Assembly (NCBI GenBank): GCA_038924245.1
Contig: JBCKVB010000005.1
Location: 1-53,839 of the forward strand
Source of the DNA: Gammaproteobacteria bacterium
GTDB taxonomy: Bacteria; Pseudomonadota; Gammaproteobacteria; SURF-13
Direction of reading: 5' to 3'
DNA: 53,839 nt
Position numbers and translations under genes: made by a program. The notes beneath the pieces are model-generated. The model was not told where the DNA came from. It was given only the letters and a program-made list of their open reading frames with translations, and searched no databases. Below, one piece after another: positions 1 through 53,839 of the stretch (within the stretch, counting starts at the first letter, position 1; every line of letters begins with the position of its first letter).

Positions 1-25
1 ACTGTTAAAACTGCATGGTCAGGAA

Positions 26-463
26 ATGTGCATAGCGGTGCAATACGGGTTGTCGCGCAAGGGACTGCCCGCGCCGCAGCAGTTCAGGCGCTGGGCGGAG
101 ACGGCGCTGGGCGGTGCGGGCAAGCGCGTGACGCTACGCATCGTGGGCGCGTCAGAAGGCGCGCGTTTGAACCGGACCTATCGCGGCAAGCGCGGCGCCA
201 CCAATGTGCTGTCTTTTCCGCTGCAAGACCAACATGCCGCGCGCTATTTGGGCGACGTGGTGATCTGCGCGCCGGTGGTGAAGCGCGAGGCGCACGCGCA
301 AGGCAAGACGCTGCACGCGCATTTTGCGCATCTTACCGCGCATGGCGTGTTGCACCTTATGGGCTATGAGCATGAAAACGATCAAGAGACACGCATCATG
401 GAGAACAGGGAGAAAACCCTGCTCAAGCGCCTCGGCTATTCCGACCCTTACCTGATTGAGTGA
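26..463 (+). CDS. ybeY: rRNA maturation endoribonuclease YbeY
   Basis: Motifs LNRTYRGK..ATNVLSF, LGDVVIC and HGVLHLMGYEH; upstream of corC-lnt. Start uncertain near the window edge. Confidence 0.93.
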   Translation: MCIAVQYGLSRKGLPAPQQFRRWAETALGGAGKRVTLRIVGASEGARLNRTYRGKRGATNVLSFPLQDQHAARYLGDVVICAPVVKREAHAQGKTLHAHFAHLTAHGVLHLMGYEHENDQETRIMENREKTLLKRLGYSDPYLIE

Positions 464-1353
464 ACAGCATGAACGAAGCTGACACGGACAGCGAACCCGC
501 GCATACAGACGAGCGCCGCGGCTGGTTTGAGCGGCTGGGTCAGGCGCTGCTCGGCGAGCCGCGCGACCGCGAGCAGCTCATCGCGTTGCTGCGCGACGCG
601 GAACAACGCAACCTGCTGGATGCCGATGCGCTGCTCATGATAGAGGGCGTGCTGGCGGTGTCCGAAATGCGCGTGCGCGACATCATGGTGCCGCGCTCGC
701 AGATGGCGGTGGTGGAGCGCGACGCACACCCGCGCGCCATTTTGCCGGTGGTCATCGAATCCGCGCACTCGCGCTTTCCGGTGATCGGCGAAAGCAAGGA
801 CGAGGTGGTGGGCATCCTGCTGGCCAAGGACTTGCTGGCCTACTTCACCGAGGAAGGCGGCGAAAACTTCCAGGTGCGCGATGTGGTGCGCCCGGCCGTG
901 TTCATCCCGGAGAGCAAGCGCCTCAACGTGTTGCTGCGCGAGTTCCGCGCCAGCCGCAATCACATGGCCATCGTGGTGGACGAATACGGCGGCGTGGCCG
1001 GGCTGGTGACCATCGAAGACGTGCTGGAGGAGATCGTGGGCGAGATCGCGGATGAGCACGACATCGAAGACGAAGACTTCATCACCGAGCACAGTGCGAC
1101 CAATTTCACCGTGAAGGCGCTCACCCCGATTCAGGAATTCAATCAGCGCTGCGGCGCGGATTTCAGCGACGAGGAGTTCGATACCATCGGCGGCGTATTG
1201 ATGCATCACTTCGGGCGTCTGCCCAAACGCGGCGAGACCCTCTCCCTGGGCAGGCTGCGATTCAAGGTGCTGCGCGCGGACAGCCGCCGCCTGCATCTGA
1301 TACAAGTCTCGCTGCGTCCGCCCGCGGATGAGAAGGTATCTTCCGCGGCCTGA
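460..1353 (+). CDS. corC: CBS/CorC-HlyC domain Mg/Co transport protein
   Basis: VRDIMVPRSQM, HSRFPV, MAIVVDEYGGVAGLVTIEDVLEEIVGEI, FDTIGG; ybeY-corC-lnt synteny. Alternative start ATG at 469. Confidence 0.92.
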   Translation: MNSMNEADTDSEPAHTDERRGWFERLGQALLGEPRDREQLIALLRDAEQRNLLDADALLMIEGVLAVSEMRVRDIMVPRSQMAVVERDAHPRAILPVVIESAHSRFPVIGESKDEVVGILLAKDLLAYFTEEGGENFQVRDVVRPAVFIPESKRLNVLLREFRASRNHMAIVVDEYGGVAGLVTIEDVLEEIVGEIADEHDIEDEDFITEHSATNFTVKALTPIQEFNQRCGADFSDEEFDTIGGVLMHHFGRLPKRGETLSLGRLRFKVLRADSRRLHLIQVSLRPPADEKVSSAA

Positions 1354-1356
1354 TAG

Positions 1357-2883
1357 GTGACGGGTTTGTTCCGTTACTTCTCCGGGGCCGGTTGGCGCGG
1401 CGACCTGCTTGCGCTGCTGGCGGGCGCGGCGTTGCCGTTCGCCTTCGCCCCTCTCGCGTGGTTTCCGCTCGCGCTGGTTTCAGCGGCGTTGCTGTTCCTC
1501 GCCTGGCTCAAAATCACGCCGCGCCGCGCGCTGTGGCGCGGCTACCTGTTCGGCATGGGTTTGTTTGGCGTGGGCGTGTCGTGGGTGTATGTCGCCATCC
1601 ACGACTTCGGCTACGCCGGCGTTCTTCTGGCCGGTTTTCTCACCGCGCTGTTTGTGGCTGTGCTCGCCCTGTTCCCGGCTTTGCTTGGCTATTTCGTCAC
1701 GCGCTTTTTTCCGGGAACGGACAACAAAAAAATCCTGCTGGTGTTTCCCGCCGCCTGGACGCTATTCGAGTGGCTGCGCGGCTGGATGTTCACCGGCTTT
1801 CCCTGGCTCAATATCGGCTATAGTCAGATTGACGCGCCGCTCGCCGGTCTTGCGCCCGTACTTGGCGTATACGGCGTGTCCTGGATGACCGCTTTCAGCG
1901 CGGCGCTTTTGGTCGTCTTATTGCGCGCGGACAAGACCATAAAATTACGCGCGTTGGCCGCGTTCGTCCTGTTATGGGGTGGCAGCGCCTTGATCGGGCG
2001 TATGGAGTGGACACAGCCGATAGGTGTGCCGCTTCAGGTGAGCCTGGTGCAAGGCAACATCCCGCAGGACATCAAATGGCATCCGGAGCAGCGCCAGTTC
2101 ACGCTCGACCTTTATGCCAATCTCACACGCCAGCGCTGGGGCGACGATTTCATCGTGTGGCCGGAGGCGGCGCTCACCGTGTTTTATCATGAAGTCGCCG
2201 ACAATTATCTCGCGCGACTGGGCGCTGAGGCGCGCGCGCAAGGCACCGATTTATTAATCGGCCTGTCCGTCGCCGATCTGGAAACGCGCCGCTATTACAA
2301 CAGCATGATTAGCGTGGGGGTGAGCGAGGGTTTTTACTTCAAGCGCCACCTAGTGCCGTTCGGCGATTACGTGCCGTTTGAAGAATGGCTGCGCGGGCTG
2401 ATCAGATTTTTCGACCTGCCCATGTCCGGCTACAGCCCCGGCCCGAAACAGCAGGCGTTGCTGGTGGCGGCGGGTTATAAAGTGGGCGTATCCATTTGCT
2501 ATGAAGACATCTTCGGCGAGGAGATCATCGAGAGTCTGCCCGAGGCGGCATTGCTGGTGAACGGCACCAACAACGCCTGGTACGGCGACTCGTTCGCGCC
2601 GCATCAGGCATTGCAGATGTCGCGCATGCGCGCGCTGGAGACCGGACGCGCCATGCTGCGCGCCACCACCAACGGCATTTCGGCGATCATTAACGAGCAA
2701 GGAAAAATCATCGCGCGTTCGCCACAGTTCAAGACCTATGTGGTGACGGGTAACGCGCAGCCGAGACAGGGCGCGACACCCTATGTGCGCTGGGGCAATT
2801 ATCCGGTGCTGGCGGCGTTGCTGTTGGCATTCGCCTGGTGGGTATGGAAAGGCCGGCGCGCACAGTGGTCTGATTCCGCGTAA
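1357..2883 (+). CDS. lnt: Apolipoprotein N-acyltransferase
   Basis: TGFPW, VQGNIPQ, WPE, KRHLVPFGDY, ICYE, RALETGR..LRATTNGIS; multiple transmembrane segments. Confidence 0.95.
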   Translation: MTGLFRYFSGAGWRGDLLALLAGAALPFAFAPLAWFPLALVSAALLFLAWLKITPRRALWRGYLFGMGLFGVGVSWVYVAIHDFGYAGVLLAGFLTALFVAVLALFPALLGYFVTRFFPGTDNKKILLVFPAAWTLFEWLRGWMFTGFPWLNIGYSQIDAPLAGLAPVLGVYGVSWMTAFSAALLVVLLRADKTIKLRALAAFVLLWGGSALIGRMEWTQPIGVPLQVSLVQGNIPQDIKWHPEQRQFTLDLYANLTRQRWGDDFIVWPEAALTVFYHEVADNYLARLGAEARAQGTDLLIGLSVADLETRRYYNSMISVGVSEGFYFKRHLVPFGDYVPFEEWLRGLIRFFDLPMSGYSPGPKQQALLVAAGYKVGVSICYEDIFGEEIIESLPEAALLVNGTNNAWYGDSFAPHQALQMSRMRALETGRAMLRATTNGISAIINEQGKIIARSPQFKTYVVTGNAQPRQGATPYVRWGNYPVLAALLLAFAWWVWKGRRAQWSDSA

Positions 2884-2888
2884 AATAA

Positions 2889-5525
<2,637 letters not shown>

Positions 5526-5690
5526 GGAAGCTCTGAATAAGTCCATCCTGGACTTCTCAGAGCACGAAAGGCAAAAAACGTGGCCATAAGAATTATTATG
5601 GTGCCTTTCTTCATTTTTCAAACACTTTCGTGTTTGAAAAATGGCGGTGCATCCCTGCACCGCAGGAACCTCTGATTAATCAGAGATTCC
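5526..5690. mobile_element. 165-bp MITE with IS5-like terminal inverted repeats and CTAA target duplication
   Basis: Ends GGAAGCTCTGAATAA ... TTAATCAGAGATTCC; CTAA at both 5522-5525 (includes the leuS stop) and 5691-5694; internal hairpins; no transposase. Confidence 0.75.
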
Positions 5691-5712
5691 CTAACGAACA
5701 TTAAGAGGGTGA

Positions 5713-5787
5713 GCCGCGAAAGCGGCGAACGCCAGGGATGGCGTGGCCGGTATCTCACGAAGCCGCGGGCGCAGCGCCAGGGATGGC
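5713..5787 (+). promoter_or_regulatory. Structured leader upstream of lptE with two GCCAGGGATGGC hairpins (CsrA/RsmA-site-like) and a GAAA tetraloop hairpin
   Basis: ACGCC-AGGGAT-GGCGT at 5729-5744, GCC-AGGGAT-GGC at 5776-5787, GCCGC-GAAA-GCGGC at 5713-5726. Function is inferred. Confidence 0.4.
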
Positions 5788-5831
5788 AAAGAACAGGTTA
5801 AGGCGAAGGAGTTCGGGGTAAGGAGATATAC

Positions 5832-6314
5832 ATGAGAATAATAACGGTTTTGGTTTTCAGTCTGTTTTTGGCGGCGTGCGGGTTTCATCTGCGCGGCGGC
5901 ATGGAGCAGCTTTCCAGCCTGCCCGCGCTGTATTTACCGGCGGGCGCCATGGGTCTTGCGGGCGAACTGCGCAGCGCCGCGCGTATCAGCGGGGCGAGGC
6001 TGGTGGAGAACAGGGAGGATGCCCAGGCGGTGGTGATACTGGGCGGTGAAACCGTGGAGCGCCACGTGCTGTCGGTGGGCCGCACCGGCAAGGCGCGCGA
6101 GTTTAATCTGGTGTACACGGTGAGCTTCGAGGTGCAGGACAGTCACGGCAAGGCCCTGACCGATACGCAAACGCTGCGGCTGACGCGCGATTACGTGTTT
6201 GACGAAACCCAGGTGCTGGGCAAGGAAGCCGAGGAGTCCGCGTTGCGCGAGGGTCTGCAACGCGACGCCGCCGGGCAAATCCTGCGCCGGGTGCAGGCGC
6301 TTAATATCCAGTAA
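5832..6314 (+). CDS. lptE: LPS assembly lipoprotein LptE
   Basis: Lipobox LAACGFHLRG, RBS AAGGAG, leuS-lptE-holA synteny. Confidence 0.93.
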   Translation: MRIITVLVFSLFLAACGFHLRGGMEQLSSLPALYLPAGAMGLAGELRSAARISGARLVENREDAQAVVILGGETVERHVLSVGRTGKAREFNLVYTVSFEVQDSHGKALTDTQTLRLTRDYVFDETQVLGKEAEESALREGLQRDAAGQILRRVQALNIQ

Positions 6315-6439
6315 TTCCAATTTGCAATCAAAGATGATACCGAGGCGGCAAGGAGTGAGCGAGGAGACAGTACATGAAGTACGGCGACGAGCGAACGACG
6401 CAGCCAACGAAGGTAGCGCTTTGAGTGCGAATTGGAATA
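6312..6439. repeat. ERIC/IRU-like ~127-bp palindromic intergenic element
   Basis: Terminal inverted repeat TTCCAATTTGCAATCAAAG / CTTTGAGTGCGAATTGGAA (17/19 match). Core GGCGGCAAGGAGTGA...TACATGAAGTA...GAACGACGCAGCCAACG resembles the ERIC consensus as recalled. Confidence 0.65.
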
Positions 6440-6455
6440 ACGTGGTTCCCCGCGC

Positions 6456-7502
6456 TTGAGAGTTAAGGCCGAGCAACTCGCGCAACACCTGCGCCGCGGT
6501 CTGGCGCCGGTTTACCTGGTGAGCGGCGATGAGCCGCTGCAGGCGCAAGAGGCGTGTGATGCGATCCGCGCCGCCGCGCGCGCGCAGGGCTACGGCGAAC
6601 GCATCATTTTCAACGGCGGGCCGGGCTTCGACTGGGTCGCGCTCACGCAGTCGGCGCAAAACCTGTCCCTGTTCGCCGAACGCAAGCTGATCGAGTTGCG
6701 CCTGCCCAGCGTTAAACCGGGCGAAACCGGCGCTGCAACGCTGCTGGCCTATGCGGGAGCCATGCCGCCCGATGTGATCTTGCTGCTTACCTGCCCCAAG
6801 CTTGATGCGGCCACGCAAAAAACCAGGTGGGTGAGCGCGCTGGACGAGGCGGGCGTGCTGGTGCAGGTGTGGCCGGTGGAGGTGCGTGCTCTGCCGGGCT
6901 GGGTCGCGGCGCGCATGCGCGCCAGGGGTATGCAGCCGAGCCATGATGCCACCCTGCATCTGGCCGCGTGCGTGGAAGGCAACCTGCTAGCCGCCGCGCA
7001 GGATATCGAGAAATTGTATTTGCTGTACGGCGCCGCGCCCATCACGGCGGACGCGGTGCGCGAGACAGTGGCCGACAGCGCGCGCTTTGACGTGTACGCG
7101 CTGGTGGATGCCGCGCTCGCCGGTGACGCCGCGCGCACCGTGCGCGTGCTGAACGGTTTGCGCGCGGAGGCGGAGGAGCCCACGCTGATTCTGTGGGCGC
7201 TGGCGCGCGAGGTGCGCGCGCTGGCCGCGATGGCGTATGATAATGGCAAAGGAATGAGCGCGGAACAGATACTGGCGAAACACAAGGTGTGGGAGAAAAG
7301 AAAGCCTTTGCTAAGGCAGGCCATGCAGCGCCACACGACGCGCGCCTGGTGGAAATTGTTGCGCCGCGCGGCGCGCGCGGAGCGCGTGATAAAAGGCTGC
7401 GCGGCGGGCCAGTCCTGGGATGAACTGCTGGTGCTGAGCCTGGGTATCGCCGGGGTATTGCCCGCGCGTCCCCAGGCAAGAGTATGCCAGGCAAAAGTAT
7501 GA
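6456..7502 (+). CDS. holA: DNA polymerase III delta subunit
   Basis: PVYLVSGDEPL, SLFAERKLIELR, VEGNLLAAAQDIEKL; synteny; TTG start. Confidence 0.95.
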   Translation: MRVKAEQLAQHLRRGLAPVYLVSGDEPLQAQEACDAIRAAARAQGYGERIIFNGGPGFDWVALTQSAQNLSLFAERKLIELRLPSVKPGETGAATLLAYAGAMPPDVILLLTCPKLDAATQKTRWVSALDEAGVLVQVWPVEVRALPGWVAARMRARGMQPSHDATLHLAACVEGNLLAAAQDIEKLYLLYGAAPITADAVRETVADSARFDVYALVDAALAGDAARTVRVLNGLRAEAEEPTLILWALAREVRALAAMAYDNGKGMSAEQILAKHKVWEKRKPLLRQAMQRHTTRAWWKLLRRAARAERVIKGCAAGQSWDELLVLSLGIAGVLPARPQARVCQAKV

Positions 7503-7512
7503 AGGGTAAGCC

Positions 7513-8793
7513 ATGAACGCGCGAGTAGAGATCATGCTGGACATCAAACAATACATGCAAGACGTGGGCAAGCGCGCGCGCATGGCGGCGCGCGCCATGA
7601 GCCGCGCCTCAACCCAAGCCAAGAACGACGCCTTGCTGGCGATGGCGCAAGGCATGGAGCGCGATCTCGCGCCATTGCTGGCCGCCAATAAAAAAGATAT
7701 TGAAGCGGGCAAAAAGGCCGGGCTCGACGCCGCCATGCTGGACCGGCTGGAGCTGAACGAGGCGCGCGTCAAGGGCATGGCCGAGGGGCTGCGCCAGATC
7801 GCGGCGCTGCCCGATCCGGTGGGCGAGATCAGCGATCTCAAATTCCGTCCGGCGGGTTTTCAGGTGGGCAAGATGCGCGTGCCGCTGGGCGTGATCGGCA
7901 TCATTTACGAGTCGCGCCCCAACGTCACCGCGGATGCCGCCGGTCTGTGCCTGAAGTCCGGCAACGCCGCGATTTTGCGCGGCGGTTCCGAGGCGCTGCA
8001 TTCCAATCAGGCCATCGCCGCCTGCATCCATGCGGGCTTGAACAGCGCCGGGCTGCCGCAGGACGCCGTGCAGGTGATAGCGACCGCCGACCGCGCCGCG
8101 GTGGGCGAGCTGATCCGCATGAAGCAATACGTGGACGTGCTCGTGCCACGCGGCGGCAAGGGCCTGATCGCGCGCATCAGCGAGGAGGCCACGGTGCCGG
8201 TGCTGAAACACCTGGACGGCGTGTGCCACGTGTATATAGACGACAAGGCCGACATCGAAAAGGCGATCAAGGTGGCCTATAACGCCAAGTGCCAGCGCTA
8301 CGGCACTTGCAATACCATGGAAACGCTGCTGGTGAACAAGGACATTGCGCCGCGCGTGCTGCCGAGGCTCGGCAAGATGTACCAGGACGCCGGTGTGGAG
8401 CTGCGCGGCGACGAAGCCGCGCGCGCGCTGGTGCCGGGAACCAAAGCCGCCACGGCGGAAGATTGGGATACCGAATATCTCGCTCCGATTCTGGCGCTGC
8501 GCGTGGTGCGGGATCTGGACGAGGCGATGGAACACATCCAGACGCACGGCTCCGCGCACACCGACGCCATCGTGACCGAGGATTTCTCGCACGCGCAGCG
8601 CTTTCTGCGCGAGGTGGATTCGAGCTCCGTCATGGTAAACGCCTCCACGCGCCTGGCCGACGGTTTTGAATACGGCCTGGGCGCGGAGATCGGCATCAGC
8701 ACCGACAAACTGCACGCGCGCGGCCCGGTCGGACTGGAAGGCCTCACCACGCAAAAGTTCATCGTGATGGGTGATGGACATATTAGAAAATAG
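7513..8793 (+). CDS. proA: Gamma-glutamyl phosphate reductase
   Basis: [49 protein letters not shown]. Start may be ATG 7534. Confidence 0.97.
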
Positions 8794-8900
8794 AGAAAAG
8801 AGAAAAGAGAAAAGAGAAAAGAGATTTTCTCGTTTAGAGCATCGGGTGGCAATTTGTCTCAGTACCTTTTCTCTTGCCTCTTTTCTCTTGTATCTGTCGT
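8785..8900. repeat. Heptamer (AGAGAAA)n / (TTTCTCT)n inverted tandem repeat element
   Basis: AGAGAAA arrays followed by complementary degenerate arrays; same family as 43861-43946 in the opposite orientation. Confidence 0.8.
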
Positions 8901-9582
8901 GATTGGTATCCTCGGCGGCAGTTTCGACCCCGTCCACTGTGGTCACTTGCGGCTGGCGCTGGAGGCGCGGCAGGAGTTGAAGCTGGACGAAGTGCGCCTG
9001 ATTCCGTGCGGGATACCGCCGCACCGCGCGCCGCCGCGGGCGAGCGCGGAGCAGCGCCTCGCCATGCTGAGCGCGGCAACGCAGGGCGAACCGGGTTTGC
9101 GCGTGGATGACCGTGAAATCATCCGCCCCGGGCCGTCCTATACCGTGGATACGCTGGCATCGCTGCGCACGGAATTTCCTGATACCCCGCTGTGCCTGAT
9201 TCTCGGACTGGACGCCTTTCTTGGGTTGCCTACCTGGCGCCGCTGGCGCGAATTGCTGGACTTCGCGCACATCGCCGTGGCGCACCGCCCCGGATGGTCG
9301 CTCCCGGCTTCCTGCCTCCCGCGACATTGGCACATCCCTGTACGGCAGGAAATGAACATTGCGGGCGAGATGGAGCAGCTCCTCGCCAGATACCGCGTAG
9401 CGGATGCATCCGAGTTGCGCGCGCACAAGGGAGGCCGGATCGTGCTCTGGGCCATGCCCGCGTTGGATATCTCTTCCTCGCGCATCCGCGCCCTGATCGC
9501 GCAAGCGAAAAGCGTGCGTTACATAGTGCCGGACGCAGTCCGTGAAATAATCCGCACCCAACATATTTACAGTTCCACCTAA
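8899..9582 (+). CDS. nadD: Nicotinate-nucleotide adenylyltransferase (with in-frame repeat insertion)
   Basis: [28 protein letters not shown]; GTG start at 8899. Confidence 0.95.
9296..9343 (-). repeat. Intragenic repeat family, 48-bp basic unit, in nadD (strand given = GGA-rich strand)
   Basis: GGTCGCTCCCGGCTTCCTGCCTCCCGCGACATTGGCACATCCCTGTAC; read as [15 protein letters not shown]. Confidence 0.9.
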
Positions 9583-9595
9583 CCAGGCAGAATTC

Positions 9596-10078
9596 ATGCA
9601 ATTAAATCATTTGAAAAAACTCGTCACTGACACGCTGGACGACAGAAAGGCGCTCGACATCAAGGTGCTCGACGTGCGCGGAATTTCCGACGTCACCGAC
9701 CTGTTCGTGATCGCCAGCGGCACCTCCAGCCGTCACGTCAAGTCGCTGGCCGCCGCGGTCGGGGAGCAGGCCAAGCAAAAAGGCTGCCGGCCTTTGGGCA
9801 TGGAAGGCGAGCGCGAGGGCGAGTGGGTATTGATAGACCTGGGCGACGTGGTGGTGCACGTCATGCTGCCGGAGACGCGCGATTTTTATAACCTGGAAAA
9901 ACTGTGGAGCGATGCGCGGCAAGTGATGATAAAAGCCACCAAGCCCAAGCCCGCGCAACCCGCCGCACATAGTAAAGCGGCGCGCGCCGAGACCAGGGCA
10001 AAGCCCAAACCCAAGACCCGACCCAAGGCCAAGACCCAGCCCAAGACCCAGCCACGGGCAAAATCGAAAAGGAGTTAA
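9596..10078 (+). CDS. rsfS: Ribosome silencing factor with Lys/Pro-rich C-terminal tail
   Basis: [36 protein letters not shown]...[10 protein letters not shown]. Confidence 0.95.
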
Positions 10079-10081
10079 GCG

Positions 10082-10549
10082 CTGCGCATTCACCTTGTCG
10101 CCGTGGGGGAGCGCATGCCCGGCTGGGTCAAAACGGGTTACCAGGAATACGCCAGGCGTTTGCCGCCGGAGTGCCGTTTAAATCTGATTGAAATTGCGCC
10201 CGGCAAGCGCGGCAAGAATGCCGACATCGCACGCGCGGTGCAGGACGAAGGCGAACGCATGCTGGCGGCTACCCCCAAGGATACGCATGTTGTCGCGCTC
10301 GACGTACACGGTACGCAATGGAGTACCGCGCAATTATCCGCGCAACTCCAGAGCTGGCTGCAAGGCGGGCGGGATGTCGCGCTGCTCATCGGCGGGCCGG
10401 AGGGCTTGGCCGAGCCTTGCCTCACGCGCGCAGCGGTCAAGTGGTCGCTATCGCCATTAACCCTCCCGCACGCGCTGGTGCGCGTGGCGGCGGCTGAGCA
10501 GCTGTATCGCGCCTGGAGTATACTGAAAAATCATCCGTATCACCGTTAA
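10082..10549 (+). CDS. rlmH: 23S rRNA m3Psi1915 methyltransferase
   Basis: [31 protein letters not shown]. The family N-terminus (M)RIHLVAVG begins at CTG 10082. Confidence 0.93.
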
Positions 10550-10584
10550 ACCACATCACCCAGGCCTCCGCATAGTCCACCACC

Positions 10585-12057
10585 ATGAGCCGCGAAATAC
10601 TCATGAACGTCACGCCGCGCGAAACGCGCGTGGCGCTGGTGGAAAACGGCGTGCTGCAGGATATTTTCATCGAGCGCGCGCGCAAACGCGGGCTGGTGGG
10701 CAATATTTACAAAGGACGCGTGAGCCGGGTGCTGCCCGGCATGCAGGCGGCGTTTGTGGATATCGGCCTGGAGCGCGCCGCGTTTTTGCACGCCGCCGAC
10801 GCGGTTCCCACCACCCCTGAACTGGATCCGGCGGCGGAGAAAAAGGCGCCGGAGACGATCACAGAGCTGCTGCGCGAAGGGCAGGAAATCGTGGTGCAGG
10901 TGATTAAAGATAGGCTCGGCAGCAAGGGCGCACGGCTTACCGCCCAGATCGCGGTGCCGTCGCGCTATCTGGTGTTCACGCCCGGCGCGCCGCATATCGG
11001 CGTGTCGCAAAAGATCGAGAGCGCCGAAGAGCGCCAGCGCCTCAAGGATGTGCTTGCCGCGCTAGGCCCGGCCGCGCTGGAAGGCGGCTATATCGTGCGC
11101 ACCCTGGCCGAGGGAGTGAGCGCGGAGGAGCTTGCCGCCGACCGCGAGTTCCTGCAAAAGCTATGGGCCTCCATCGCCGAGCGCGCCGGGACGGAACCCG
11201 CGCCGCACCTGCTGTACGAAGACCTGCCGCTGGTACTGCGCGCGATGCGTGATCTGGTGGGGATGGAAATCGAGCAGGTGCGTATAGACTCGCGCGAGAC
11301 CTACCAGCGCGTGCTCGACTTTTCCGGGAAGTTCACGCCGGAGCTGATAGCGCGCATCGAACACTATCCCGGCGAGCGTCCGATCTTCGATCTGTACGGC
11401 GTGGAGGACGAGATTCAGAAGGCCCTGGAGCGGCGCGTGCAGCTCAAGTCCGGCGGTTATCTGGTGCTGGACCAGACCGAGGCCATGACCACGATAGACG
11501 TGAATACCGGCGCCTTCGTCGGACACCGCAATCTTGAGGAGACCATTTTCAAGACCAATCTGGAGGCGGCGCAGGCCATCGCACGCCAACTGCGCTTGCG
11601 CAATCTGGGCGGCATCATCATCCTGGATTTTATAGACATGGTGGACGCGGAGCACCGCCGGCAGGTGCTGCGCGCCCTGGAAAAGGCACTGGAACGCGAC
11701 CGCGTGCGCACCCATATCAGCGGTGTGTCGGCGCTGGGGTTGGTGGAGATGACGCGCAAGCGCACGCGCGAGAGTCTGGGGCATGTGTTGTGTGAGCCGT
11801 GCCCGGTGTGCAAGGGGCGTGGTGAACTGAAGAGCGTCGAGACCGTGTGTTACGAAATCTTCCGCGAAATCTTCCGCGCCGCGCGCCAGTTCGAGGTGCA
11901 GCGCTTTCTGGTGCTCGCCTCACAGGAGGTGGTGGACTTGCTGCTGGATGAGGAGTCCGCCAGCCTGGCGGAGCTGGAGGAATTCATCGGCAAACCGATC
12001 AAATTCCAGGCCGAGTCGCAATACTCCCAGGAACAATATGACGTGGTGCTGACCTGA
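10585..12057 (+). CDS. rng: Ribonuclease G
   Basis: VGNIYKGRVSRVLPGMQAAFVDIG, DQTEAMTTIDVNTG, RLRNLGGIIILDFIDM; 490 aa. Confidence 0.95.
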   Translation: MSREILMNVTPRETRVALVENGVLQDIFIERARKRGLVGNIYKGRVSRVLPGMQAAFVDIGLERAAFLHAADAVPTTPELDPAAEKKAPETITELLREGQEIVVQVIKDRLGSKGARLTAQIAVPSRYLVFTPGAPHIGVSQKIESAEERQRLKDVLAALGPAALEGGYIVRTLAEGVSAEELAADREFLQKLWASIAERAGTEPAPHLLYEDLPLVLRAMRDLVGMEIEQVRIDSRETYQRVLDFSGKFTPELIARIEHYPGERPIFDLYGVEDEIQKALERRVQLKSGGYLVLDQTEAMTTIDVNTGAFVGHRNLEETIFKTNLEAAQAIARQLRLRNLGGIIILDFIDMVDAEHRRQVLRALEKALERDRVRTHISGVSALGLVEMTRKRTRESLGHVLCEPCPVCKGRGELKSVETVCYEIFREIFRAARQFEVQRFLVLASQEVVDLLLDEESASLAELEEFIGKPIKFQAESQYSQEQYDVVLT

Positions 12058-13261
12058 CCACTTAAGGATGCAAGAGATGAGACACAAGCTGCGCGAGTGG
12101 GCGCAACGCGCCATGCGCCATGCGCCGTCGGCCTCACGCCACCTCGCGGGCACGTTATGGCTGACGTTCGCCGTGATGATTGTGCTCGCGGCGGCATTAT
12201 TCGCCGCCGCGAGCGTCTTGTTGCCCATGGCGGGCGAAATGCGCGCGGAGCTGGAGTTGCGCGCCAGCCGCGCGGCCGGGCAGCCGGTCAAGATCGGCAA
12301 GCTGTACGCCGACTGGTCATGGCGCGGCCCGGAGGTGCACCTGCGGGAGGTGCAGGTGCTGGACAAAAACGCCACGCGCACGGTGCTGCGCTTCGGCGGC
12401 GCGCGCATGAACGTCAATGTACTAGCCTACCTGCGCGAGCGGCGTCTGGAGGTGAGCCAGCTCACCCTTTCCGGCGCCGCGTTGGTGCTGATGCGCCGCG
12501 CCGACGGCTCCATCTGGATCGAGGGCGTGGAGAATGACGACGGCCGCCTTTTCCAGCAATGGTTGACGCAACAAGGCTATCTCGCCCTGGAGGACAGTGC
12601 AATTGACTGGATGGACGAAGTCAGCGGCGGCGTACGGCGCTTTACCGATGTCAATCTGCGTTTGCGCAGCGACGGCAAACGCCATCAGGTGAGCGTGAGT
12701 CTGGGGCCGCGCGCGGGGTTGAAACAAAATCTGCGGGTGCTGGTGGATGCGAGCGGAGACCTTACCCTGCCCGGCAGCCTGAGCGGTCAATTCCATGTGA
12801 CGGGCAATGGCATTGAGACCGCGCAATGGCTCAAGCATCTGGCCGGGTTTGAGCTGAAGAGCGGCCGGGCGGATATGGAACTGTGGGGCGAGTGGCGGGG
12901 CGAGCAGTTGAATGCGCTGCAAGGCGAGGTGGAGGCGCATGATCTGCGCCTGGCCGGACACGCGGAAGCCGCCGATCTGGCGATCAGCCGCGCAGGCGGG
13001 GAGCTGCGCTGGCAGCGCACCGCGCAGGGCTGGGACCTGGCGTTGCGGCGTTTTGTCGTGGTGCGCGACGGTGTCGCCAGCGCGCCGGCTTCGTTACGTG
13101 TGCTGCGTACGGCGGACGCCGTGGACGGTCAGTTCAGCCTGCTGCGCCTGGAAGATGTCAGCAGCGCGCTGCTGGTCAACCGCGCGGCGGATGCCAAGCT
13201 CAAGGAGTGGCTGCGCGGCGCAGAGGCGCACGGGCAGTTGCACGACGCGCGCGTGCATTTT

Positions 13262-13366
13262 AGTCGCCCCCAGCATCCTGCCCGTCTCTCCCGTGCTGTA
13301 CAGGGACGTACGAATGTCGCGGGAGGCAGGACGCCGGAAGCGACCGACACTAGTGCGTCCCTGCAC
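13262..13366. repeat. Intragenic repeat family, 105-bp nested variant, in yhdP
   Basis: Outer unit interrupted by a complete inverted 48-bp unit; read as SRPQHPARLSRAVQGRTNVAGGRTPEATDTSASLH. Confidence 0.9.
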
Positions 13367-14822
13367 GTCGCCGGCGCCGATCCGTTCGCGCCCGATGCGC
13401 GCTGGTATATCCACACCCGGTTCCGCAACCTGCGCACCTCGCCCTGGCAGTCCGTACCCGGGGTACAGGTGGCAAGCGGCGCGCTGCGGGGCGATCACAC
13501 CGCAGGCGCCCTGCTGTTGCAGGGTGTGCCGCTACGTCTGGATTTTGGCGCGGAGTTGCGCGCGCCACTTGCCTTCGATAGCGCGCGCGGCTGCGTCACC
13601 TGGCGCCAGGGCGCGCAGGGCTGGACGCTGGACAGCGACGAACTGGCGCTGAAAAATTCGGACTTCGATCTGCATCTTCGCGCCGGATTGGAATGGACGC
13701 GCGGCGAGCGTACGCCGCTGGTCAATCTGCGGGCGCAACTGCGGCGCGTCAATATCGCGGCGGTCAGAAAATATCTGCCAGCGCAACGCCTCAGCCCCAA
13801 GGCGTTGCGCTGGCTGGATCAGGCCTTGGTGAGTGGACAGATCGGCAACGTCGCGCTGCTGCTGCGCGGGCGTTTGGATGAGTTTCCGTTCGATGCCCAC
13901 AACGGCAGTTTCGAGGTGCGCGCGAGCGTGAACGATATGGTGTTCGCCTATGCACCCGGCTGGCCCTGGCTGGGTGAGACGGAGGCGGAAGTCGTGTTGC
14001 GCAACCGCGGTTTACAGATTGACGTGGCGAGCGCGAAGATTTTTAATGCGCAGGTGGTGGAGGCGCGCGCGCTGATACCGGACCTGTTCATGCGCGAACC
14101 GCAACTCACGCTACAGGGCAAGGTGCGCGGCCCAACGCCGGACGTGTTGCGTCTGCTCAAGGAGAGCCCGCTCAATAAGCGTCTCGGCCCCTATCTCGCG
14201 GACCTGAGCGCCACGGGGCAGAGCCTGTTGAATCTGGACATGCTGATTCCGATCTCGCCTGAGCCAAACCGCGTGCGGGGTACGCTGGAGTTGCGGGACA
14301 GCGTGCTGCGTATCGCGCGGGAGCTAGCCCCCCCCCATCGAGCTTAACGCCATTAACGGCACGATCAATTTTACCGAGGGCATGACGCTCAGCGGGCGCA
14401 ACATTGCCGTGAGTCTGGGCGGTCTGCAAGGACAGTTGGACATAGGCACGGAAGGCGCCCCCGGAGCGCCACGCGCCACGCTGGTCGAGCTGCGCACCCG
14501 CGCCACCCCGGCGCAGCTCATCAAACAACTGAACGCGCTGGCGCCGAACGTCAAGGCGGACTGGTTCAAAGGCCTGGAAGGCGAGACCGATTGGGTCGCC
14601 GGATTGCGCCTGTCCGAGAATGAGGGGCAAAAGATGCAGGCCACGCTGATGCTCAGCTCCTCGCTGCGCGGGGTGACGGTGCGGCTACCGGCGCCGCTCG
14701 CCAAACCGGCGGAGGAACCACTCGCGCTGCGTTTCGCCATGGACTTGGGCAAGGCGCGGGAGCGGCGCTTCACGCTGCGCTACGGCGAACGCTGGAATGG
14801 AATTTTTGAGATGACGGACGAC

Positions 14823-14870
14823 GTGCAGGGACGCACGAGTGTCGCGGGAGGCGGGACGCCGGGAGCGGCG
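14823..14870 (+). repeat. Intragenic repeat family, 48-bp unit, in yhdP
   Basis: GTGCAGGGACGCACGAGTGTCGCGGGAGGCGGGACGCCGGGAGCG; read as [15 protein letters not shown]. Confidence 0.9.
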
Positions 14871-15011
14871 GGCAAGCAGGGCTGGAGCATCAAGCGCGGC
14901 GAACTGCGTCTGGGCGGCGCCGATGCGCTGTTGCCCGCGCAGGGCCTGCGCGTCAGCGGCGAGGCCGCACACCTGGCGCTCGACCTCGACGGGTGGCGGG
15001 AGTTTTTCGAC

Positions 15012-15107
15012 GTGCAGGGACGCACTAGTGTCGCGGGAGGCACGACTCCAGGGATGGAGGAGGTAGAATCGCGTCGGGAACAGCGATCGAGGATGCCGGG
15101 AGCGACA
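15012..15107 (+). repeat. Intragenic repeat family, 96-bp variant, in yhdP
   Basis: Basic unit plus a 48-bp module; read as [32 protein letters not shown]. Confidence 0.92.
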
Positions 15108-15918
15108 ACCCGGACGCCGGGCGGCACGCGTGGGGACAGCCCGTGGCGGCTGCTGGACAGCGTGGATGTGCGGCTCGGGGTGCTGGAGCTTGCCGAACGG
15201 CGCTTTAATAATCTCAGCCTGCGCGCGCAGCGCAAGGCGCAGGGATGGGATGCCGATCTCGACGGCGCCGAGATCGCGGGCCAGGTGCAGTGGGTGCAGG
15301 GTGCCGCGCCGAGTTTAACCATGACCCTGCAACGGCTGCATTTCGCCCAACAAAGCGGCGAGCGCAAATCGGAATTTGATCCGCGCAACTGGCCGGCGCT
15401 GCATGTCAGCAGTCAAAGCGTGAAATACGGCGATGTTGATCTGGGCGGCCTCACGCTGGAGGCATCCAAACAGCCGAACGGCCTGCGCATCGAAAAATTG
15501 CAGTTGAGCTCGCCTAATCTGCAAGTACAAGGCACAGGGGAGTGGACGGTGACGGGCGACACGCAACAGTCGCGCTTGAACGCCGGCGTGGACAGCGGCG
15601 ATTTCGGCAAGGCGCTGGTCCAGCTCGGTTATGCCGAAACCGTTGCGGGCGGCAAGGCGCGCGTGGAGGTGTCGGCGCGGTGGCCTGGCGCGCCGGGCGA
15701 TTTTACCCTGGCGCGCTTAAGCGGCACACTCACGCTCAACGCCAAGCAAGGACGTTTCCTGGACATCGAGCCGGGCGCGGCGGTGCGCGTGTTCGGCCTG
15801 CTCAGCTTGCAGGCCTTGCCGCGCCGCCTCACCCTCGATTTCCGCGATCTGTTCGGCAAGGGCTTCAGCTTCGACAAGATTGAAGGCACCTTCACGCTGG
15901 ATAACGGCGACGCCTATA

Positions 15919-16249
15919 CCAATAATCTGGTCATGAATGGCCCCGCGGCGCGGATCAACGTTTCCGGGCGCACCGGCCTTGCCGCCAGGGATTACGATCA
16001 GATCGTCACCGTGACACCGGAAATCAGCGCGAGTCTGCCGCTGGCCGGGGCCTTGGGCGGTCCGGTCGGGATTGGCATCGGCACCGGCATCTACCTGTTT
16101 GAAAAGCTGTTCAAGCCGGGCATTGACGGTATCGCGCGCGTGCAATACACGGTGAAGGGTTCGTGGCAGGACCCGGTCATCGAGCCGCTCAAGTCCGGCG
16201 ACAAGACGCCGGATATACAGGCGGCGCCCGCCGGCTAAAGGGTTGCGGC
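15919..16249 (+). repeat. 331-bp direct repeat, copy 1 (yhdP 3' end)
   Basis: Identical by eye to 23207-23537. Confidence 0.95.
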
Positions 16250-16301
16250 AGTACATTCCAATCGAGGTATGAGTCTGAACGACGGGCGGCAAGGTATGAG
16301 T

Positions 16302-16529
16302 TCAGGCGGCATGTTTGGATCGACGATGGATGGATTGGAAGAGCTTGGTTCGTGCTTCGTTGAGCCTGCGGGCGGCTTCATTATCGCTTATCGCGGCGGC
16401 GATCGTGTCGAGTTGCCGGAAGGTCACGCCAGGCTTCAGAAAGTCCTTGGCCTTGGGCAATGATTTGAGTTTATCGTAGGGCGTCAGCCTATTTTTTAGC
16501 AGATAGCGCTTGCGGGTTTTGCCCTTGGG
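16302..16529 (-). pseudogene. Transposase C-terminal remnant (integrase-core IS type), with probable IS end at ~16250-16280
   Basis: Hand translation of a startless frame absent from the ORF track: PKGKTRKRYLLKNRLTPYDKLKSLPKAKDFLKPGVTFRQLDTIAAAISDNEAARRLNEARTKLFQSIHRRSKHAA*. It resembles IS transposase C-termini as recalled. Confidence 0.65.
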
Positions 16530-16684
16530 TGTGCTTAGTTACTTGTGTTCGTGTTGAAATGCGCCGCTCCACTCGGAGTCCTGGGGAAGCGATTCCAGCA
16601 GGTCCAGCCGTTCAGAGTGTGCCGCTGCGGCAAGGAACGGAACGGGGATTACGGTTACCGGCAGAGCCGGGCCGGGACGGGAGC

Positions 16685-16710
16685 CCGCCGGTCTGCCGGC
16701 GGTTTTATTT
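16685..16710 (+). terminator. Rho-independent terminator-like hairpin
   Basis: CCGCCGG-TCTG-CCGGCGG followed by TTTTATTT. Confidence 0.45.
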
Positions 16711-16732
16711 CAGCAGGGGTGGCAGGTAAATA

Positions 16733-18409
16733 TCACGGGGGGGTGATCTCCGCCACGAACACACCGCCCACGTTCACCTCCGGGAAACCATCTTCCTCCA
16801 AGGCAAAGCTTGCGGCCAACCCTTCTGCGGCCAGCCCGGTGAAGGTGCCGGTGATGTCGCCGCTGGCGGCATGGGCGTCATGGGTGTGGTCAAGGTGGGT
16901 GACGAAACCGGTAACAGGAATATCGAAAAAGGCCCCGGTGAAGTTCCACGTGGGATCACGGCCTACATCCCAAGAGTCGTCGCCAGACAACATCTTCAGG
17001 GATATGTATGTGAAGGAGCGCTCACCGGAAAAACTCACGTCGGCTTCGAAAATCAGGTCATCGGCGGCGCCGTCGCTACCTGTTCCTGCGAAACTGGTGG
17101 TGGTGGAGTAGGTGCCTGTGCCGGTTGTCAGAATGTTTGCGGTGGGGATGGCGGTGATCCAGTACACCGGGTGATTAATCGGAAACGGAGCGGTGTCGAT
17201 GAGGCTGTCGGGTTCCTCTGCTTCGATCAGTGCCAGCGTGGAGGAATCCAGATGCAAGACGGCGCCCGCCCAACTGCCCCAGACCACAGCATTACCACCT
17301 ATCACCTCCGTGTCTATCACGCTGCCTTCGCCGTCCCGCCGTAGCACGGCCAGCACCTCTCCACCGCTCGGGATAAAGCCGGTTATGTTACCTTCATCGA
17401 AGGCAAACAAGGGGCTGCCACCCGCACCGTCACTCGCGCGAGTCAGGCCGAGATGGCCGATTTCCCCCGGGAACACCACCACGCCAACACCAATCCGATC
17501 CAGGCTTGCGAGTTCGTCGGCGCTGAGGAGTTCGGTGGAGGGTACATTGGGGTTTGCGTTGGAGGTTACATTGGGGTTAAAGCTCGGGTCAATGACATCA
17601 ATGATGCCGTCGCCGTCCTTGTCCGCCATGGCGTCGTTGAACTCGATGGCGAAGTCGAACGCGAAGTCATCGAACCCCTCATCGGTAGTATCGGGCCCGG
17701 CGCCGCTGGTGTCTCCACCCGCGGGGTCGGGCGCGGTCTCATCGCTGGCTGCGTCCTCCGGCGCCTCGCCAGCGGCTGCCTCCTCCTCCGGCGCGACGCT
17801 GTCCAGCAGCGCCTGTGGCGGGGTGAGTTGCCCGATGGGCGGGGTGTCACTGCTCGTCACCTGGGCGAAGTTGTGGTCCGCCCCCTCCCCCAGGTCGAGG
17901 GTGCCGGCGTCATTGGTCACCGTGCCGGCACCCCCCCAGAAGGCCACCGTAAGCCCCGTGTCTCCCAACACCACCTCAAGGTCGGTGCCGCGCACGCCGA
18001 TGGTGGCGAGCGGCGTGGTGAGCTTGTACGAAGACGGATTTTCCTTGACGATCAGGCCGGTGATGGTGCGCAGGCCGCCTTTGACCAGCGTGGCGGCGAT
18101 GTTGTTGTTTCCTTTGGCGGTGGCGTCGAAGGAGTGACTGTCGACGCGGAACTCGGTGGCCGGGCGCAACGACATGAGCGCGCCGTCGATGAACCGGAGT
18201 TGGGCGCGGCTGTTGGCGCCGGTCTTCAGTAGCTCACCGGTGTAAAAGTCGGATTTGCGCTGCAAGGGACGCGCCACGCCGTCGGCCTGCAGCGCGACCA
18301 CCTCGCCGGAGGCGACGATGACCTGTCCGATCGGGGCCACCGCCCACGCCGGCAGGCTGAATATCAGCAGTGCGATAAGAACCCCCGCACTCTTGCCTAG
18401 GCTATGCAT
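16733..18409 (-). CDS. Secreted FecR-domain protein with acidic linker and probable C-terminal beta-barrel
   Basis: Signal peptide (PAWA); FecR-like L.FIDGALMSLRPAT..LVKGGLRTITG..TPLATIGVRGT; DKDGDG calcium-binding-like loop; Gly/Thr-rich beta-strand C-terminus. Confidence 0.75.
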   Translation of the reverse strand: MHSLGKSAGVLIALLIFSLPAWAVAPIGQVIVASGEVVALQADGVARPLQRKSDFYTGELLKTGANSRAQLRFIDGALMSLRPATEFRVDSHSFDATAKGNNNIAATLVKGGLRTITGLIVKENPSSYKLTTPLATIGVRGTDLEVVLGDTGLTVAFWGGAGTVTNDAGTLDLGEGADHNFAQVTSSDTPPIGQLTPPQALLDSVAPEEEAAAGEAPEDAASDETAPDPAGGDTSGAGPDTTDEGFDDFAFDFAIEFNDAMADKDGDGIIDVIDPSFNPNVTSNANPNVPSTELLSADELASLDRIGVGVVVFPGEIGHLGLTRASDGAGGSPLFAFDEGNITGFIPSGGEVLAVLRRDGEGSVIDTEVIGGNAVVWGSWAGAVLHLDSSTLALIEAEEPDSLIDTAPFPINHPVYWITAIPTANILTTGTGTYSTTTSFAGTGSDGAADDLIFEADVSFSGERSFTYISLKMLSGDDSWDVGRDPTWNFTGAFFDIPVTGFVTHLDHTHDAHAASGDITGTFTGLAAEGLAASFALEEDGFPEVNVGGVFVAEITPP

Positions 18410-18453
18410 GACATGACCCCCTGAGCCGCGCCCCTGTCGTCACGGGTATCATT

Positions 18454-19800
18454 TTAGTAAAAATCATAGCGCGCGGATAACTGTAATTGGGTGCGATCAA
18501 ACGCGAACAAAGAGATGTTGGATCGATTATCCAGATAAGTGACTTCGGTATTAAGGCCCCATGCGCGCGCCGGTTGCCAGCGCCAGCCGGCAGTGAGCTG
18601 TCTCAGGTGGTCTTTGCGCACCTGTCCAAAGCTGGGGTGCGGGGCATCGTGCTTCACTTTCTGCAGTGCAAGACTCGCATACAGGTTGTGGGTCGGCGTC
18701 ATGGCCCACTGGGCGCCGAACCGCGCGCCGTAATAGTCACGGCCATTGAAGTTGCCCGCGCTACGCTCGGCGCGCTCGTCGCCGTAGTAGCCACCGAGTG
18801 TGAGCGTGAGATTGGGTTTGCTCACCCTGTGCGTCCAGGCCCCGCCGAGCAGGGCCAGCCTGGCATTGCGTGTGTCCTGACCGGGGAAACTCAGCCGCCC
18901 GAGCTGGAGGAACAGAGTGCCGAGGTCGGCGCTGCCGAACGACCGCGTCCATTCGGGGTTGACGGATACCAGGCGGCGGAAGGCCTGGTCGTTGACATCG
19001 AATTGCTGCAGTTGGACGGGAATGCGGAATTTATCCTGCCCGTGCGCAAAGGCCGCGCCGCCCCTGAAGTCGAGCACGCGGGTGTCAGAGGCGTCGCTGC
19101 TGAAATTGTTTCGCTGCTCCGCGCGGAACGCCGCGAAGAGTCCGCGGGTTTTACTGAGCGCATGATCAACGCTCACGCCGAAACCGTAGCTCAGGAAATT
19201 GTCAGCCTGGGCGCGGCTCGTTTCGTTGAGCGTGACCGGCCCCAGCCCGGGGACTTCGACGGTGGTGTTGCTGGTGGCGCTGTTGATATTGCTGTCCGCG
19301 CCGGTCTTGACCTCGGCGTAGGCGCGGGTGCGCGTCTGCTGGGTGGCCTCGCGCCGCGCAATCTCATCCAGGAACTGGGTGATGCGGGCGCGCACGTTTT
19401 CCGGCGGATTGGCCGCAAGCACGGTGGAAAACTCGGCACGCGCGGAGGGGTAGTCATTCTGCAGAAAATAGGCGCGTCCCAACTCCAGACGCGCACGATG
19501 GTTCTGCGGCTCGGCAATCAACACGCGCTCTAGGGCGAACACCGCCTGGCCGGCATGCCCGGATTCCAGCGCGGCGAGGCCGAGCAGAAAGTCAAAATCA
19601 GGTTCGCCGCTGCCCTCGGCAACCCGCGCCTCTGCGAGCTCATAGGCCGCAGCATAATTGCCGTCCTGCATCAGCTTTTCGATATCGCTGTTATCAAGCG
19701 CAGCCGCGCTGCCCGCCGCAAGCCAGGCAAGCACGAAAAGGAGACTGCGTGATGATGGAAGTGCCATACAATTTGGCGCGGGTGGCCCGGAGTTTATCAC
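18454..19800 (-). CDS. TPR plus outer-membrane beta-barrel protein (DUF560/Slam-like)
   Basis: Signal peptide; TPR FDFLLGLAALESG..FALERVL..RARLELGRAYF; DSNINSA motif; alternating beta-strands ending in YDFY. Start may be ATG 19767. Confidence 0.7.
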   Translation of the reverse strand: MINSGPPAPNCMALPSSRSLLFVLAWLAAGSAAALDNSDIEKLMQDGNYAAAYELAEARVAEGSGEPDFDFLLGLAALESGHAGQAVFALERVLIAEPQNHRARLELGRAYFLQNDYPSARAEFSTVLAANPPENVRARITQFLDEIARREATQQTRTRAYAEVKTGADSNINSATSNTTVEVPGLGPVTLNETSRAQADNFLSYGFGVSVDHALSKTRGLFAAFRAEQRNNFSSDASDTRVLDFRGGAAFAHGQDKFRIPVQLQQFDVNDQAFRRLVSVNPEWTRSFGSADLGTLFLQLGRLSFPGQDTRNARLALLGGAWTHRVSKPNLTLTLGGYYGDERAERSAGNFNGRDYYGARFGAQWAMTPTHNLYASLALQKVKHDAPHPSFGQVRKDHLRQLTAGWRWQPARAWGLNTEVTYLDNRSNISLFAFDRTQLQLSARYDFY

Positions 19801-19897
19801 CCTGTTATTCTACCCACTGAACTTATACTATAAGACTCACGCCGGGGTCAATGAGCGTAGAGGGTGATTCGGGCGTCAGATCAAGGTCAATGTGAGC

Positions 19898-22102
19898 ATG
19901 CAAAACATAAAGCGCCGCCTCTACCCTGTTGCCGCGGGACTGACGCTGGTGGTCTTGTCGCTGACGGCTCAACTCGCCCCTGATACCTTTGTGGCCCAAC
20001 TGCTGCACCGGCTGGAATCCGTGGCCTATGATCTCAGACTCTCCGCCACATTGCCGGAGCAGGTGACGCCAGATGCGCGCATCGTGATTGTGGATGTGGA
20101 CGAAAAAAGCCTCAAGAATGAGGGCCGCTGGCCCTGGTCACGCGCCAAACTGGCTGAGCTGGTGGAGCGGTTGTTCGAGAACAAGGTGGCAGTGGCGGCC
20201 TTCGACGTGCTGTTCACCGAGCCGGAACGCAATCCGGCGCAGCAAGTCCTGGGTCAGATCGGCACGGCGGCGGATGCGCATCCTCTGTTGCAGGGCGCGG
20301 TGCGGCAAATGGATTACGACGGACAATTCGCGGCCAGCCTGCAGGGGCGCGACGTGGTGCTGGGTTATGTGTTTAATAACAGCACGGACAGGGTGGGTGA
20401 GCTTCCGCCGCCGCTGCAGGTTACGCACGATGCGGCCTTGCGCGATGCGGCGATCAAATCCATGCCGGGCTACAGCGCCAATCTCGCGCGCCTGCAACAG
20501 GCCGCGGGTCACGCGGGGTTTTTCACCATTGAGCCGGATAGTGACGGTATCCTGCGCCGCGCGGCGCTCATCCTGCGCCATGGCGACCGTGTTTATCCTT
20601 CCCTTGCGCTGGAGGCCGTGCGCGTGTTTTACGGCGCGGATACGGTGACGGTAAACACAGCATCACTGACCGGCAGCCGGCGCGCGGTGGAGTCGGTGAA
20701 CCTGGGTGACTACGCCATTCCCACCGATCTGGAAGGGCGCGTGATTATTCCCTACCGTGGCATGCACCCGGCGTTTACCTATGTCTCGGCGAGCGACGTG
20801 CTGCGCGGTGCGGTGGCGAAAGAGAAGCTGGAAAACACCATCGTGTTTGTCGGCACCACCGCAGCGGGTTTGCAGGACCAGCACGCGACGCCGATGCAGC
20901 CGGTGTATCCGGGCGTGGAGGTGCACGCCACCATCGCCGCCGCGATCCTGGATCAGCGCTTTCCCGCGCGGCCGTCATGGGCGGAGGGCGCGGACGTGAT
21001 GGTGTTGCTGACCCTGGGGCTCGCGCTCGCGTGGTGGCTGCCGTTGCTGAGCGCGCGGCGCGCGGTGGGGTTGAGCGCGTTCGCCGGTGTTGCACTGCTG
21101 AGCGCCAATCTGTGGGCATGGCAGGCAGAGGGTTGGGTGCTCGCGCTCGCTACGCCGCTGATTCTGGTGCTCACGCTTACGCTGCTCAATATGGCCTACG
21201 GTTTTCTGATCGAGGCGCGCGGGCGCGCGGAGCTCAAGGGCATGTTCGGCCAGTATGTGCCGCCGGAACTGGTTGAGGAGATGAATCGCAATCCGCAGAG
21301 CCTCGGCTTCGAGGGTGACAGCCGCGAGATGAGCATCCTGTTTTCCGATATACGCAGCTTCACCACGATCTCTGAGAGACTGAGCGCGAATGAACTGAAA
21401 AAACTGCTCAACCGGTTTTTCACGCCCATGACGCGCATCGTCTTTAACCGGCGCGGCACCATCGATAAATACGTGGGCGACATGATGATGGCGTTTTGGG
21501 GCGCGCCGCTGCGTGACGATGAGCATGCGCGCCACGCGCTCGAGGCGGCGTTTGATATGCTCGCCGCGCTGGAGGAAGCGCAGGCCGGATTCCGCGCATC
21601 GGGGTTGCCGGAGATCGACATCGGCATCGGCATCAACAGCGGCGTGGTCAATGTGGGCGACATGGGCTCGGAATTCCGTCGCGCCTACACTGTGATTGGT
21701 GATGCGGTGAATCTTGCATCACGTATTGAAAGTCTCACCAAATTTTATGGCGTGCGCCTGATCGTGGGCGAAAACACGCGGCACGGGCAAGACGACTTTA
21801 TTTTCCGCCGCCTCGACCGGGTGCGCGTGAAGGGGAAAAAAGAGGCGGTAACGATTTATGAGCCGCTATGCCGCAGGCACGAGGCGAGCGCGCAAGTGCT
21901 GGAAGAAACCGCGTGGCACGAACAGGCGCTGGACCATTACCTCGCGCGGCGCTGGGATGAGGCGGAGGCGCTGTTCGTGCAGTTGGCCGCGCGCCGGCCT
22001 GACGCCATTATTTATTCCCTGTACCTCGCGCGTATCCGGGAACTGCGCCTGCTTGCGCCGGAGGCGGAGTGGGATGGTGTGTACTCACAAAAAGACAAGT
22101 GA
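19898..22102 (+). CDS. CHASE2-domain class III adenylate cyclase
   Basis: IVIVDVDEKSL..GRWPWSR (CHASE2), PGVEVHA, three transmembrane segments, FSDIRSFT, DKYVGD, YTVIGDAVNLASRIE. Confidence 0.92.
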   Translation: MQNIKRRLYPVAAGLTLVVLSLTAQLAPDTFVAQLLHRLESVAYDLRLSATLPEQVTPDARIVIVDVDEKSLKNEGRWPWSRAKLAELVERLFENKVAVAAFDVLFTEPERNPAQQVLGQIGTAADAHPLLQGAVRQMDYDGQFAASLQGRDVVLGYVFNNSTDRVGELPPPLQVTHDAALRDAAIKSMPGYSANLARLQQAAGHAGFFTIEPDSDGILRRAALILRHGDRVYPSLALEAVRVFYGADTVTVNTASLTGSRRAVESVNLGDYAIPTDLEGRVIIPYRGMHPAFTYVSASDVLRGAVAKEKLENTIVFVGTTAAGLQDQHATPMQPVYPGVEVHATIAAAILDQRFPARPSWAEGADVMVLLTLGLALAWWLPLLSARRAVGLSAFAGVALLSANLWAWQAEGWVLALATPLILVLTLTLLNMAYGFLIEARGRAELKGMFGQYVPPELVEEMNRNPQSLGFEGDSREMSILFSDIRSFTTISERLSANELKKLLNRFFTPMTRIVFNRRGTIDKYVGDMMMAFWGAPLRDDEHARHALEAAFDMLAALEEAQAGFRASGLPEIDIGIGINSGVVNVGDMGSEFRRAYTVIGDAVNLASRIESLTKFYGVRLIVGENTRHGQDDFIFRRLDRVRVKGKKEAVTIYEPLCRRHEASAQVLEETAWHEQALDHYLARRWDEAEALFVQLAARRPDAIIYSLYLARIRELRLLAPEAEWDGVYSQKDK

Positions 22103-22106
22103 CCTT

Positions 22107-22141
22107 GGAAAGCTCTGAATAAGTCCGTCCCGGACTTCTCA
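22107..22141 (+). repeat. Isolated left end of the IS5-like MITE
   Basis: GGAAAGCTCTGAATAAGTCCGTCCCGGACTTCTCA matches 5526-5559 and overlaps the stop codon of the phosphodiesterase gene. Confidence 0.8.
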
Positions 22142-22918
22142 ATGCCGGGCGAGCGTATAACGCTTGCCGGATTCCAGCAGCATACCGCGCGTGCTATGCA
22201 GCAGCGGTTCGATGACGTCGCGCAGCTCTTGCGCATATTGCGGTTTGAGGTGCGAAATCCAGAGTTCCGGCATGGGCGAGAACAACGCGAGGTCGCGCCT
22301 CAGCATCGACGGCGTCATGTGTCCGGTGATGTGCGCGAGTTCCTCCAGATGGTCCGGATAAGACAGTTCGCAAATCAGTATGTCCAGCGGACCCGCCTCG
22401 GCAAGATGGCGCAGCGAACGCGTGTCGCCGGTGAAGGCCGCGCGGACGCCGTCGCGCGCGAGAATATAGGATAGCCCCGGCACGGTGTGATCCATGGGCA
22501 CGCCGGTGATGTGCCAGCCGTCGATCTCGATGGTTTCGTGTTCCGCGAGTTCCTGAAAACGCACCAACATATTTTCCGGCTGTTCAAACAGCGGCAGCTC
22601 GGAGAAGTCGGGATAAATCTGCCAGTTGAAGACATGCTGTTTGAGGGCGGCCAGGGTCTCGGCGCGCGCATAAAGCGTCACCGGCAGTGTGCGCGCGAGA
22701 TAAATGCGCTCCAGAAACAGCGGCAGCAGCGCGATGTGATCCTGGTGCGAGTGGGTAAGGAACACATGATCGATTTTCAGCATGGCTTCGGCGGAGAGCG
22801 TGCCCAGCCCGGTGCCGCAATCGATGAGGATGGTGTCGCCGAGGCGGAACGAGGTGGTAAAGAGATTGTCGCCGACGCCGCCGCTGCAACCCAGGATATG
22901 CAACGTAGATTTCTTCAT
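22139..22918 (-). CDS. Metallo-beta-lactamase-fold cyclic nucleotide phosphodiesterase (class II-like)
   Basis: LGCSGG, LIDCGTG, THSHQDH (HxHxDH), HTVP, FTGDT, HMTP, SHLKP; convergent with the cyclase; start ATG 22918. Confidence 0.8.
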   Translation of the reverse strand: MKKSTLHILGCSGGVGDNLFTTSFRLGDTILIDCGTGLGTLSAEAMLKIDHVFLTHSHQDHIALLPLFLERIYLARTLPVTLYARAETLAALKQHVFNWQIYPDFSELPLFEQPENMLVRFQELAEHETIEIDGWHITGVPMDHTVPGLSYILARDGVRAAFTGDTRSLRHLAEAGPLDILICELSYPDHLEELAHITGHMTPSMLRRDLALFSPMPELWISHLKPQYAQELRDVIEPLLHSTRGMLLESGKRYTLARH

Positions 22919-23186
22919 GCCCGCATTCTGCCGTGTCTTGCTGGTGGCAACGGCTGGCCGCCGGTTTTGCCACCCTTCAACCGGTAGACCACACCGCCCG
23001 CATAATGCACCATCTCGAACGCTCCGCAAAGATTGGCGATGGCCTCGGACGAGCCGAGGATCAAATGGCCGCCGGGGTTCAGCGCCTGCGCCAGCCGGCC
23101 CAGTATGTCACGCCTGAGTTCCGCCGCGAAATAGATTAGCACGTTGCGGCAGAAGATCACGTCGAACTTCCCGAGCGCGGCATATA
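22915..23186 (-). pseudogene. cheR: C-terminal fragment of chemotaxis methyltransferase CheR
   Basis: LGKFDVIFCRNVLIYF...LNPGGHLILGSSE. The 5' part is replaced by the yhdP duplicate; the stop overlaps the phosphodiesterase start (ATGA). Confidence 0.85.
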
Positions 23187-23206
23187 GCCCTGACCCTAAA
23201 ATTAGC

Positions 23207-23537
23207 CCAATAATCTGGTCATGAATGGCCCCGCGGCGCGGATCAACGTTTCCGGGCGCACCGGCCTTGCCGCCAGGGATTACGATCAGATCGTCACCGT
23301 GACACCGGAAATCAGCGCGAGTCTGCCGCTGGCCGGGGCCTTGGGCGGTCCGGTCGGGATTGGCATCGGCACCGGCATCTACCTGTTTGAAAAGCTGTTC
23401 AAGCCGGGCATTGACGGTATCGCGCGCGTGCAATACACGGTGAAGGGTTCGTGGCAGGACCCGGTCATCGAGCCGCTCAAGTCCGGCGACAAGACGCCGG
23501 ATATACAGGCGGCGCCCGCCGGCTAAAGGGTTGCGGC
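23207..23537 (+). repeat. 331-bp direct repeat, copy 2 (duplicated yhdP 3' end)
   Basis: Identical by eye to 15919-16249; explains ORF 23221-23526. Confidence 0.95.
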
Positions 23538-23638
23538 TATCGGATATTGTGAAAATATGCTAGAATACAAGAGTATGCTAGAATACAAGAGTGTCTTGAA
23601 GTTAGACACATTGTTAAACCCGTCACTCATTTCAACAA

Positions 23639-23890
23639 CCGTTCGAGGAAATCAAATGAAACATTCGTTAGTGATTGCTGCTGCTGCGCTTGCCGTGCTG
23701 TTGGCGGCCTGCTACGGTAAAGAAGAGCAACCCGCCGCGCCTGCGGCTGAAGCCCCGGCTGTCGAAGCCCCGGCTGTCGAAGCCCCGGCTGCTGAGCCGG
23801 CGCGCCCATAACTGATTTTTCATCGCCGAGCTCCTAGGCTCCAGCAACTGCCCCTTCCCAGGGGCAGTCTGGCGCGGCGGACATGGAAGC
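23639..23890 (+). pseudogene. Degenerate partial duplicate of the 5' half of the cytochrome c lipoprotein gene
   Basis: Same RBS, signal peptide and linker as ~23901-24178; stop at 23809-23811; 15-bp tandem repeats; no heme motif. Confidence 0.75.
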
Positions 23891-23917
23891 CGCTCCCGCG
23901 CCGTTCGAGGAAATCAA

Positions 23918-24433
23918 ATGAAACATTCGTTAGTGATTGCCGCTGCGCTTGCCGTGCTGTTGGCGGCCTGCGGTAAAGAAGAGCAGCCCGCTGTCCCCGC
24001 CGCTCCCGTGGAACAAGCCGCGCCCGCGGCTGAAGCCCCTACTGCCGAAGCGCCCGCCACCGAGCCTGCCGCTGAGCCTGCCGCACCTGCTCCCGCGGAA
24101 GGCGCCCCCGCCCCGAGTTCCGAGGCTCCAGCAACTGCCCCTACCCAGGGGCAGTCTGGCGCGCCGGACATGGAAGCTGGCATGGCGCTTGCCAAGAGCA
24201 GCGGTTGCTTCGCCTGCCATCAGATTGAAGTGAAACGCGTCGGCCCGACCTGGCAAGATGTGGCCAAGAAATACCAGGGCAATGCGGACGCCAGGAAAAT
24301 ACTGGTGGAGCAGATCAAGAAGGGCGGCGTTGCGGGCTGGCAGATGGGCGTGATGCCTCCGTATTCTCCGCGCGTACCCGATGCCGATATCGAAAAGCTG
24401 GCGGAATTCATCATTGCGTTGAATAAAGGCTAA
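23918..24433 (+). CDS. Lipid-anchored monoheme cytochrome c (c551/c552-like) with long Pro/Ala/Glu linker
   Basis: Lipobox LLAAC, CFACH heme motif, VGPTW, GVMPP Met ligand. Confidence 0.88.
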   Translation: MKHSLVIAAALAVLLAACGKEEQPAVPAAPVEQAAPAAEAPTAEAPATEPAAEPAAPAPAEGAPAPSSEAPATAPTQGQSGAPDMEAGMALAKSSGCFACHQIEVKRVGPTWQDVAKKYQGNADARKILVEQIKKGGVAGWQMGVMPPYSPRVPDADIEKLAEFIIALNKG

Positions 24434-24458
24434 GCCGCAAAAATCCAGAGGCTTTTTC

Positions 24459-24488
24459 AAAGCCAGCCTGGTGCTGGCTTTTTGTTTT
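24459..24488 (+). terminator. Rho-independent terminator
   Basis: AGCCAGC-CTGGT-GCTGGCT followed by TTTTGTTTT, downstream of the cytochrome c gene. Confidence 0.7.
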
Positions 24489-24547
24489 AAGAAGCTCGCG
24501 GCAAGGCCGTAGCGAATCCATTATAATGGCTACAACACGCGAGCAGA

Positions 24548-26359
24548 GTGACAGTGGTTCCCCTCAAGTACATCCGTAACTTCTCCATCATCGCGCACAT
24601 AGATCACGGCAAGTCCACGCTCGCCGACCGTATCATCGAAATCTGCGGCGGTTTGAGCAAGCGCGAAATGTCGGAGCAGGTGCTGGATTCGATGGACCTG
24701 GAGCGCGAACGCGGCATCACCATCAAGGCCCAGGCGGTGTCGCTCACCTACCCTTCGCGCGACGGCAATACCTATCTGTTGAATTTCATTGACACCCCCG
24801 GCCACGTGGATTTTTCCTACGAGGTATCGCGCTCGCTCGCCGCGTGCGAGGGCGCGCTGCTGCTGGTGGACGCCGCGCAGGGCGTGGGCGCGCAGAGCGT
24901 GGCCAATTGCTACACCGCGCTGGAGCAGAGTCTGGAAGTGCTGCCGGTGCTGAACAAGATTGATCTCTCCACCGCCGATCCGGAGCGCGTCATCAAGGAG
25001 ATCGAAGAGGTGATCGGCATCGAGGCGCACAACGCGCTGCGCATCAGCGCGCGCACCGGCCTCGGTGTGACCGATCTGCTGGAAGAACTGATCCTGCGCA
25101 TCCCGCCGCCCAAGGGCGATGAACAGGCGCCGTTGCAGGCGCTCATCATAGATTCGTGGTTCGACAATTTTCTCGGCGTCATCATCCTGGTGCGCGTGAT
25201 GCACGGTGCGATTGCAACCAGGGACAAGATCAGGGTGATGTCCACCGGCAGAAGTCATCAGGTGGACAAGATCGGTATCTTCACGCCTAAGCGCGTGGAG
25301 ACCGGCGCGCTCAAGGCGGGCGAGGTGGGATTCGTCATCGCCGGCATCAAGGAGATCAACGGCGCGCCGGTGGGCGACACCATCACCCATGAGGGCCGCC
25401 CCGCGCCGCGGGCGCTGTCCGGCTTCAAGCCGATTCAGCCGCGCGTGTTCGCCGGGCTGTTTCCGGTGGACTCCGAGGACTACGAAGACTTCCGCGAGGC
25501 GCTGGCCAAGCTGCGCCTGAATGACGCGGCGCTGCACTACGAGCCGGAGACCTCACAGGCGCTCGGCTTCGGCTTCCGCTGCGGATTTTTGGGCCTGCTG
25601 CACATGGAGATTGTGCAGGAGCGCCTGGAGCGCGAGTATCAACTTAATCTTATTACCACCGCGCCCACCGTGATCTACGAGGTGCTGACCACGCAGGGTG
25701 AGGTGCTGCGCGTGGACAATCCCGCCAAGCTGCCCGAGGTGAGCCGCATCGCACAGACGCGCGAGCCCATCATCCGCGCCGACATGCTGCTGCCGCCGCA
25801 ATATCTGGGCGAGGTGATTAAACTGTGCGTGGAAAAACGCGGCGTGCAAAAGAACATGCAGTACCTCGGCAGCCAGGTGGCGCTCACCTATGAGCTGCCC
25901 CTGAACGAGGTGGTGATGGACTTTTTTGACCGTTTAAAATCGGTGAGCCGCGGTTACGCCTCGTTCAATTACAGCTTCGAGCGCTTTCAGCCCGCCGATC
26001 TGGTGAAGCTGGACATCCTCATCAACGGCGAGCGTGTGGATGCGCTGTCGCTCATCGTGCACCGCGAGCAGAGCTTTTACCGCGGACGCGAACTGGTGGC
26101 AAAGATGAAGGAGATCATTCCCAGGCAGATGTTCGAGGTGGCGATCCAGGCCGCCATCGGCGCGCACGTGATCGCGCGCGAGACGGTCAAGGCGCTCAGG
26201 AAAAACGTCACCGCCAAATGTTACGGCGGCGACATCTCGCGCAAGCGTAAACTGCTGGAACGGCAAAAAGAGGGCAAGAAGCGCATGAAGCAACTGGGCA
26301 AGGTGGAGATTCCGCAGGAAGCGTTTCTGGCGGTATTACAGGTGGGTAGAGGCAAATGA
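24548..26359 (+). CDS. lepA: Elongation factor 4
   Basis: [42 protein letters not shown]. Confidence 0.98.
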
Positions 26360-27126
26360 ATTTCGCATTGTTTTTGGTGGTTGCGACCGTATTATGCGGC
26401 ATGATCTGGGCGCTGGACGCGTGGCTGTGGGCGCCCAGGCGGCGCGCGCGGGCCGCCAAGGAACCGGTATGGGTGGAGTACGCGCGCTCGCTGTTTCCGG
26501 TGTTTCTCATCGTGCTGCTGCTGCGCTCGTTTTTGATGGAGCCGTTCCGCATCCCGTCCAACTCCATGATGCCGACCTTGCTCGCCGGCGATTTTATATT
26601 GGTGAATAAATTTTCTTACGGCCTGCGCCTGCCGGTGCTGAACAGTAAATTCATTGATCTGGCCGTGCCGCGGCGCGGCGACGTGGCGGTGTTCCGTTTC
26701 CCGGAGAATCCGAAAATTGACTACATCAAGCGCGTGGTAGGCTTGCCCGGTGACCGAATTGCCTATTACCATAAGACGCTGACCGTGAACGGCAAGCCCA
26801 TGCCGCAACAGCCCATGGGGACTTACGCCGGCTATGGCGCCGGGGCGGTCATGACGGGCGCGCGGATTTTCAACGAGGAGCTGGATGGGAAGGTACATGC
26901 TATCCTGGTTCGTCCCGGCCAGTTTTCCGGCGAGGGAGAATTCACCGTCCCGGAAGGCCGCTATTTCGTGCTGGGTGACAACCGCGACCACAGTAATGAC
27001 AGCCGTTACTGGGGGACGGTTCCAGACCAGAACCTGGTGGGCAAGGCGGTCATGATCTGGATGAGCTGGGATTGGTCCGCGGACGGCGTCATCGCCTGGC
27101 GGCGTATCGGAACAAGGATAAAATAG
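26356..27126 (+). CDS. lepB: Signal peptidase I
   Basis: [39 protein letters not shown]. Confidence 0.96.
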
Positions 27127-27159
27127 TTGCTCAACCTTAAAATAGAGAGAGAGGCTCAC

Positions 27160-27525
27160 ATGCATAAACAACGTGGCATGAGTTTCATCAGCATCGTCTT
27201 GTTGCTTGCTTTCGTGGGTTTCTCCGCGCTGCTTAGTTTAAAGCTGCTGCCGGTATATATTGAAAGCTTCAAGGTGCAGACCGCCCTGGAGGGCTTAAAA
27301 ACCGATGCCGGGATTGTGGCCAAGGGTAAAGAGGAAGTGCTCAAGGCCCTGCAGCGGCGTTTTGACGTGGACGACGTGAAGCATGCAAACGTCAAAAACG
27401 TCGAAGTACAGCCCTATCCAGGCGGCATGCGGGTGCGGGTGGTATACGAGGTGCGTGATGAGCTGGTGGGCAATCTGGATTTCGTCGCCAAGTTCGACAA
27501 GAGCGTGGAGTTGACCGCCCGTTGA
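27160..27525 (+). CDS. DUF4845-type membrane protein
   Basis: KQRGMS followed by a hydrophobic helix; usual position between lepB and rnc. Confidence 0.8.
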   Translation: MHKQRGMSFISIVLLLAFVGFSALLSLKLLPVYIESFKVQTALEGLKTDAGIVAKGKEEVLKALQRRFDVDDVKHANVKNVEVQPYPGGMRVRVVYEVRDELVGNLDFVAKFDKSVELTAR

Positions 27526-28196
27526 CCTCGCCCCTGAGCGCGCTGTGCCGGGAATTGGATTACCGGTTTACCGAGGCGGGACTGCTGGAGGATGCGCTCA
27601 CGCATCGCAGCGCCGGGGGGGCCAATTATGAACGCCTGGAGTTTCTGGGCGACGCGGTATTGAATTTCGTCATCGCCGCCGAGCTTTACCAGCGCTACCC
27701 GCGGGCCACGGAAGGCGATTTGAGCAGGCTGCGCGCCAGCCTGGTGCGGCGCGAGACGCTGGCGCAGATCGCACAGTCCCTGCGGATGGGCGCATATTTA
27801 ACCCTGGGCTATGGCGAAATAAAAAGCGGCGGGCAGCAGCGCGAGTCCACGCTGGCGGACGCCCTGGAGGCGGTGATCGGCGCGATCTATCTCGATGGCG
27901 GTGTGGAGGCGAGCCGCAAGGTGTTGCAGTCGCTCTACCAGACGCGGCTGAGCGAGATGCCGGAGGCGGTTACGCTGAAAGACCCCAAGACCCGGTTGCA
28001 GGAATACCTCCAGTCGCGCCGGCTGCCCCCGCCGCAATACAACCTGGCGCAGGTGAGCGGTGAGGCGCACGCGCAGATGTTCAAAATAGAGTGCAGCGTG
28101 CCCGGCCTGCCAGCGGCGCAGGGCGTGGGCAGCAGCCGCAGGAAGGCGGAGCAGGAGGCGGCGCGTAAGGCGCTGGAATTGCTGCAACATGATTAA
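27522..28196 (+). CDS. rnc: Ribonuclease III
   Basis: ALTHRS, ERLEFLGDA, dsRNA-binding domain KDPKTRLQE. Confidence 0.97.
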   Translation: MTSPLSALCRELDYRFTEAGLLEDALTHRSAGGANYERLEFLGDAVLNFVIAAELYQRYPRATEGDLSRLRASLVRRETLAQIAQSLRMGAYLTLGYGEIKSGGQQRESTLADALEAVIGAIYLDGGVEASRKVLQSLYQTRLSEMPEAVTLKDPKTRLQEYLQSRRLPPPQYNLAQVSGEAHAQMFKIECSVPGLPAAQGVGSSRRKAEQEAARKALELLQHD

Positions 28197-29076
28197 GCAT
28201 CGTTGCGGCTTGGTGGCGATTGCGGGTCGGCCCAACGTAGGGAAATCCACACTGCTGAACCATCTCATCGGGCAGAAAGTCAGCATCACCTCACGCAAGC
28301 CACAGACCACGCGCCAGCGCATCCTGGGCATCAAAAGCGAGCCCGGCTTCCAGGCGATCTACGTGGACACGCCGGGATTGCATGAGCCCGGCCAGCGCGC
28401 GCTCAACCGTTATATGAACGAGAGCGCCAAAAGCGCCCTGCGCGACGTGGACGTGATCCTGTTCATGGTGGAGGGATTGCGCTGGAACGAACAGGATGAA
28501 TACGTATTGCAAACGATCAAGGCGGCGCGCGTCCCCGTGATTCTGGCAATCAACAAAGTTGACAAGATCGCCGACAAGAAAAAGCTGCTGCCACATCTTA
28601 ATGCCCTGGCGCAAAAAATGTCTTTCGCGCACATCATTCCGCTCTCGGCCAAGAGCGGTGATAATATAAGCGCACTGGAGGCGCGGGTGCACAGCCTGCT
28701 GCCGGAAGGGCCGGCGCTTTATCCCGAGGACCAAGTCACCGACCGCAGCGAGCGCTTTCTCGCCGCCGAACTGGTGCGCGAAAAACTGATACGCAGCCTG
28801 GGTGAGGAGCTGCCCTATGCCACCAGCGTTGAGGTGCAGGCGTTTTCCAGGGAAGACAAGCTGCTGCGTATCGAGGCGGTGATCTGGGTGGAACGCACGG
28901 GGCAAAAGGCGATTGTGATCGGCAAAGGCGGGACGCGCCTGAAAAGCATCGGTCAGCAGGCGCGCGTGGAGATGGAGAAGATGTTTGACGGCAAGGTATT
29001 TTTACAGCTACACGTCAAGGTCAAGGAAGGCTGGAGCGACGACCTCAAGGCCTTGGCCAGCCTGGGTTATCATTAA
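28189..29076 (+). CDS. era: GTPase Era
   Basis: GRPNVGKSTL, QTTR, DTPG, NKVD, KH domain VIGKGG. Confidence 0.97.
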   Translation: MIKHRCGLVAIAGRPNVGKSTLLNHLIGQKVSITSRKPQTTRQRILGIKSEPGFQAIYVDTPGLHEPGQRALNRYMNESAKSALRDVDVILFMVEGLRWNEQDEYVLQTIKAARVPVILAINKVDKIADKKKLLPHLNALAQKMSFAHIIPLSAKSGDNISALEARVHSLLPEGPALYPEDQVTDRSERFLAAELVREKLIRSLGEELPYATSVEVQAFSREDKLLRIEAVIWVERTGQKAIVIGKGGTRLKSIGQQARVEMEKMFDGKVFLQLHVKVKEGWSDDLKALASLGYH

Positions 29077-29090
29077 ACCTGGAAACGTTA

Positions 29091-29957
29091 ATGATCCGGG
29101 CCAATACCACACGCGTCAGCCTGCAGCCCGCTTACGTGTTGCACCATCGCCCCTACCGGGACAGCAGTTTGCTGCTGGAGATATTCACGCCGGACCATGG
29201 CCGCGTGGGTTTGGTGGCGCGCGGCGCGCGCTCGCCCAAGTCGCGCCTATACGGGGTGCTGCAACCGTTTCAGCCGCTGCTCATCTCGTGGGTGGGGCGC
29301 GGCGAACTCGCCACGCTGAGCGGCGCGGAGGCGAACGGCCCGCCGCAACGCCTGCAAGGGAAAAGCGTCATCAGCGGTTTTTATATCAATGAACTGCTGC
29401 TGCGCTTGCTGCACCGCCACGATCCGCATGCCGCGCTGTTTGACGGCTACGCCCGGACCTTGCCGCTGCTGGCGCAAGCGGTCGCTCCCGGCGTCCTCGA
29501 TCGCTGTTCCCGACGCGATTCTACCTCCTCCATCCCTGGAGTCGTGCCTCCCGCGACACTAAGCCTTCCCTGGCTGGCAGAACAGCGCGCGCTACGTATC
29601 TTTGAAAAGCATTTGTTAAAAGAGATCGGTTATGCGCTGGTGCTGGGTCACGAAGTGGAAAATGGCGCGCCCATCGAGCCGGACCAGAGGTACACTTACC
29701 GGCTGGAGCAGGGGCCGGTGCGATCCGATGGGGCAGGACACGGCATCGCGCTGCACGGTGCGAGTTTGTTGTCTCTTATGAATGAACAGTTGAGCGATGA
29801 ACAAAGTCTGCGTGAGGTTAAATCGCTGATGCGCGCCGCGCTCGCCCTGTATCTCGGCGACAAGCCGTTGCAAAGCCGCGCCTTGCTGGTCAATTTACAG
29901 AAAACCTTGAACCTGCCCAGGAGCAGCATCGCAGTGCAGGCGGTTGACGCCGCATGA
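29091..29957 (+). CDS. recO: DNA repair protein RecO (with in-frame repeat insertion)
   Basis: [29 protein letters not shown]; era-recO-pdxJ synteny. Confidence 0.95.
29480..29575 (-). repeat. Intragenic repeat family, 96-bp variant, in recO
   Basis: Read as [31 protein letters not shown]. Confidence 0.92.
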
Positions 29958-30760
29958 CGGCGCGCTCATCCATTTTGCTGGGGGTCAATATTGACCACAT
30001 CGCCACGCTGCGCCAGGCGCGCGGAACGCGCTATCCTGATCCGGTACAAGCCGCCATCGAGGCCGAGCAGGCAGGCGCGGACGCGATCACGTTACACCTG
30101 CGCGAAGACCGGCGCCACATCCAGGAGCGCGACGTGGAAATGTTGCACGGCATTTTGCAGACGCGCATGAATCTGGAGATGGCGGTGACCGAGGCGATGC
30201 TGGCGTTCGCCGCGCGCATCAAACCGCGGGACTGCTGCCTGGTGCCGGAGCGGCGCGAGGAGCTGACCACCGAAGGCGGGCTGGACGTGGCGGGCCAGCC
30301 GGAACGCATCGGCGCGGCCTGCGCGCGCTTGCGGGACGCGGGTGTGCGCGTGTCGCTGTTCATTGACGCTGATAACCATCAAGTGGATGCGGCGGCGCGC
30401 GCGGGCGCACCGGTGATTGAAATCCACACCGGCCATTATGCCGATGCGGAAGACGCAGCCCTGCGTGAGCAAGAGTTGCAGCGCATCGTGCGCGCCATGG
30501 AGCATGGAAAAAATCTCGGCCTGCAAGTCAACGCCGGACATGGCTTGAATTATCACAACGTGCAGGCCATCGCGGCCTTGCCCGGTATCAGCGAACTCAA
30601 CATCGGTCACGCCATCGTGGCGCGCGCGCTGTTCACCGGGTTCGGCGCGGCGGTGCGCGAGATGAAACAGTTGCTGCGCGACGCACAGGGAAGAGCGCCA
30701 GCGAAGGGTTCAGCGATAGCGAAGGGTTCTGCTAGTGTCGCGGGAGGCAGGACGCCGTGA
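29954..30760 (+). CDS. pdxJ: Pyridoxine 5'-phosphate synthase (repeat-derived C-terminal tail)
   Basis: [35 protein letters not shown]. Confidence 0.97.
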
Positions 30761-30766
30761 GCGACC
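30683..30766 (+). repeat. Intragenic repeat family, 84-bp variant, forming the pdxJ C-terminus and stop
   Basis: Basic unit plus two 18-bp modules; GGA changed to TGA within the repeat. Confidence 0.85.
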
Positions 30767-30776
30767 GAGGCGCGCC

Positions 30777-31166
30777 ATGACGGATAGAATCTTCGGCATC
30801 GGCACCGACATTGTGCGCGTGGCGCGCATGGAAAAAAATCTGGCGCGTTATGGCGAAAAATTCGCGCGCCGCATTCTGACCCCCTATGAGCTCGACGATT
30901 TTTCCAGGACGGAGCGCCCGGCGCATTTTCTGGCGCGGCGTTTCGCCGCCAAGGAGGCCACCGTCAAGGCGCTCGGCACCGGATTCGGGCACGGCATCAC
31001 ACCGCGGCAGATCGGCGTGGGACATGAAGACAGCGGCAAGCCGATTTTGCAATACCACGGCAAGGCGCTGGCGTTCATGAAAAAGATGGGCGTGAGCGGC
31101 GGCCACATCAGCATCGCCGACGAAGAAGATCATGCGGTGGCCTTTGTCACTTTGCTGGCGCGGTGA
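30777..31166 (+). CDS. acpS: Holo-ACP synthase
   Basis: IFGIGTDIV, RFAAKEA.VKALGTG, GKP. Confidence 0.95.
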   Translation: MTDRIFGIGTDIVRVARMEKNLARYGEKFARRILTPYELDDFSRTERPAHFLARRFAAKEATVKALGTGFGHGITPRQIGVGHEDSGKPILQYHGKALAFMKKMGVSGGHISIADEEDHAVAFVTLLAR

Positions 31167-31171
31167 CAGTC

Positions 31172-32065
31172 ATGGACTACCCCACCATCGAAGGCTTCAT
31201 CGGCAACACGCCCTTGGTGCGCTTGCAGCGCTTGCCGGGCGAGACGAGCAACGTCGTGCTGGCCAAGCTGGAGGGCAACAACCCGGCCGGTTCGGTGAAA
31301 GACCGTCCGGCGATGAGCATGATTAAACACGCCGAGGCGCGCGGCGAGATCAAACCTGGCGACACCCTGATCGAGGCCACCAGCGGCAACACCGGCATCG
31401 CGCTCGCCATGGCGGCGGCGATACGCGGCTACCGGCTGCTGCTCATCATACCGGAGCACATGAGCGTGGAGCGGCGCGCGGTGATGAAGGCATTCGGCGC
31501 CGAGATCATATCGGTCACGCGCGCGCAGAGCATGGAAGGCGCACGCGATCTTGCCCTACGCATGCAGGCCGATGGCAAGGGCCGCGTGCTCGATCAGTTC
31601 GCCAACCAGGACAATCCGCGCGCGCATTACGAGGGCACCGGGCCGGAGATATGGCGCGACACGCAAGGCGGAATCACCCACTTTGTCAGCTCCATGGGCA
31701 CCACCGGCACCATCATGGGCTGCGCGCGCTTTTTCAAGGAAAAAAATCCGGCCATACAAATCGTCGGTGTGCAGCCCAGCGAGGGTTCGCAAATCCCCGG
31801 CATCCGCCGCTGGCCGCCAGCTTACCTGCCCAGGATTTATGACCCCAAGCGCGTGGACCGCATCATGGAAGTCAGCCAGGCCGAGGCCGAGGCCACGACA
31901 CGCGAGTTGGCCGCGCGCGAGGGTATCTTCGCGGGCATCTCCTCCGGCGGCGCCGTACATGCCGCGTTGCTCCTGAGCAAGGAGGTGCGCGATGCGGTAA
32001 TCGTCACCATCGCGTGCGACCGCGGCGACCGCTATCTCTCCACCGGCGTGTTCCCGGACCATTAA
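31172..32065 (+). CDS. cysM: Cysteine synthase B
   Basis: KLEGNNPAGSVKDR, EATSGNTG, IPGIRRWP, CDRGDRYLSTG. Confidence 0.96.
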   Translation: MDYPTIEGFIGNTPLVRLQRLPGETSNVVLAKLEGNNPAGSVKDRPAMSMIKHAEARGEIKPGDTLIEATSGNTGIALAMAAAIRGYRLLLIIPEHMSVERRAVMKAFGAEIISVTRAQSMEGARDLALRMQADGKGRVLDQFANQDNPRAHYEGTGPEIWRDTQGGITHFVSSMGTTGTIMGCARFFKEKNPAIQIVGVQPSEGSQIPGIRRWPPAYLPRIYDPKRVDRIMEVSQAEAEATTRELAAREGIFAGISSGGAVHAALLLSKEVRDAVIVTIACDRGDRYLSTGVFPDH

Positions 32066-32068
32066 GAT

Positions 32069-32189
32069 GCTGGAAAAGTCCATCCCTGTCCTTTTCCAGC
32101 GCGTAAAGCAAAAAATGCGATTTTTGCTTTACGCCATTTTTAAAATGCAGACGCAGTGTCCTGAAAATGACGGCACGTCCTTGTGCCGC
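32069..32189. repeat. Multi-hairpin intergenic element related to the MITE at 5526
   Basis: GCTGGAAAAG..CATCCCTG..CTTTTCCAGC; GCGTAAAGCAAAAA..TTTTTGCTTTACGC; CATTTT..AAAATG; CGGCAC-GTCCTT-GTGCCG. Confidence 0.65.
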
Positions 32190-32194
32190 ACACT

Positions 32195-32995
32195 ATGAAC
32201 ATTTTGGTATTCGACATCGAAACCGTCCCCGACGTGGCGGGCGGACGCCGGCTTTATGCGCTCGATGGCCTCACGGACAAACAGACCGCCGAGGCGATGT
32301 TCAACGTGCGCCGCCAGGAGACCGGCGGTTCAGATTTTCTCCGCCACCATTTACAACGCATCGTGGCGATCTCAGCGGTGCTGCGCACGCGCGATCATGT
32401 GAAGGTGTGGTCTCTGGGTGAGCCGGATTCACCTGAAAAAGAGCTGATCGAACGCTTTTTCGACGGGATTGAAAAGTACACGCCGACGCTGGTGTCCTGG
32501 AACGGCGGCGGGTTTGATTTGCCGGTGCTCAACTATCGCGCGCTGTTGCACGGCGTCGCCGCGCCGCGTTACTGGGAGACGGGCAAGGAAGACCCCGGCT
32601 TCCGCTACGATAATTATCTCAGCCGGTTTCATTGGCGCCATACCGATCTGATGGACGTGCTTTCCTCTTACCAGGCGCGCGCCACCGCCCCGCTGGATGG
32701 AATCGCCGCCCTGCTGGGCTTTCCCGGCAAGCTGGGCATGGACGGGTCGCAGGTGTGGGAGCGCTATCTGCAGGGCGAGATCGCCGCGATCCGCGATTAC
32801 TGTGAGACCGACGTGCTCAATACCTATCTCATTTACCTGCGCTTCGAACTGATACGCGGCCATTTGACGGCCGAACACTACGCAACAGAGTGTCAGCTTC
32901 TGCGCGATGTGCTGGCCAAGGAAGACAAACCCCACCTGCGCGAATTTCTTGCCGCTTGGCGGTCGCTCCCGGCGTCCTGCCTCCCGCGACACTAA
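32195..32995 (+). CDS. PolB-like 3'-5' exonuclease (DEDD family)
   Basis: VFDIETVPD, LVSWNGGGFDLPVL, HTDLMD, YCETDVLNT. Confidence 0.88.
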   Translation: MNILVFDIETVPDVAGGRRLYALDGLTDKQTAEAMFNVRRQETGGSDFLRHHLQRIVAISAVLRTRDHVKVWSLGEPDSPEKELIERFFDGIEKYTPTLVSWNGGGFDLPVLNYRALLHGVAAPRYWETGKEDPGFRYDNYLSRFHWRHTDLMDVLSSYQARATAPLDGIAALLGFPGKLGMDGSQVWERYLQGEIAAIRDYCETDVLNTYLIYLRFELIRGHLTAEHYATECQLLRDVLAKEDKPHLREFLAAWRSLPASCLPRH

Positions 32996-33008
32996 GCCAT
33001 CCATGGCT
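32961..33008 (-). repeat. Intragenic repeat family, 48-bp unit, supplying the exonuclease C-terminus and stop
   Basis: GGTCGCTCCCGGCGTCCTGCCTCCCGCGACACTAAGCCATCCATGGCT; read as [10 protein letters not shown]. Confidence 0.92.
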
Positions 33009-33036
33009 GTCGCTGATCCACGCAACCTTGCGCCTC

Positions 33037-33067
33037 CTTGCTACTTGTAACTTGTCACTTGCTACTG
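33037..33067 (+). repeat. Heptamer tandem repeat (CTTGYNA)4
   Basis: CTTGCTA CTTGTAA CTTGTCA CTTGCTA directly upstream of rlmD. Confidence 0.7.
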
Positions 33068-33074
33068 TTTTTCA

Positions 33075-34406
33075 ATGCCCCGCCGTCCCCGCAATTTAAA
33101 ACTGCCGCCCCAGGAACCCGTTGCGGCCAAAGTCGAGTCTCTCAGCCACGACGGGCGCGGCGTGGCGCATGTCAACGGCAAGGCGGTGTTCATCGAGGGT
33201 GCCTTGCCGGGTGAGCAGGTGTTATTTGGCTATGTCACGCGGCGTAAACGCCATGATGAGGGCAGGGTCGAGAAAATCATCAGCCCGTCACCCCATCGCG
33301 TCGAGCCGCGTTGCGCGCATTTCAACATCTGCGGCGGATGCAGCCTGCAGCACCTCTCTCCCATAGCGCAAATCGCGGCCAAACAGCAGGTGCTGCTGGA
33401 TAGCCTGAAGCATATAGGCGGGGTGGAGCCGGAGGTTATTTTAGCGCCGCTCACCGGCCCGCACTGGGGCTACCGGCGCAAGGCGCGTCTCGGCGTCAAG
33501 TTTGTCATCAAGAAAGACAAATTGCTGATCGGCTTCCGGGAGAAGCGCAGCTCCCTGCTCGCCGATATAGAGCGCTGCGAAGTGCTACATCCTTCCGTGG
33601 GGGGCTTGCTTCCGGCGCTGCGCGAACTCATTGCCGGACTGGAAGCCTACAACTGCATTCCCCAGATCGAAGTGGCTGCGGGCGATGAAGTCACGGCCCT
33701 GGTGTTCCGCAATCTGGCGCAGTTGAGCGGTACCGACCTGGACCAGCTGCAACGCTTTGGTGAGGCTCACGGCATGCAGATTTATCTGCAACCGGCGGGG
33801 CCGGACAGCGTGACGTTGATCTGGCCGGAAACCGCGGCGCTGAGCTACCGCTTGCCCAAATACAATCTGGAACTCTTCTTCACCCCGACCGATTTTGTTC
33901 AGGTCAACGGCGCAATCAATAGCGCCATGGTGGAACGGGTGATCGAACTGCTCGACCCCAAACCGCACGAGCGCGTGCTGGATTTGTTCTGCGGCCTGAG
34001 CAACTTCACCCTGCCCCTGACGCGTTATGCGGCACACGTCACCGGCGTGGAGGGCGAGGCCAAACTGATACAGCGCGCGCGGGACAACGCGCGCCACAAC
34101 GGTATCGGCAATGCGGAGTTTCATGCCTGTGATCTCAGCCGGGATTTGGCCGGGCAGACCTGGGCAGGACAACACTTCGACAAAATCCTGCTCGACCCGC
34201 CGCGCACCGGCGCCTTGGAGGTTATCAAACAGCTCCCCGCGCTCGATGCCGCGCGTATCGTCTACGTCTCATGCAACCCCGCCACCCTGGCGCGCGATGC
34301 AAAAGAGCTGGCGCAACGGGGTTATAAATTACTGAGCGCGGGCGTGATGGACATGTTTCCCCATACTACGCACATCGAGTCGGTCGCGTTGTTTGAAAAG
34401 AGTTGA
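33075..34406 (+). CDS. rlmD: 23S rRNA m5U1939 methyltransferase
   Basis: TRAM domain, CAHFNICGGCSLQH Fe-S motif, LDPPRTG, YVSCNPATLARD, DMFPHT.HIE. Confidence 0.96.
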   Translation: MPRRPRNLKLPPQEPVAAKVESLSHDGRGVAHVNGKAVFIEGALPGEQVLFGYVTRRKRHDEGRVEKIISPSPHRVEPRCAHFNICGGCSLQHLSPIAQIAAKQQVLLDSLKHIGGVEPEVILAPLTGPHWGYRRKARLGVKFVIKKDKLLIGFREKRSSLLADIERCEVLHPSVGGLLPALRELIAGLEAYNCIPQIEVAAGDEVTALVFRNLAQLSGTDLDQLQRFGEAHGMQIYLQPAGPDSVTLIWPETAALSYRLPKYNLELFFTPTDFVQVNGAINSAMVERVIELLDPKPHERVLDLFCGLSNFTLPLTRYAAHVTGVEGEAKLIQRARDNARHNGIGNAEFHACDLSRDLAGQTWAGQHFDKILLDPPRTGALEVIKQLPALDAARIVYVSCNPATLARDAKELAQRGYKLLSAGVMDMFPHTTHIESVALFEKS

Positions 34407-34451
34407 TACTCAAGGAACCTCTGATATGTCAGAGGTTCCTTGAGTATCAAC
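34402..34451. terminator. Perfect 23-bp inverted repeat between convergent rlmD and purL, with MITE-end core
   Basis: GTTGATACTCAAGGAACCTCTGA-TATG-TCAGAGGTTCCTTGAGTATCAAC. A terminator role is inferred from position; there is no U tract. Confidence 0.6.
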
Positions 34452-37400
34452 CAATCCACTTGCGCGCGTTGCGGAACATGTGCAGCCACGGGCTCTCCTC
34501 GCCCCACTCTTCGGGATGCCAGGAGAGGGCCATCGTGCGCACCACGCGCTCCGGGTGCGGCATCATGATGGTGTAGCGCCCGTCGGGCGTGGTGAGGCCC
34601 GCGATGCCGAGCGGCGAGCCGTTGGGATTGGCGGGGTAGGTTTCGGTGGGCTGGCCATAATTATCCGCCCAGCGCAGTGCGACGATACCGGCATCGAGTG
34701 CTTGTTGGGCGCTGCCGCCGGAACGAAATTCGGCGCGGCCCTCGCCGTGCGCCACCGCGAGGGGCAGTTGCGCGCCCGCCATGTCTTGCAAGAACAGCGA
34801 GGGCGATTTCGGGATTTGCACCAGCGACAGGCGCGCCTCGAATTGCCCGGAAAGGTTGCGCGCGAACCCCGGCCAGTGCTCCGCGCCGGGGATGAGTTCA
34901 TGCAGGTGCGACATCATCTGGCAGCCGTTGCAGATGCCGAGACCAAAGCTATCCTTGCGATTAAAGAAGGCGCTGAATTCGTCGCGCGCGCGCGCGTTGA
35001 ACAAGATTGAATTGGCCCAGCCACGCCCCGCGCCGAGCACGTCGCCGTAGGAAAATCCGCCCGGCGCGGCGAGGCCCTGAAAGTCGCGCAGGGAAACGCG
35101 GCCTTCCAGGATATCGCTCATGTGCACGTCCACACAGGCGAAACCCGCGCGGTCGAACGCCCAGGCCAGCTCCACCTGGCCGTTCACGCCTTGTTCGCGC
35201 AGGATGGCGACGCGCGGGCGCACGCCTTGTTTGATATACGGCGCCGCGGCATCGTGATCCGGGTCGAAGCTGAGCTTTACGTTCAGACCGGGGTCGGCGG
35301 CATCAAGCAGGGCATCGTACTCCTGCTGCGCGCACGCCGGGTTGTCGCGCAGCGACTGCATGCGATAAGAAGTTTCCGACCAGGCGCGGTGCAAGTTCAC
35401 GCGCGTGTCTGAAAGAACCGTTTTGCCGTGGTGCGTGAATACAATGTGATCCGTGCCATTCAAGGCGCCGCACGCGTGGCTGCATTCGCCGAGTCCTGCC
35501 TGCTCCAACGCCTCAAGCACCGCCTGCTTGTCTGCCATACGCGTTTGCACCACGGCGCCGAGCTCTTCATTAAACAGCGCGCCAGTCGCTCCCGGCGTCC
35601 TCGATCGCTGTTCCCGACGCGATTCTACCTCCTCCATGCATGGAGTCGTGCCTCCCGTGACACTAAGCCGTCCCTGGCTGGCGCAAGGGCCGGGTACGAG
35701 CGTATCCAGATGCACGGTGACGCCGGCATGACCCGCGAAGGCCATCTCGCATACGGCGGTAAACAGGCCGCCGTCGGAGCGGTCGTGATAGGCGAGCAGC
35801 AGGCCTTTTTCATTGAGCGATTGAATGGCGTTAAAGAACGACTTGAGTAATTCAGCATCCGGCGCATCCGGCACGTCGCGCACCATTTGGCCATACACCT
35901 GTGCCAGCGCCGAACCGCCCAAGCGGTTTTTGCCCAGGCCCAGATCAATCACGATGAGCGCGGTCTCGCCTTGATTAGTGCGTAGTTGCGGCGTAAGCGT
36001 CTGGCGGCAATCCAGCACCGGCGCGAAGGCGCTCACGATGAGCGACAACGGCGCGGTGACGGATTTTTCCTCGCCCTGCTCGCGCCACACGGTTTTCATG
36101 GAGAGCGAATCCTTGCCCACGGGGATGGCGATGCCGAGTTGCGGGCAGAGTTGCATGGCGACGGCGTGCACGGTGTCGTACAACGCGGCGTCCTCGCCGG
36201 GGTGGCCCGCGGCGGCCATCCAGTTGGCGGAGAGCTTGATGGCGGAAATACCGGCGATGCGCGCGGCGGCGATGTTGGTGATGGCCTCGGCGACCGCCAT
36301 GCGCCCCGAAGCGGCGGGGTTGATGAGCGCGAGCGGCGCGCGTTCGCCCAGCGCCATCGCCTCGCCGGTGTGGGTGTCAAAACCGCTGCCGGTGACGCCC
36401 GCATCCGCGACCGCGACCTGCCACGGGCCCACCATTTGATCGCGCGTGACCAGGCCGCCCACCGTGCGGTCGCCGATGGTGATGAGAAAGCGCTTGTCCG
36501 CCACGGTGGGGAAACGCAGCACGCGTAGCGCGGCCTGGTGCAGGTCAATGCGCGTATCAAATAGCGGCAGCGCTGGGGTATCAGTGTGCCGCACATCGCG
36601 CAGCATTTTCGGCGGTTTGCCGAGTAGCATGGGCAGCGGCAGGTTGACCGGCTCATTATGGAAATGCGCGTCGCTCACGAGGAGTTGTTGTTCGGCGCTG
36701 ACGCTGCCCACAACGGCGTAAGGACAACGCTCGCGCGCGCACAATACCTTGAATTCATCCAGGCGTTCGGCGGACACCGCCAGCACGTAACGCTCCTGCG
36801 CCTCGTTGCTCCAAATCTGCATGGGCGACATGCCGGGATCGTCGTTCAAAATCGCGCGCAGCTCGATACGCGCTCCGCGTTCCGCGCCGTGCACCAGTTC
36901 CGGCAGCGCATTGGACAGGCCGCCCGCGCCGACATCGTGTATGGAGAGGATGGGATTGCCGTCACCCATCTGCCAGCAGCGGTCTATGACCTCTTGGCAG
37001 CGGCGCTGCATCTCGGCGTTGTCGCGCTGCACCGAGGCGAAGTCGAGCGTCTCGTCACCGCTGCCCGCTGCGATAGAAGACGCCGCGCCGCCGCCGAGGC
37101 CAATCAGCATGGCCGGCCCGCCCAGTACAATGAGCGCGCTGCCTTGCGGCAAATCATGCTTCTCCACATGCATGGGAGAAATGTTGCCCACGCCGCCCGC
37201 CAACATGATGGGCTTGAGATAGCCGCGCGACTCCATGCCCTGTTGCGCCGGGAATTGCGCCTCGAAGGTGCGGAAATAGCCGCAGATGTTGGGACGGCCG
37301 AATTCATTGTTGAACGCCGCCGCGCCTAGCGGCCCCTCCAGCATGATTTGTAGACTCGACGCGACGTGCGCCGGTTTGCCGTAATCGAATTGCTCCCACG

Positions 37401-38541
37401 GCTGCGGGGCATCGGGGATACGCAGGTGCGAGACGGAAAAGCCGCACAAACCCGCCTTGGGCTTCGCGCCGCGCCCGGTCGCGCCTTCATCGCGGATTTC
37501 GCCGCCGCTGCCGGTGGCCGCGCCAGGATAAGGCGAGATCGCGGTGGGGTGGTTGTGCGTCTCCACCTTCATCAGGATGTGCGCGTACCCCCTGTGCTGA
37601 CGATATTCGTTCTTTCCGCCTGCGGGGAAAAAGCGCGCCGTCTCGAAACCCTCGATCACCGAGGCGTTGTCTTTATACGCCGACAGGATGCCATGCGGAT
37701 TTTTTTCCGAGGTGTGGCGGATCATGGCGAACAGGGATTTTTCCCGTGGCTTGCCGTCTATGATCCAGTCGGCGTTGAAAATCTTGTGGCGGCAGTGCTC
37801 GGAATTCATCTGCGCGAACATCATCAGTTCCGCGTCGCTGGGGTTGCGCTTGAGGCGCAGGTAGTTGTCCAGCAGATAGGCGATTTCGTCCGCGCTGAGC
37901 GCGAGCCCAAGTTGCCGGTTGGCGTCCAGCAGCGCCTGTTTTCCATCGGTTAAAATATCAACAGTGGTCAGCGGCGCGGGTTGAGACTGAGAGAACAGGG
38001 CGTGCGCCGCCTTGGGGTCGCGGCACACCTGCTGCGTCATGCGGTCGTGCACGAGTGGGGCGATCAAATCAATCTCGCCCTGTTGCAGGGGCGCGGCGTT
38101 TTGCGTGGTGAAATAATAAGCCGTGCCGCGCTCGATGCGCTTGATCTTGTCCAGGCCGCACAAACGCAGGATGTCGCTCGCCTTGCTCGACCAGGGCGAG
38201 CGCGTACCGGCGCGCGGTGTCACCAGCAACGACGTGCAGGGACGCACTAGTGTCGCGGGAGGCACGACTCCAGGGATGGAGGAGGTAGAATCGCGTCGGG
38301 AACAGCGATCGAGGACGCTGGGAGCGACCGGGGGAGTTGCGACGACGGATTCGCTTGCGTGCGCCGCGAGGATTTTTACCAACGCCGCGTTTTCGTCCGG
38401 CGCGAGCGCGCCGGTCAGCTCGGCGAAATACACCCACTCGGCGCGCAGTTGTGTGATGCGCGGGGCAGCCGCCCGCATCGCGCGCAGCAGTTTGTCGAGG
38501 CGGAAACCAGACAGCGCCGCCGCGCCGCGCAGCCGTAACAT
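34447..38541 (-). CDS. purL: Phosphoribosylformylglycinamidine synthase, large type (two in-frame repeat insertions)
   Basis: [43 protein letters not shown]. Confidence 0.98.
35584..35679 (-). repeat. Intragenic repeat family, 96-bp variant, in purL
   Basis: Read as [32 protein letters not shown] just before ALFNEELG. Confidence 0.92.
38234..38329 (+). repeat. Intragenic repeat family, 96-bp variant, in the purL N-terminal domain
   Basis: Read as [32 protein letters not shown] just before LLVTPR. Confidence 0.92.
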
Positions 38542-38558
38542 TCTTGCTTGAATCGCGT

Positions 38559-39770
38559 TTATTTGAGTTGTTCGTGCAGCAGGGTCAGTATCCGGCTGGA
38601 GGTTTCCGAGTTGTCGCGCACGCCATCCTTGTTGAGCACCTCGATGCGCGTGCTGTCCGCGGTCGTCCCCAGCGACCCGCCTCCCGCGACACTAGTAGAA
38701 CCCTTCGCTGGCGCTCTTCCCTGTACGTCGTCGCTCGCCACGCTGACCAGATATTGTTCGGTCGGCGGCTTTTTGTCGTCCTTGCCCCAGAATTTCATCC
38801 TGGACATGAGGCCTTCTTTTTTCTCCTGATCCTTGAGCGGATCGGCGTAACGCACGTAGTACAGGCCGCGTGAGCGGTCACGGTCTTCCACGGTGAAGCC
38901 GATGCGATCCAGCGCGAGGCCGGTGCGGCGCCAGGCGCGTGAAAAATCCTCTTGCAGGGCGAGCGCGGCGCCGCCGTTGCCGTCTTTGGTCAGCGTGGCG
39001 CGCGGCGTTTCGGTCTCGCGCGCCAGCAGGGTCTTGGTTTTCTTTTCGTCCACGCCGAAGAACACCATCAGGTGGTTAAGCATCTCCGCCTCCAGCTCCG
39101 GGTCGGAAGGGCGCGGCTGCCAGATGGTCGAGTCGCCATGCGCCACTTCCTCCACGCCGCTGTGGCTCAAGAAAAGTTCGGTGCCGCCCGCCTCCTGGGT
39201 GCGCTCCAGGCGCACGCGGAACTTGTCGCGCGTCGCGGCGGAGTAGAGATTTTCGAACACCTTGCTCAGCACCGAGCGGATGGGATCTTTCGGAATGTCG
39301 GCGCGGTTTTCCAGCCAGTCGGTCTCCATGATGCCGATGCGTGGGTCTTCCTGCTTGATGAGATAACCGTTTTGCAGCCAGAATTCGCGCACCTTGGGCC
39401 ACCACTGATCGGGCTCGCCCTGCATCATCAGCCAGCGCTTGTTGCCGTCGCGCTCCACGCGCACGTTGTCCTGGCCGGGCAGGACATTCTCGCGCTGCGC
39501 CACTTGCGGGTCGCTGCGCTCGCCGCTGTACACGGAATAGGTCGCCGTGCCGCCGGGGCTGATGTCGGGCACGGCGAGCGTGTCGTCCACGGTGGAGCTG
39601 GTGAGGTCGGGCGGTACCTCCAGCGGCGGGAGCGAGGAGCTCTTTTTATATTCCACGCGCTTTTCCGGGTCCACCTCATCCAGCTTGGCGGTGATCGCCT
39701 TGCACCCGCCGAGCGCAGCGAGCGTTAACAACAAAAGTCCGCAATGTAACAGCCGTTTTCTAAAATGCAT
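38559..39770 (-). CDS. bamC: Outer membrane protein assembly lipoprotein BamC (with in-frame repeat insertion)
   Basis: Lipobox [42 protein letters not shown]; downstream of dapA. Confidence 0.9.
38661..38726 (-). repeat. Intragenic repeat family, 66-bp variant, in bamC
   Basis: Basic unit plus one 18-bp module; read as [22 protein letters not shown]. Confidence 0.85.
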
Positions 39771-39786
39771 CCACGTTACCTTAAGG

Positions 39787-40662
39787 TTAAATGTTGATGG
39801 CCTGCCGCATGGCCGCCCTGACCTGGGCCTGGCAGCCGGCCGAGAGCGGCGTGAGCGGCAGGCGTATGCCGGGCGGGATCAGCCCCATCTCATGCAGCGC
39901 CCACTTGACCGGGATCGGGTTGGACTCGATGAACAAATCACGGTGCAGCGCCATGAGCCGTTGGTTGATGGCCTCGGCTTGGGCGCGCTCGCCGCGCAGG
40001 GCGGCTGTGTACATGTCGTGCATCAGCCTGGGCGCGATGTTGGCGGTCACCGAGATCACGCCCTTGCCGCCTTGCAGCATCACTTCCATGGCCGTGGCGT
40101 CGTCACCCGCGTAAAGGTCTATTTTATCACCACAGCGCTCCAATATCTCGCGCGCGCGCGCGATATTGCCCGTGGCCTCCTTGATGCCCACGATGTTGGA
40201 GATGGGGGCGAGGCGCGCCACGGTGTCCGGCAGCAGGTCGCAGGCGGTGCGACCGGGCACGTTGTACAGGATTTGCGGGATGGGGACGGCCTCGGCGAGG
40301 GCCTTGTAATGCAGGTACAGGCCCTCTTGGGTGGGCTTGTTGTAATAAGGCGTGACCAGCAAACAGGCGTCGGCGCCGGAATGCAGGGCCGAGCGGGTCA
40401 GCTCGATGGCCTCGCTGGTGGCGTTGGCCCCGGTACCCGCGATCACCGGCACGCGCCCATGCACCAGATCCACCACCTGGCGTATCACCCGGCAATGTTC
40501 CTCCATATCGAGCGTGGCGGACTCGCCCGTGGTGCCGACCGCGACGATGGCATCGGTGCCGTTCTCGATATGGAATTCGATGAGCCGGGACAGGCTCTCT
40601 GGATCAAGTGACCCGTCAGCGCGCATCGGCGTGACCAGGGCCACCATACTGCCGTGAAACAT
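39787..40662 (-). CDS. dapA: 4-hydroxy-tetrahydrodipicolinate synthase
   Basis: [35 protein letters not shown]; start at MFHGS. Confidence 0.97.
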
Positions 40663-40830
40663 GAACCGCTGCTCCAAGAACAAAGACGCATGGTACTTCG
40701 AGCCGTGGCGGATGACAAGAAGCGGCCTCTCCGGACCATTTGGGCCGGCGCCAGCCTCTATTGGCTATTAGCGGGGAATCCACTACTATTAGGAGGGCAC
40801 TATATGTCAATAAGTTAGGGGCAACAGGTC

Positions 40831-42549
<1,719 letters not shown>

Positions 42550-42557
42550 AATAAACC

Positions 42558-43856
42558 ATGGCTGAGAAAGCGGCGAAGCAGCTCGACACCTTCGTCTGGG
42601 AAGGCTCCAACAAGCAAGGCGCGCGCGTCAAGGGCGAGATCAAGGGCGTCAGCCCCGCCCTGGTCAAGGCCGACCTGCGCCGTCAGGGCATTAATCCGCT
42701 CAAGGTGGATAGAAAAAGCAGGACTACTGCTGGCGCGGCTATTCGCATTTCCAGCGCAGGCATCAGCCAACTCAAGGCGGATAAAAAACGCGCGCCGCTG
42801 TTTGGCGGCCAGTCAAAAAAGAAGATTACCCCGAAGGACATCGCCATTCTGAGCCGTCAGTTGTCCACCATGATCTCGGCCGGCGTGCCGCTGGTGCAGG
42901 CGTTCGAGATCGTGGGGCGAGGCCATGAAAATCTCGCCATGCAGGAACTGATCCTGGCCATCAAGAGCGATGTGGAGAGCGGCAGTTCCCTGGCCGAGGC
43001 CATGGAAAAGCACCCGCGCCAGTTTGATGAGCTGTACTGTAACCTGGTGCGCGCCGGCGAACAGGCCGGTATCCTGGAAGGCTTGATGAACAAGATCGCC
43101 GTTTATAAGGAAAAAACCGAGGCGATCAAGGGCAAGATCAAAAAGGCGCTGTTTTATCCCACGGCGGTATTGGTGGTGGCGTTCATCATCACCGCCATTC
43201 TGCTCATCTACGTGATCCCGCAGTTCGAATCGCTGTTCAAGGGTTTCGGCGCCGATCTGCCGGCGCTGACCAAAATGGTGGTTAATCTTTCCGCGATTTT
43301 CCAAAAATGGTGGTGGTTGATCTTCGGCGCGCTCGGCGGCGGCGTCTACGCGATTATCGAGGCCAAGAGGCGCTCGAAGGCGGTGGCCCACTTCTTCGAC
43401 CGCCTGCTGCTCAAGCTGCCGGTTATCGGCGCCATTCTGCACAAAGGCGCCATCGCGCGCTTCGCGCGCACCATGTCCACCATGTTCGCGGCGGGCGTGC
43501 CGCTGGTGGAGTCCATGGTCTCGGTGGCGGGCGCGTCGGGCAACATCGTCTATGCGAACGCCATCCTGCGCATGCGCGACGAGGTCACGACCGGCACGCA
43601 AATGAATGTGGCGATGCGCAACACGCAGTTGTTCCCCAATATGGTGGTGCAAATGGTGGCGATAGGCGAGGAGGCGGGTTCGCTCGATGCCATGCTGGGC
43701 AAGGTCGCCGACTTCTACGAAGAAGAAGTGGATAATATGGTGGACTCGCTCTCCAGTTTGCTGGAGCCGATGATTATGGCGATACTGGGCGTGCTGGTGG
43801 GCGGACTGGTGATCGCCATGTATTTGCCGATCTTCAAGATGGGGGCGGTGGTATGA
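42558..43856 (+). CDS. pilC: Type IV pilus platform protein
   Basis: T2SS-F repeats: AGVPLVQ, AGEQAG.LE, IGEEAGSLD.ML, MYLPIF. Confidence 0.95.
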   Translation: MAEKAAKQLDTFVWEGSNKQGARVKGEIKGVSPALVKADLRRQGINPLKVDRKSRTTAGAAIRISSAGISQLKADKKRAPLFGGQSKKKITPKDIAILSRQLSTMISAGVPLVQAFEIVGRGHENLAMQELILAIKSDVESGSSLAEAMEKHPRQFDELYCNLVRAGEQAGILEGLMNKIAVYKEKTEAIKGKIKKALFYPTAVLVVAFIITAILLIYVIPQFESLFKGFGADLPALTKMVVNLSAIFQKWWWLIFGALGGGVYAIIEAKRRSKAVAHFFDRLLLKLPVIGAILHKGAIARFARTMSTMFAAGVPLVESMVSVAGASGNIVYANAILRMRDEVTTGTQMNVAMRNTQLFPNMVVQMVAIGEEAGSLDAMLGKVADFYEEEVDNMVDSLSSLLEPMIMAILGVLVGGLVIAMYLPIFKMGAVV

Positions 43857-43860
43857 CATG

Positions 43861-43946
43861 ACGGCAGATACAAGAGAAAAGAGAAAAGTCTCCTCACTAA
43901 ATGCATCAGTACTTTTCTCTTTTCTCTTTTCTCTTTTCTCTGTCTC
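43861..43946. repeat. Heptamer (AGAGAAA)n / (TTTCTCT)n inverted tandem repeat element
   Basis: Begins ACGGCAGATACAAGAGAAAAGAG, matching the reverse complement of ~8878-8900. Confidence 0.8.
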
Positions 43947-43950
43947 CGCG

Positions 43951-44820
43951 ATGATTGATACCATGCAGGCGTCTCCATGGCTGTTTGTTTTGTCCACCGG
44001 CGTGCTGGGGCTGGTGGTGGGCAGCTTTCTGAATGTAGTCATACACCGCCTGCCGCGGATGATGCAGCGCGACTGGCGGGCGCAGTGCCGGGAACTGCTC
44101 GAACTGCCGGATGAGTCCGCTGAACCGTTGCGTTTCAACCTCCTTGTTCCGCGCTCGCGCTGTCCGCACTGCGGACACGGCATCACGGCGCTGGAGAACA
44201 TTCCGCTGCTGAGCTACCTCGCGCTCAAAGGAAAGTGTTCCGCCTGCGGCGCGCGCATCTCACCGCGTTACCCGGCGGTGGAACTGCTGACCGCGCTGTT
44301 GTCCATGACGGTGGCCGCGCATTTCGGTTTTGGCTGGATCAGCGCGGCGGCGTTGGTGCTTACCTGGGCCTTGATCGCCCTTACCTTCATTGACTTCGAT
44401 CATCAATTGCTGCCCGATTCCATCACGCTGCCGCTGCTGTGGTGCGGGCTTTTGCTCAGTTTGTCCGGTGTGTTTGTGGACAGCCGAAGCGCGATCATCG
44501 GCGCGGCGGCGGGTTATCTGACACTGTGGGCGGTGTACTGGTTGTTTAAATGGGTCACCGGCAAGGAAGGCATGGGGCAGGGGGACTTCAAACTGCTCGC
44601 CCTGCTGGGCGCCTGGCTCGGCTGGCAGGCGCTGCCGGTGGTGATACTGTTATCCTCCCTGGTCGGTGCGGCGGTGGGCCTCAGCATGGTGTTGTTTCTG
44701 GGGCGCGACAAAAATATTCCCATCCCGTTTGGCCCTTATCTCGCGGCGGCGGGCTGGCTGGCGCTGATCTGGGGGGAGGAGCTGACGGGCGCTTACCTGC
44801 GCCTGGCGGGTCTTGCCTGA
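43951..44820 (+). CDS. pilD: Prepilin peptidase / N-methyltransferase
   Basis: GSFLNVVIHRLP, CPHC..CSAC, GMGQGDFKL, IPFGPYLA; start placed after the repeat. Confidence 0.95.
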   Translation: MIDTMQASPWLFVLSTGVLGLVVGSFLNVVIHRLPRMMQRDWRAQCRELLELPDESAEPLRFNLLVPRSRCPHCGHGITALENIPLLSYLALKGKCSACGARISPRYPAVELLTALLSMTVAAHFGFGWISAAALVLTWALIALTFIDFDHQLLPDSITLPLLWCGLLLSLSGVFVDSRSAIIGAAAGYLTLWAVYWLFKWVTGKEGMGQGDFKLLALLGAWLGWQALPVVILLSSLVGAAVGLSMVLFLGRDKNIPIPFGPYLAAAGWLALIWGEELTGAYLRLAGLA

Positions 44821-44826
44821 CGGCGC

Positions 44827-45498
44827 TTGATGTTTGTCGTAGGACTCACGGGCGGCATCGGCGCGGGCAAGTCCATAGTGGCGGAGTTGTTCCGCGCGCA
44901 GGGCGTGCCGGTGCTGGACGCCGATGTCATCGCCAGGGAATTGGTGCAGAAGGGCAAGCCCGCGCTGACGCGCCTCGTGGCGCTGTTTGGGCGCGAGATA
45001 CTGGATGATAACGGCGCGCTCAATCGCGCCAGGCTACGCGCCCTGGTGTTCGGCGATGCGGCGGTCGCTCCCGGCGTCCTGCCTCCCGCGACACTGGCAC
45101 ATCCGTGTGCGGCGTGGCGCAGGCAACTGGAGGCGCTACTGCACCCCTTGATTCATGAGGAAATGCAAGTCCGCTTGACGCAACTCAAGACGCCCTACTG
45201 TATCGTGTGCATACCTTTACTGGTCGAGACCGGGTGGACGGCCAGCGTGCAGCGCGTACTGGTGATAGATGCCCCGGAGGAGCTGCGCCGCCGCCGCGTC
45301 GTGGCGCGTGATGGTTTGAGCGCGGCGGAGTTCAACGCCATCCTGGCCGCCCAGGCCGGCCGTGACGAGCGGCTCGCCGCGGCGGACGACGTGATCGTCA
45401 ATGATGGCGGACGTGATATGCTCAAGCAGCGGGTAGGCGAGCTGCACCGCCACTATTCGCAACTGGCGGCCGCCATCTCCACCTCCGGCAAAGTATAA
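44827..45498 (+). CDS. coaE: Dephospho-CoA kinase (with in-frame repeat insertion)
   Basis: VGLTGGIGAGKS, DADVIAR, LLHPLI, IPLLVE. Confidence 0.95.
   Translation: MMFVVGLTGGIGAGKSIVAELFRAQGVPVLDADVIARELVQKGKPALTRLVALFGREILDDNGALNRARLRALVFGDAAVAPGVLPPATLAHPCAAWRRQLEALLHPLIHEEMQVRLTQLKTPYCIVCIPLLVETGWTASVQRVLVIDAPEELRRRRVVARDGLSAAEFNAILAAQAGRDERLAAADDVIVNDGGRDMLKQRVGELHRHYSQLAAAISTSGKV
45063..45110 (-). repeat. Intragenic repeat family, 48-bp unit, in coaE
   Basis: Read as [16 protein letters not shown]. Confidence 0.92.
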
Positions 45499-45535
45499 TG
45501 ACGACAGCCATGACACATCTTACAGAGACATTTGA

Positions 45536-46303
45536 GTGATCGAGCAGGTTTTCTATGAACAACCGCTGAGCGAGCGCATACGCGCCTTTCTGCGTCTGGA
45601 GCTGTTGTTTCTTCAAGCCAATCACACCCTACTCGGCGCCAGCCCGTTGGACAGCCGCGTTACTCTTTCCACGCTGTTTGAGATTCTCAACGTCATGGGC
45701 CGCGCCGACCTCAAGGGGGAGATGTTAAAGGAGCTGGAACGGCACGGCGCCGCGCTCACCCGTCTGGAGCAGGTGCCGGAGGTGGATCAACAGCGGCTCA
45801 ATCAAATACTCGATCAACTGGATGCGCAAGTAGACCGCCTGCACGCCGTCGAAGGCCAGCTTGGCCAGACATTGCGCCAGAATGAATTTATTAACAGCAT
45901 CCGGCAGCGCACCAGCATTCCCGGCGGCACCTGTGATTTTGATCTGCCGGCCTATCATTTCTGGCTGGAGCGCCCGGTGGCGGAACGCCTGCGTGATTTA
46001 CAGGAGTGGTTGAATACTTTGGACCCGGTGCGCAGCGCCGTAGCGTTGATATTGAGCCTGATCCGCGAAAGCGCCGCACCGAGCCGGGAGCTCGCGTGCG
46101 CGGGCTTCCTGCAAAAATCGCTGGATGCGGATATTCCCTGTCAACTGGTGCGCGTCGGTGTGCCGCTCACGCTGCCTTACTATGCCGAAATCAGCGGCGG
46201 CAAACACCGCATCACGGTGCGTTTCATGGAGTACGTCAAGGATGGCCGCGCCGCGCAGGCCGCGCAAGATGTGGAGTTTGGTCTGTACTGTTGCCTGATA
46301 TAA
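45536..46303 (+). CDS. zapD: Cell division protein ZapD
   Basis: YEQPLSERIRAFLRLE, IPGGTCDFDLP, EISGGKHR; follows coaE. Confidence 0.93.
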   Translation: MIEQVFYEQPLSERIRAFLRLELLFLQANHTLLGASPLDSRVTLSTLFEILNVMGRADLKGEMLKELERHGAALTRLEQVPEVDQQRLNQILDQLDAQVDRLHAVEGQLGQTLRQNEFINSIRQRTSIPGGTCDFDLPAYHFWLERPVAERLRDLQEWLNTLDPVRSAVALILSLIRESAAPSRELACAGFLQKSLDADIPCQLVRVGVPLTLPYYAEISGGKHRITVRFMEYVKDGRAAQAAQDVEFGLYCCLI

Positions 46304-46304
46304 A

Positions 46305-46331
46305 GGAACCTCTAACTTAATCAGAGGTTCC
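46305..46331. repeat. Collapsed MITE (two ends only) between convergent zapD and Nudix genes
   Basis: GGAACCTCT-AACTTAATC-AGAGGTTCC; encodes the final GNL* of the Nudix gene. Confidence 0.7.
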
Positions 46332-47412
46332 CCAGTATCCGCGCGGCCACCTCTTCCGGCTGAGGCGCATCCCATAGCGCGCTACGCACGGCGATGCCTT
46401 GCGCGCCGTGCCGGAAGGCGAGCGCCAGGTGTTCCGCTTGCGCCAGCCAGGGACGGCTTAGTGTCGGTCGCTTCCGGCGTCCTGCCTCCCGCGACATTCG
46501 TACGTCCCTGTACAGCACGGGAGAGACGGGCGGGACGCCGGGAGCGACCATCCCGCCCAAGGCATAAACCGGCAGCGTGGCGAGTTCCGTCAAACGTTGC
46601 AGGCCTTGCCAGCCGAGCGCTACGGCGCCGGGATGGGTAGGCGTGGGGAGCACTGGGGCCACCACCGCGAAGTCGGCGTGGATGCGCATCGCGTGTTCAA
46701 GCTCCGCCTGGTTGTGACACGAGGCCGCTACCCAATGACGCTCACCGAGCGGACGCCGGTCCAGCTCCAGCAGGCGTGCGCCGGTCAGATGCACGCCGTG
46801 CGCCCCGATCTCATTAACCAGCGCGGGCGCGGCGTTGAGCAAAAGCCGTGCGTCATAAGGCGCGCACAATTCGAGCGCTTGTTGCACCAGTTTCCGGTAA
46901 TGTTTTTCATCCAGGGTTTTGGCGCGCAACTGAATCAGGCGCACACCGCCCTGGAGGCAGCGTTCCAGCCGGTCCAGAAAGGCCCTGTCGTCCTGTTCCG
47001 GTTCGCCGGTAATAAGATAGAGCACCGGCAGCCGCACGGCGTTTATGATGGGCAGGTTGGCGGCGGGATAATCCCGTTGCGATAGCTTGTCTTGCGCCAC
47101 CCATTCGATGCGTTGGCCTTCCCTGGAGTGCGGCTCACCGAGAAACTGATCCACGCGCCACACATCAAGCAAAACAGATTTATCCGGATAATGATGCGGA
47201 ATACGTATCAGGGGACGGGCGCGCGTGATGGTGATGCCAAGCTCTTCATGCAGCTCGCGCTTGAGCGCCTCCAGCACCTGCTCTGTATCTTCCACCTTGC
47301 CGCCGGGAAATTCCCACAGCCCGCCTTGATGTTTGTGCGCGGGACGCAGCGCAAGCAACACCTCGCCACGCCGGTTGAAGATGGCCGCCGCCGCGACGTG
47401 CTGATAGCTCAC
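46321..47412 (-). CDS. MutT-like Nudix hydrolase fused to a thiamine-phosphate-synthase-like domain (with in-frame repeat insertion)
   Basis: HQGGLWEFPGGKVE..ALKRELHEELGI Nudix box; IQLRAK, GVHL, ASCH, PVYALGG. Confidence 0.9.
   Translation of the reverse strand: MSYQHVAAAAIFNRRGEVLLALRPAHKHQGGLWEFPGGKVEDTEQVLEALKRELHEELGITITRARPLIRIPHHYPDKSVLLDVWRVDQFLGEPHSREGQRIEWVAQDKLSQRDYPAANLPIINAVRLPVLYLITGEPEQDDRAFLDRLERCLQGGVRLIQLRAKTLDEKHYRKLVQQALELCAPYDARLLLNAAPALVNEIGAHGVHLTGARLLELDRRPLGERHWVAASCHNQAELEHAMRIHADFAVVAPVLPTPTHPGAVALGWQGLQRLTELATLPVYALGGMVAPGVPPVSPVLYRDVRMSREAGRRKRPTLSRPWLAQAEHLALAFRHGAQGIAVRSALWDAPQPEEVAARILGNL
46445..46549. repeat. Intragenic repeat family, 105-bp nested variant, in the Nudix/ThiE gene
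   Basis: Read as VAPGVPPVSPVLYRDVRMSREAGRRKRPTLSRPW. Confidence 0.92.
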
Positions 47413-47426
47413 CTGCTGTTTACGCC

Positions 47427-47531
47427 GTACACGGATGTGTCAGTGTCGGTCGCTTCCGGCGTCCTGCCTCCCGCGACATTCGTACGTCCCTGTACAGCAC
47501 GGGAGAGACGGGCAGGACGCCGGGAGCGACC
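47427..47531. repeat. Repeat family, 105-bp nested variant, intergenic between argJ and the Nudix gene
   Basis: Near-identical to 46445-46549 except for the terminal hairpin stem. Confidence 0.92.
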
Positions 47532-47534
47532 CAA

Positions 47535-48755
47535 TCAGCTGCGATACTCTGCGTTGATGCGCACATAGTCATAGGAGAAGTCACAAGTCCACACCGTGCT
47601 GCTGTGCACACCGCGTTTTAAGTCCACGCGCACGCGGATTTCATCGGCGCTCATCGCCTGCTTGCCCTGCGCCTCGGTATAGTCCGGCGCGCGTGCGCCG
47701 TTGCGCACAATGCACGCTTCGCCCAAATGGAGGGTGATGCGTTCCAGGTCAAGATCGGCGATTCCGGCTCGTCCCACGGCGGCGAGGATGCGCCCCCAGT
47801 TGGGGTCGGAGGCGAAGAACGCGGTTTTCACCAGGGGCGAGTGGGCGATGGTGTAGGCCACGCGGGCGCATTCCTCTTCGCTCGCGCCGCCGCTGACCTC
47901 GATGGTGATGAACTTGGTCGCGCCTTCGCCGTCGCGCACGATGGCCTGCGCCAGCTCCACGCAGATTTCCGTGATGGCGCTCGCCAAGGTTTTGTAAACG
48001 GCGCTCGCGCTGTCCGTGATGCGCGGCAAGCGGCTTGTGCCCGTGGCGATCAATACGCAGGCATCATTGGTCGAGGTGTCGCCGTCCACCGTGATGCGGT
48101 TAAACGATACCTTCGCGGCATCGTTCAGACAGTGTTGCAAGATGTCCGGTGCGACATCGGCGTCGGTGGCGATGAAGGCGAGCATGGTCGCCATATCGGG
48201 GCGGATCATGCCGGAGCCTTTGGCGATGCCGGTAATCGTGACCGGATGGCCGTGGAGTGTGAGTTGGCGTGATATGCCTTTTGGCACAGTGTCCGTGGTC
48301 ATGATGCCGTGTGCGGCGTCTTCCCAGCCCGTAGCGCTCAGCTTGGCAAATGCATCGGGAAGTCCCTGCGCGATTTTCTCCACCGGCAGGGCCTCGCCGA
48401 TCACGCCGGTGGAGAAGGGCAGCACCTCGCTCGTCGTGCAACCCGCGAGCCTGGCCAGAGCCGCGCAACACGCCTCGGTATCGCGCAAGCCCTGTGCGCC
48501 GGTGCCCGCATTGGCGTTGCCGGTATTAATCAGCAGATAGCGCGGCGCGGTTTGCGTGAAATGCTTGCGCGCGAGGATTACCGGCGCGGCGCAAAAGGCG
48601 TTTTGCGTGAACACGGCGGCGCAGCTTGCGCCGGGAGTGATTTCCATCACCACCAGGTCACGCCGCCCCGGTTTCTTGATCCCTGCGCTCGTCGTGCCCA
48701 GGCGCAGCCCGGCTACCGGGTGCAAAGCGGACAACGCCTTGAGACCTACCGCCAA
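47535..48755 (-). CDS. argJ: Bifunctional ornithine acetyltransferase / N-acetylglutamate synthase
   Basis: [41 protein letters not shown]; TTG start (MAVGL) inferred after GAGGGA. Confidence 0.96.
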
Positions 48756-48765
48756 AGTGTGTCCC

Positions 48766-51480
<2,715 letters not shown>

Positions 51481-51568
51481 GTTGTATATGATAATGGATA
51501 GTGTGGATTGAGAGAGACGAGGGCGTGATGAATTATAGGGATAATGCCGCCACAGGGCGCGCCGCGCG

Positions 51569-51871
51569 GTGAGTTTACCACGTTCCTTAAAAGAGGTGCT
51601 GAGCGGGGCGCCGGGTTTGGCCGGGCTGCTGGGCGCGGCGCGGCGCGCTGGACAGTACCATCAGATGGTGCAACAGCGGATCGGGGAGCCGCTCAAGCAA
51701 CACTGCCGGGTGGCCACGCTGCGCGGCGAGGTGCTGGTATTACTGGCGGATTCGCCGGCATGGGCGGCGCGGCTGCGCTTTGAAGCACCCGCGCTGCTCG
51801 AGCGGCTGGCAACGGAGCCCGCGCTGCGCGGCGTCAAGGCGATACAGGTGAAGGTGAGCGTACCGTCCTGA
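51569..51871 (+). CDS. DUF721/DciA-family protein
   Basis: [16 protein letters not shown] motif; typical divergent position between lpxC and secA. Confidence 0.8.
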
Positions 51872-51880
51872 CGGCGCGCT

Positions 51881-52795
51881 TTAAGAAGCCGCCGTGACCG
51901 GCCGGCTGTAGGAAATCGGCGCCTGCGCGGGATCCTTGAACGTCACCGTCTCCCACGCGCTCTGGTTGGCCGTCAAGGCTCTAAGCAGCTTGTTGTTCAA
52001 CTGGTGGCCCGACTTGTGGCCGTTGAACGCGCCGATCAGGCTGTGCCCCAGCAGATACAGATCGCCGATGGCGTCCAGCATCTTGTGGCGCACGAACTCG
52101 TCTTCATAGCGCAGGCCGTCTTCGTTCAGGATGCGGTAATCGTCCATCACGATGGCGTTGTCCATGCTGCCGCCCAGAGCGAGGCCCTGGCTCTGCAACA
52201 GCTCGACCTCGCGCATGAAGCCGAAGGTGCGCGCGCGGCTCACCTCCTTCACGAACGAGGTGGTGGAGAAATCCACGGTGGCGGCGCGGCGGCGGCCTCT
52301 GAACACCGGGTGATCGAAATCTATGCTGAAGGAAACCTTGAAGCCCTCATAGGGCGCGAAACACGCGCGCTTGTCGCCGTCTTCCACCTCGACCCGGCGC
52401 TTGATGCGGATGAAGCGCTTGGGCGCGTTCTGTTCTTCAATGCCGGCGGACTGGATCAGGAACACGAACGGACCCGCGCTGCCGTCCATGATCGGCACCT
52501 CGGCGGCGCTTAAATCTATATAGGCGTTGTCCACGCCGAGGCCCGCGAGCGCCGACAGCAGGTGCTCCACGGTGGAGACGCGTACCTCGCCCTTTACCAA
52601 GGTGGTGGACAGGCGCGTGTCACCCACGTTTTCCAGGCGCGCGGCGATCTCGACCGGCTCGGACAGGTCAACGCGGCGGAACACGATACCGGTATCCACC
52701 GCCGCTGGACGCAGGGTGAGGTAAACCTTTTCTCCGGTGTGCAGGCCGACGCCGGTGGCCCTGATAACGTTACGCAGCGTGCGCTGTTTTATCAT
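51881..52795 (-). CDS. lpxC: UDP-3-O-acyl-N-acetylglucosamine deacetylase
   Basis: [39 protein letters not shown]. Confidence 0.97.
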
Positions 52796-52976
52796 TATTG
52801 TTCTTGCCCCCCCAAAAAATCCCATGGCCCATGGACGGCTTTCCGCCGGATTTATGCCAAGCAGAATAACACGGTCAAGTCTCCTTGACCAGCACTTTTT
52901 AGGCCAAGTCCATGATTTCTTTAATGTATGGGCATTCACGGGGGCCGGGCGCCTGATTGTGCCATCTGGGCCGCCT

Positions 52977-53839
52977 TTAATCCGCCTGGCGGCGCAAAAA
53001 GGCCGGGATGTCCAGGTACTCCGGGCTGCCCTCTCGGGCGCCGTTGCCCGGCTGGCGCATCACGGTGGGGCGATCATAATCCACCGCCGCGGAGCTGGTT
53101 CTGGGCACCACCAGCTTCATCGGCCGGTCTTCCTGGCGCGCTTGCGCGCCTAGGCCGGTGGCGACCACGGTCACGCGCAGTTCGTCGGCGAGATCGGGGT
53201 CGAGCACGGTGCCGACCACTACCGTGGCGTTGTCCGAGGCGAGGTCTTTGACCGTGTTGCCCACCTCTGCGAATTCGCCGATGGACAGGTTGAGTCCGGC
53301 GGTGACGTTCACCAGGATGCCGCGCGCGCCCGCGAGGCTGATGTTCTCCAGCAACGGGCTGGCAATCGCGGCTTCGGCCGCCCTGCGCGCGCGATTCTCG
53401 CCCGAGGCCGTGCCGGTGCCCATCATGGCCATGCCCATCTCGGACATCACGGTGCGCACGTCGGCGAAGTCCACGTTGATCAGGCCGGGGCGGGTGATGA
53501 GTTCGGCGATGCCCTGTACCGCGCCGAGCAGCACGTCGTTGGCCGCCTTGAACGCCTCCAGCAGGCTGATGTTTTTGCCCAGCACGGTGAGCAGCTTTTC
53601 ATTGGGGATGGTGATGAGCGAGTCCACGTACTGCGCCAGCTCCTTTATGCCCGCCTCGGCGATGTGCATGCGCTTGTCGCCTTCGAAGGGGAACGGCTTG
53701 GTGACCACCGCGACGGTGAGGATGCCCATCTCCTTGGCGATCTGCGCCACCACCGGCGCGGCGCCGGTGCCGGTGCCGCCGCCCATGCCGGCGGTGATGA
53801 ACAGCATGTCCGCGCCCGCGATCACTTCCATGATGCGCT
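52977..53839 (-). CDS. ftsZ: Cell division protein FtsZ (5' end outside the window)
   Basis: [23 protein letters not shown]-terminal [12 protein letters not shown]. Confidence 0.98.

Follow-up and report, generated by a model that had tools for sequence, protein, structure and literature searches.

Hairpins bound by CsrA, RsmA and RsmE (RsmE-RNA, PDB 2jpp) hold GGA in a hexaloop, with an A before the GGA and a C-G pair closing the loop. In the SELEX consensus RUACARGGAUGU, ACA and GGA are invariant and the loop contains GGA (PMC4347634). The closest published relative of the repeats analyzed here is the TwoAYGGAY RNA motif (Rfam RF01731; Weinberg 2010), whose hairpin repeats with AYGGAY loops are predicted to bind CsrA (Gardner and Eldai 2015, PMC4333381). 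The motif is multi-copy, highly variable in copy number and tied to REP arrays, and 1,693 of its 16,086 Pseudomonas matches lie within coding sequences, as passages of PMC4333381 and bioRxiv 10.64898/2026.09.22.753630 state. For REPs themselves, Di Nocera, De Gregorio and Rocco 2013 (PMC3733652) describe a CGTC group (8-9 bp stems starting with A-T pairs, 4-5 nt loops, CGTC end) and a GTAG group with a GTAG head, as well as RAYT genes that have unrelated long inverted repeats as flanks.

The window (the whole stretch of DNA analyzed, 53,839 nt) is part of a 1.38-Mb assembly, G000. We confirmed that a C-ANGGAN-G hairpin is common to several repeat families of this bacterium. At least three families hold it: a 51-nt in-frame unit; a ~158-nt transposon-like repeat (MITE) with five hairpins and terminal inverted repeats, here YZ; and an 86-nt module with three hairpins, here X. 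All 13 hairpins of the original prediction were recovered in our window hairpin listing, centered at 14829, 15018, 38240, 13304, 35672(-), 46451, 29568(-), 33001(-), 45103(-), 15052, 5653(-), 32179(-) and 5736. The motif CANGGANG occurs 69 times in the window, compared with 31.6±5.0 after shuffling (0/100 shuffles reach 69), and perfect 4-bp stems with an ANGGAN hexaloop occur 19 times, compared with 1.8±1.3 (200 dinucleotide shuffles, maximum 7) and with a single case for the reversed-loop control NAGGNA on a 4-bp stem. Across the G000 assembly, there are 142 ANGGAN hairpins with 4-bp stems versus 27 reversed-loop controls, and 60 versus 6 with 5-bp stems, where the top hexaloop is AGGGAT. 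The elements of the window are as follows.

5521..5692, minus strand: YZ element with GCGGTGC-AGGGAT-GCACCGC and a Z hairpin (loop AGGATG); leuS takes its stop codon from the end of the element
5707..5790, plus strand: X module, located in the new leader of lptE; two ANGGAN hexaloops, at 5729 and 5778
9295..9350, minus strand: 51-nt unit in nadD, antisense; head GTAC-AGGGAT-GTGC; exact 51-nt gap in three orthologues
13291..13373, plus strand: composite 51-nt unit in yhdP, sense; second head inverted at the 3' end (13345-13373, minus strand); the orthologues of G003 and G001 lack about 88 nt
14818..14869, plus strand: sense 51-nt unit within the second reading frame of yhdP; GTGC-AGGGAC-GCAC; 39-51 nt gap in three orthologues
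15005..15106, plus strand: long (99-nt) form in yhdP, sense; 48-nt module with CTCC-AGGGAT-GGAG inside the core loop; absent in orthologues
22104..22144, minus strand: solo Z hairpin (YZ family) where two convergent genes meet
29481..29582, minus strand: long form, antisense to recO, with the heads AGCC-AGGGAA-GGCT and CTCC-AGGGAT-GGAG; in G001 and G003, the flanks are just 3 nt apart
30690..30767, plus strand: B-head 51-nt unit at the pdxJ 3' end, sense; it has additional 18-nt modules, and its head lacks the ANGGAN loop; in G001 and G003, the flanks are 0 nt apart
32064..32190, minus strand: partial YZ before a PolB-type exonuclease gene; CGGCAC-AAGGAC-GTGCCG; about 121 nt missing in the G003 alignment
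32960..33015, minus strand: 51-nt unit antisense to the exonuclease gene, at whose 3' end it provides the stop codon; AGCC-ATGGAT-GGCT; 13 nt between the flanks in G003
35585..35687, minus strand: long form in purL, sense; AGCC-AGGGAC-GGCT; 4 nt between the flanks in three orthologues
38228..38328, plus strand: long form, antisense to purL, with the heads GTGC-AGGGAC-GCAC and CTCC-AGGGAT-GGAG; in three orthologues, the flanks are 5 nt apart
38640..38712, minus strand: B-head unit in bamC/nlpB, sense; site empty in G002 and G003, while in G001 bamC the spot is occupied by another 51-nt copy, one with an A head (private insertion)
45062..45115, minus strand: 51-nt unit in coaE, antisense; GCAC-ACGGAT-GTGC; 8 nt between the flanks in three orthologues
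46438..46549, minus strand: composite unit in a mutT-thiE fusion gene, with two heads on two cores; in G001 and G002, the flanks are 4 nt apart
47420..47531, minus strand: second composite unit, intergenic; 91% identity to 46438-46549; in G001 and G002, the flanks are 0-5 nt apart

The repeats resemble TwoAYGGAY in being structured, in ending in AYGGAY loops and in occurring in Pseudomonadota. However, TwoAYGGAY sets two hairpins on a common basal stem, whereas here the 51-nt unit has two independent hairpins, X three and YZ five, and the Rfam TwoAYGGAY model has no match in the G000 assembly at E<=1 (58 candidates scored) and none in the window. The 51-nt unit forms in-frame insertions in housekeeping genes, as do Rickettsia palindromic elements and intragenic REPs, which are described as short palindromic repeats that are translated, differ in abundance by species and lack a dedicated transposase (PMC3733652). 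Unlike CGTC and GTAG REPs, it combines a 4-bp GYRC stem and hexaloop with an invariant 29-nt bulged palindrome.

The likeness to a CsrA site is exact in shape: an A-N-GGA-N hexaloop closed by C-G, whose two variable positions are those given as N in the motif. In addition, the commonest stem-loop, GTAC-AGGGAY-GTAC, is near the SELEX consensus, and each unit has at least two sites, with a spacing of about 26 nt for the 51-nt unit and of about 45 nt for X; one 51-nt unit presents four unpaired GGA on one strand (AGGGAC, GGGA, AGGAC, GGGA). The copies differ from CsrA sites in being young insertions that lie mostly deep in coding regions or antisense, not at ribosome-binding sites. The nadD copy GTACAGGGATGT (minus strand, about 9343) does equal the SELEX consensus, as had been claimed, but it is antisense to nadD. 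Full 12-mer matches number only three in the genome.

Covariation was assessed in 83 "type A" heads of the 51-nt family, from G000 and 387 kb of the relative G007. Their stems (GTAC/GTAC 26, GCAC/GTGC 18, GTGC/GCAC 10, AGCC/GGCT 8, GCGC/GCGC 2 and GGCC/GGCC 2) are 94.6% Watson-Crick paired, versus 67% with the 3' halves shuffled (maximum 75%, 2000 shuffles), and the loop-closing C-G pair is present in 80/83. Among the loop positions, four are fixed (A in 79, G in 83, G in 79 and A in 80 of the 83 heads), while position 2 (G55/T10/C11/A7) and position 6 (C41/T23/A16/G3) are free; A, G, G and A stay at 95-100% across stem subfamilies separated by double substitutions. For 42 copies, RNAalifold predicted the hairpin with three of the four pairs altered on both sides. 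The structure-pair count was 97.6% paired versus 91.4% shuffled (0/500 shuffles), and the covariation score was 0.198 versus 0.077 shuffled, with slid partners at or below 0.102. The 83-head counts, RNAalifold and the pair-covariation score thus uphold the claim that stems change with compensation around a conserved loop. The core GGC-AGGAC-GCC had also been read correctly: across 89 copies, its pentaloop is A86 G86 G88 A86 N. In the 51-nt unit, the second hairpin, its 29-nt core, is invariant in sequence and shows no covariation, which looks like sequence-specific DNA recognition.

Twelve of the 13 window copies are missing at the orthologous sites of same-genus genomes; they are therefore recent insertions. 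As for orientation, the claimed absence of sense bias holds, but not the exact split of five to five, since gene calls give about 7 sense and 5-6 antisense copies. Beyond the window, it extends to the 51-nt family in two genomes (46 sense and 32 antisense inside genes) and to YZ; X differs. Intact hairpins are equally frequent in both orientations (28/36 sense and 18/26 antisense). The YZ family counts 27 copies (nhmmer), its aligned ends are AAGGAA(C/G)CTCTGA, inverted, and it often begins on a stop codon; in 17/27 copies, an opposite-strand gene has its stop codon directly at the Z end, so that the mRNA of this gene carries the complement. Since 51-nt and YZ elements insert in either orientation, they are, as a class, not evolved CsrA operators of host genes. 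Moreover, G·T and A·C mismatches stand at 8 to 8 in 200 hairpins, and this equality means that the GGA strand is not marked as an RNA strand. Given the young insertions, the absent sense bias, the orientation-independent integrity, the equal mismatches and the antisense nadD copy, the proposal that the repeats disperse CsrA sites is unsupported for most copies. Descent from a CsrB/Rsm-type gene is not supported either, as Rfam gave no match and no 300-nt stretch holds more than seven ANGGA.

A rival explanation is a DNA-level signal, in which a single-stranded or cruciform hairpin is bound or nicked by a mobilizing enzyme (e.g., HUH/Y1), the loop is conserved because this enzyme reads it, and the match to CsrA is coincidental. 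In its favor, the elements are young and mobile, with YZ and X likewise missing between leuS and lptE in G001 and G003; they favor neither the transcribed strand nor, judged against GC skew, the replication strand (13 to 21, 8 to 12), mismatches are balanced, and the 29-nt core is invariant. X contains GCGAAGC, reported by Hirao and colleagues to be a very stable DNA mini-hairpin. Further, an 18-nt module sits exactly behind the loop AGGGA in two families (51-nt heads and one YZ copy), as if at a cutting or joining point, which indicates exchange between the families. As in REP/RAYT systems (REPINs), hairpin repeats and IS200-like Y1 transposase genes share one genome, with three Y1_Tnp genes in G000 and most in the repeat-rich G007 (9 genes, 104 copies). 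However, what flanks the Y1 genes is not these hairpins but unrelated inverted repeats of their own (AAAGGGGTCA... and GGGTCACATCTTGTAT...), and no Y1 gene is seen in G001 (98% complete, 18 copies including the private bamC insertion), G013 (97%, 16 copies) or G017 (80%, 101 copies), although draft assemblies often lose transposase genes. TnpB and reverse transcriptase were not found in five genomes, and in G000, the single DDE transposase locus checked does not carry YZ ends. One transposase signal is also awkward because the same hairpin occurs in X, in the 51-nt unit and in YZ, which has inverted ends of its own; with ordinary terminal inverted repeats, YZ should move without internal hairpins, yet it keeps them, with covarying stems. 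Finally, X is strictly oriented with transcription, and an arbitrary 6-nt loop fits ANGGAN on either strand in less than 1% of cases (16/4096, times 2). Mobility fits the single-strand transposase site that had been offered as the alternative, but no direct support for it was found, and we regard this explanation as doubtful.

X is the only strand-specific family: 18/18 copies in G000 lie behind a co-oriented gene. Nine of its 18 pairs are changed on both sides (RNAalifold), and ANGGAN is present in 30/30 loops of 15 aligned copies. An X covariance model matched in 19/20 family genomes, with 1-70 copies each. Among the best 35 X loci in relatives, 27 are followed by a co-oriented feature; at 19, a co-oriented tRNA starts 16-28 nt downstream of X. 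X also adjoins csrA in 7/7 csrA loci examined in relatives; in six, it lies between csrA and tRNA-Ser or at a contig end (one weak match), and in the G014 locus solely between tRNA-Ser and tRNA-Arg. This adjacency may merely reflect the general linkage of X to tRNA genes.

The gene itself is present in 15/19 relatives above the Pfam cut-off, with one further weak match, and in 3/3 same-genus genomes, whose CsrA protein matches solved CsrA/RsmA structures (best E-value 2e-28). The G000 assembly lacks csrA, and also its flanks and the neighboring tRNA-Ser(GCU) and tRNA-Arg(ACG); this is an assembly gap. The refutation by a missing csrA homolog that had been envisaged is therefore inapplicable, as the lineage has a canonical csrA and the G000 locus is unassembled. 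G013 (97% complete) has no csrA match, yet holds 16 core copies and two X copies. Altogether, the CsrA reading is only partly supported: structure, loop conservation, mobility, orientations and csrA in the lineage are observed, and from them we infer both that CsrA binds the hairpin and that this binding is what preserves the loop.

The loop could instead serve another factor, either an RNA-binding protein or RNase acting at pre-tRNA leaders or 3' ends, or a duplex-DNA protein that reads CAGGGAYG in either orientation. The spacing of X from tRNA 5' ends would suggest processing of tRNA transcripts, and the orientation indifference of the other two families would be natural for a duplex site, but no candidate factor was found and covarying stems with a fixed loop favor a folded single strand, which makes this improbable. 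The least probable account is a functionless passenger, with perfect stems produced by palindrome self-correction, a templated repair inside the hairpin, and by copy exchange, and with loops conserved through the youth of the copies: copies are indeed recent, modules are swapped between families, and the alternative head AGCGAAGGGTTCTGCT, present in about 15% of 51-nt copies, has reached several genes even though it lacks the ANGGAN loop, but variation is uneven between free and fixed loop positions, X loops show the same pattern, and the same core is present in 17/19 family genomes from several genera.

Our best explanation, held tentatively and as a whole at a little under an even chance, is that the hairpin is a real, CsrA-shaped module, maintained by selection on its structure and four loop bases, and traded among at least three dispersed repeat families as a shared building block, with putative CsrA binding by X. 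Nearly all window instances are part of recently inserted mobile elements (51-nt unit and YZ). X is the family in which the hairpin most likely functions as RNA, because it is strand-specific, lies in transcripts behind genes and near tRNAs, and occurs in the csrA-tRNA-Ser-tRNA-Arg cluster; it is the sole serious candidate for real CsrA binding. Once transcribed, X would offer paired GGA loops that the canonical CsrA dimer of the lineage could bind, and every sense-oriented copy of the other families may present such loops likewise, by accident. If CsrA-shaped modules are indeed bound in this way, the repeats would enlarge the CsrA-binding capacity of the transcriptome.

Every C-ANGGAN-G hairpin named in the original prediction as a candidate CsrA/RsmA site was found at its coordinate, and the observation is confirmed in a stronger form than first claimed. 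Within the window, a perfect 4-bp stem closing an ANGGAN hexaloop occurs 19 times, compared with 1.8±1.3 in 200 dinucleotide shuffles, and the reversed loop occurs once; CANGGANG is found 69 times, where shuffles give 31.6±5.0. Across the whole assembly of which the window is contig C5 (G000; 1.38 Mb in 78 contigs, 62% G+C, completeness 82.6%), the counts are 142 versus 27 for the reversed-loop control with 4-bp stems and 60 versus 6 with 5-bp stems, and AGGGAT is the top hexaloop among all hairpins with 5-bp stems. The public sequencing runs listed for this DNA include none of RNA.

The stem covaries while the loop is kept. We aligned 83 hairpins with an ANGGAN loop, all of them heads (the first hairpin) of a 51-nt repeat unit, from G000 and from 387 kb of a relative (G007). 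Their stem cells are Watson-Crick in 94.6% of cases, compared with 67% when partners are shuffled, six different complementary stem types are present, and a C-G pair closes the loop in 80 of the 83. Read along the loop, the sequence is A (79 heads), N, G (83), G (79), A (80) and N, with positions 2 and 6 free to vary. RNAalifold and a pair-count test concur on the predicted covariation around a conserved loop, the observed values being reached in none of 500 shuffles. When single sequences were folded as DNA, z-scores reached only -1.6 to -2.2, and the minimum-energy folds took in flanking bases, which makes this folding uninformative.

The hairpin is carried by three repeat families, which we defined by nhmmer on the G000 assembly.

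Repeat families carrying the hairpin, with the core (second hairpin) of the 51-nt unit.
51-nt unit, 56 matches: G(A/C)C, then GYRC-ANGGAN-GYRC, a 4-nt spacer, a 29-nt bulged palindrome and a final C
Core of the 51-nt unit: GTCGC-GGGA-GGC-AGGAC-GCC-GGGA-GCGAC, an invariant bulged palindrome
YZ, about 158 nt, 27 matches: chain of five hairpins, two with AGGGAT or AGGATG loops, between inverted ends AAGGAA(C/G)CTCTGA
X, 86 nt, 18 matches (nhmmer): three hairpins, two with ANGGAN hexaloops

Two of the predicted sites (5644 and 32171) belong to YZ, one (5729) to X and the remainder to the 51-nt family. In the core hairpin all 29 positions are nearly invariant, unlike in the covarying head, and its pentaloop AGGAN, both of its GGGA internal loops and the head loop give four unpaired GGA on one strand of the unit. 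The head lacks the ANGGAN loop in about 15% of units of this family. Longer forms carry a 48-nt module within the core loop, with a CTCC-AGGGAT-GGAG hairpin of its own, and in others the head contains an 18-nt module, present once or twice. YZ has the features of a MITE, an element type without coding capacity: it has terminal inverted repeats and 27 copies, and is present or absent between relatives.

The 18-nt module (AGAGCG..GCGAAGGGT) sits directly behind the hexaloop AGGGA, as seen at 30653-30838 of G000 contig C11 and at 30690-30767 and 38640-38712 of the window. One YZ copy has it, and so do 51-nt units, which it lengthens to 69 or 87 nt; this indicates that the families swap modules. 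Joining may favor the hexaloop, or else the families trade parts. A separate 32-nt mini-element lies at 1680-1740 of locus L001 (G000 contig C14), just 3' of a Y1 transposase gene. It has a GTCGC...GCGAC outer stem around a GCGTGC-AGGGAT-GCGC hairpin and is followed by a hairpin with a 12-bp stem and an ATGGAT loop; a related insert is present within three YZ copies.

Most copies of the 51-nt family lie where proteins are encoded, and those in the window are recent. By codon-usage gene calls, 42 of the 56 G000 copies lie within coding sequence, mostly distant from start codons. Genes that read through repeats and are confirmed by Pfam include nadD, yhdP (as two reading frames), recO, pdxJ, a PolB-type exonuclease gene, purL, bamC/nlpB, coaE and a mutT-thiE fusion. 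As in RPE-like in-frame intragenic palindromic elements, the genes are conserved, the frame is intact and the orthologues are empty. Across flanking genes, identity between the window and three genomes of its genus (G001-G003) is 81-92%. Thirteen window sites were examined, and for 12 of them the repeat is missing from each orthologue whose flanks could be mapped. The gaps are clean, of 51 nt at nadD and coaE and of about 99 nt at recO and purL. At the bamC site another subtype of the 51-nt unit is present in G001 only, which points to an independent insertion. No consistent target-site duplication of the 51-nt unit was found, since a direct repeat of 3-4 nt (CGCC or CGAC) accompanies 12 of 52 copies and none accompanies the other 40. 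Although the window copies are young, the core is widespread in the taxonomic family: 17 of its 19 other genomes have it, in 1 to 104 copies. The sequence is therefore preserved in the repeat families as such, and not at individual sites.

YZ and X have entered the window in a similarly recent manner. The leuS-lptE spacer measures 11-12 nt in G001 and G003, compared with about 300 nt, filled by YZ and X, in G000 (window 5500-5850). The YZ insertion altered the last leuS codons, and the YZ end now provides the leuS stop codon. X lies 60 nt upstream of the lptE start codon and is followed by AAGGAG. The lptE leader is new, and both several GGA motifs and a new ribosome site, AAGGAG, are found in it.

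Several further features of the window and the assembly stand out. Across the whole G000 assembly, the third reading frame of antisense 51-nt copies closes with a stop, and in three G000 genes a 51-nt unit at the extreme 3' end is the source of the stop codon. The two yhdP reading frames (window 12068-14347 and 14382-16238) are 34 nt apart, cover Pfam YhdP positions 7-673 and 718-1224, respectively, and each hold repeat insertions; the split may be genuine or may stem from a sequencing or frame problem. Two 300-nt stretches (15919-16218, the 3' end of the second yhdP frame, and 23207-23506) are 100% identical and 7.3 kb apart. At 23639-24177, the starts of short genes are duplicated in tandem and have Ala/Pro-rich 15-nt repeats; they look like duplicated small lipoprotein-like genes.

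The form of the hairpin is that of a CsrA site. The SELEX consensus is RUACARGGAUGU with GGA in a loop (PMC4347634), and the 83 heads present GGA in a hairpin loop with the A(N)GGA consensus. The predicted fit holds, and the two variable positions of the loop are those given as N in the CANGGANG consensus. The regulator is found in the lineage: csrA scores above cut-off in 15 of 19 relatives, and the G001 protein is canonical; E. coli CsrA looks almost the same as that of these relatives. The original prediction asked for csrA to be confirmed in the genome, and this stands for the genus (three of three genomes) but not for the G000 assembly, in which, at 82.6% completeness, PF02599 (CsrA) gave no match. 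Since the whole locus is absent, with the sequence around csrA and its neighbors tRNA-Ser(GCU) and tRNA-Arg(ACG) missing as well, we attribute this to an assembly gap.

The orientation of the copies, by comparison, does not follow the messages. Copies of the 51-nt family within genes number 23 sense and 19 antisense in G000 and 23 and 13 in G007 (46/32 in total), and intergenic copies are mixed. The hairpin is intact in 28 of 36 sense and 18 of 26 antisense copies (Fisher p=0.56), and internal mismatches on the GGA strand of 200 hairpins comprise 8 G·T and 8 A·C. For YZ, the Z end (one end of the element) abuts the stop codon of an opposite-strand gene in 17 of 27 copies, which places the complement in the mRNA of that gene. 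The lack of sense-strand bias noted originally thus extends to both the 51-nt family and YZ; the hairpins as a class do not keep to the sense strand, whereas those of X do (18/18). Replication-strand bias was likewise not seen for the 51-nt family (13:21) or YZ (8:12). The nadD copy, singled out for equalling the SELEX consensus, does equal it but is antisense to nadD. The proposed derivation from a CsrB/Rsm-type RNA found no backing, as no CsrB/Rsm locus was found: an Rfam scan of the window at gathering thresholds gave 0 matches, Csr/Rsm families were also absent from the results of a permissive scan of 5500-5860, and a scan of the incomplete G000 assembly for a CsrB-like locus gave at most 7 ANGGA per 300-nt stretch, none convincing.

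Among the three families, only X acts like an RNA element. In G000, each of the 18 copies closely follows a gene of the same orientation, both-side changes are seen at 9 of 18 pairs, and a covariance model of X finds matches in 19 of 20 family genomes. At the best loci of relatives (L091-L119), 19 of 35 copies end at a nearly fixed distance, 16-28 nt, before a tRNA gene that has the same orientation. Three G000 copies lie 18 nt before a tRNA (C10:36320-36405, C25:2863-2938 and C35:4908-4996), and in several genomes X also stands on the strand opposite tRNA-Pro, 22-25 nt behind that gene. Such placement resembles that of an element in pre-tRNA leaders or of an insertion that targets tRNA genes. 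Seven csrA loci, representing at least four genera, were examined, and in all of them X lies in a co-oriented cluster of csrA, tRNA-Ser(GCU) and tRNA-Arg(ACG).

X at csrA loci of same-genus genomes (G001-G003) and other relatives.
L073, 3460-4153 (G003)
L015, 785-1656 (G009)
L013, 798-1659 (G007)
L012, 1490-2349 (G014)
L014, 906-1659 (G012)
L091, 1405-1937 (G002)
L072, 4251-4637 (G001)

X follows csrA immediately in six of the seven; among these six, one match is weak and another stands where the contig ends. The seventh, G014, has X solely in the spacer that separates the tRNA genes. The modules have two ANGGAN hairpins each and fill the spacers of the cluster. This association could reflect a functional link to CsrA, and could equally be a by-product of the general linkage of X to tRNA genes.

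Neither the in-frame 51-nt unit, the tRNA-linked X nor the five-hairpin YZ is in Rfam. The closest published relative is TwoAYGGAY (RF01731), whose hairpins have AYGGAY loops. It is predicted to bind CsrA in PMC4333381; a 2026 preprint (bioRxiv 10.64898/2026.09.22.753630) describes it in Pseudomonas as multi-copy, REP-associated and sometimes intragenic, with CsrA unmentioned there. The RF01731 model (gathering score 43 bits) gave 0 matches at E<=1 in G000, with 58 candidates scored; control genomes were likewise without a match, so this negative is provisional. Titles and abstract openings of the literature on CsrA with REP or MITE gave no link to repeat elements.

The in-frame habit of the 51-nt unit resembles that of Rickettsia palindromic elements and intragenic REPs, while the features by which GTAG and CGTC REPs are defined are absent from the family (PMC3733652). 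REP/RAYT (REPIN) elements were rejected because the repeats do not flank Y1 genes and because the spacer is TAGT, CAGT, TAAT or GAAT, with no fixed GTAG head. CGTC-tagged REPs are described in Di Nocera 2013 (PMC3733652) as having an 8-9 bp stem opening with A-T pairs, a 4-5 nt loop and a terminal CGTC, and were rejected on that description: in the 51-nt head the GYRC stem is 4 bp long and the loop 6 nt, and the bases before it are mostly GAC, else GCC or GCT.

We tentatively favor the reading that CsrA-type RNA recognition, with binding putative, preserves the loop while mobile families spread the hairpin. The CsrA assignment made originally is supported in part: the exact form of the site and the presence of csrA in the lineage argue for it; against it, the window copies are mostly recent cargo of mobile repeats, in both orientations. 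It is possible, though rather doubtful, that the loop is instead preserved as a DNA-level signal for transposition. G000 has three IS200-like Y1 transposase genes, but the Y1 gene flanks (loci L001 and L003) carry other inverted repeats and not these hairpins, and G001, G013 and G017 (the latter two being other relatives) have 18, 16 and 101 core copies, yet no Y1 gene was found in them. Draft assemblies frequently lose transposase genes. YZ has inverted ends of its own, so its internal hairpins should be dispensable for moving. Searches of five genomes found neither TnpB nor reverse transcriptase, which leaves an RNA-copy route and a TnpB partner without support; an IS110-type match was found once among five genomes, in G000 only. 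A DDE transposase locus on contig C17 was considered as the parent IS of YZ and rejected, as it is without YZ ends. That the hairpin is a passenger without function, or is recognized by another binding factor, is unlikely, even taking both together.

Beyond CsrA-type recognition as such, a broader proposal, which we consider quite improbable as a whole, is that the GGA-loop hairpin is a portable, putative CsrA-binding cassette, delivered by mobile repeats to genes, 3' ends and pre-tRNA leaders, with the conserved X copies of the csrA-tRNA-Ser-tRNA-Arg transcript acting as a built-in CsrA sponge or feedback element. Were this true, a sizeable share of the transcriptome would gain high-affinity CsrA sites within the lifetime of one species, essential genes included (e.g., lptE, whose entire leader is replaced here), and mobile DNA would continually rewire and buffer a global post-transcriptional regulator. 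If CsrA does not bind, the families would serve as a warning that a perfect motif match and covariation can emerge within selfish DNA. If the sense copies do bind CsrA, repeats that are mobile within the genus could shift both the target messages of the regulator and the level of free CsrA. At least 140 hairpins would then be involved in a small (<2 Mb) genome, tying mobile DNA to post-transcriptional control, and the published, unexplained repeat RNAs with AYGGAY loops would gain a testable function.

Follow-up and report, generated by a model that had tools for sequence, protein, structure and literature searches.

The window analyzed here, a 53,839-nt stretch of a gammaproteobacterial draft genome (G000; 1.38 Mb, 78 contigs, 82.6% complete), contains 13 copies of a repeat family that very probably consists of very small non-autonomous mobile DNA elements, recently inserted in frame in many essential genes. 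Each of the 13 loci listed in the initial annotation holds a copy of the family, recovered as the direct families D2, D3, D6, D8, and D9 and the inverted pairs I1-I25 (Table 1). The 48-mer core quoted there, however, had no match on either strand with up to three mismatches and is a consensus rather than an exact copy. Five copies lie on the plus and eight on the minus strand; for the latter, the start given previously is therefore the start of the reverse complement. An nhmmer model (E<1e-4) detected 54 matches in the source genome, including the 13 in the window. A reversed-pattern control of the 29-mer core yielded no matches in any genome searched, and chance can therefore be rejected as the source of the family.

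Table 1. Copies of the element in the window, with host reading frames and the corresponding sites in related genomes.
Feature	Position	Strand	Form	ORF	Site in relatives
nadD insert	9297..9347	-	51-nt basic unit	8854-9582 +	51-nt gap in G001-G004
yhdP_a insert	13262..13369	+	108-nt composite		108 nt absent in G001, 90 nt absent in G003
yhdP_b insert	14819..14869	+	51-nt basic unit	C-terminal ORF, 14382-16238 +	gap of 51 nt in G002, 45 nt in G003
yhdP third insert	15008..15106	+	99-nt variant (D8)		99 nt absent in G001, G002; 98 nt in G003
recO insert	29481..29579	-	99-nt variant (D9)	29091-29957 +	absent in G001, G003, G004
pdxJ-acpS junction	30679..30765	+	87-nt variant		87-nt gap in G001, G003, G004, G007
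DNA_pol_B_exo2-family C-terminal tail	32962..33012	-	51-nt unit	32183-32995 +	absent in G001, G003, G004, G007
purL insert 1	35585..35683	-	99-nt variant (D9)	34447-38541 -	99-nt gap in G001, G002, G003, G007
purL insert 2	38230..38328	+	99-nt variant (D8), antisense to purL		net 96-nt gap in G001-G003
BamC-like gene insert	38662..38730	-	69-nt variant	38559-39770 -	69-nt gap in G002-G004
coaE insert	45064..45114	-	51-nt basic unit	44827-45498 +	17-aa gap in five orthologues
Nudix/ThiE fusion insert	46442..46549	-	108-nt composite (D6, I1)	46321-47412 -	absent in G001, G002
argJ-nudix spacer	47424..47531	-	108-nt composite (D6, I2)		absent in G001, G002, G007

Structure and ends of the unit

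The basic unit is 51 nt (17 codons) long and comprises two hairpins, with the consensus 5'-Y-GMC-GYRC-AGGGAY-GYRC-TAGT-GTCGC-GGGA-GGC-AGGAY-GCC-GGGA-GCGAC-3'. Hairpin A pairs over 4 bp around a 6-nt loop; in hairpin B, a 5-bp stem is followed by a 4x4 internal loop and then by a 3-bp stem capped by a 5-nt loop. The lengths of all derived forms (69, 87, 99, and 108 nt) are divisible by three. Hairpin A is enlarged by 18 nt in the 69-nt and by 36 nt in the 87-nt form, the hairpin B loop of the 99-nt form accommodates a 48-nt sister element, and the 108-nt composite consists of a minus unit into which a plus unit is nested, plus 6 additional nt. Among 95 copies, the stem pairs of hairpin A covary (UA 56/CG 32/GC 3; AU 60/GC 15/CG 8), with 72 double-changed cells as compared to 21 +/- 3.6 in shuffles, none of 500 shuffles reaching 72. 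The fold stability of the copies was not unusual (z from +0.97 to -1.08), which leaves covariation as the sole argument for the structure. Conservation tracks hairpin pairing rather than codon position. Loci from other taxa were picked with the exact 29-mer, and the invariance of module B across taxa is thus partly forced.

The ends of the element, YGMCG... and ...GCGAC, are unambiguous in a 51-nt unit that is nested in the hairpin B loop of another copy without target duplication. Junctions in bamC of G001, pdxJ, coaE, nadD, and yhdP_b agree with these ends and likewise show no duplication. Terminal inverted repeats were not found at these ends. At 9 of 12 window sites the element is followed by C(R), i.e., insertion is usually just 5' of C(R). 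The upstream position -1 is variable (C 63%, T 23%), and a search for a conserved tetranucleotide 5' of the element was negative.

Host genes and reading frames

Ten window copies are internal to ORFs (NadD, three in YhdP, RecO, two in PurL, BamC-like, CoaE, Nudix/ThiE), two form C-termini (PdxJ and a DNA_pol_B_exo2 protein), and one lies in an intergenic spacer. This is the gene context described in the initial annotation, which had also correctly reported copies in both orientations and an uninterrupted frame in essential enzymes. Relative to the empty sites, the inserts measure 51, 108, 51, 99, 99, 87, 99, 96, 69, 51, and 108 nt, i.e., 17-36 aa. At the pdxJ-acpS junction, both the C-terminus of PdxJ and its stop codon come from the element, and the empty site lies between CTGCG and CGAGG. 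The composite at the end of Table 1 takes up the spacer that separates the argJ stop (47535) from the nudix start (47412). The reading of yhdP as two ORFs (12068-14347 and 14382-16238) is due to a C7-versus-C6 homopolymer at about 14330 and involves no repeat.

The scan of the whole source genome, suggested earlier as a check, by our classification placed 38 of the 54 copies in coding sequence (31 internal, 7 C-terminal) versus 5 in intergenic regions; 9 are 5'-proximal and ambiguous and 2 unclear. Genome-wide hosts of internal copies include ValS, IleS, AspS, PheT, PolA, and PurL. In the relatives, clusters of copies occur in linker-rich proteins (CsoS2, AddA/B-like, CheA-like). Stop codons in the consensus are confined to one forward and one reverse frame, both deriving from a single CTAG. 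In the nadD copy, CAAT replaces TAGT, and the frame in use is the reverse one in which TAG is ordinarily present. Mapping of inserts on predicted structures, likewise proposed earlier, located those of CoaE and NadD in low-confidence coils between secondary-structure elements: the CoaE insert (mean model pLDDT 84.7) is a coil with pLDDT<50 between helices 67-75 and 94-119, and the NadD insert (mean model pLDDT 72.7) falls in a low-pLDDT coil.

Empty sites and distribution

Comparison of the host genes with orthologues revealed empty sites throughout. For all 13 window copies, none of 43 site-by-genome comparisons, which covered three congeners (flanks about 80-88% identical at the nucleotide level) and two additional genera, had an element at the same position. 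The copies are therefore lineage-specific insertions and not ancestral sequence. In its syntenic block, G001 has two private core matches and none of the 13 window copies. Turnover is also apparent in a CheA-like gene of G007 and G014 (91% amino acid identity), in which some insertions are common to both genomes and others private.

At yhdP_a, 18 nt similar to the left arm of the composite are retained in G003, and judging from this sequence the site may, as one exception, be older and partly deleted. The BamC-like gene of G001 carries its own 51-nt copy 15 nt from the site occupied in the window, and the argJ-nudix spacer of G004 has its own basic unit. In an X4 contig, the purL segment at 35583-35698 is replaced by 17 different letters.

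Carriers comprise 17 of the 20 genomes of one uncultured order. Outside this order the family is sporadic in other Proteobacteria of several orders, often inside hsdM genes, and copies also lie inside genes of isolate genomes and on one finished plasmid, which argues against an assembly artefact. The earlier view of a mobile element in a gammaproteobacterium is supported, with the correction that its range extends beyond a single bacterium.

Insertion and mobilization

The element inserts cleanly and in either orientation, without target-site duplication or terminal inverted repeats. Composites, whether loop-expanded or nested, continue to spread as single units, which would call for a trans-acting enzyme that recognizes the two hairpin ends. 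An insertion in a gene would usually be read through as 17-36 extra residues, because all forms are multiples of three and the consensus stops are limited to two frames. Copies in loops, inter-domain linkers, and termini would then be retained by selection, which would probably favor the sense frame encoding a Gly/Ala/Thr/Pro-rich peptide.

Tool searches of G000 and the order's 20 genomes identified no mobilizing enzyme for the element, bearing out the initial annotation, which had seen neither such an enzyme nor a target duplication. Among these 20 genomes, IS110 occurs in six and a reverse transcriptase (RVT_1) in just one; on the latter count an RT-dependent retroelement was rejected. IS200/IS605 elements are inserted on the 3' side of an invariant tetra- or pentanucleotide, and their orientation is biased with respect to replication. 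An IS200/IS605-type element was rejected, as there is no fixed 5' tetra- or pentanucleotide and no strand bias of the window copies under a uniform GC skew (positive in 24 of 26 bins). A MITE was rejected because the element has neither terminal inverted repeats nor a target-site duplication. A Y1/HUH-type single-strand transposase would be the least bad candidate mobilizer, though a tentative one that we think is probably wrong.

Alternative explanations

A strict REP, i.e., a palindrome that owes its origin and mobility to a dedicated RAYT (REP-associated tyrosine transposase) inherited vertically, would account for the hairpin-built unit and the lack of target duplication. Y1_Tnp genes are present in 14 of the 20 genomes of the order, and their number correlates weakly with copy number (Spearman 0.45 across 20 related and hence non-independent genomes). 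Intragenic REPs are known, many of them in replication and repair genes according to excerpts of PMC3733652, and hosts of the element include PolA, PriA, UvrC, RecO, and RuvX. However, the two Y1 proteins tested of the three in G000 reached only 66 and 71 bits with the RayT model NF047646 (cut-off 80), and no copy was found beside any of eight Y1_Tnp loci examined (51-nt model, E<=10, within about 1.5 kb), one of which, on C14, is flanked by its own 27-nt inverted repeats unrelated to the element. Two nearly complete genomes, G001 (98% complete) and G013 (97% complete), have 17 and 15 copies, respectively, and no Y1_Tnp gene, and most copies are genic and not extragenic. There is also no GTAG tag, and stem and loop sizes are unlike those given for GTAG and CGTC families in the available part of PMC3733652, where CGTC families have 8-9 bp stems and 4-5 nt loops. 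GTC follows hairpin A on the minus strand and gives the reading CGTC in those copies that begin with GAC (A at the second position in 66%). Altogether, we regard the strict REP as doubtful.

The unit could also have an RNA function, as a double CsrA-binding module that ties host genes to the Csr system or titrates CsrA, its mobility serving, or being tolerated for, this function. The CsrA SELEX consensus is RUACARGGAUGU (excerpt of PMC4347634). Hairpin A, with GGA in its loop, matches it perfectly in 16 of 95 copies, with at most one mismatch in 35, and with at most two in 66; GGA is retained in 89, and the complementary strand has 3-7 mismatches in its best match. The loop of hairpin B reads CAGGAYG, and further GGGA motifs occur in every variant module. 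All four relatives searched, each at least 95% complete, encode csrA, and in five genomes CsrB had no match at E<=1 and RsmZ only sub-threshold matches. Of 122 genic copies, 80 are in sense orientation, an intergenic tandem array of G000 (C3:31074-31218) ends at a T-run, and one C8 copy precedes a strong terminator-like hairpin. Yet the motif match is post hoc, the sense bias is equally explained by selection on the peptide, and about a third of the genic copies are antisense, so that the mRNA bears the complement of the CsrA-like motif. The four GGA per unit are attained in 10% of shuffles, no csrA was detected in the 82.6%-complete G000 itself, and a terminator scan of the C3 array detected nothing by its own rules. 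We thus consider an RNA function of this kind unlikely, and it is quite improbable that the element is a mobile CsrA-binding module built from a perfect SELEX-type hairpin and, at a distance of about 25 nt, a second GGA loop. If it were, its spread across coding regions and intergenic arrays would create genome-wide CsrA targets or decoys in one uncultured order, with the element standing in for the absent CsrB/RsmZ-type sponge RNAs and linking dozens of housekeeping mRNAs to Csr. That the inserted peptide is itself the selected product (a linker, tag, or modification site) rather than a by-product of selfish DNA is very unlikely. Frame F1, with a [17 protein letters not shown]-like peptide, dominates among the copies in long ORFs (67 of 122) and was used by all four hsdM insertions examined. 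However, five of the six frames are in use in G000 and give peptides unrelated to each other, intergenic and 5'-proximal copies retain the same DNA sequence, and conservation follows pairing; moreover, the inserts are modeled as disordered coils in functionally unrelated proteins. A reading in which the segments are ancestral and were deleted in relatives, or are assembly or binning artefacts of a metagenome-assembled genome, is extremely improbable. The draft state of G000, the 18 nt kept by G003, and the fact that only short public contigs, broken at repeats, align to the window could be cited in favor. Parsimony speaks against it, as all 13 copies are missing in up to five relatives from three genera with gaps of whole units, and so do copies in different genes of relatives, in cultured isolates, and on the finished plasmid. 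Short contigs from other runs, one of which may be the source sample, also span element-flank junctions (e.g., 29013-29497, 35617-36143, and 47115-47448).

Comparison with known systems

A family of small non-autonomous mobile elements in coding sequence resembles several described repeats. The initial annotation had named the Rickettsia palindromic elements (RPE) as the classic coding exception, which proved too narrow; excerpts of PMC3733652 and PMC5896051 describe in-frame intragenic REPs and Coxiella QMITEs, respectively. Because in-frame palindromic repeats are described beyond Rickettsia, the element is of a kind already known, RPE-like or intragenic-REP-like. The family itself was not found in the published literature, and the list of intragenic REPs in Additional file 3 of PMC3733652 may include a relative.

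Like RPE, as portrayed in excerpts of PMC10969869 and PMC3733652, the element is a small hairpin repeat without its own transposase that lies in frame in unrelated housekeeping genes of a small genome and also between genes, adding a peptide that the fold is predicted to tolerate; the orthologues of its host genes lack the insertions. It is set apart from RPE families by size and host, with a unit of 51 nt versus about 100-150 nt (excerpt of PMC10969869) and hosts that are free-living-type Gammaproteobacteria MAGs and not Rickettsia. Modular multiple-of-three variants, frequent self-nesting, and a range across several orders, partly in hsdM genes, are further differences. With the intragenic REPs of Di Nocera et al. 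2013 (PMC3733652, in the part available) it shares short palindromes that occur as singletons, dimers, and clusters, stem covariation in sub-families, and a minority to majority of intragenic copies, notably in replication and repair genes; CGTC-class REPs without a dedicated transposase are described there as well. The element differs in that each unit combines two dissimilar hairpins, the 4-bp stem encloses a 6-nt loop, and GTAG is absent, and also in its predominantly coding location, as REPs are described as mostly intergenic.

In-frame MITEs such as Coxiella QMITE1/2, Correia, and ERIC are likewise non-autonomous and sometimes extend or interrupt ORFs in frame (excerpts of PMC5896051 and PMC10969869), but they span 100-400 bp and possess terminal inverted repeats as well as direct repeats of 2-11 nt (PMC5896051, same excerpt), unlike the 51-nt element, which has neither. 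Palindrome-associated elements derived from IS200/IS605 resemble it in their hairpin ends, the lack of target duplication, composites mobilized via outer ends, and the presence of Y1_Tnp genes in most genomes of the order, and differ from it by a conserved 5' tetranucleotide, strand bias, and an adjoining Y1 gene. CsrB/RsmZ-type RNAs also contain several GGA motifs in hairpin loops, and hairpin A corresponds to the SELEX consensus; in contrast to these RNAs, the element, at most a putative binder, has no Rfam CsrB/RsmZ match, and its copies are dispersed in both orientations and mostly within coding sequence.

Structure and ends of the mobile unit

The repeat family of the window is built on a 51-nt unit (17 codons) with two modules. 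In module A a 4-bp stem closes the loop AGGGAY, and TAGT comes next; module B, GTCGC-GGGA-GGC-AGGAY-GCC-GGGA-GCGAC, folds into stems of 5 and 3 bp that are separated by a symmetric 4x4 internal loop, with 5 nt in the apical loop. The initial annotation had quoted a 48-nt core at 13 loci; this string is a consensus and has no match on either strand at up to three mismatches, while the family itself is present at all 13 places, as direct families D2, D3, D6, D8 and D9 and inverted pairs I1-I25.

The longer variants derive from the 51-nt unit, and all of them keep the reading frame. Hairpin A is lengthened by 18 or 36 nt in the 69-nt and 87-nt variants, a 48-nt sister element sits within the apical loop of module B in the 99-nt variant, module B is extended by 18 nt on contigs C11 and C25, and the 108-nt composite has a plus unit lodged at CCCG^CGAC of a minus unit, together with 6 additional nt. 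Across all sequence examined, module B measures 29 nt in 181 copies, 77 nt in seven and 80 nt in two, the excess over 29 being divisible by three in both longer classes. In the 80-nt form a full 51-nt unit lies reversed between GGGAGG and CAGGAT of a second copy. As neither junction of this nested copy can be slid, the mobile unit is Y-GMC...GAGCGAC, 51 nt, inserted with neither duplication nor loss. Junctions at bamC of the congener G001 and at pdxJ, coaE, nadD and the second of three copies in yhdP (yhdP_b) agree with these ends, and the remark of the initial annotation that no consistent target duplication is visible is borne out. Apparent repeats of 3-7 nt at pdxJ and coaE were rejected as target duplications and are junction microhomology, as the 5' triplet is GAC, GCC or GAT with no matching change in the 3' GAC. 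C follows the element at 9 of 12 sites in the window and in 77% of a set of 133 copies. Because codon periodicity may account for part of the flank logo, we claim only C(R) as target motif. In the draft genome there are six 99-nt and four 108-nt forms, and this recurrence of composites and loop-expanded forms as whole units argues that only the outer ends are recognised.

At two loci of one large MAG (Table) the unit occupies the loop of a longer palindrome, formed by TTGGCAGAGGGGC...GCCCCTTCTGCCAA and by a related pair; it either entered hairpin loops by insertion or is part of a larger composite repeat. On contig C3 an intergenic tandem joins one unit of 51 nt to one of 87 nt; the 8-nt direct repeat GCGTCATT stands on both sides of it, and a T-run comes after. 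The array may be a gene for a small RNA or mark where a transcript ends; the terminator scan of this array returned none by its rules.

Table. Coordinates of individual features
Feature	Sequence	Position	Fetched locus
Unit in palindrome loop	large MAG		L134, 6866-6928
Unit in palindrome loop	same MAG		L142, 3369-3431
Intergenic tandem	contig C3	31074-31218	L245, 775-919
Y1_Tnp gene	contig C14	614-1654	L184
Diverged plasmid copy	NZ_CP072857.1		L251, 1501-1554
Unit beside motif of second repeat	another genome		L088, about 2011-2073
Second small repeat	window	5517-5559; 22099-22141	
C homopolymer region in yhdP	window	14325-14340	
ORFs of split yhdP	window	12068-14347; 14382-16238	
331-nt exact duplicate	window	15919-16249; 23207-23537	
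Tandem paralogous ORFs	window	23639-24200	

Empty sites and turnover

Syntenic regions of three congeners (G001-G003, about 80-88% nucleotide identity) and of two other genera of the family (G004, G007) were compared, and both flanks of every copy were located. None of the 43 site-by-genome comparisons placed the element at the same position in a relative; the copies are thus insertions and not ancestral sequence, as the initial annotation had proposed. Gaps relative to the empty sites were 51 nt at nadD and coaE, 69 nt at bamC, 87 nt at the end of pdxJ, 96 nt at the second purL copy (purL_b), 99 nt each at yhdP_c, recO and purL_a, and 108 nt at the nudix gene. At yhdP_b the gap was 51 nt against G002 and 45 nt against G003, and at yhdP_a 108 nt against G001 and 90 nt against G003, which retains 18 nt like the left arm of the composite, so that this site may be older.

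The relatives have 17-34 core matches of their own elsewhere. The G001 block syntenic with the window contains two of these and none of the 13 window copies; its bamC bears a separate 51-nt copy, 15 nt from ours, and the argJ-nudix spacer of G004 likewise has its own element. The time scale can be read from a closer pair, G007 and a further genome, G014: several insertions in their CheA-like gene (91% amino acid identity; loci L226 and L229) are common to both, and others are private to one of them. One common site holds the 69-nt form in G007 and the 51-nt form in G014, and the 18-nt extension of hairpin A can therefore arise or be lost in place. Turnover is fast, with gain and loss between sister species. 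A metagenome scan with YhdP yielded only relatives of 29-43% identity, which therefore supply no strain-level empty alleles. Sequencing runs sharing window sequence each had at most 0.20 of the sampled words, in short contigs breaking at repeats; none of the runs listed was of RNA, and stretches outside these contigs are uninformative.

Three other features of the window were recorded. A run of seven C, six in G001, splits yhdP into two ORFs, through a real frameshift or an error of the draft at the homopolymer; the split is unrelated to the repeats. The 3' end of yhdP and its downstream sequence recur as an exact 331-nt duplicate 7.3 kb away, the product of recent segmental duplication or of faulty assembly. 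Short paralogous ORFs, two in tandem, start with MKHSLVIAA, contain 15-nt tandem repeats (D4, D10, D13, D16) and look like duplicated lipoprotein-like genes.

Host genes and reading frames

The draft genome comprises 1,380,963 bases in 78 contigs (59.7% G+C, 82.6% complete), and the window makes up all of contig C5. An nhmmer model built from 40 of 48 places with a 12-nt core, one of which, on contig C18, is an unrelated hairpin, gave 67 hits at E<=1 and 54 at E<1e-4, 13 of the latter in the window. These 54 copies were classed by NCBIfam and Pfam hits together with their place in the spanning ORF: 31 are internal to an identified gene, seven form C-terminal tails, nine lie in the first ~50 codons of an open frame, ahead of its first domain, in either an N-terminal extension or a 5' leader, five are intergenic and two unclear. 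A cruder rule, which took the longest ORF spanning a copy and required 200 aa or more in all and 40 codons or more to either side of the copy, was applied to all sequence examined and placed 31 of 51 copies of the draft genome and 91 of 133 from other genomes inside long ORFs.

Internal hosts in the window are NadD, YhdP (three copies), RecO, PurL (two), a BamC-like protein, CoaE and Nudix/ThiE; elsewhere in the genome they are RuvX, PurD, PurH, Slt, LipB, GatB, PriA, PolA, PheT, an RsmD-like protein, an ABC permease, ValS, sulfite reductase, UbiE (two), AspS, UvrC, a DAO oxidase, IleS, DUF484 and DUF1015. Tails occur on PdxJ, DNA_pol_B_exo2, PurN, Dus, LipB and two unnamed proteins. Among the hosts are five enzymes of purine synthesis, four aminoacyl-tRNA synthetases, Pol I and PriA, and the densest clusters in relatives lie in linker-rich proteins (CsoS2, AddA/B-like, CheA-like and a P-type ATPase). 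The inserts are placed in coils by AlphaFold models of two hosts: in CoaE (mean pLDDT 84.7) residues 78-93, below 50 pLDDT, between helices 67-75 and 94-119, and in NadD (mean pLDDT 72.7) residues 156-166, between a strand and a helix. Both models derive from shallow alignments, and low pLDDT at the inserts is partly expected because the alignment is gapped there.

A single palindromic CTAG puts a stop into one forward and one reverse frame of the consensus. Copies inside long ORFs are read in F1 (12 in the draft genome, 55 in other genomes), F2 (7 and 5), F3 (1 and 0), R1 (4 and 12), R2 (7 and 18) and R3 (0 and 1), counts from a noisy heuristic, since the nadD copy, read by hand, is in R3 and escapes the stop because CAAT replaces TAGT. 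F1 accounts for 67 of 122 copies and sense orientation for 80 of 122, against a neutral expectation of about a quarter of copies for each of four open frames. This skew points to selection on the peptide, which in F1 is rich in Gly, Ala, Thr and Pro, to selection on the RNA, or to an insertion bias. A home-made codon log-likelihood model split the antisense frame poorly and was used only for picking ORFs; for host identity we relied on Pfam and NCBIfam.

RNA structure and a possible regulatory role

Fold energies of the element were not better than those of shuffles (z +0.97 to -1.08), and energy was therefore dropped as evidence for structure. Across 95 aligned copies, drawn from many genomes, the stem of hairpin A does covary: pair 12-23 is UA in 56, CG in 32 and GC in 3 copies, pair 13-22 is AU in 60, GC in 15 and CG in 8, and pairing falls from 93% to 18-49% when the partner columns are slid. 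Double-changed cells number 72; shuffling gives 21.1 +/- 3.6 and reaches 72 in 0 of 500 rounds, a count that is not a probability as the aligned sequences are related. The covariation evidence concerns hairpin A, since most loci were chosen with an exact 29-mer of module B. An Rfam scan of the window found no family at the gathering score, and permissive E-values added only microRNA-like hairpin noise.

The SELEX consensus of CsrA is RUACARGGAUGU, in which ACA and GGA do not vary and GGA is presented by a hairpin loop (PMC4347634). The commonest hairpin A, GUAC-AGGGAU-GUAC, equals this consensus; among the 95 copies 16 match perfectly, 35 with at most one and 66 with at most two mismatches, and on the other strand the best match differs at 3-7 positions. 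Hairpin B has CAGGAYG as its loop, about 25 nt away. A csrA gene occurs once per genome in all four relatives searched (each at least 95% complete; in G001 at C25:8253-8411) and was not found in the 82.6% complete draft genome; in five genomes searched, CsrB had no match at E<=1 and RsmZ had matches below threshold only. That the element serves as a CsrA-binding regulatory module nevertheless appears improbable to us, the motif match being post hoc and a third of genic copies antisense. The exact match to the consensus makes such a role directly testable.

Distribution

The initial annotation described a mobile element in one gammaproteobacterium. Its mobility stands; its confinement to one organism does not. 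The 29-mer of module B (at most one mismatch) is present in 17 of 20 genomes of the order, which is made up of one family, with 1 to 91 copies; the 15 genomes with more than one have about 4 to 91 matches per 1-2.4 Mb. In an even sample of 401 genomes of the class (at least 90% complete) the exact 29-mer was found in ten, four in the own family and six outside it with one or two copies each. At least 114 stretches of GTDB species representatives contain the element; among the matches listed, most are gammaproteobacterial MAGs, some of them with the labels Thiohalophilus, Sedimenticola, Acidiferrobacterales and Thiohalomonadales, and a few are isolates.

For ten loci from isolates or distant MAGs, the longest ORF spanning the element was compared with Pfam. 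Four are HsdM-type methylases (Nitrosomonas eutropha, Halomonas casei, Sedimenticola hydrogenitrophicus and Ca. Endobugula), all with the element in frame F1 and at no fewer than two different sites; one is a Mu GemA gene (Photobacterium), and five had no Pfam match. A diverged copy (83.6% identity, hairpin A GGAC/GTCC) lies within an annotated DNA primase CDS on the finished 11-kb plasmid NZ_CP072857.1 of the enterobacterial isolate Lonsdalea populi. Copies this scattered show that the element is not an artefact of the draft assembly, and outside the order they are plausibly cargo of horizontally moving genes. Possible vehicles amounted to this one plasmid, with no match in IMG/VR viral contigs or phage records.

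In another genome a 51-nt unit adjoins the motif of a second small repeat. This 43-nt repeat (86% identical between its two window copies) holds the palindrome AAGTCCA...TGGACTT and lies at the 3' ends of two long ORFs.

Mobilisation

The element is most likely moved in trans by an enzyme that recognises its ends and makes no duplication. Our search for mobilisers covered RT, IS110 and Y1_Tnp. Reverse transcription is excluded as a general explanation by the presence of RVT_1 in only 1 of 20 genomes of the order, and IS110 by its presence in six of 20 and absence from the sequence of G007, which has 90 copies; classical MITE transposition is excluded by the lack of terminal inverted repeats and duplication. 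Of the three, a Y1/HUH transposase is the only broadly present candidate (14 of the 20 genomes), and its gene count correlates with copy number (Spearman 0.45 over 20 genomes, uncorrected for kinship), which is thin support. However, no element copy lies near any of eight Y1 genes, and the initial annotation had likewise seen no mobilising enzyme in the window; the two Y1 proteins tested, of three in the draft genome, score below the RayT cut-off, the Y1 gene on contig C14 has inverted repeats of its own, window copies show no strand bias, and two nearly complete genomes have copies and no Y1 gene. We therefore regard Y1/HUH as a possible but doubtful mobiliser, and the enzyme that inserts 51 nt without duplication may be of a new type.

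The Y1_Tnp gene on C14 is a 333-aa open frame with a DnaA-C-like tail, flanked by 27-nt inverted repeats (96% complementary). It is a separate small mobile element, in sequence unrelated to the 51-nt family.

Relation to known systems

The kind of element is known, and its family sequence is one for which we found no description in a literature search outside subscription journals and supplements. Among the matches listed, 14-mers of the core scored 0, 12-mer matches were papers on human or mouse cells, and nothing relevant to a 51-bp in-frame repeat appeared. For annotation of MAGs the family is a caution, as 'extra loops' may be mobile DNA; it also provides a natural insertion scan of permissive loops and lets the gain of protein segments be watched.

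The element differs from REP/RAYT systems, having no REPtron and no GTAG, and tested Y1 proteins that are sub-threshold for RayT, and from MITEs, having neither inverted repeats nor duplication. The tag speaks less clearly, since in copies beginning with GAC hairpin A is followed by CGTC on the minus strand. In its mode of working it resembles the intragenic REPs described by Di Nocera et al. (PMC3733652) and the Rickettsia palindromic elements (RPEs), from which it differs in size and taxon. A 2024 MITE review (PMC10969869) treats RPEs as exceptional and only speculates on the same elsewhere. The in-frame spread of a selfish repeat into essential genes had rested mainly on Rickettsia, and the 51-nt element offers a second, cleaner system that is compact, with defined ends, frame-keeping derivatives, many copies and fast turnover.

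What the first reader, a model, noticed from the sequence alone, without database searches (positions are those of the whole stretch)
15012..38726. Every size variant is a multiple of three and five of six frames are translated
Seen in sequence: measured between the same end points, copies are 48, 66 (+18 bp, bamC), 84 (+2x18 bp, pdxJ), 96 (+48 bp ACGACTCCAGGGATGGAGGAGGTAGAATCGCGTCGGGAACAGCGATCG; yhdP, recO, purL x2) and 105 bp (+57). Host proteins read them as [10 protein letters not shown].., YRDVRMSREAGR.., [11 protein letters not shown].., [10 protein letters not shown].. and SRPQHPA..DTSASLH. The one unused frame has TAG in the consensus. Inference: the element lineage is selected for being translatable, i.e. 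adapted to living in coding sequence. The pdxJ tail copy and the intergenic copy also keep 3n lengths.
Basis: partly seen in the sequence, partly recalled or inferred. Interest (0 to 1): 0.78.

Follow-up and report, generated by a model that had tools for sequence, protein, structure and literature searches.

The report
In-frame 51-base hairpin repeat family
A tiny mobile DNA element of exactly 17 codons has copied itself into many housekeeping genes of this bacterium without breaking them; that kind of element is already known from Rickettsia and other bacteria, and its stop-codon content shows no special adaptation to being translated.

Summary
The repeat is real. This scan noted the same family before on other pieces of this genome (e1-2881839, e1-2785121).

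In this genome plus 1.40 Mb of relative G007:
- 109 of 110 canonical copies are multiples of three.
- The one 50-nt copy, and two more in other genomes, lie outside genes.
- 64 of 110 copies sit in frame inside genes.

Nested copies and a filled versus empty purL site show that insertion adds exactly 51 nt with no target duplication.

The stop-codon part of the claim fails:
- The spacer CTAG or CTAA puts TAG in two frames, not one.
- The consensus has 4 of 6 frames open, against 4.6-4.8 in shuffles.
- Stop-bearing spacers are as common inside genes as outside.
- Frame use is very uneven: +1 35, -0 18, +2 7, -2 5, -1 1, +0 0 of 66.
- An extragenic sister family is mostly open in all six frames yet almost never in genes.

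Verdict: a new family of a known kind (RPE-like). The 3n length is real, probably through lineage sorting. Stop avoidance is not supported.

The parts
9297..9347 (-). 51-nt copy inside nadD, read in frame -1 ([18 protein letters not shown]). Its spacer CCAAT has no TAG.
13263..13370 (+). 108-nt composite inside the yhdP N-terminal ORF. A 51-nt unit (13294-13344, frame +1) is nested in an inverted unit, with 6 extra nt.
14819..14869 (+). 51-nt copy inside the yhdP C-terminal ORF, frame +1 ([18 protein letters not shown]).
15008..15106 (+). 99-nt copy inside yhdP, frame +1. It is a 51-nt unit with a 48-nt two-hairpin piece in the loop of hairpin 2.
29481..29579 (-). 99-nt copy inside recO, frame -0.
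30679..30765 (+). 87-nt copy (left arm +2x18) forming the 3' tail of pdxJ. The pdxJ stop lies inside it, and it sits just before acpS.
32962..33012 (-). 51-nt copy at the 3' end of ORF 32183-32995. It is read in frame -1, and the TAA of its TTAGT spacer ends the ORF.
35585..35683 (-). 99-nt copy inside purL, frame +1. It adds 33 residues that are absent from the 12 other genomes aligned.
38230..38328 (+). 99-nt copy inside purL, frame -0. It is private to this genome.
38662..38730 (-). 69-nt copy (left arm +18) inside the bamC-like gene, frame +1.
45064..45114 (-). 51-nt copy inside coaE, frame -0. Its spacer is CCAGT and all six frames are open.
46441..46548 (-). 108-nt composite in the C-terminal tail of a MutT/ThiE-type Nudix gene. 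The inner unit 46467-46517 is read in frame +2.
47423..47530 (-). 108-nt composite between argJ and the Nudix gene. This is the intergenic copy.

Best explanation
What it is. A family of 51-nt non-autonomous mobile elements of the REP/RPE kind. The layout is: tag YGAC; hairpin 1 (4-5 bp stem that covaries, loop AGGGAY); spacer YTAGT or YTAAT; hairpin 2 (GTCGC-GGGA-GGC-AGGAC-GCC-GGGA-GCGAC).

Shown here. It inserts without target duplication and adds exactly 51 nt, or 17 codons. Larger forms arise by 18-nt module expansion, by a 48-nt relative sitting in the loop of hairpin 2, or by one copy nesting in another. Insertions are recent: they are private to single genomes.

Inferred.
- It moves as single-stranded DNA by a tyrosine (HUH) transposase supplied in trans, and prefers sites like C-Y-T-G^C-G.
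- Because the unit and every increment are 3n, insertions in genes keep the frame.
- Copies that land in the two frames with TAG are purged by the host.
- The Arg-rich frames +2 and -2 are largely purged too. This leaves mainly [17 protein letters not shown] (+1) and [17 protein letters not shown] (-0).
- In a genome where stop-to-stop ORFs picked by my own gene finder cover about 85% of the DNA, only 3n variants can spread widely. The lineage is therefore sorted for 3n length, but it shows no tuning of stop codons.
For: Unit and period: tandem spacing of 51 nt.

Lengths:
- nhmmer, which tolerates indels, gives 36x51 and 9x69 in G000, and 64x51, 10x69, 5x52 and 1x50 in 1.40 Mb of G007.
- After curation, 109 of 110 canonical copies are 3n.

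Exact insertion without duplication:
- Seven nested forms (2 of 102 nt, 5 of 120 nt), of which I read six by eye, restore the canonical host element when 51 nt are removed.
- G002 purL minus its 51 nt is colinear with G003 purL, with junction ambiguity of at most 2 nt.

Recency: in PurL of 13 genomes, two 33-residue inserts are private to G000 and one 17-residue insert is private to G002.

Spread: the canonical core is in 17 of 19 same-family genomes and in 1 of 21 genomes of other families searched. The reversed control pattern gave 0 hits.

Structure: all four stem pairs are kept in 99 of 108 distinct copies, against a shuffle mean of 53.5 and maximum of 63.

Target: flanks are alike in 62 intragenic and 45 other copies. 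Position -4 is C, -3 is C or T, -1 is G, +1 is C (88 of 107) and +2 is G.

Frames: +1 35, -0 18, +2 7, -2 5, -1 1, +0 0 of 66. A target-site model alone predicts 17.7/11.8/20.0/15.5 for the four open frames, chi-square P about 9e-6.

Share in genes: 64 of 110, against 66.6% of random positions by the same rule, P = 0.07.
Against: - No transposase is tied to the element. The three RAYT-like Y1 genes of G000 carry their own inverted repeats. Their best NCBIfam match, REP-associated tyrosine transposase, scores 66 bits, below its 80-bit cut-off. G001 (98% complete) and G013 (97% complete) hold copies but gave no Y1 match with this query.
- The left-flank consensus is weak for an IS200/IS605-type target.
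- The extragenic sister family is also mostly 3n (20 of 25 copies), so length may partly reflect structure.
- Copies are young and indels are rare, so '45 of 46 non-genic copies are 3n' is a weak test.
- Genomes and copies are related, so the P values overstate.
- The gene calls are my own codon-score classifier and not an annotation.
Confidence: 0.6

Rival explanations
1. Host filtering only. The founder happened to be 51 nt (a 1 in 3 chance). All bigger forms are built from 3n parts or arose inside genic copies where only 3n changes survive. Nothing about the lineage is selected.
For: - There is no stop depletion.
- Stop-bearing spacers are equally common inside and outside genes.
- Stem subtypes are alike in both compartments.
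- The non-3n copies, 3 of 3, are outside genes.
- Nested forms are 3n by construction.
Against: - At least four size changes that are not nesting (+18 left arm, +18 or +15 in hairpin 2, +48, +6) are all 3n.
- In the extragenic sister family the same modules vary by 1 nt: 21/22, 29/30 and 39/40.
- The difference from the best explanation is partly one of words.
Confidence: 0.22
2. The length is set by structure, not translation. The two hairpins and their modules have preferred sizes needed by the enzyme or by folding, and 51 or 69 nt being 3n is incidental.
For: - The sister family, almost all extragenic, is 3n in 20 of 25 copies. Two different module combinations (21+30 and 22+29) both give 51, and 39+30 gives 69.
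- Hairpin 1 covaries and hairpin 2 is nearly invariant.
Against: - A 52-nt form with three different stems persists in the sister family.
- 50-nt canonical copies exist, so size is not fixed by structure.
- Structure does not explain why non-3n forms are missing from genes.
Confidence: 0.1

Closest known systems
Rickettsia palindromic elements (RPEs; Ogata et al. 2000, 2002, as summarised in passages of PMC10969869 and PMC1779305 that I read)
   Same: Small palindromic repeats found both between genes and in frame inside unrelated housekeeping genes. They add peptide segments, and families proliferate in particular lineages.
   Different: RPEs are 100-150 bp, in AT-rich Alphaproteobacteria, and each family encodes one conserved peptide. 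This element is 51 nt, GC-rich, in Gammaproteobacteria, and is read in four to five frames on both strands. Sequence relatedness was not tested.
Intragenic GTAG- and CGTC-tagged REPs (Di Nocera, De Gregorio and Rocco 2013, PMC3733652; abstract, section 6 and passages read)
   Same: A short tagged hairpin repeat. The reverse complement of the left end reads CGTC(G/A). Some copies lie inside known genes, inverted dimers occur, and no dedicated transposase is known for the CGTC class.
   Different: The described CGTC families have 8-9 bp stems, 4-5 nt loops and a CCA-like tail, and most are in Alphaproteobacteria. Here stem 1 is 4-5 bp with a 6-nt loop, a second and different hairpin is part of the unit, and over half of the copies are intragenic. 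The figures with the family consensus sequences and Additional file 3 (intragenic REPs) were not seen.
IS200/IS605-type elements and their non-autonomous derivatives (PATEs); features recalled from general knowledge
   Same: Hairpins near both ends, no terminal inverted repeats, no target duplication, and some sequence preference at the insertion point.
   Different: No cognate Y1 transposase is linked, the left-flank motif is only a weak consensus, and the element is far smaller than described PATEs. Strand bias relative to replication cannot be tested in a draft genome.

Membership tests
Rickettsia palindromic elements (RPE) | In-frame residence in functional protein-coding genes as well as in intergenic DNA | tested here: met
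   64 of 110 copies have coding flanks in one open frame. PurL stays open over 1364 codons with two inserts.
Rickettsia palindromic elements (RPE) | Size of 100-150 bp and match to the RPE family profiles | tested here: not met
   The unit is 51 nt. Size is as quoted in PMC1779305. The RPE profiles were not available, so sequence membership was not tested.
CGTC-tagged REPs (Di Nocera 2013) | Unpaired terminal CGTC (or TGTC/CCTC) tag beside the hairpin | tested here: met
   Tags are CGAC in 48 and TGAC in 29 of 108 distinct copies, followed by G in 97 of 108. The reverse complement therefore reads CGTCG or CGTCA.
CGTC-tagged REPs (Di Nocera 2013) | Stem of 8-9 bp starting with A-T pairs, loop of 4-5 nt, CCA-like tail (section 6 of PMC3733652) | tested here: not met
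   Stem 1 has 4 covarying pairs (5 in some copies) and a 6-nt loop.
REP/RAYT system (REPINs) | 5' GTAG tag and copies flanking a RAYT gene | tested here: not met
   There is no GTAG tag. The three Y1 genes of G000 are flanked by their own inverted repeats. Only one sister-family half-element lies downstream of the C14 gene.
IS200/IS605-derived PATE | No target-site duplication and no terminal inverted repeats | tested here: met
   Nested copies and the G002 versus G003 purL site. Junction ambiguity is at most 2 nt.
IS200/IS605-derived PATE | Insertion 3' of a fixed tetra- or pentanucleotide, and ends matching an autonomous element with tnpA | tested here: inconclusive
   The left flank shows only a consensus C-Y-T-G, with C at -4 in 61 of 107 and G at -1 in 57 of 107. 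No autonomous element with these ends was found.
MITE | Terminal inverted repeats plus target-site duplication | tested here: not met
   The two ends are different hairpins and there is no duplication.

The most novel reading that the evidence does not exclude
A REP-like lineage has become a specialist of coding DNA. A 17-codon element with no target duplication survives in genes almost as often as chance placement would put it there, after loss of the two stop-bearing frames. It was sorted at the level of element lineages for 3n length. Its closest sister lineage stayed extragenic and is free to vary by single bases. This would be a natural pair for testing lineage-level selection on selfish DNA in small, gene-dense genomes.
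Probability: 0.3. Interest if true: 0.6.

Novelty: new member of a known kind. Interest (0 to 1): 0.4.

Why it matters
The result shows how far a gene-dense genome can tolerate selfish DNA inside essential proteins such as PurL, RecO, NadD, CoaE and YhdP. It also gives a clean natural contrast. One family is always 3n and more than half genic. A sister family varies by single bases and is extragenic. With complete genomes and population data, that contrast could separate host filtering from selection among element lineages. For annotation, the 17- to 33-residue inserts explain odd gaps in alignments of housekeeping proteins from this group.

Tried and rejected
- Collection scan. Many hits were chance matches in other phyla, so it could not serve as a census. 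I used only about 50 true copies from it, classed with the G000 codon model, which is approximate for other genomes.
- First detector. My first loose structural detector gave many false long 'elements'. I curated these by eye.
- purL 99-nt sites. The DNA is too diverged from the congeners to fix the junctions.
- Transposase link. I found no association.
- Rfam. No family matched in the window.
- Sequencing runs. No RNA holder was listed, so nothing can be said on expression.
- Contigs of four metagenome runs. They mostly break at the copies. Two low-depth joints in X3 fit alleles lacking the copies. One runs 29481 to 29583 with 2 letters between, a net -99. The other runs 38659 to 38737 with 8 letters between, a net -69. 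Both were laid at 88% likeness and may come from other organisms, so I treat them as a weak hint only.
- Script errors. Searches stopped on errors of my own and were rerun.
- Not done. I made no protein structure prediction, so I do not claim that the inserts lie in surface loops.
Full report
**1. What is there**

The window (62% GC; contig C5 of a 1.38-Mb draft genome, 78 contigs, 82.6% complete) holds 13 matches to the 12-nt core GTCGCGGGAGGC at up to one mismatch, against 1.12 expected.

Lining up all copies gives this unit:
- tag CGAC (also TGAC, CGCC, CGAT);
- hairpin 1, with a 4-bp stem and loop AGGGAY;
- spacer TAGT or TAAT;
- hairpin 2, GTCGC-GGGA-GGC-AGGAC-GCC-GGGA-GCGAC.

Tandem copies are spaced 51 nt apart, so the unit is 51 nt. 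They correspond to 51, 69, 87, 99 and 108 nt.

The larger forms are built as follows:
- The 69- and 87-nt forms carry one or two extra 18-nt modules in the loop of hairpin 1.
- A second 69-nt form carries +18 in hairpin 2.
- The 99-nt form carries a 48-nt piece in the loop of hairpin 2. That piece has two small hairpins of its own. A copy from another genome keeps its second stem through different bases (L031).
- The 108-nt form is a unit nested in an inverted unit, plus 6 nt.

**2. Host genes**

NCBIfam names the host ORFs as nadD, yhdP (in two ORFs), recO, pdxJ (followed by acpS), coaE, a MutT/ThiE-type Nudix gene, argJ and, weakly, bamC. purL is shown by homology.

**3.

I laid the whole genome. 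I also fetched 1.40 Mb (contigs C1-C21 whole and the first 20 kb of C22) of a 99%-complete relative of the same family, G007. The tiles were chosen without regard to the element.

An indel-tolerant nhmmer search with a model of 31 canonical copies gave full-length hits of these sizes:
- G000: 36 of 51 nt and 9 of 69 nt.
- G007: 64 of 51 nt, 10 of 69 nt, 5 of 52 nt and 1 of 50 nt.

I classed each copy with a codon log-odds model trained on each genome. 'Intragenic' means one frame open through the copy, with at least 45 nt of ORF on each side and a coding score of at least 5 on both sides. By the same rule, 1992 of 3000 and 2007 of 3000 random positions are intragenic.

After curation:

| Family | Copies | Multiple of three | Intragenic |
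|---|---|---|---|
| Canonical (A) | 110 | 109 | 64 |
| Sister (B) | 25 | 20 (five are 52 nt) | 2 |

The single 50-nt copy of family A is not intragenic.

Family B has hairpin 2 as GYCGC-GGGCGC-AGGGAT-GCGCAGGA-GCGRC and often sits beside a terminator-like hairpin. Fifteen of its 23 non-intragenic copies are open in all six frames. Its modules vary by single bases: left arm 21 or 22 nt, hairpin 2 of 29 or 30 nt, and expanded arm of 39 nt in 3 of 4 cases. In family A the expanded arm is 40 nt in 18 of 18 cases, plus two of 58 nt.

By Fisher tests, A versus B gives 3e-6 for gene residence and 8e-4 for 3n length. Copies and genomes are related, so these values overstate.

In about 50 further copies from other Gammaproteobacteria MAGs, lengths were 51, 84, 99 and 102 nt, and twice 50 nt. 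Both 50-nt copies lay outside ORFs with coding signal.

**4. Stops and frames**

CTAG is its own reverse complement. The usual spacers CTAGT and CTAAT therefore put TAG or TAA in frame +0 and TAG in frame -1.

| Form | Open frames observed | Open frames in shuffles (mono- and dinucleotide) |
|---|---|---|
| 51-nt consensus | 4 of 6 | 4.78 and 4.63, P(>=4) about 0.90 |
| 99-nt | 3 | 2.95-3.11 |
| 69-nt | 4 | 3.57 and 2.79 |
| pdxJ 87-nt copy | 1 | about 3 |

So there is no stop depletion beyond composition. Stop-bearing spacers are found in 50 of 62 intragenic and 35 of 45 other copies (P = 0.81). Stem subtypes are spread alike in both compartments.

The 66 intragenic copies are read as +1 35, -0 18, +2 7, -2 5, -1 1 and +0 0. 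In the window five frames are indeed used. Frame -1 is used only by a copy without TAG, and by one copy whose TAA ends the host ORF. Frame -2 appears only in the inverted arm of the 108-nt composite.

**5. How it inserts**

Seven nested forms in G007 (two of 102 nt, five of 120 nt) were listed. I read six of them by eye. Each restores a canonical host element when 51 nt are taken out, with at most 1 nt of ambiguity.

In purL, G002 carries a private 51-nt copy. Removing it leaves a sequence colinear with G003, base for base in length, with at most 2 nt of junction ambiguity. Insertion therefore adds exactly 17 codons and makes no target duplication.

Flanks are alike in intragenic and other copies. 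Position -4 is C, -3 is C or T, -1 is mostly G, +1 is C in 88 of 107, and +2 is G in 63 of 107. The element's own reverse strand holds such a site (CCTCCCG^CGAC), which explains the frequent inverted nesting.

A position-weight model built from the 45 non-genic flanks and run over confident genes predicts 17.7/11.8/20.0/15.5 for frames +1/+2/-0/-2, against 35/7/18/5 observed (chi-square P about 9e-6). Target preference therefore explains part of the skew. The rest is most simply selection against the Arg-rich peptides of frames +2 and -2. That last step is inference.

**6. Mobility and age**

An alignment of PurL from 13 genomes shows two 33-residue inserts private to G000. Its three congeners lack them. 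It also shows a 17-residue insert private to G002 at another site.

The canonical core occurs in 17 of 19 genomes of the same family, from 1 to 107 matches each, and in 1 of 21 genomes of other families searched. A reversed control pattern gave none.

**7. Structure**

Hairpin 1 covaries. Pair 6-17 is TA 62, CG 34, GC 7. Pair 7-16 is AT 75, GC 16, CG 10. All four pairs are kept in 99 of 108 distinct copies, against a mean of 53.5 and a maximum of 63 in 1000 shuffles. Hairpin 2 hardly varies. The 51-nt DNA folds better than shuffles, with z of -2.5 and -2.9 on the two strands. No Rfam family matches the window.

**8. What moves it is not known**

G000 has three Y1 (PF01797) genes. One I scanned is closest to REP-associated tyrosine transposase at 66 bits, below the 80-bit cut-off. 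It has a DnaA-C-like tail.

Two of the three Y1 genes have inverted repeats of their own just outside the gene. The third lies at a contig end. Only one sister-family half-element lies downstream of the C14 gene.

With that protein as query, G001 and G013 (98% and 97% complete, 18 and 17 core matches) gave only DnaA-like matches. G017 (107 core matches, 80% complete) gave only a fragment. Several genomes without the element do have such genes. This is 'not found with this query', not absence.

**9. Reading**

The 3n observation is real and more than chance. At least four size changes that are not nesting are all 3n, at roughly 1 in 81 if lengths were random. Only 1 of 110 copies departs.

The most economical account is lineage sorting. 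An element that adds whole codons and no duplication can persist in the roughly 85% of this genome covered by ORFs. Variants that break the frame can live only between genes, where the three 50-nt copies and the 52-nt sister forms are found. I did not test that note.

One point remains open. The extragenic sister family is itself 3n in 20 of 25 copies.

**10. Place among known things**

This is the phenomenon of Rickettsia RPEs and of intragenic tagged REPs (PMC10969869 and PMC1779305, passages; PMC3733652, abstract, section 6 and passages). Two full-text searches for 3n or in-frame palindromic elements brought up nothing on this family. That is a limited search and not proof that it is unpublished. 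I could not see the figures or Additional file 3 of PMC3733652, which list intragenic REPs and could include a relative.

The scan itself has described this family twice on other pieces of this genome (e1-2881839, e1-2785121). It has also noted the same kind of element in at least 27 genomes.

Noticed in passing
window 12068-14347 and 14382-16238: yhdP is in two ORFs. The YhdP profile TIGR02099 matches positions 378-686 in the first ORF and 704-1259 in the second. It may be a split or broken gene, or two genes.
   Followed up: no
window 15919-16218 and 23207-23506: An exact 300-nt duplicate lies 7.3 kb apart (D1). One copy is the 3' end of the yhdP C-terminal ORF. It could be a segmental duplication or an assembly effect.
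   Followed up: no
window 23639-24177: Two adjacent look-alike small ORF starts (98% identical 46-mers) are followed by 15-nt tandem repeats GAAGCCCCGGCTGTC and a shared 65-nt block (D4, D13, D19, D20).
   Followed up: no
window 5533-5578, 22115-22160, 32070-32115: A third repeat family of long-stem hairpins sits just after genes (D10). Similar hairpins follow the sister-family copies in G007.
   Followed up: partly
G007 contigs (L123-L202), e.g. C7, C9, C13, C17; G000 contig C2 and C8: An extragenic sister repeat family of 51 or 52 nt has a different hairpin 2 and is mostly open in all six frames. It is often next to terminator-like hairpins.
   Followed up: partly
G000 contig C14 669-1640, C11 16428-17282, C53 1-616 (L001-L003): Three RAYT-like Y1 transposase genes. 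The C14 gene, the only one scanned, has a DnaA-C-like C-terminal domain. The C14 and C11 genes are flanked by their own short inverted repeats.
   Followed up: partly
L205 (G002 purL), L208, L209: Relatives carry their own private inserts. G002 PurL has a 17-residue copy at another site. The G004 and G009 PurL ORFs are 1340 and 1392 codons against 1295-1316 in most others, which in the alignment is largely extra N-terminal ORF length.
   Followed up: partly
window as a whole: 13 of the 68 genome-wide core matches lie in this 54-kb contig, which is 3.9% of the assembly. This local density is unexplained.
   Followed up: no
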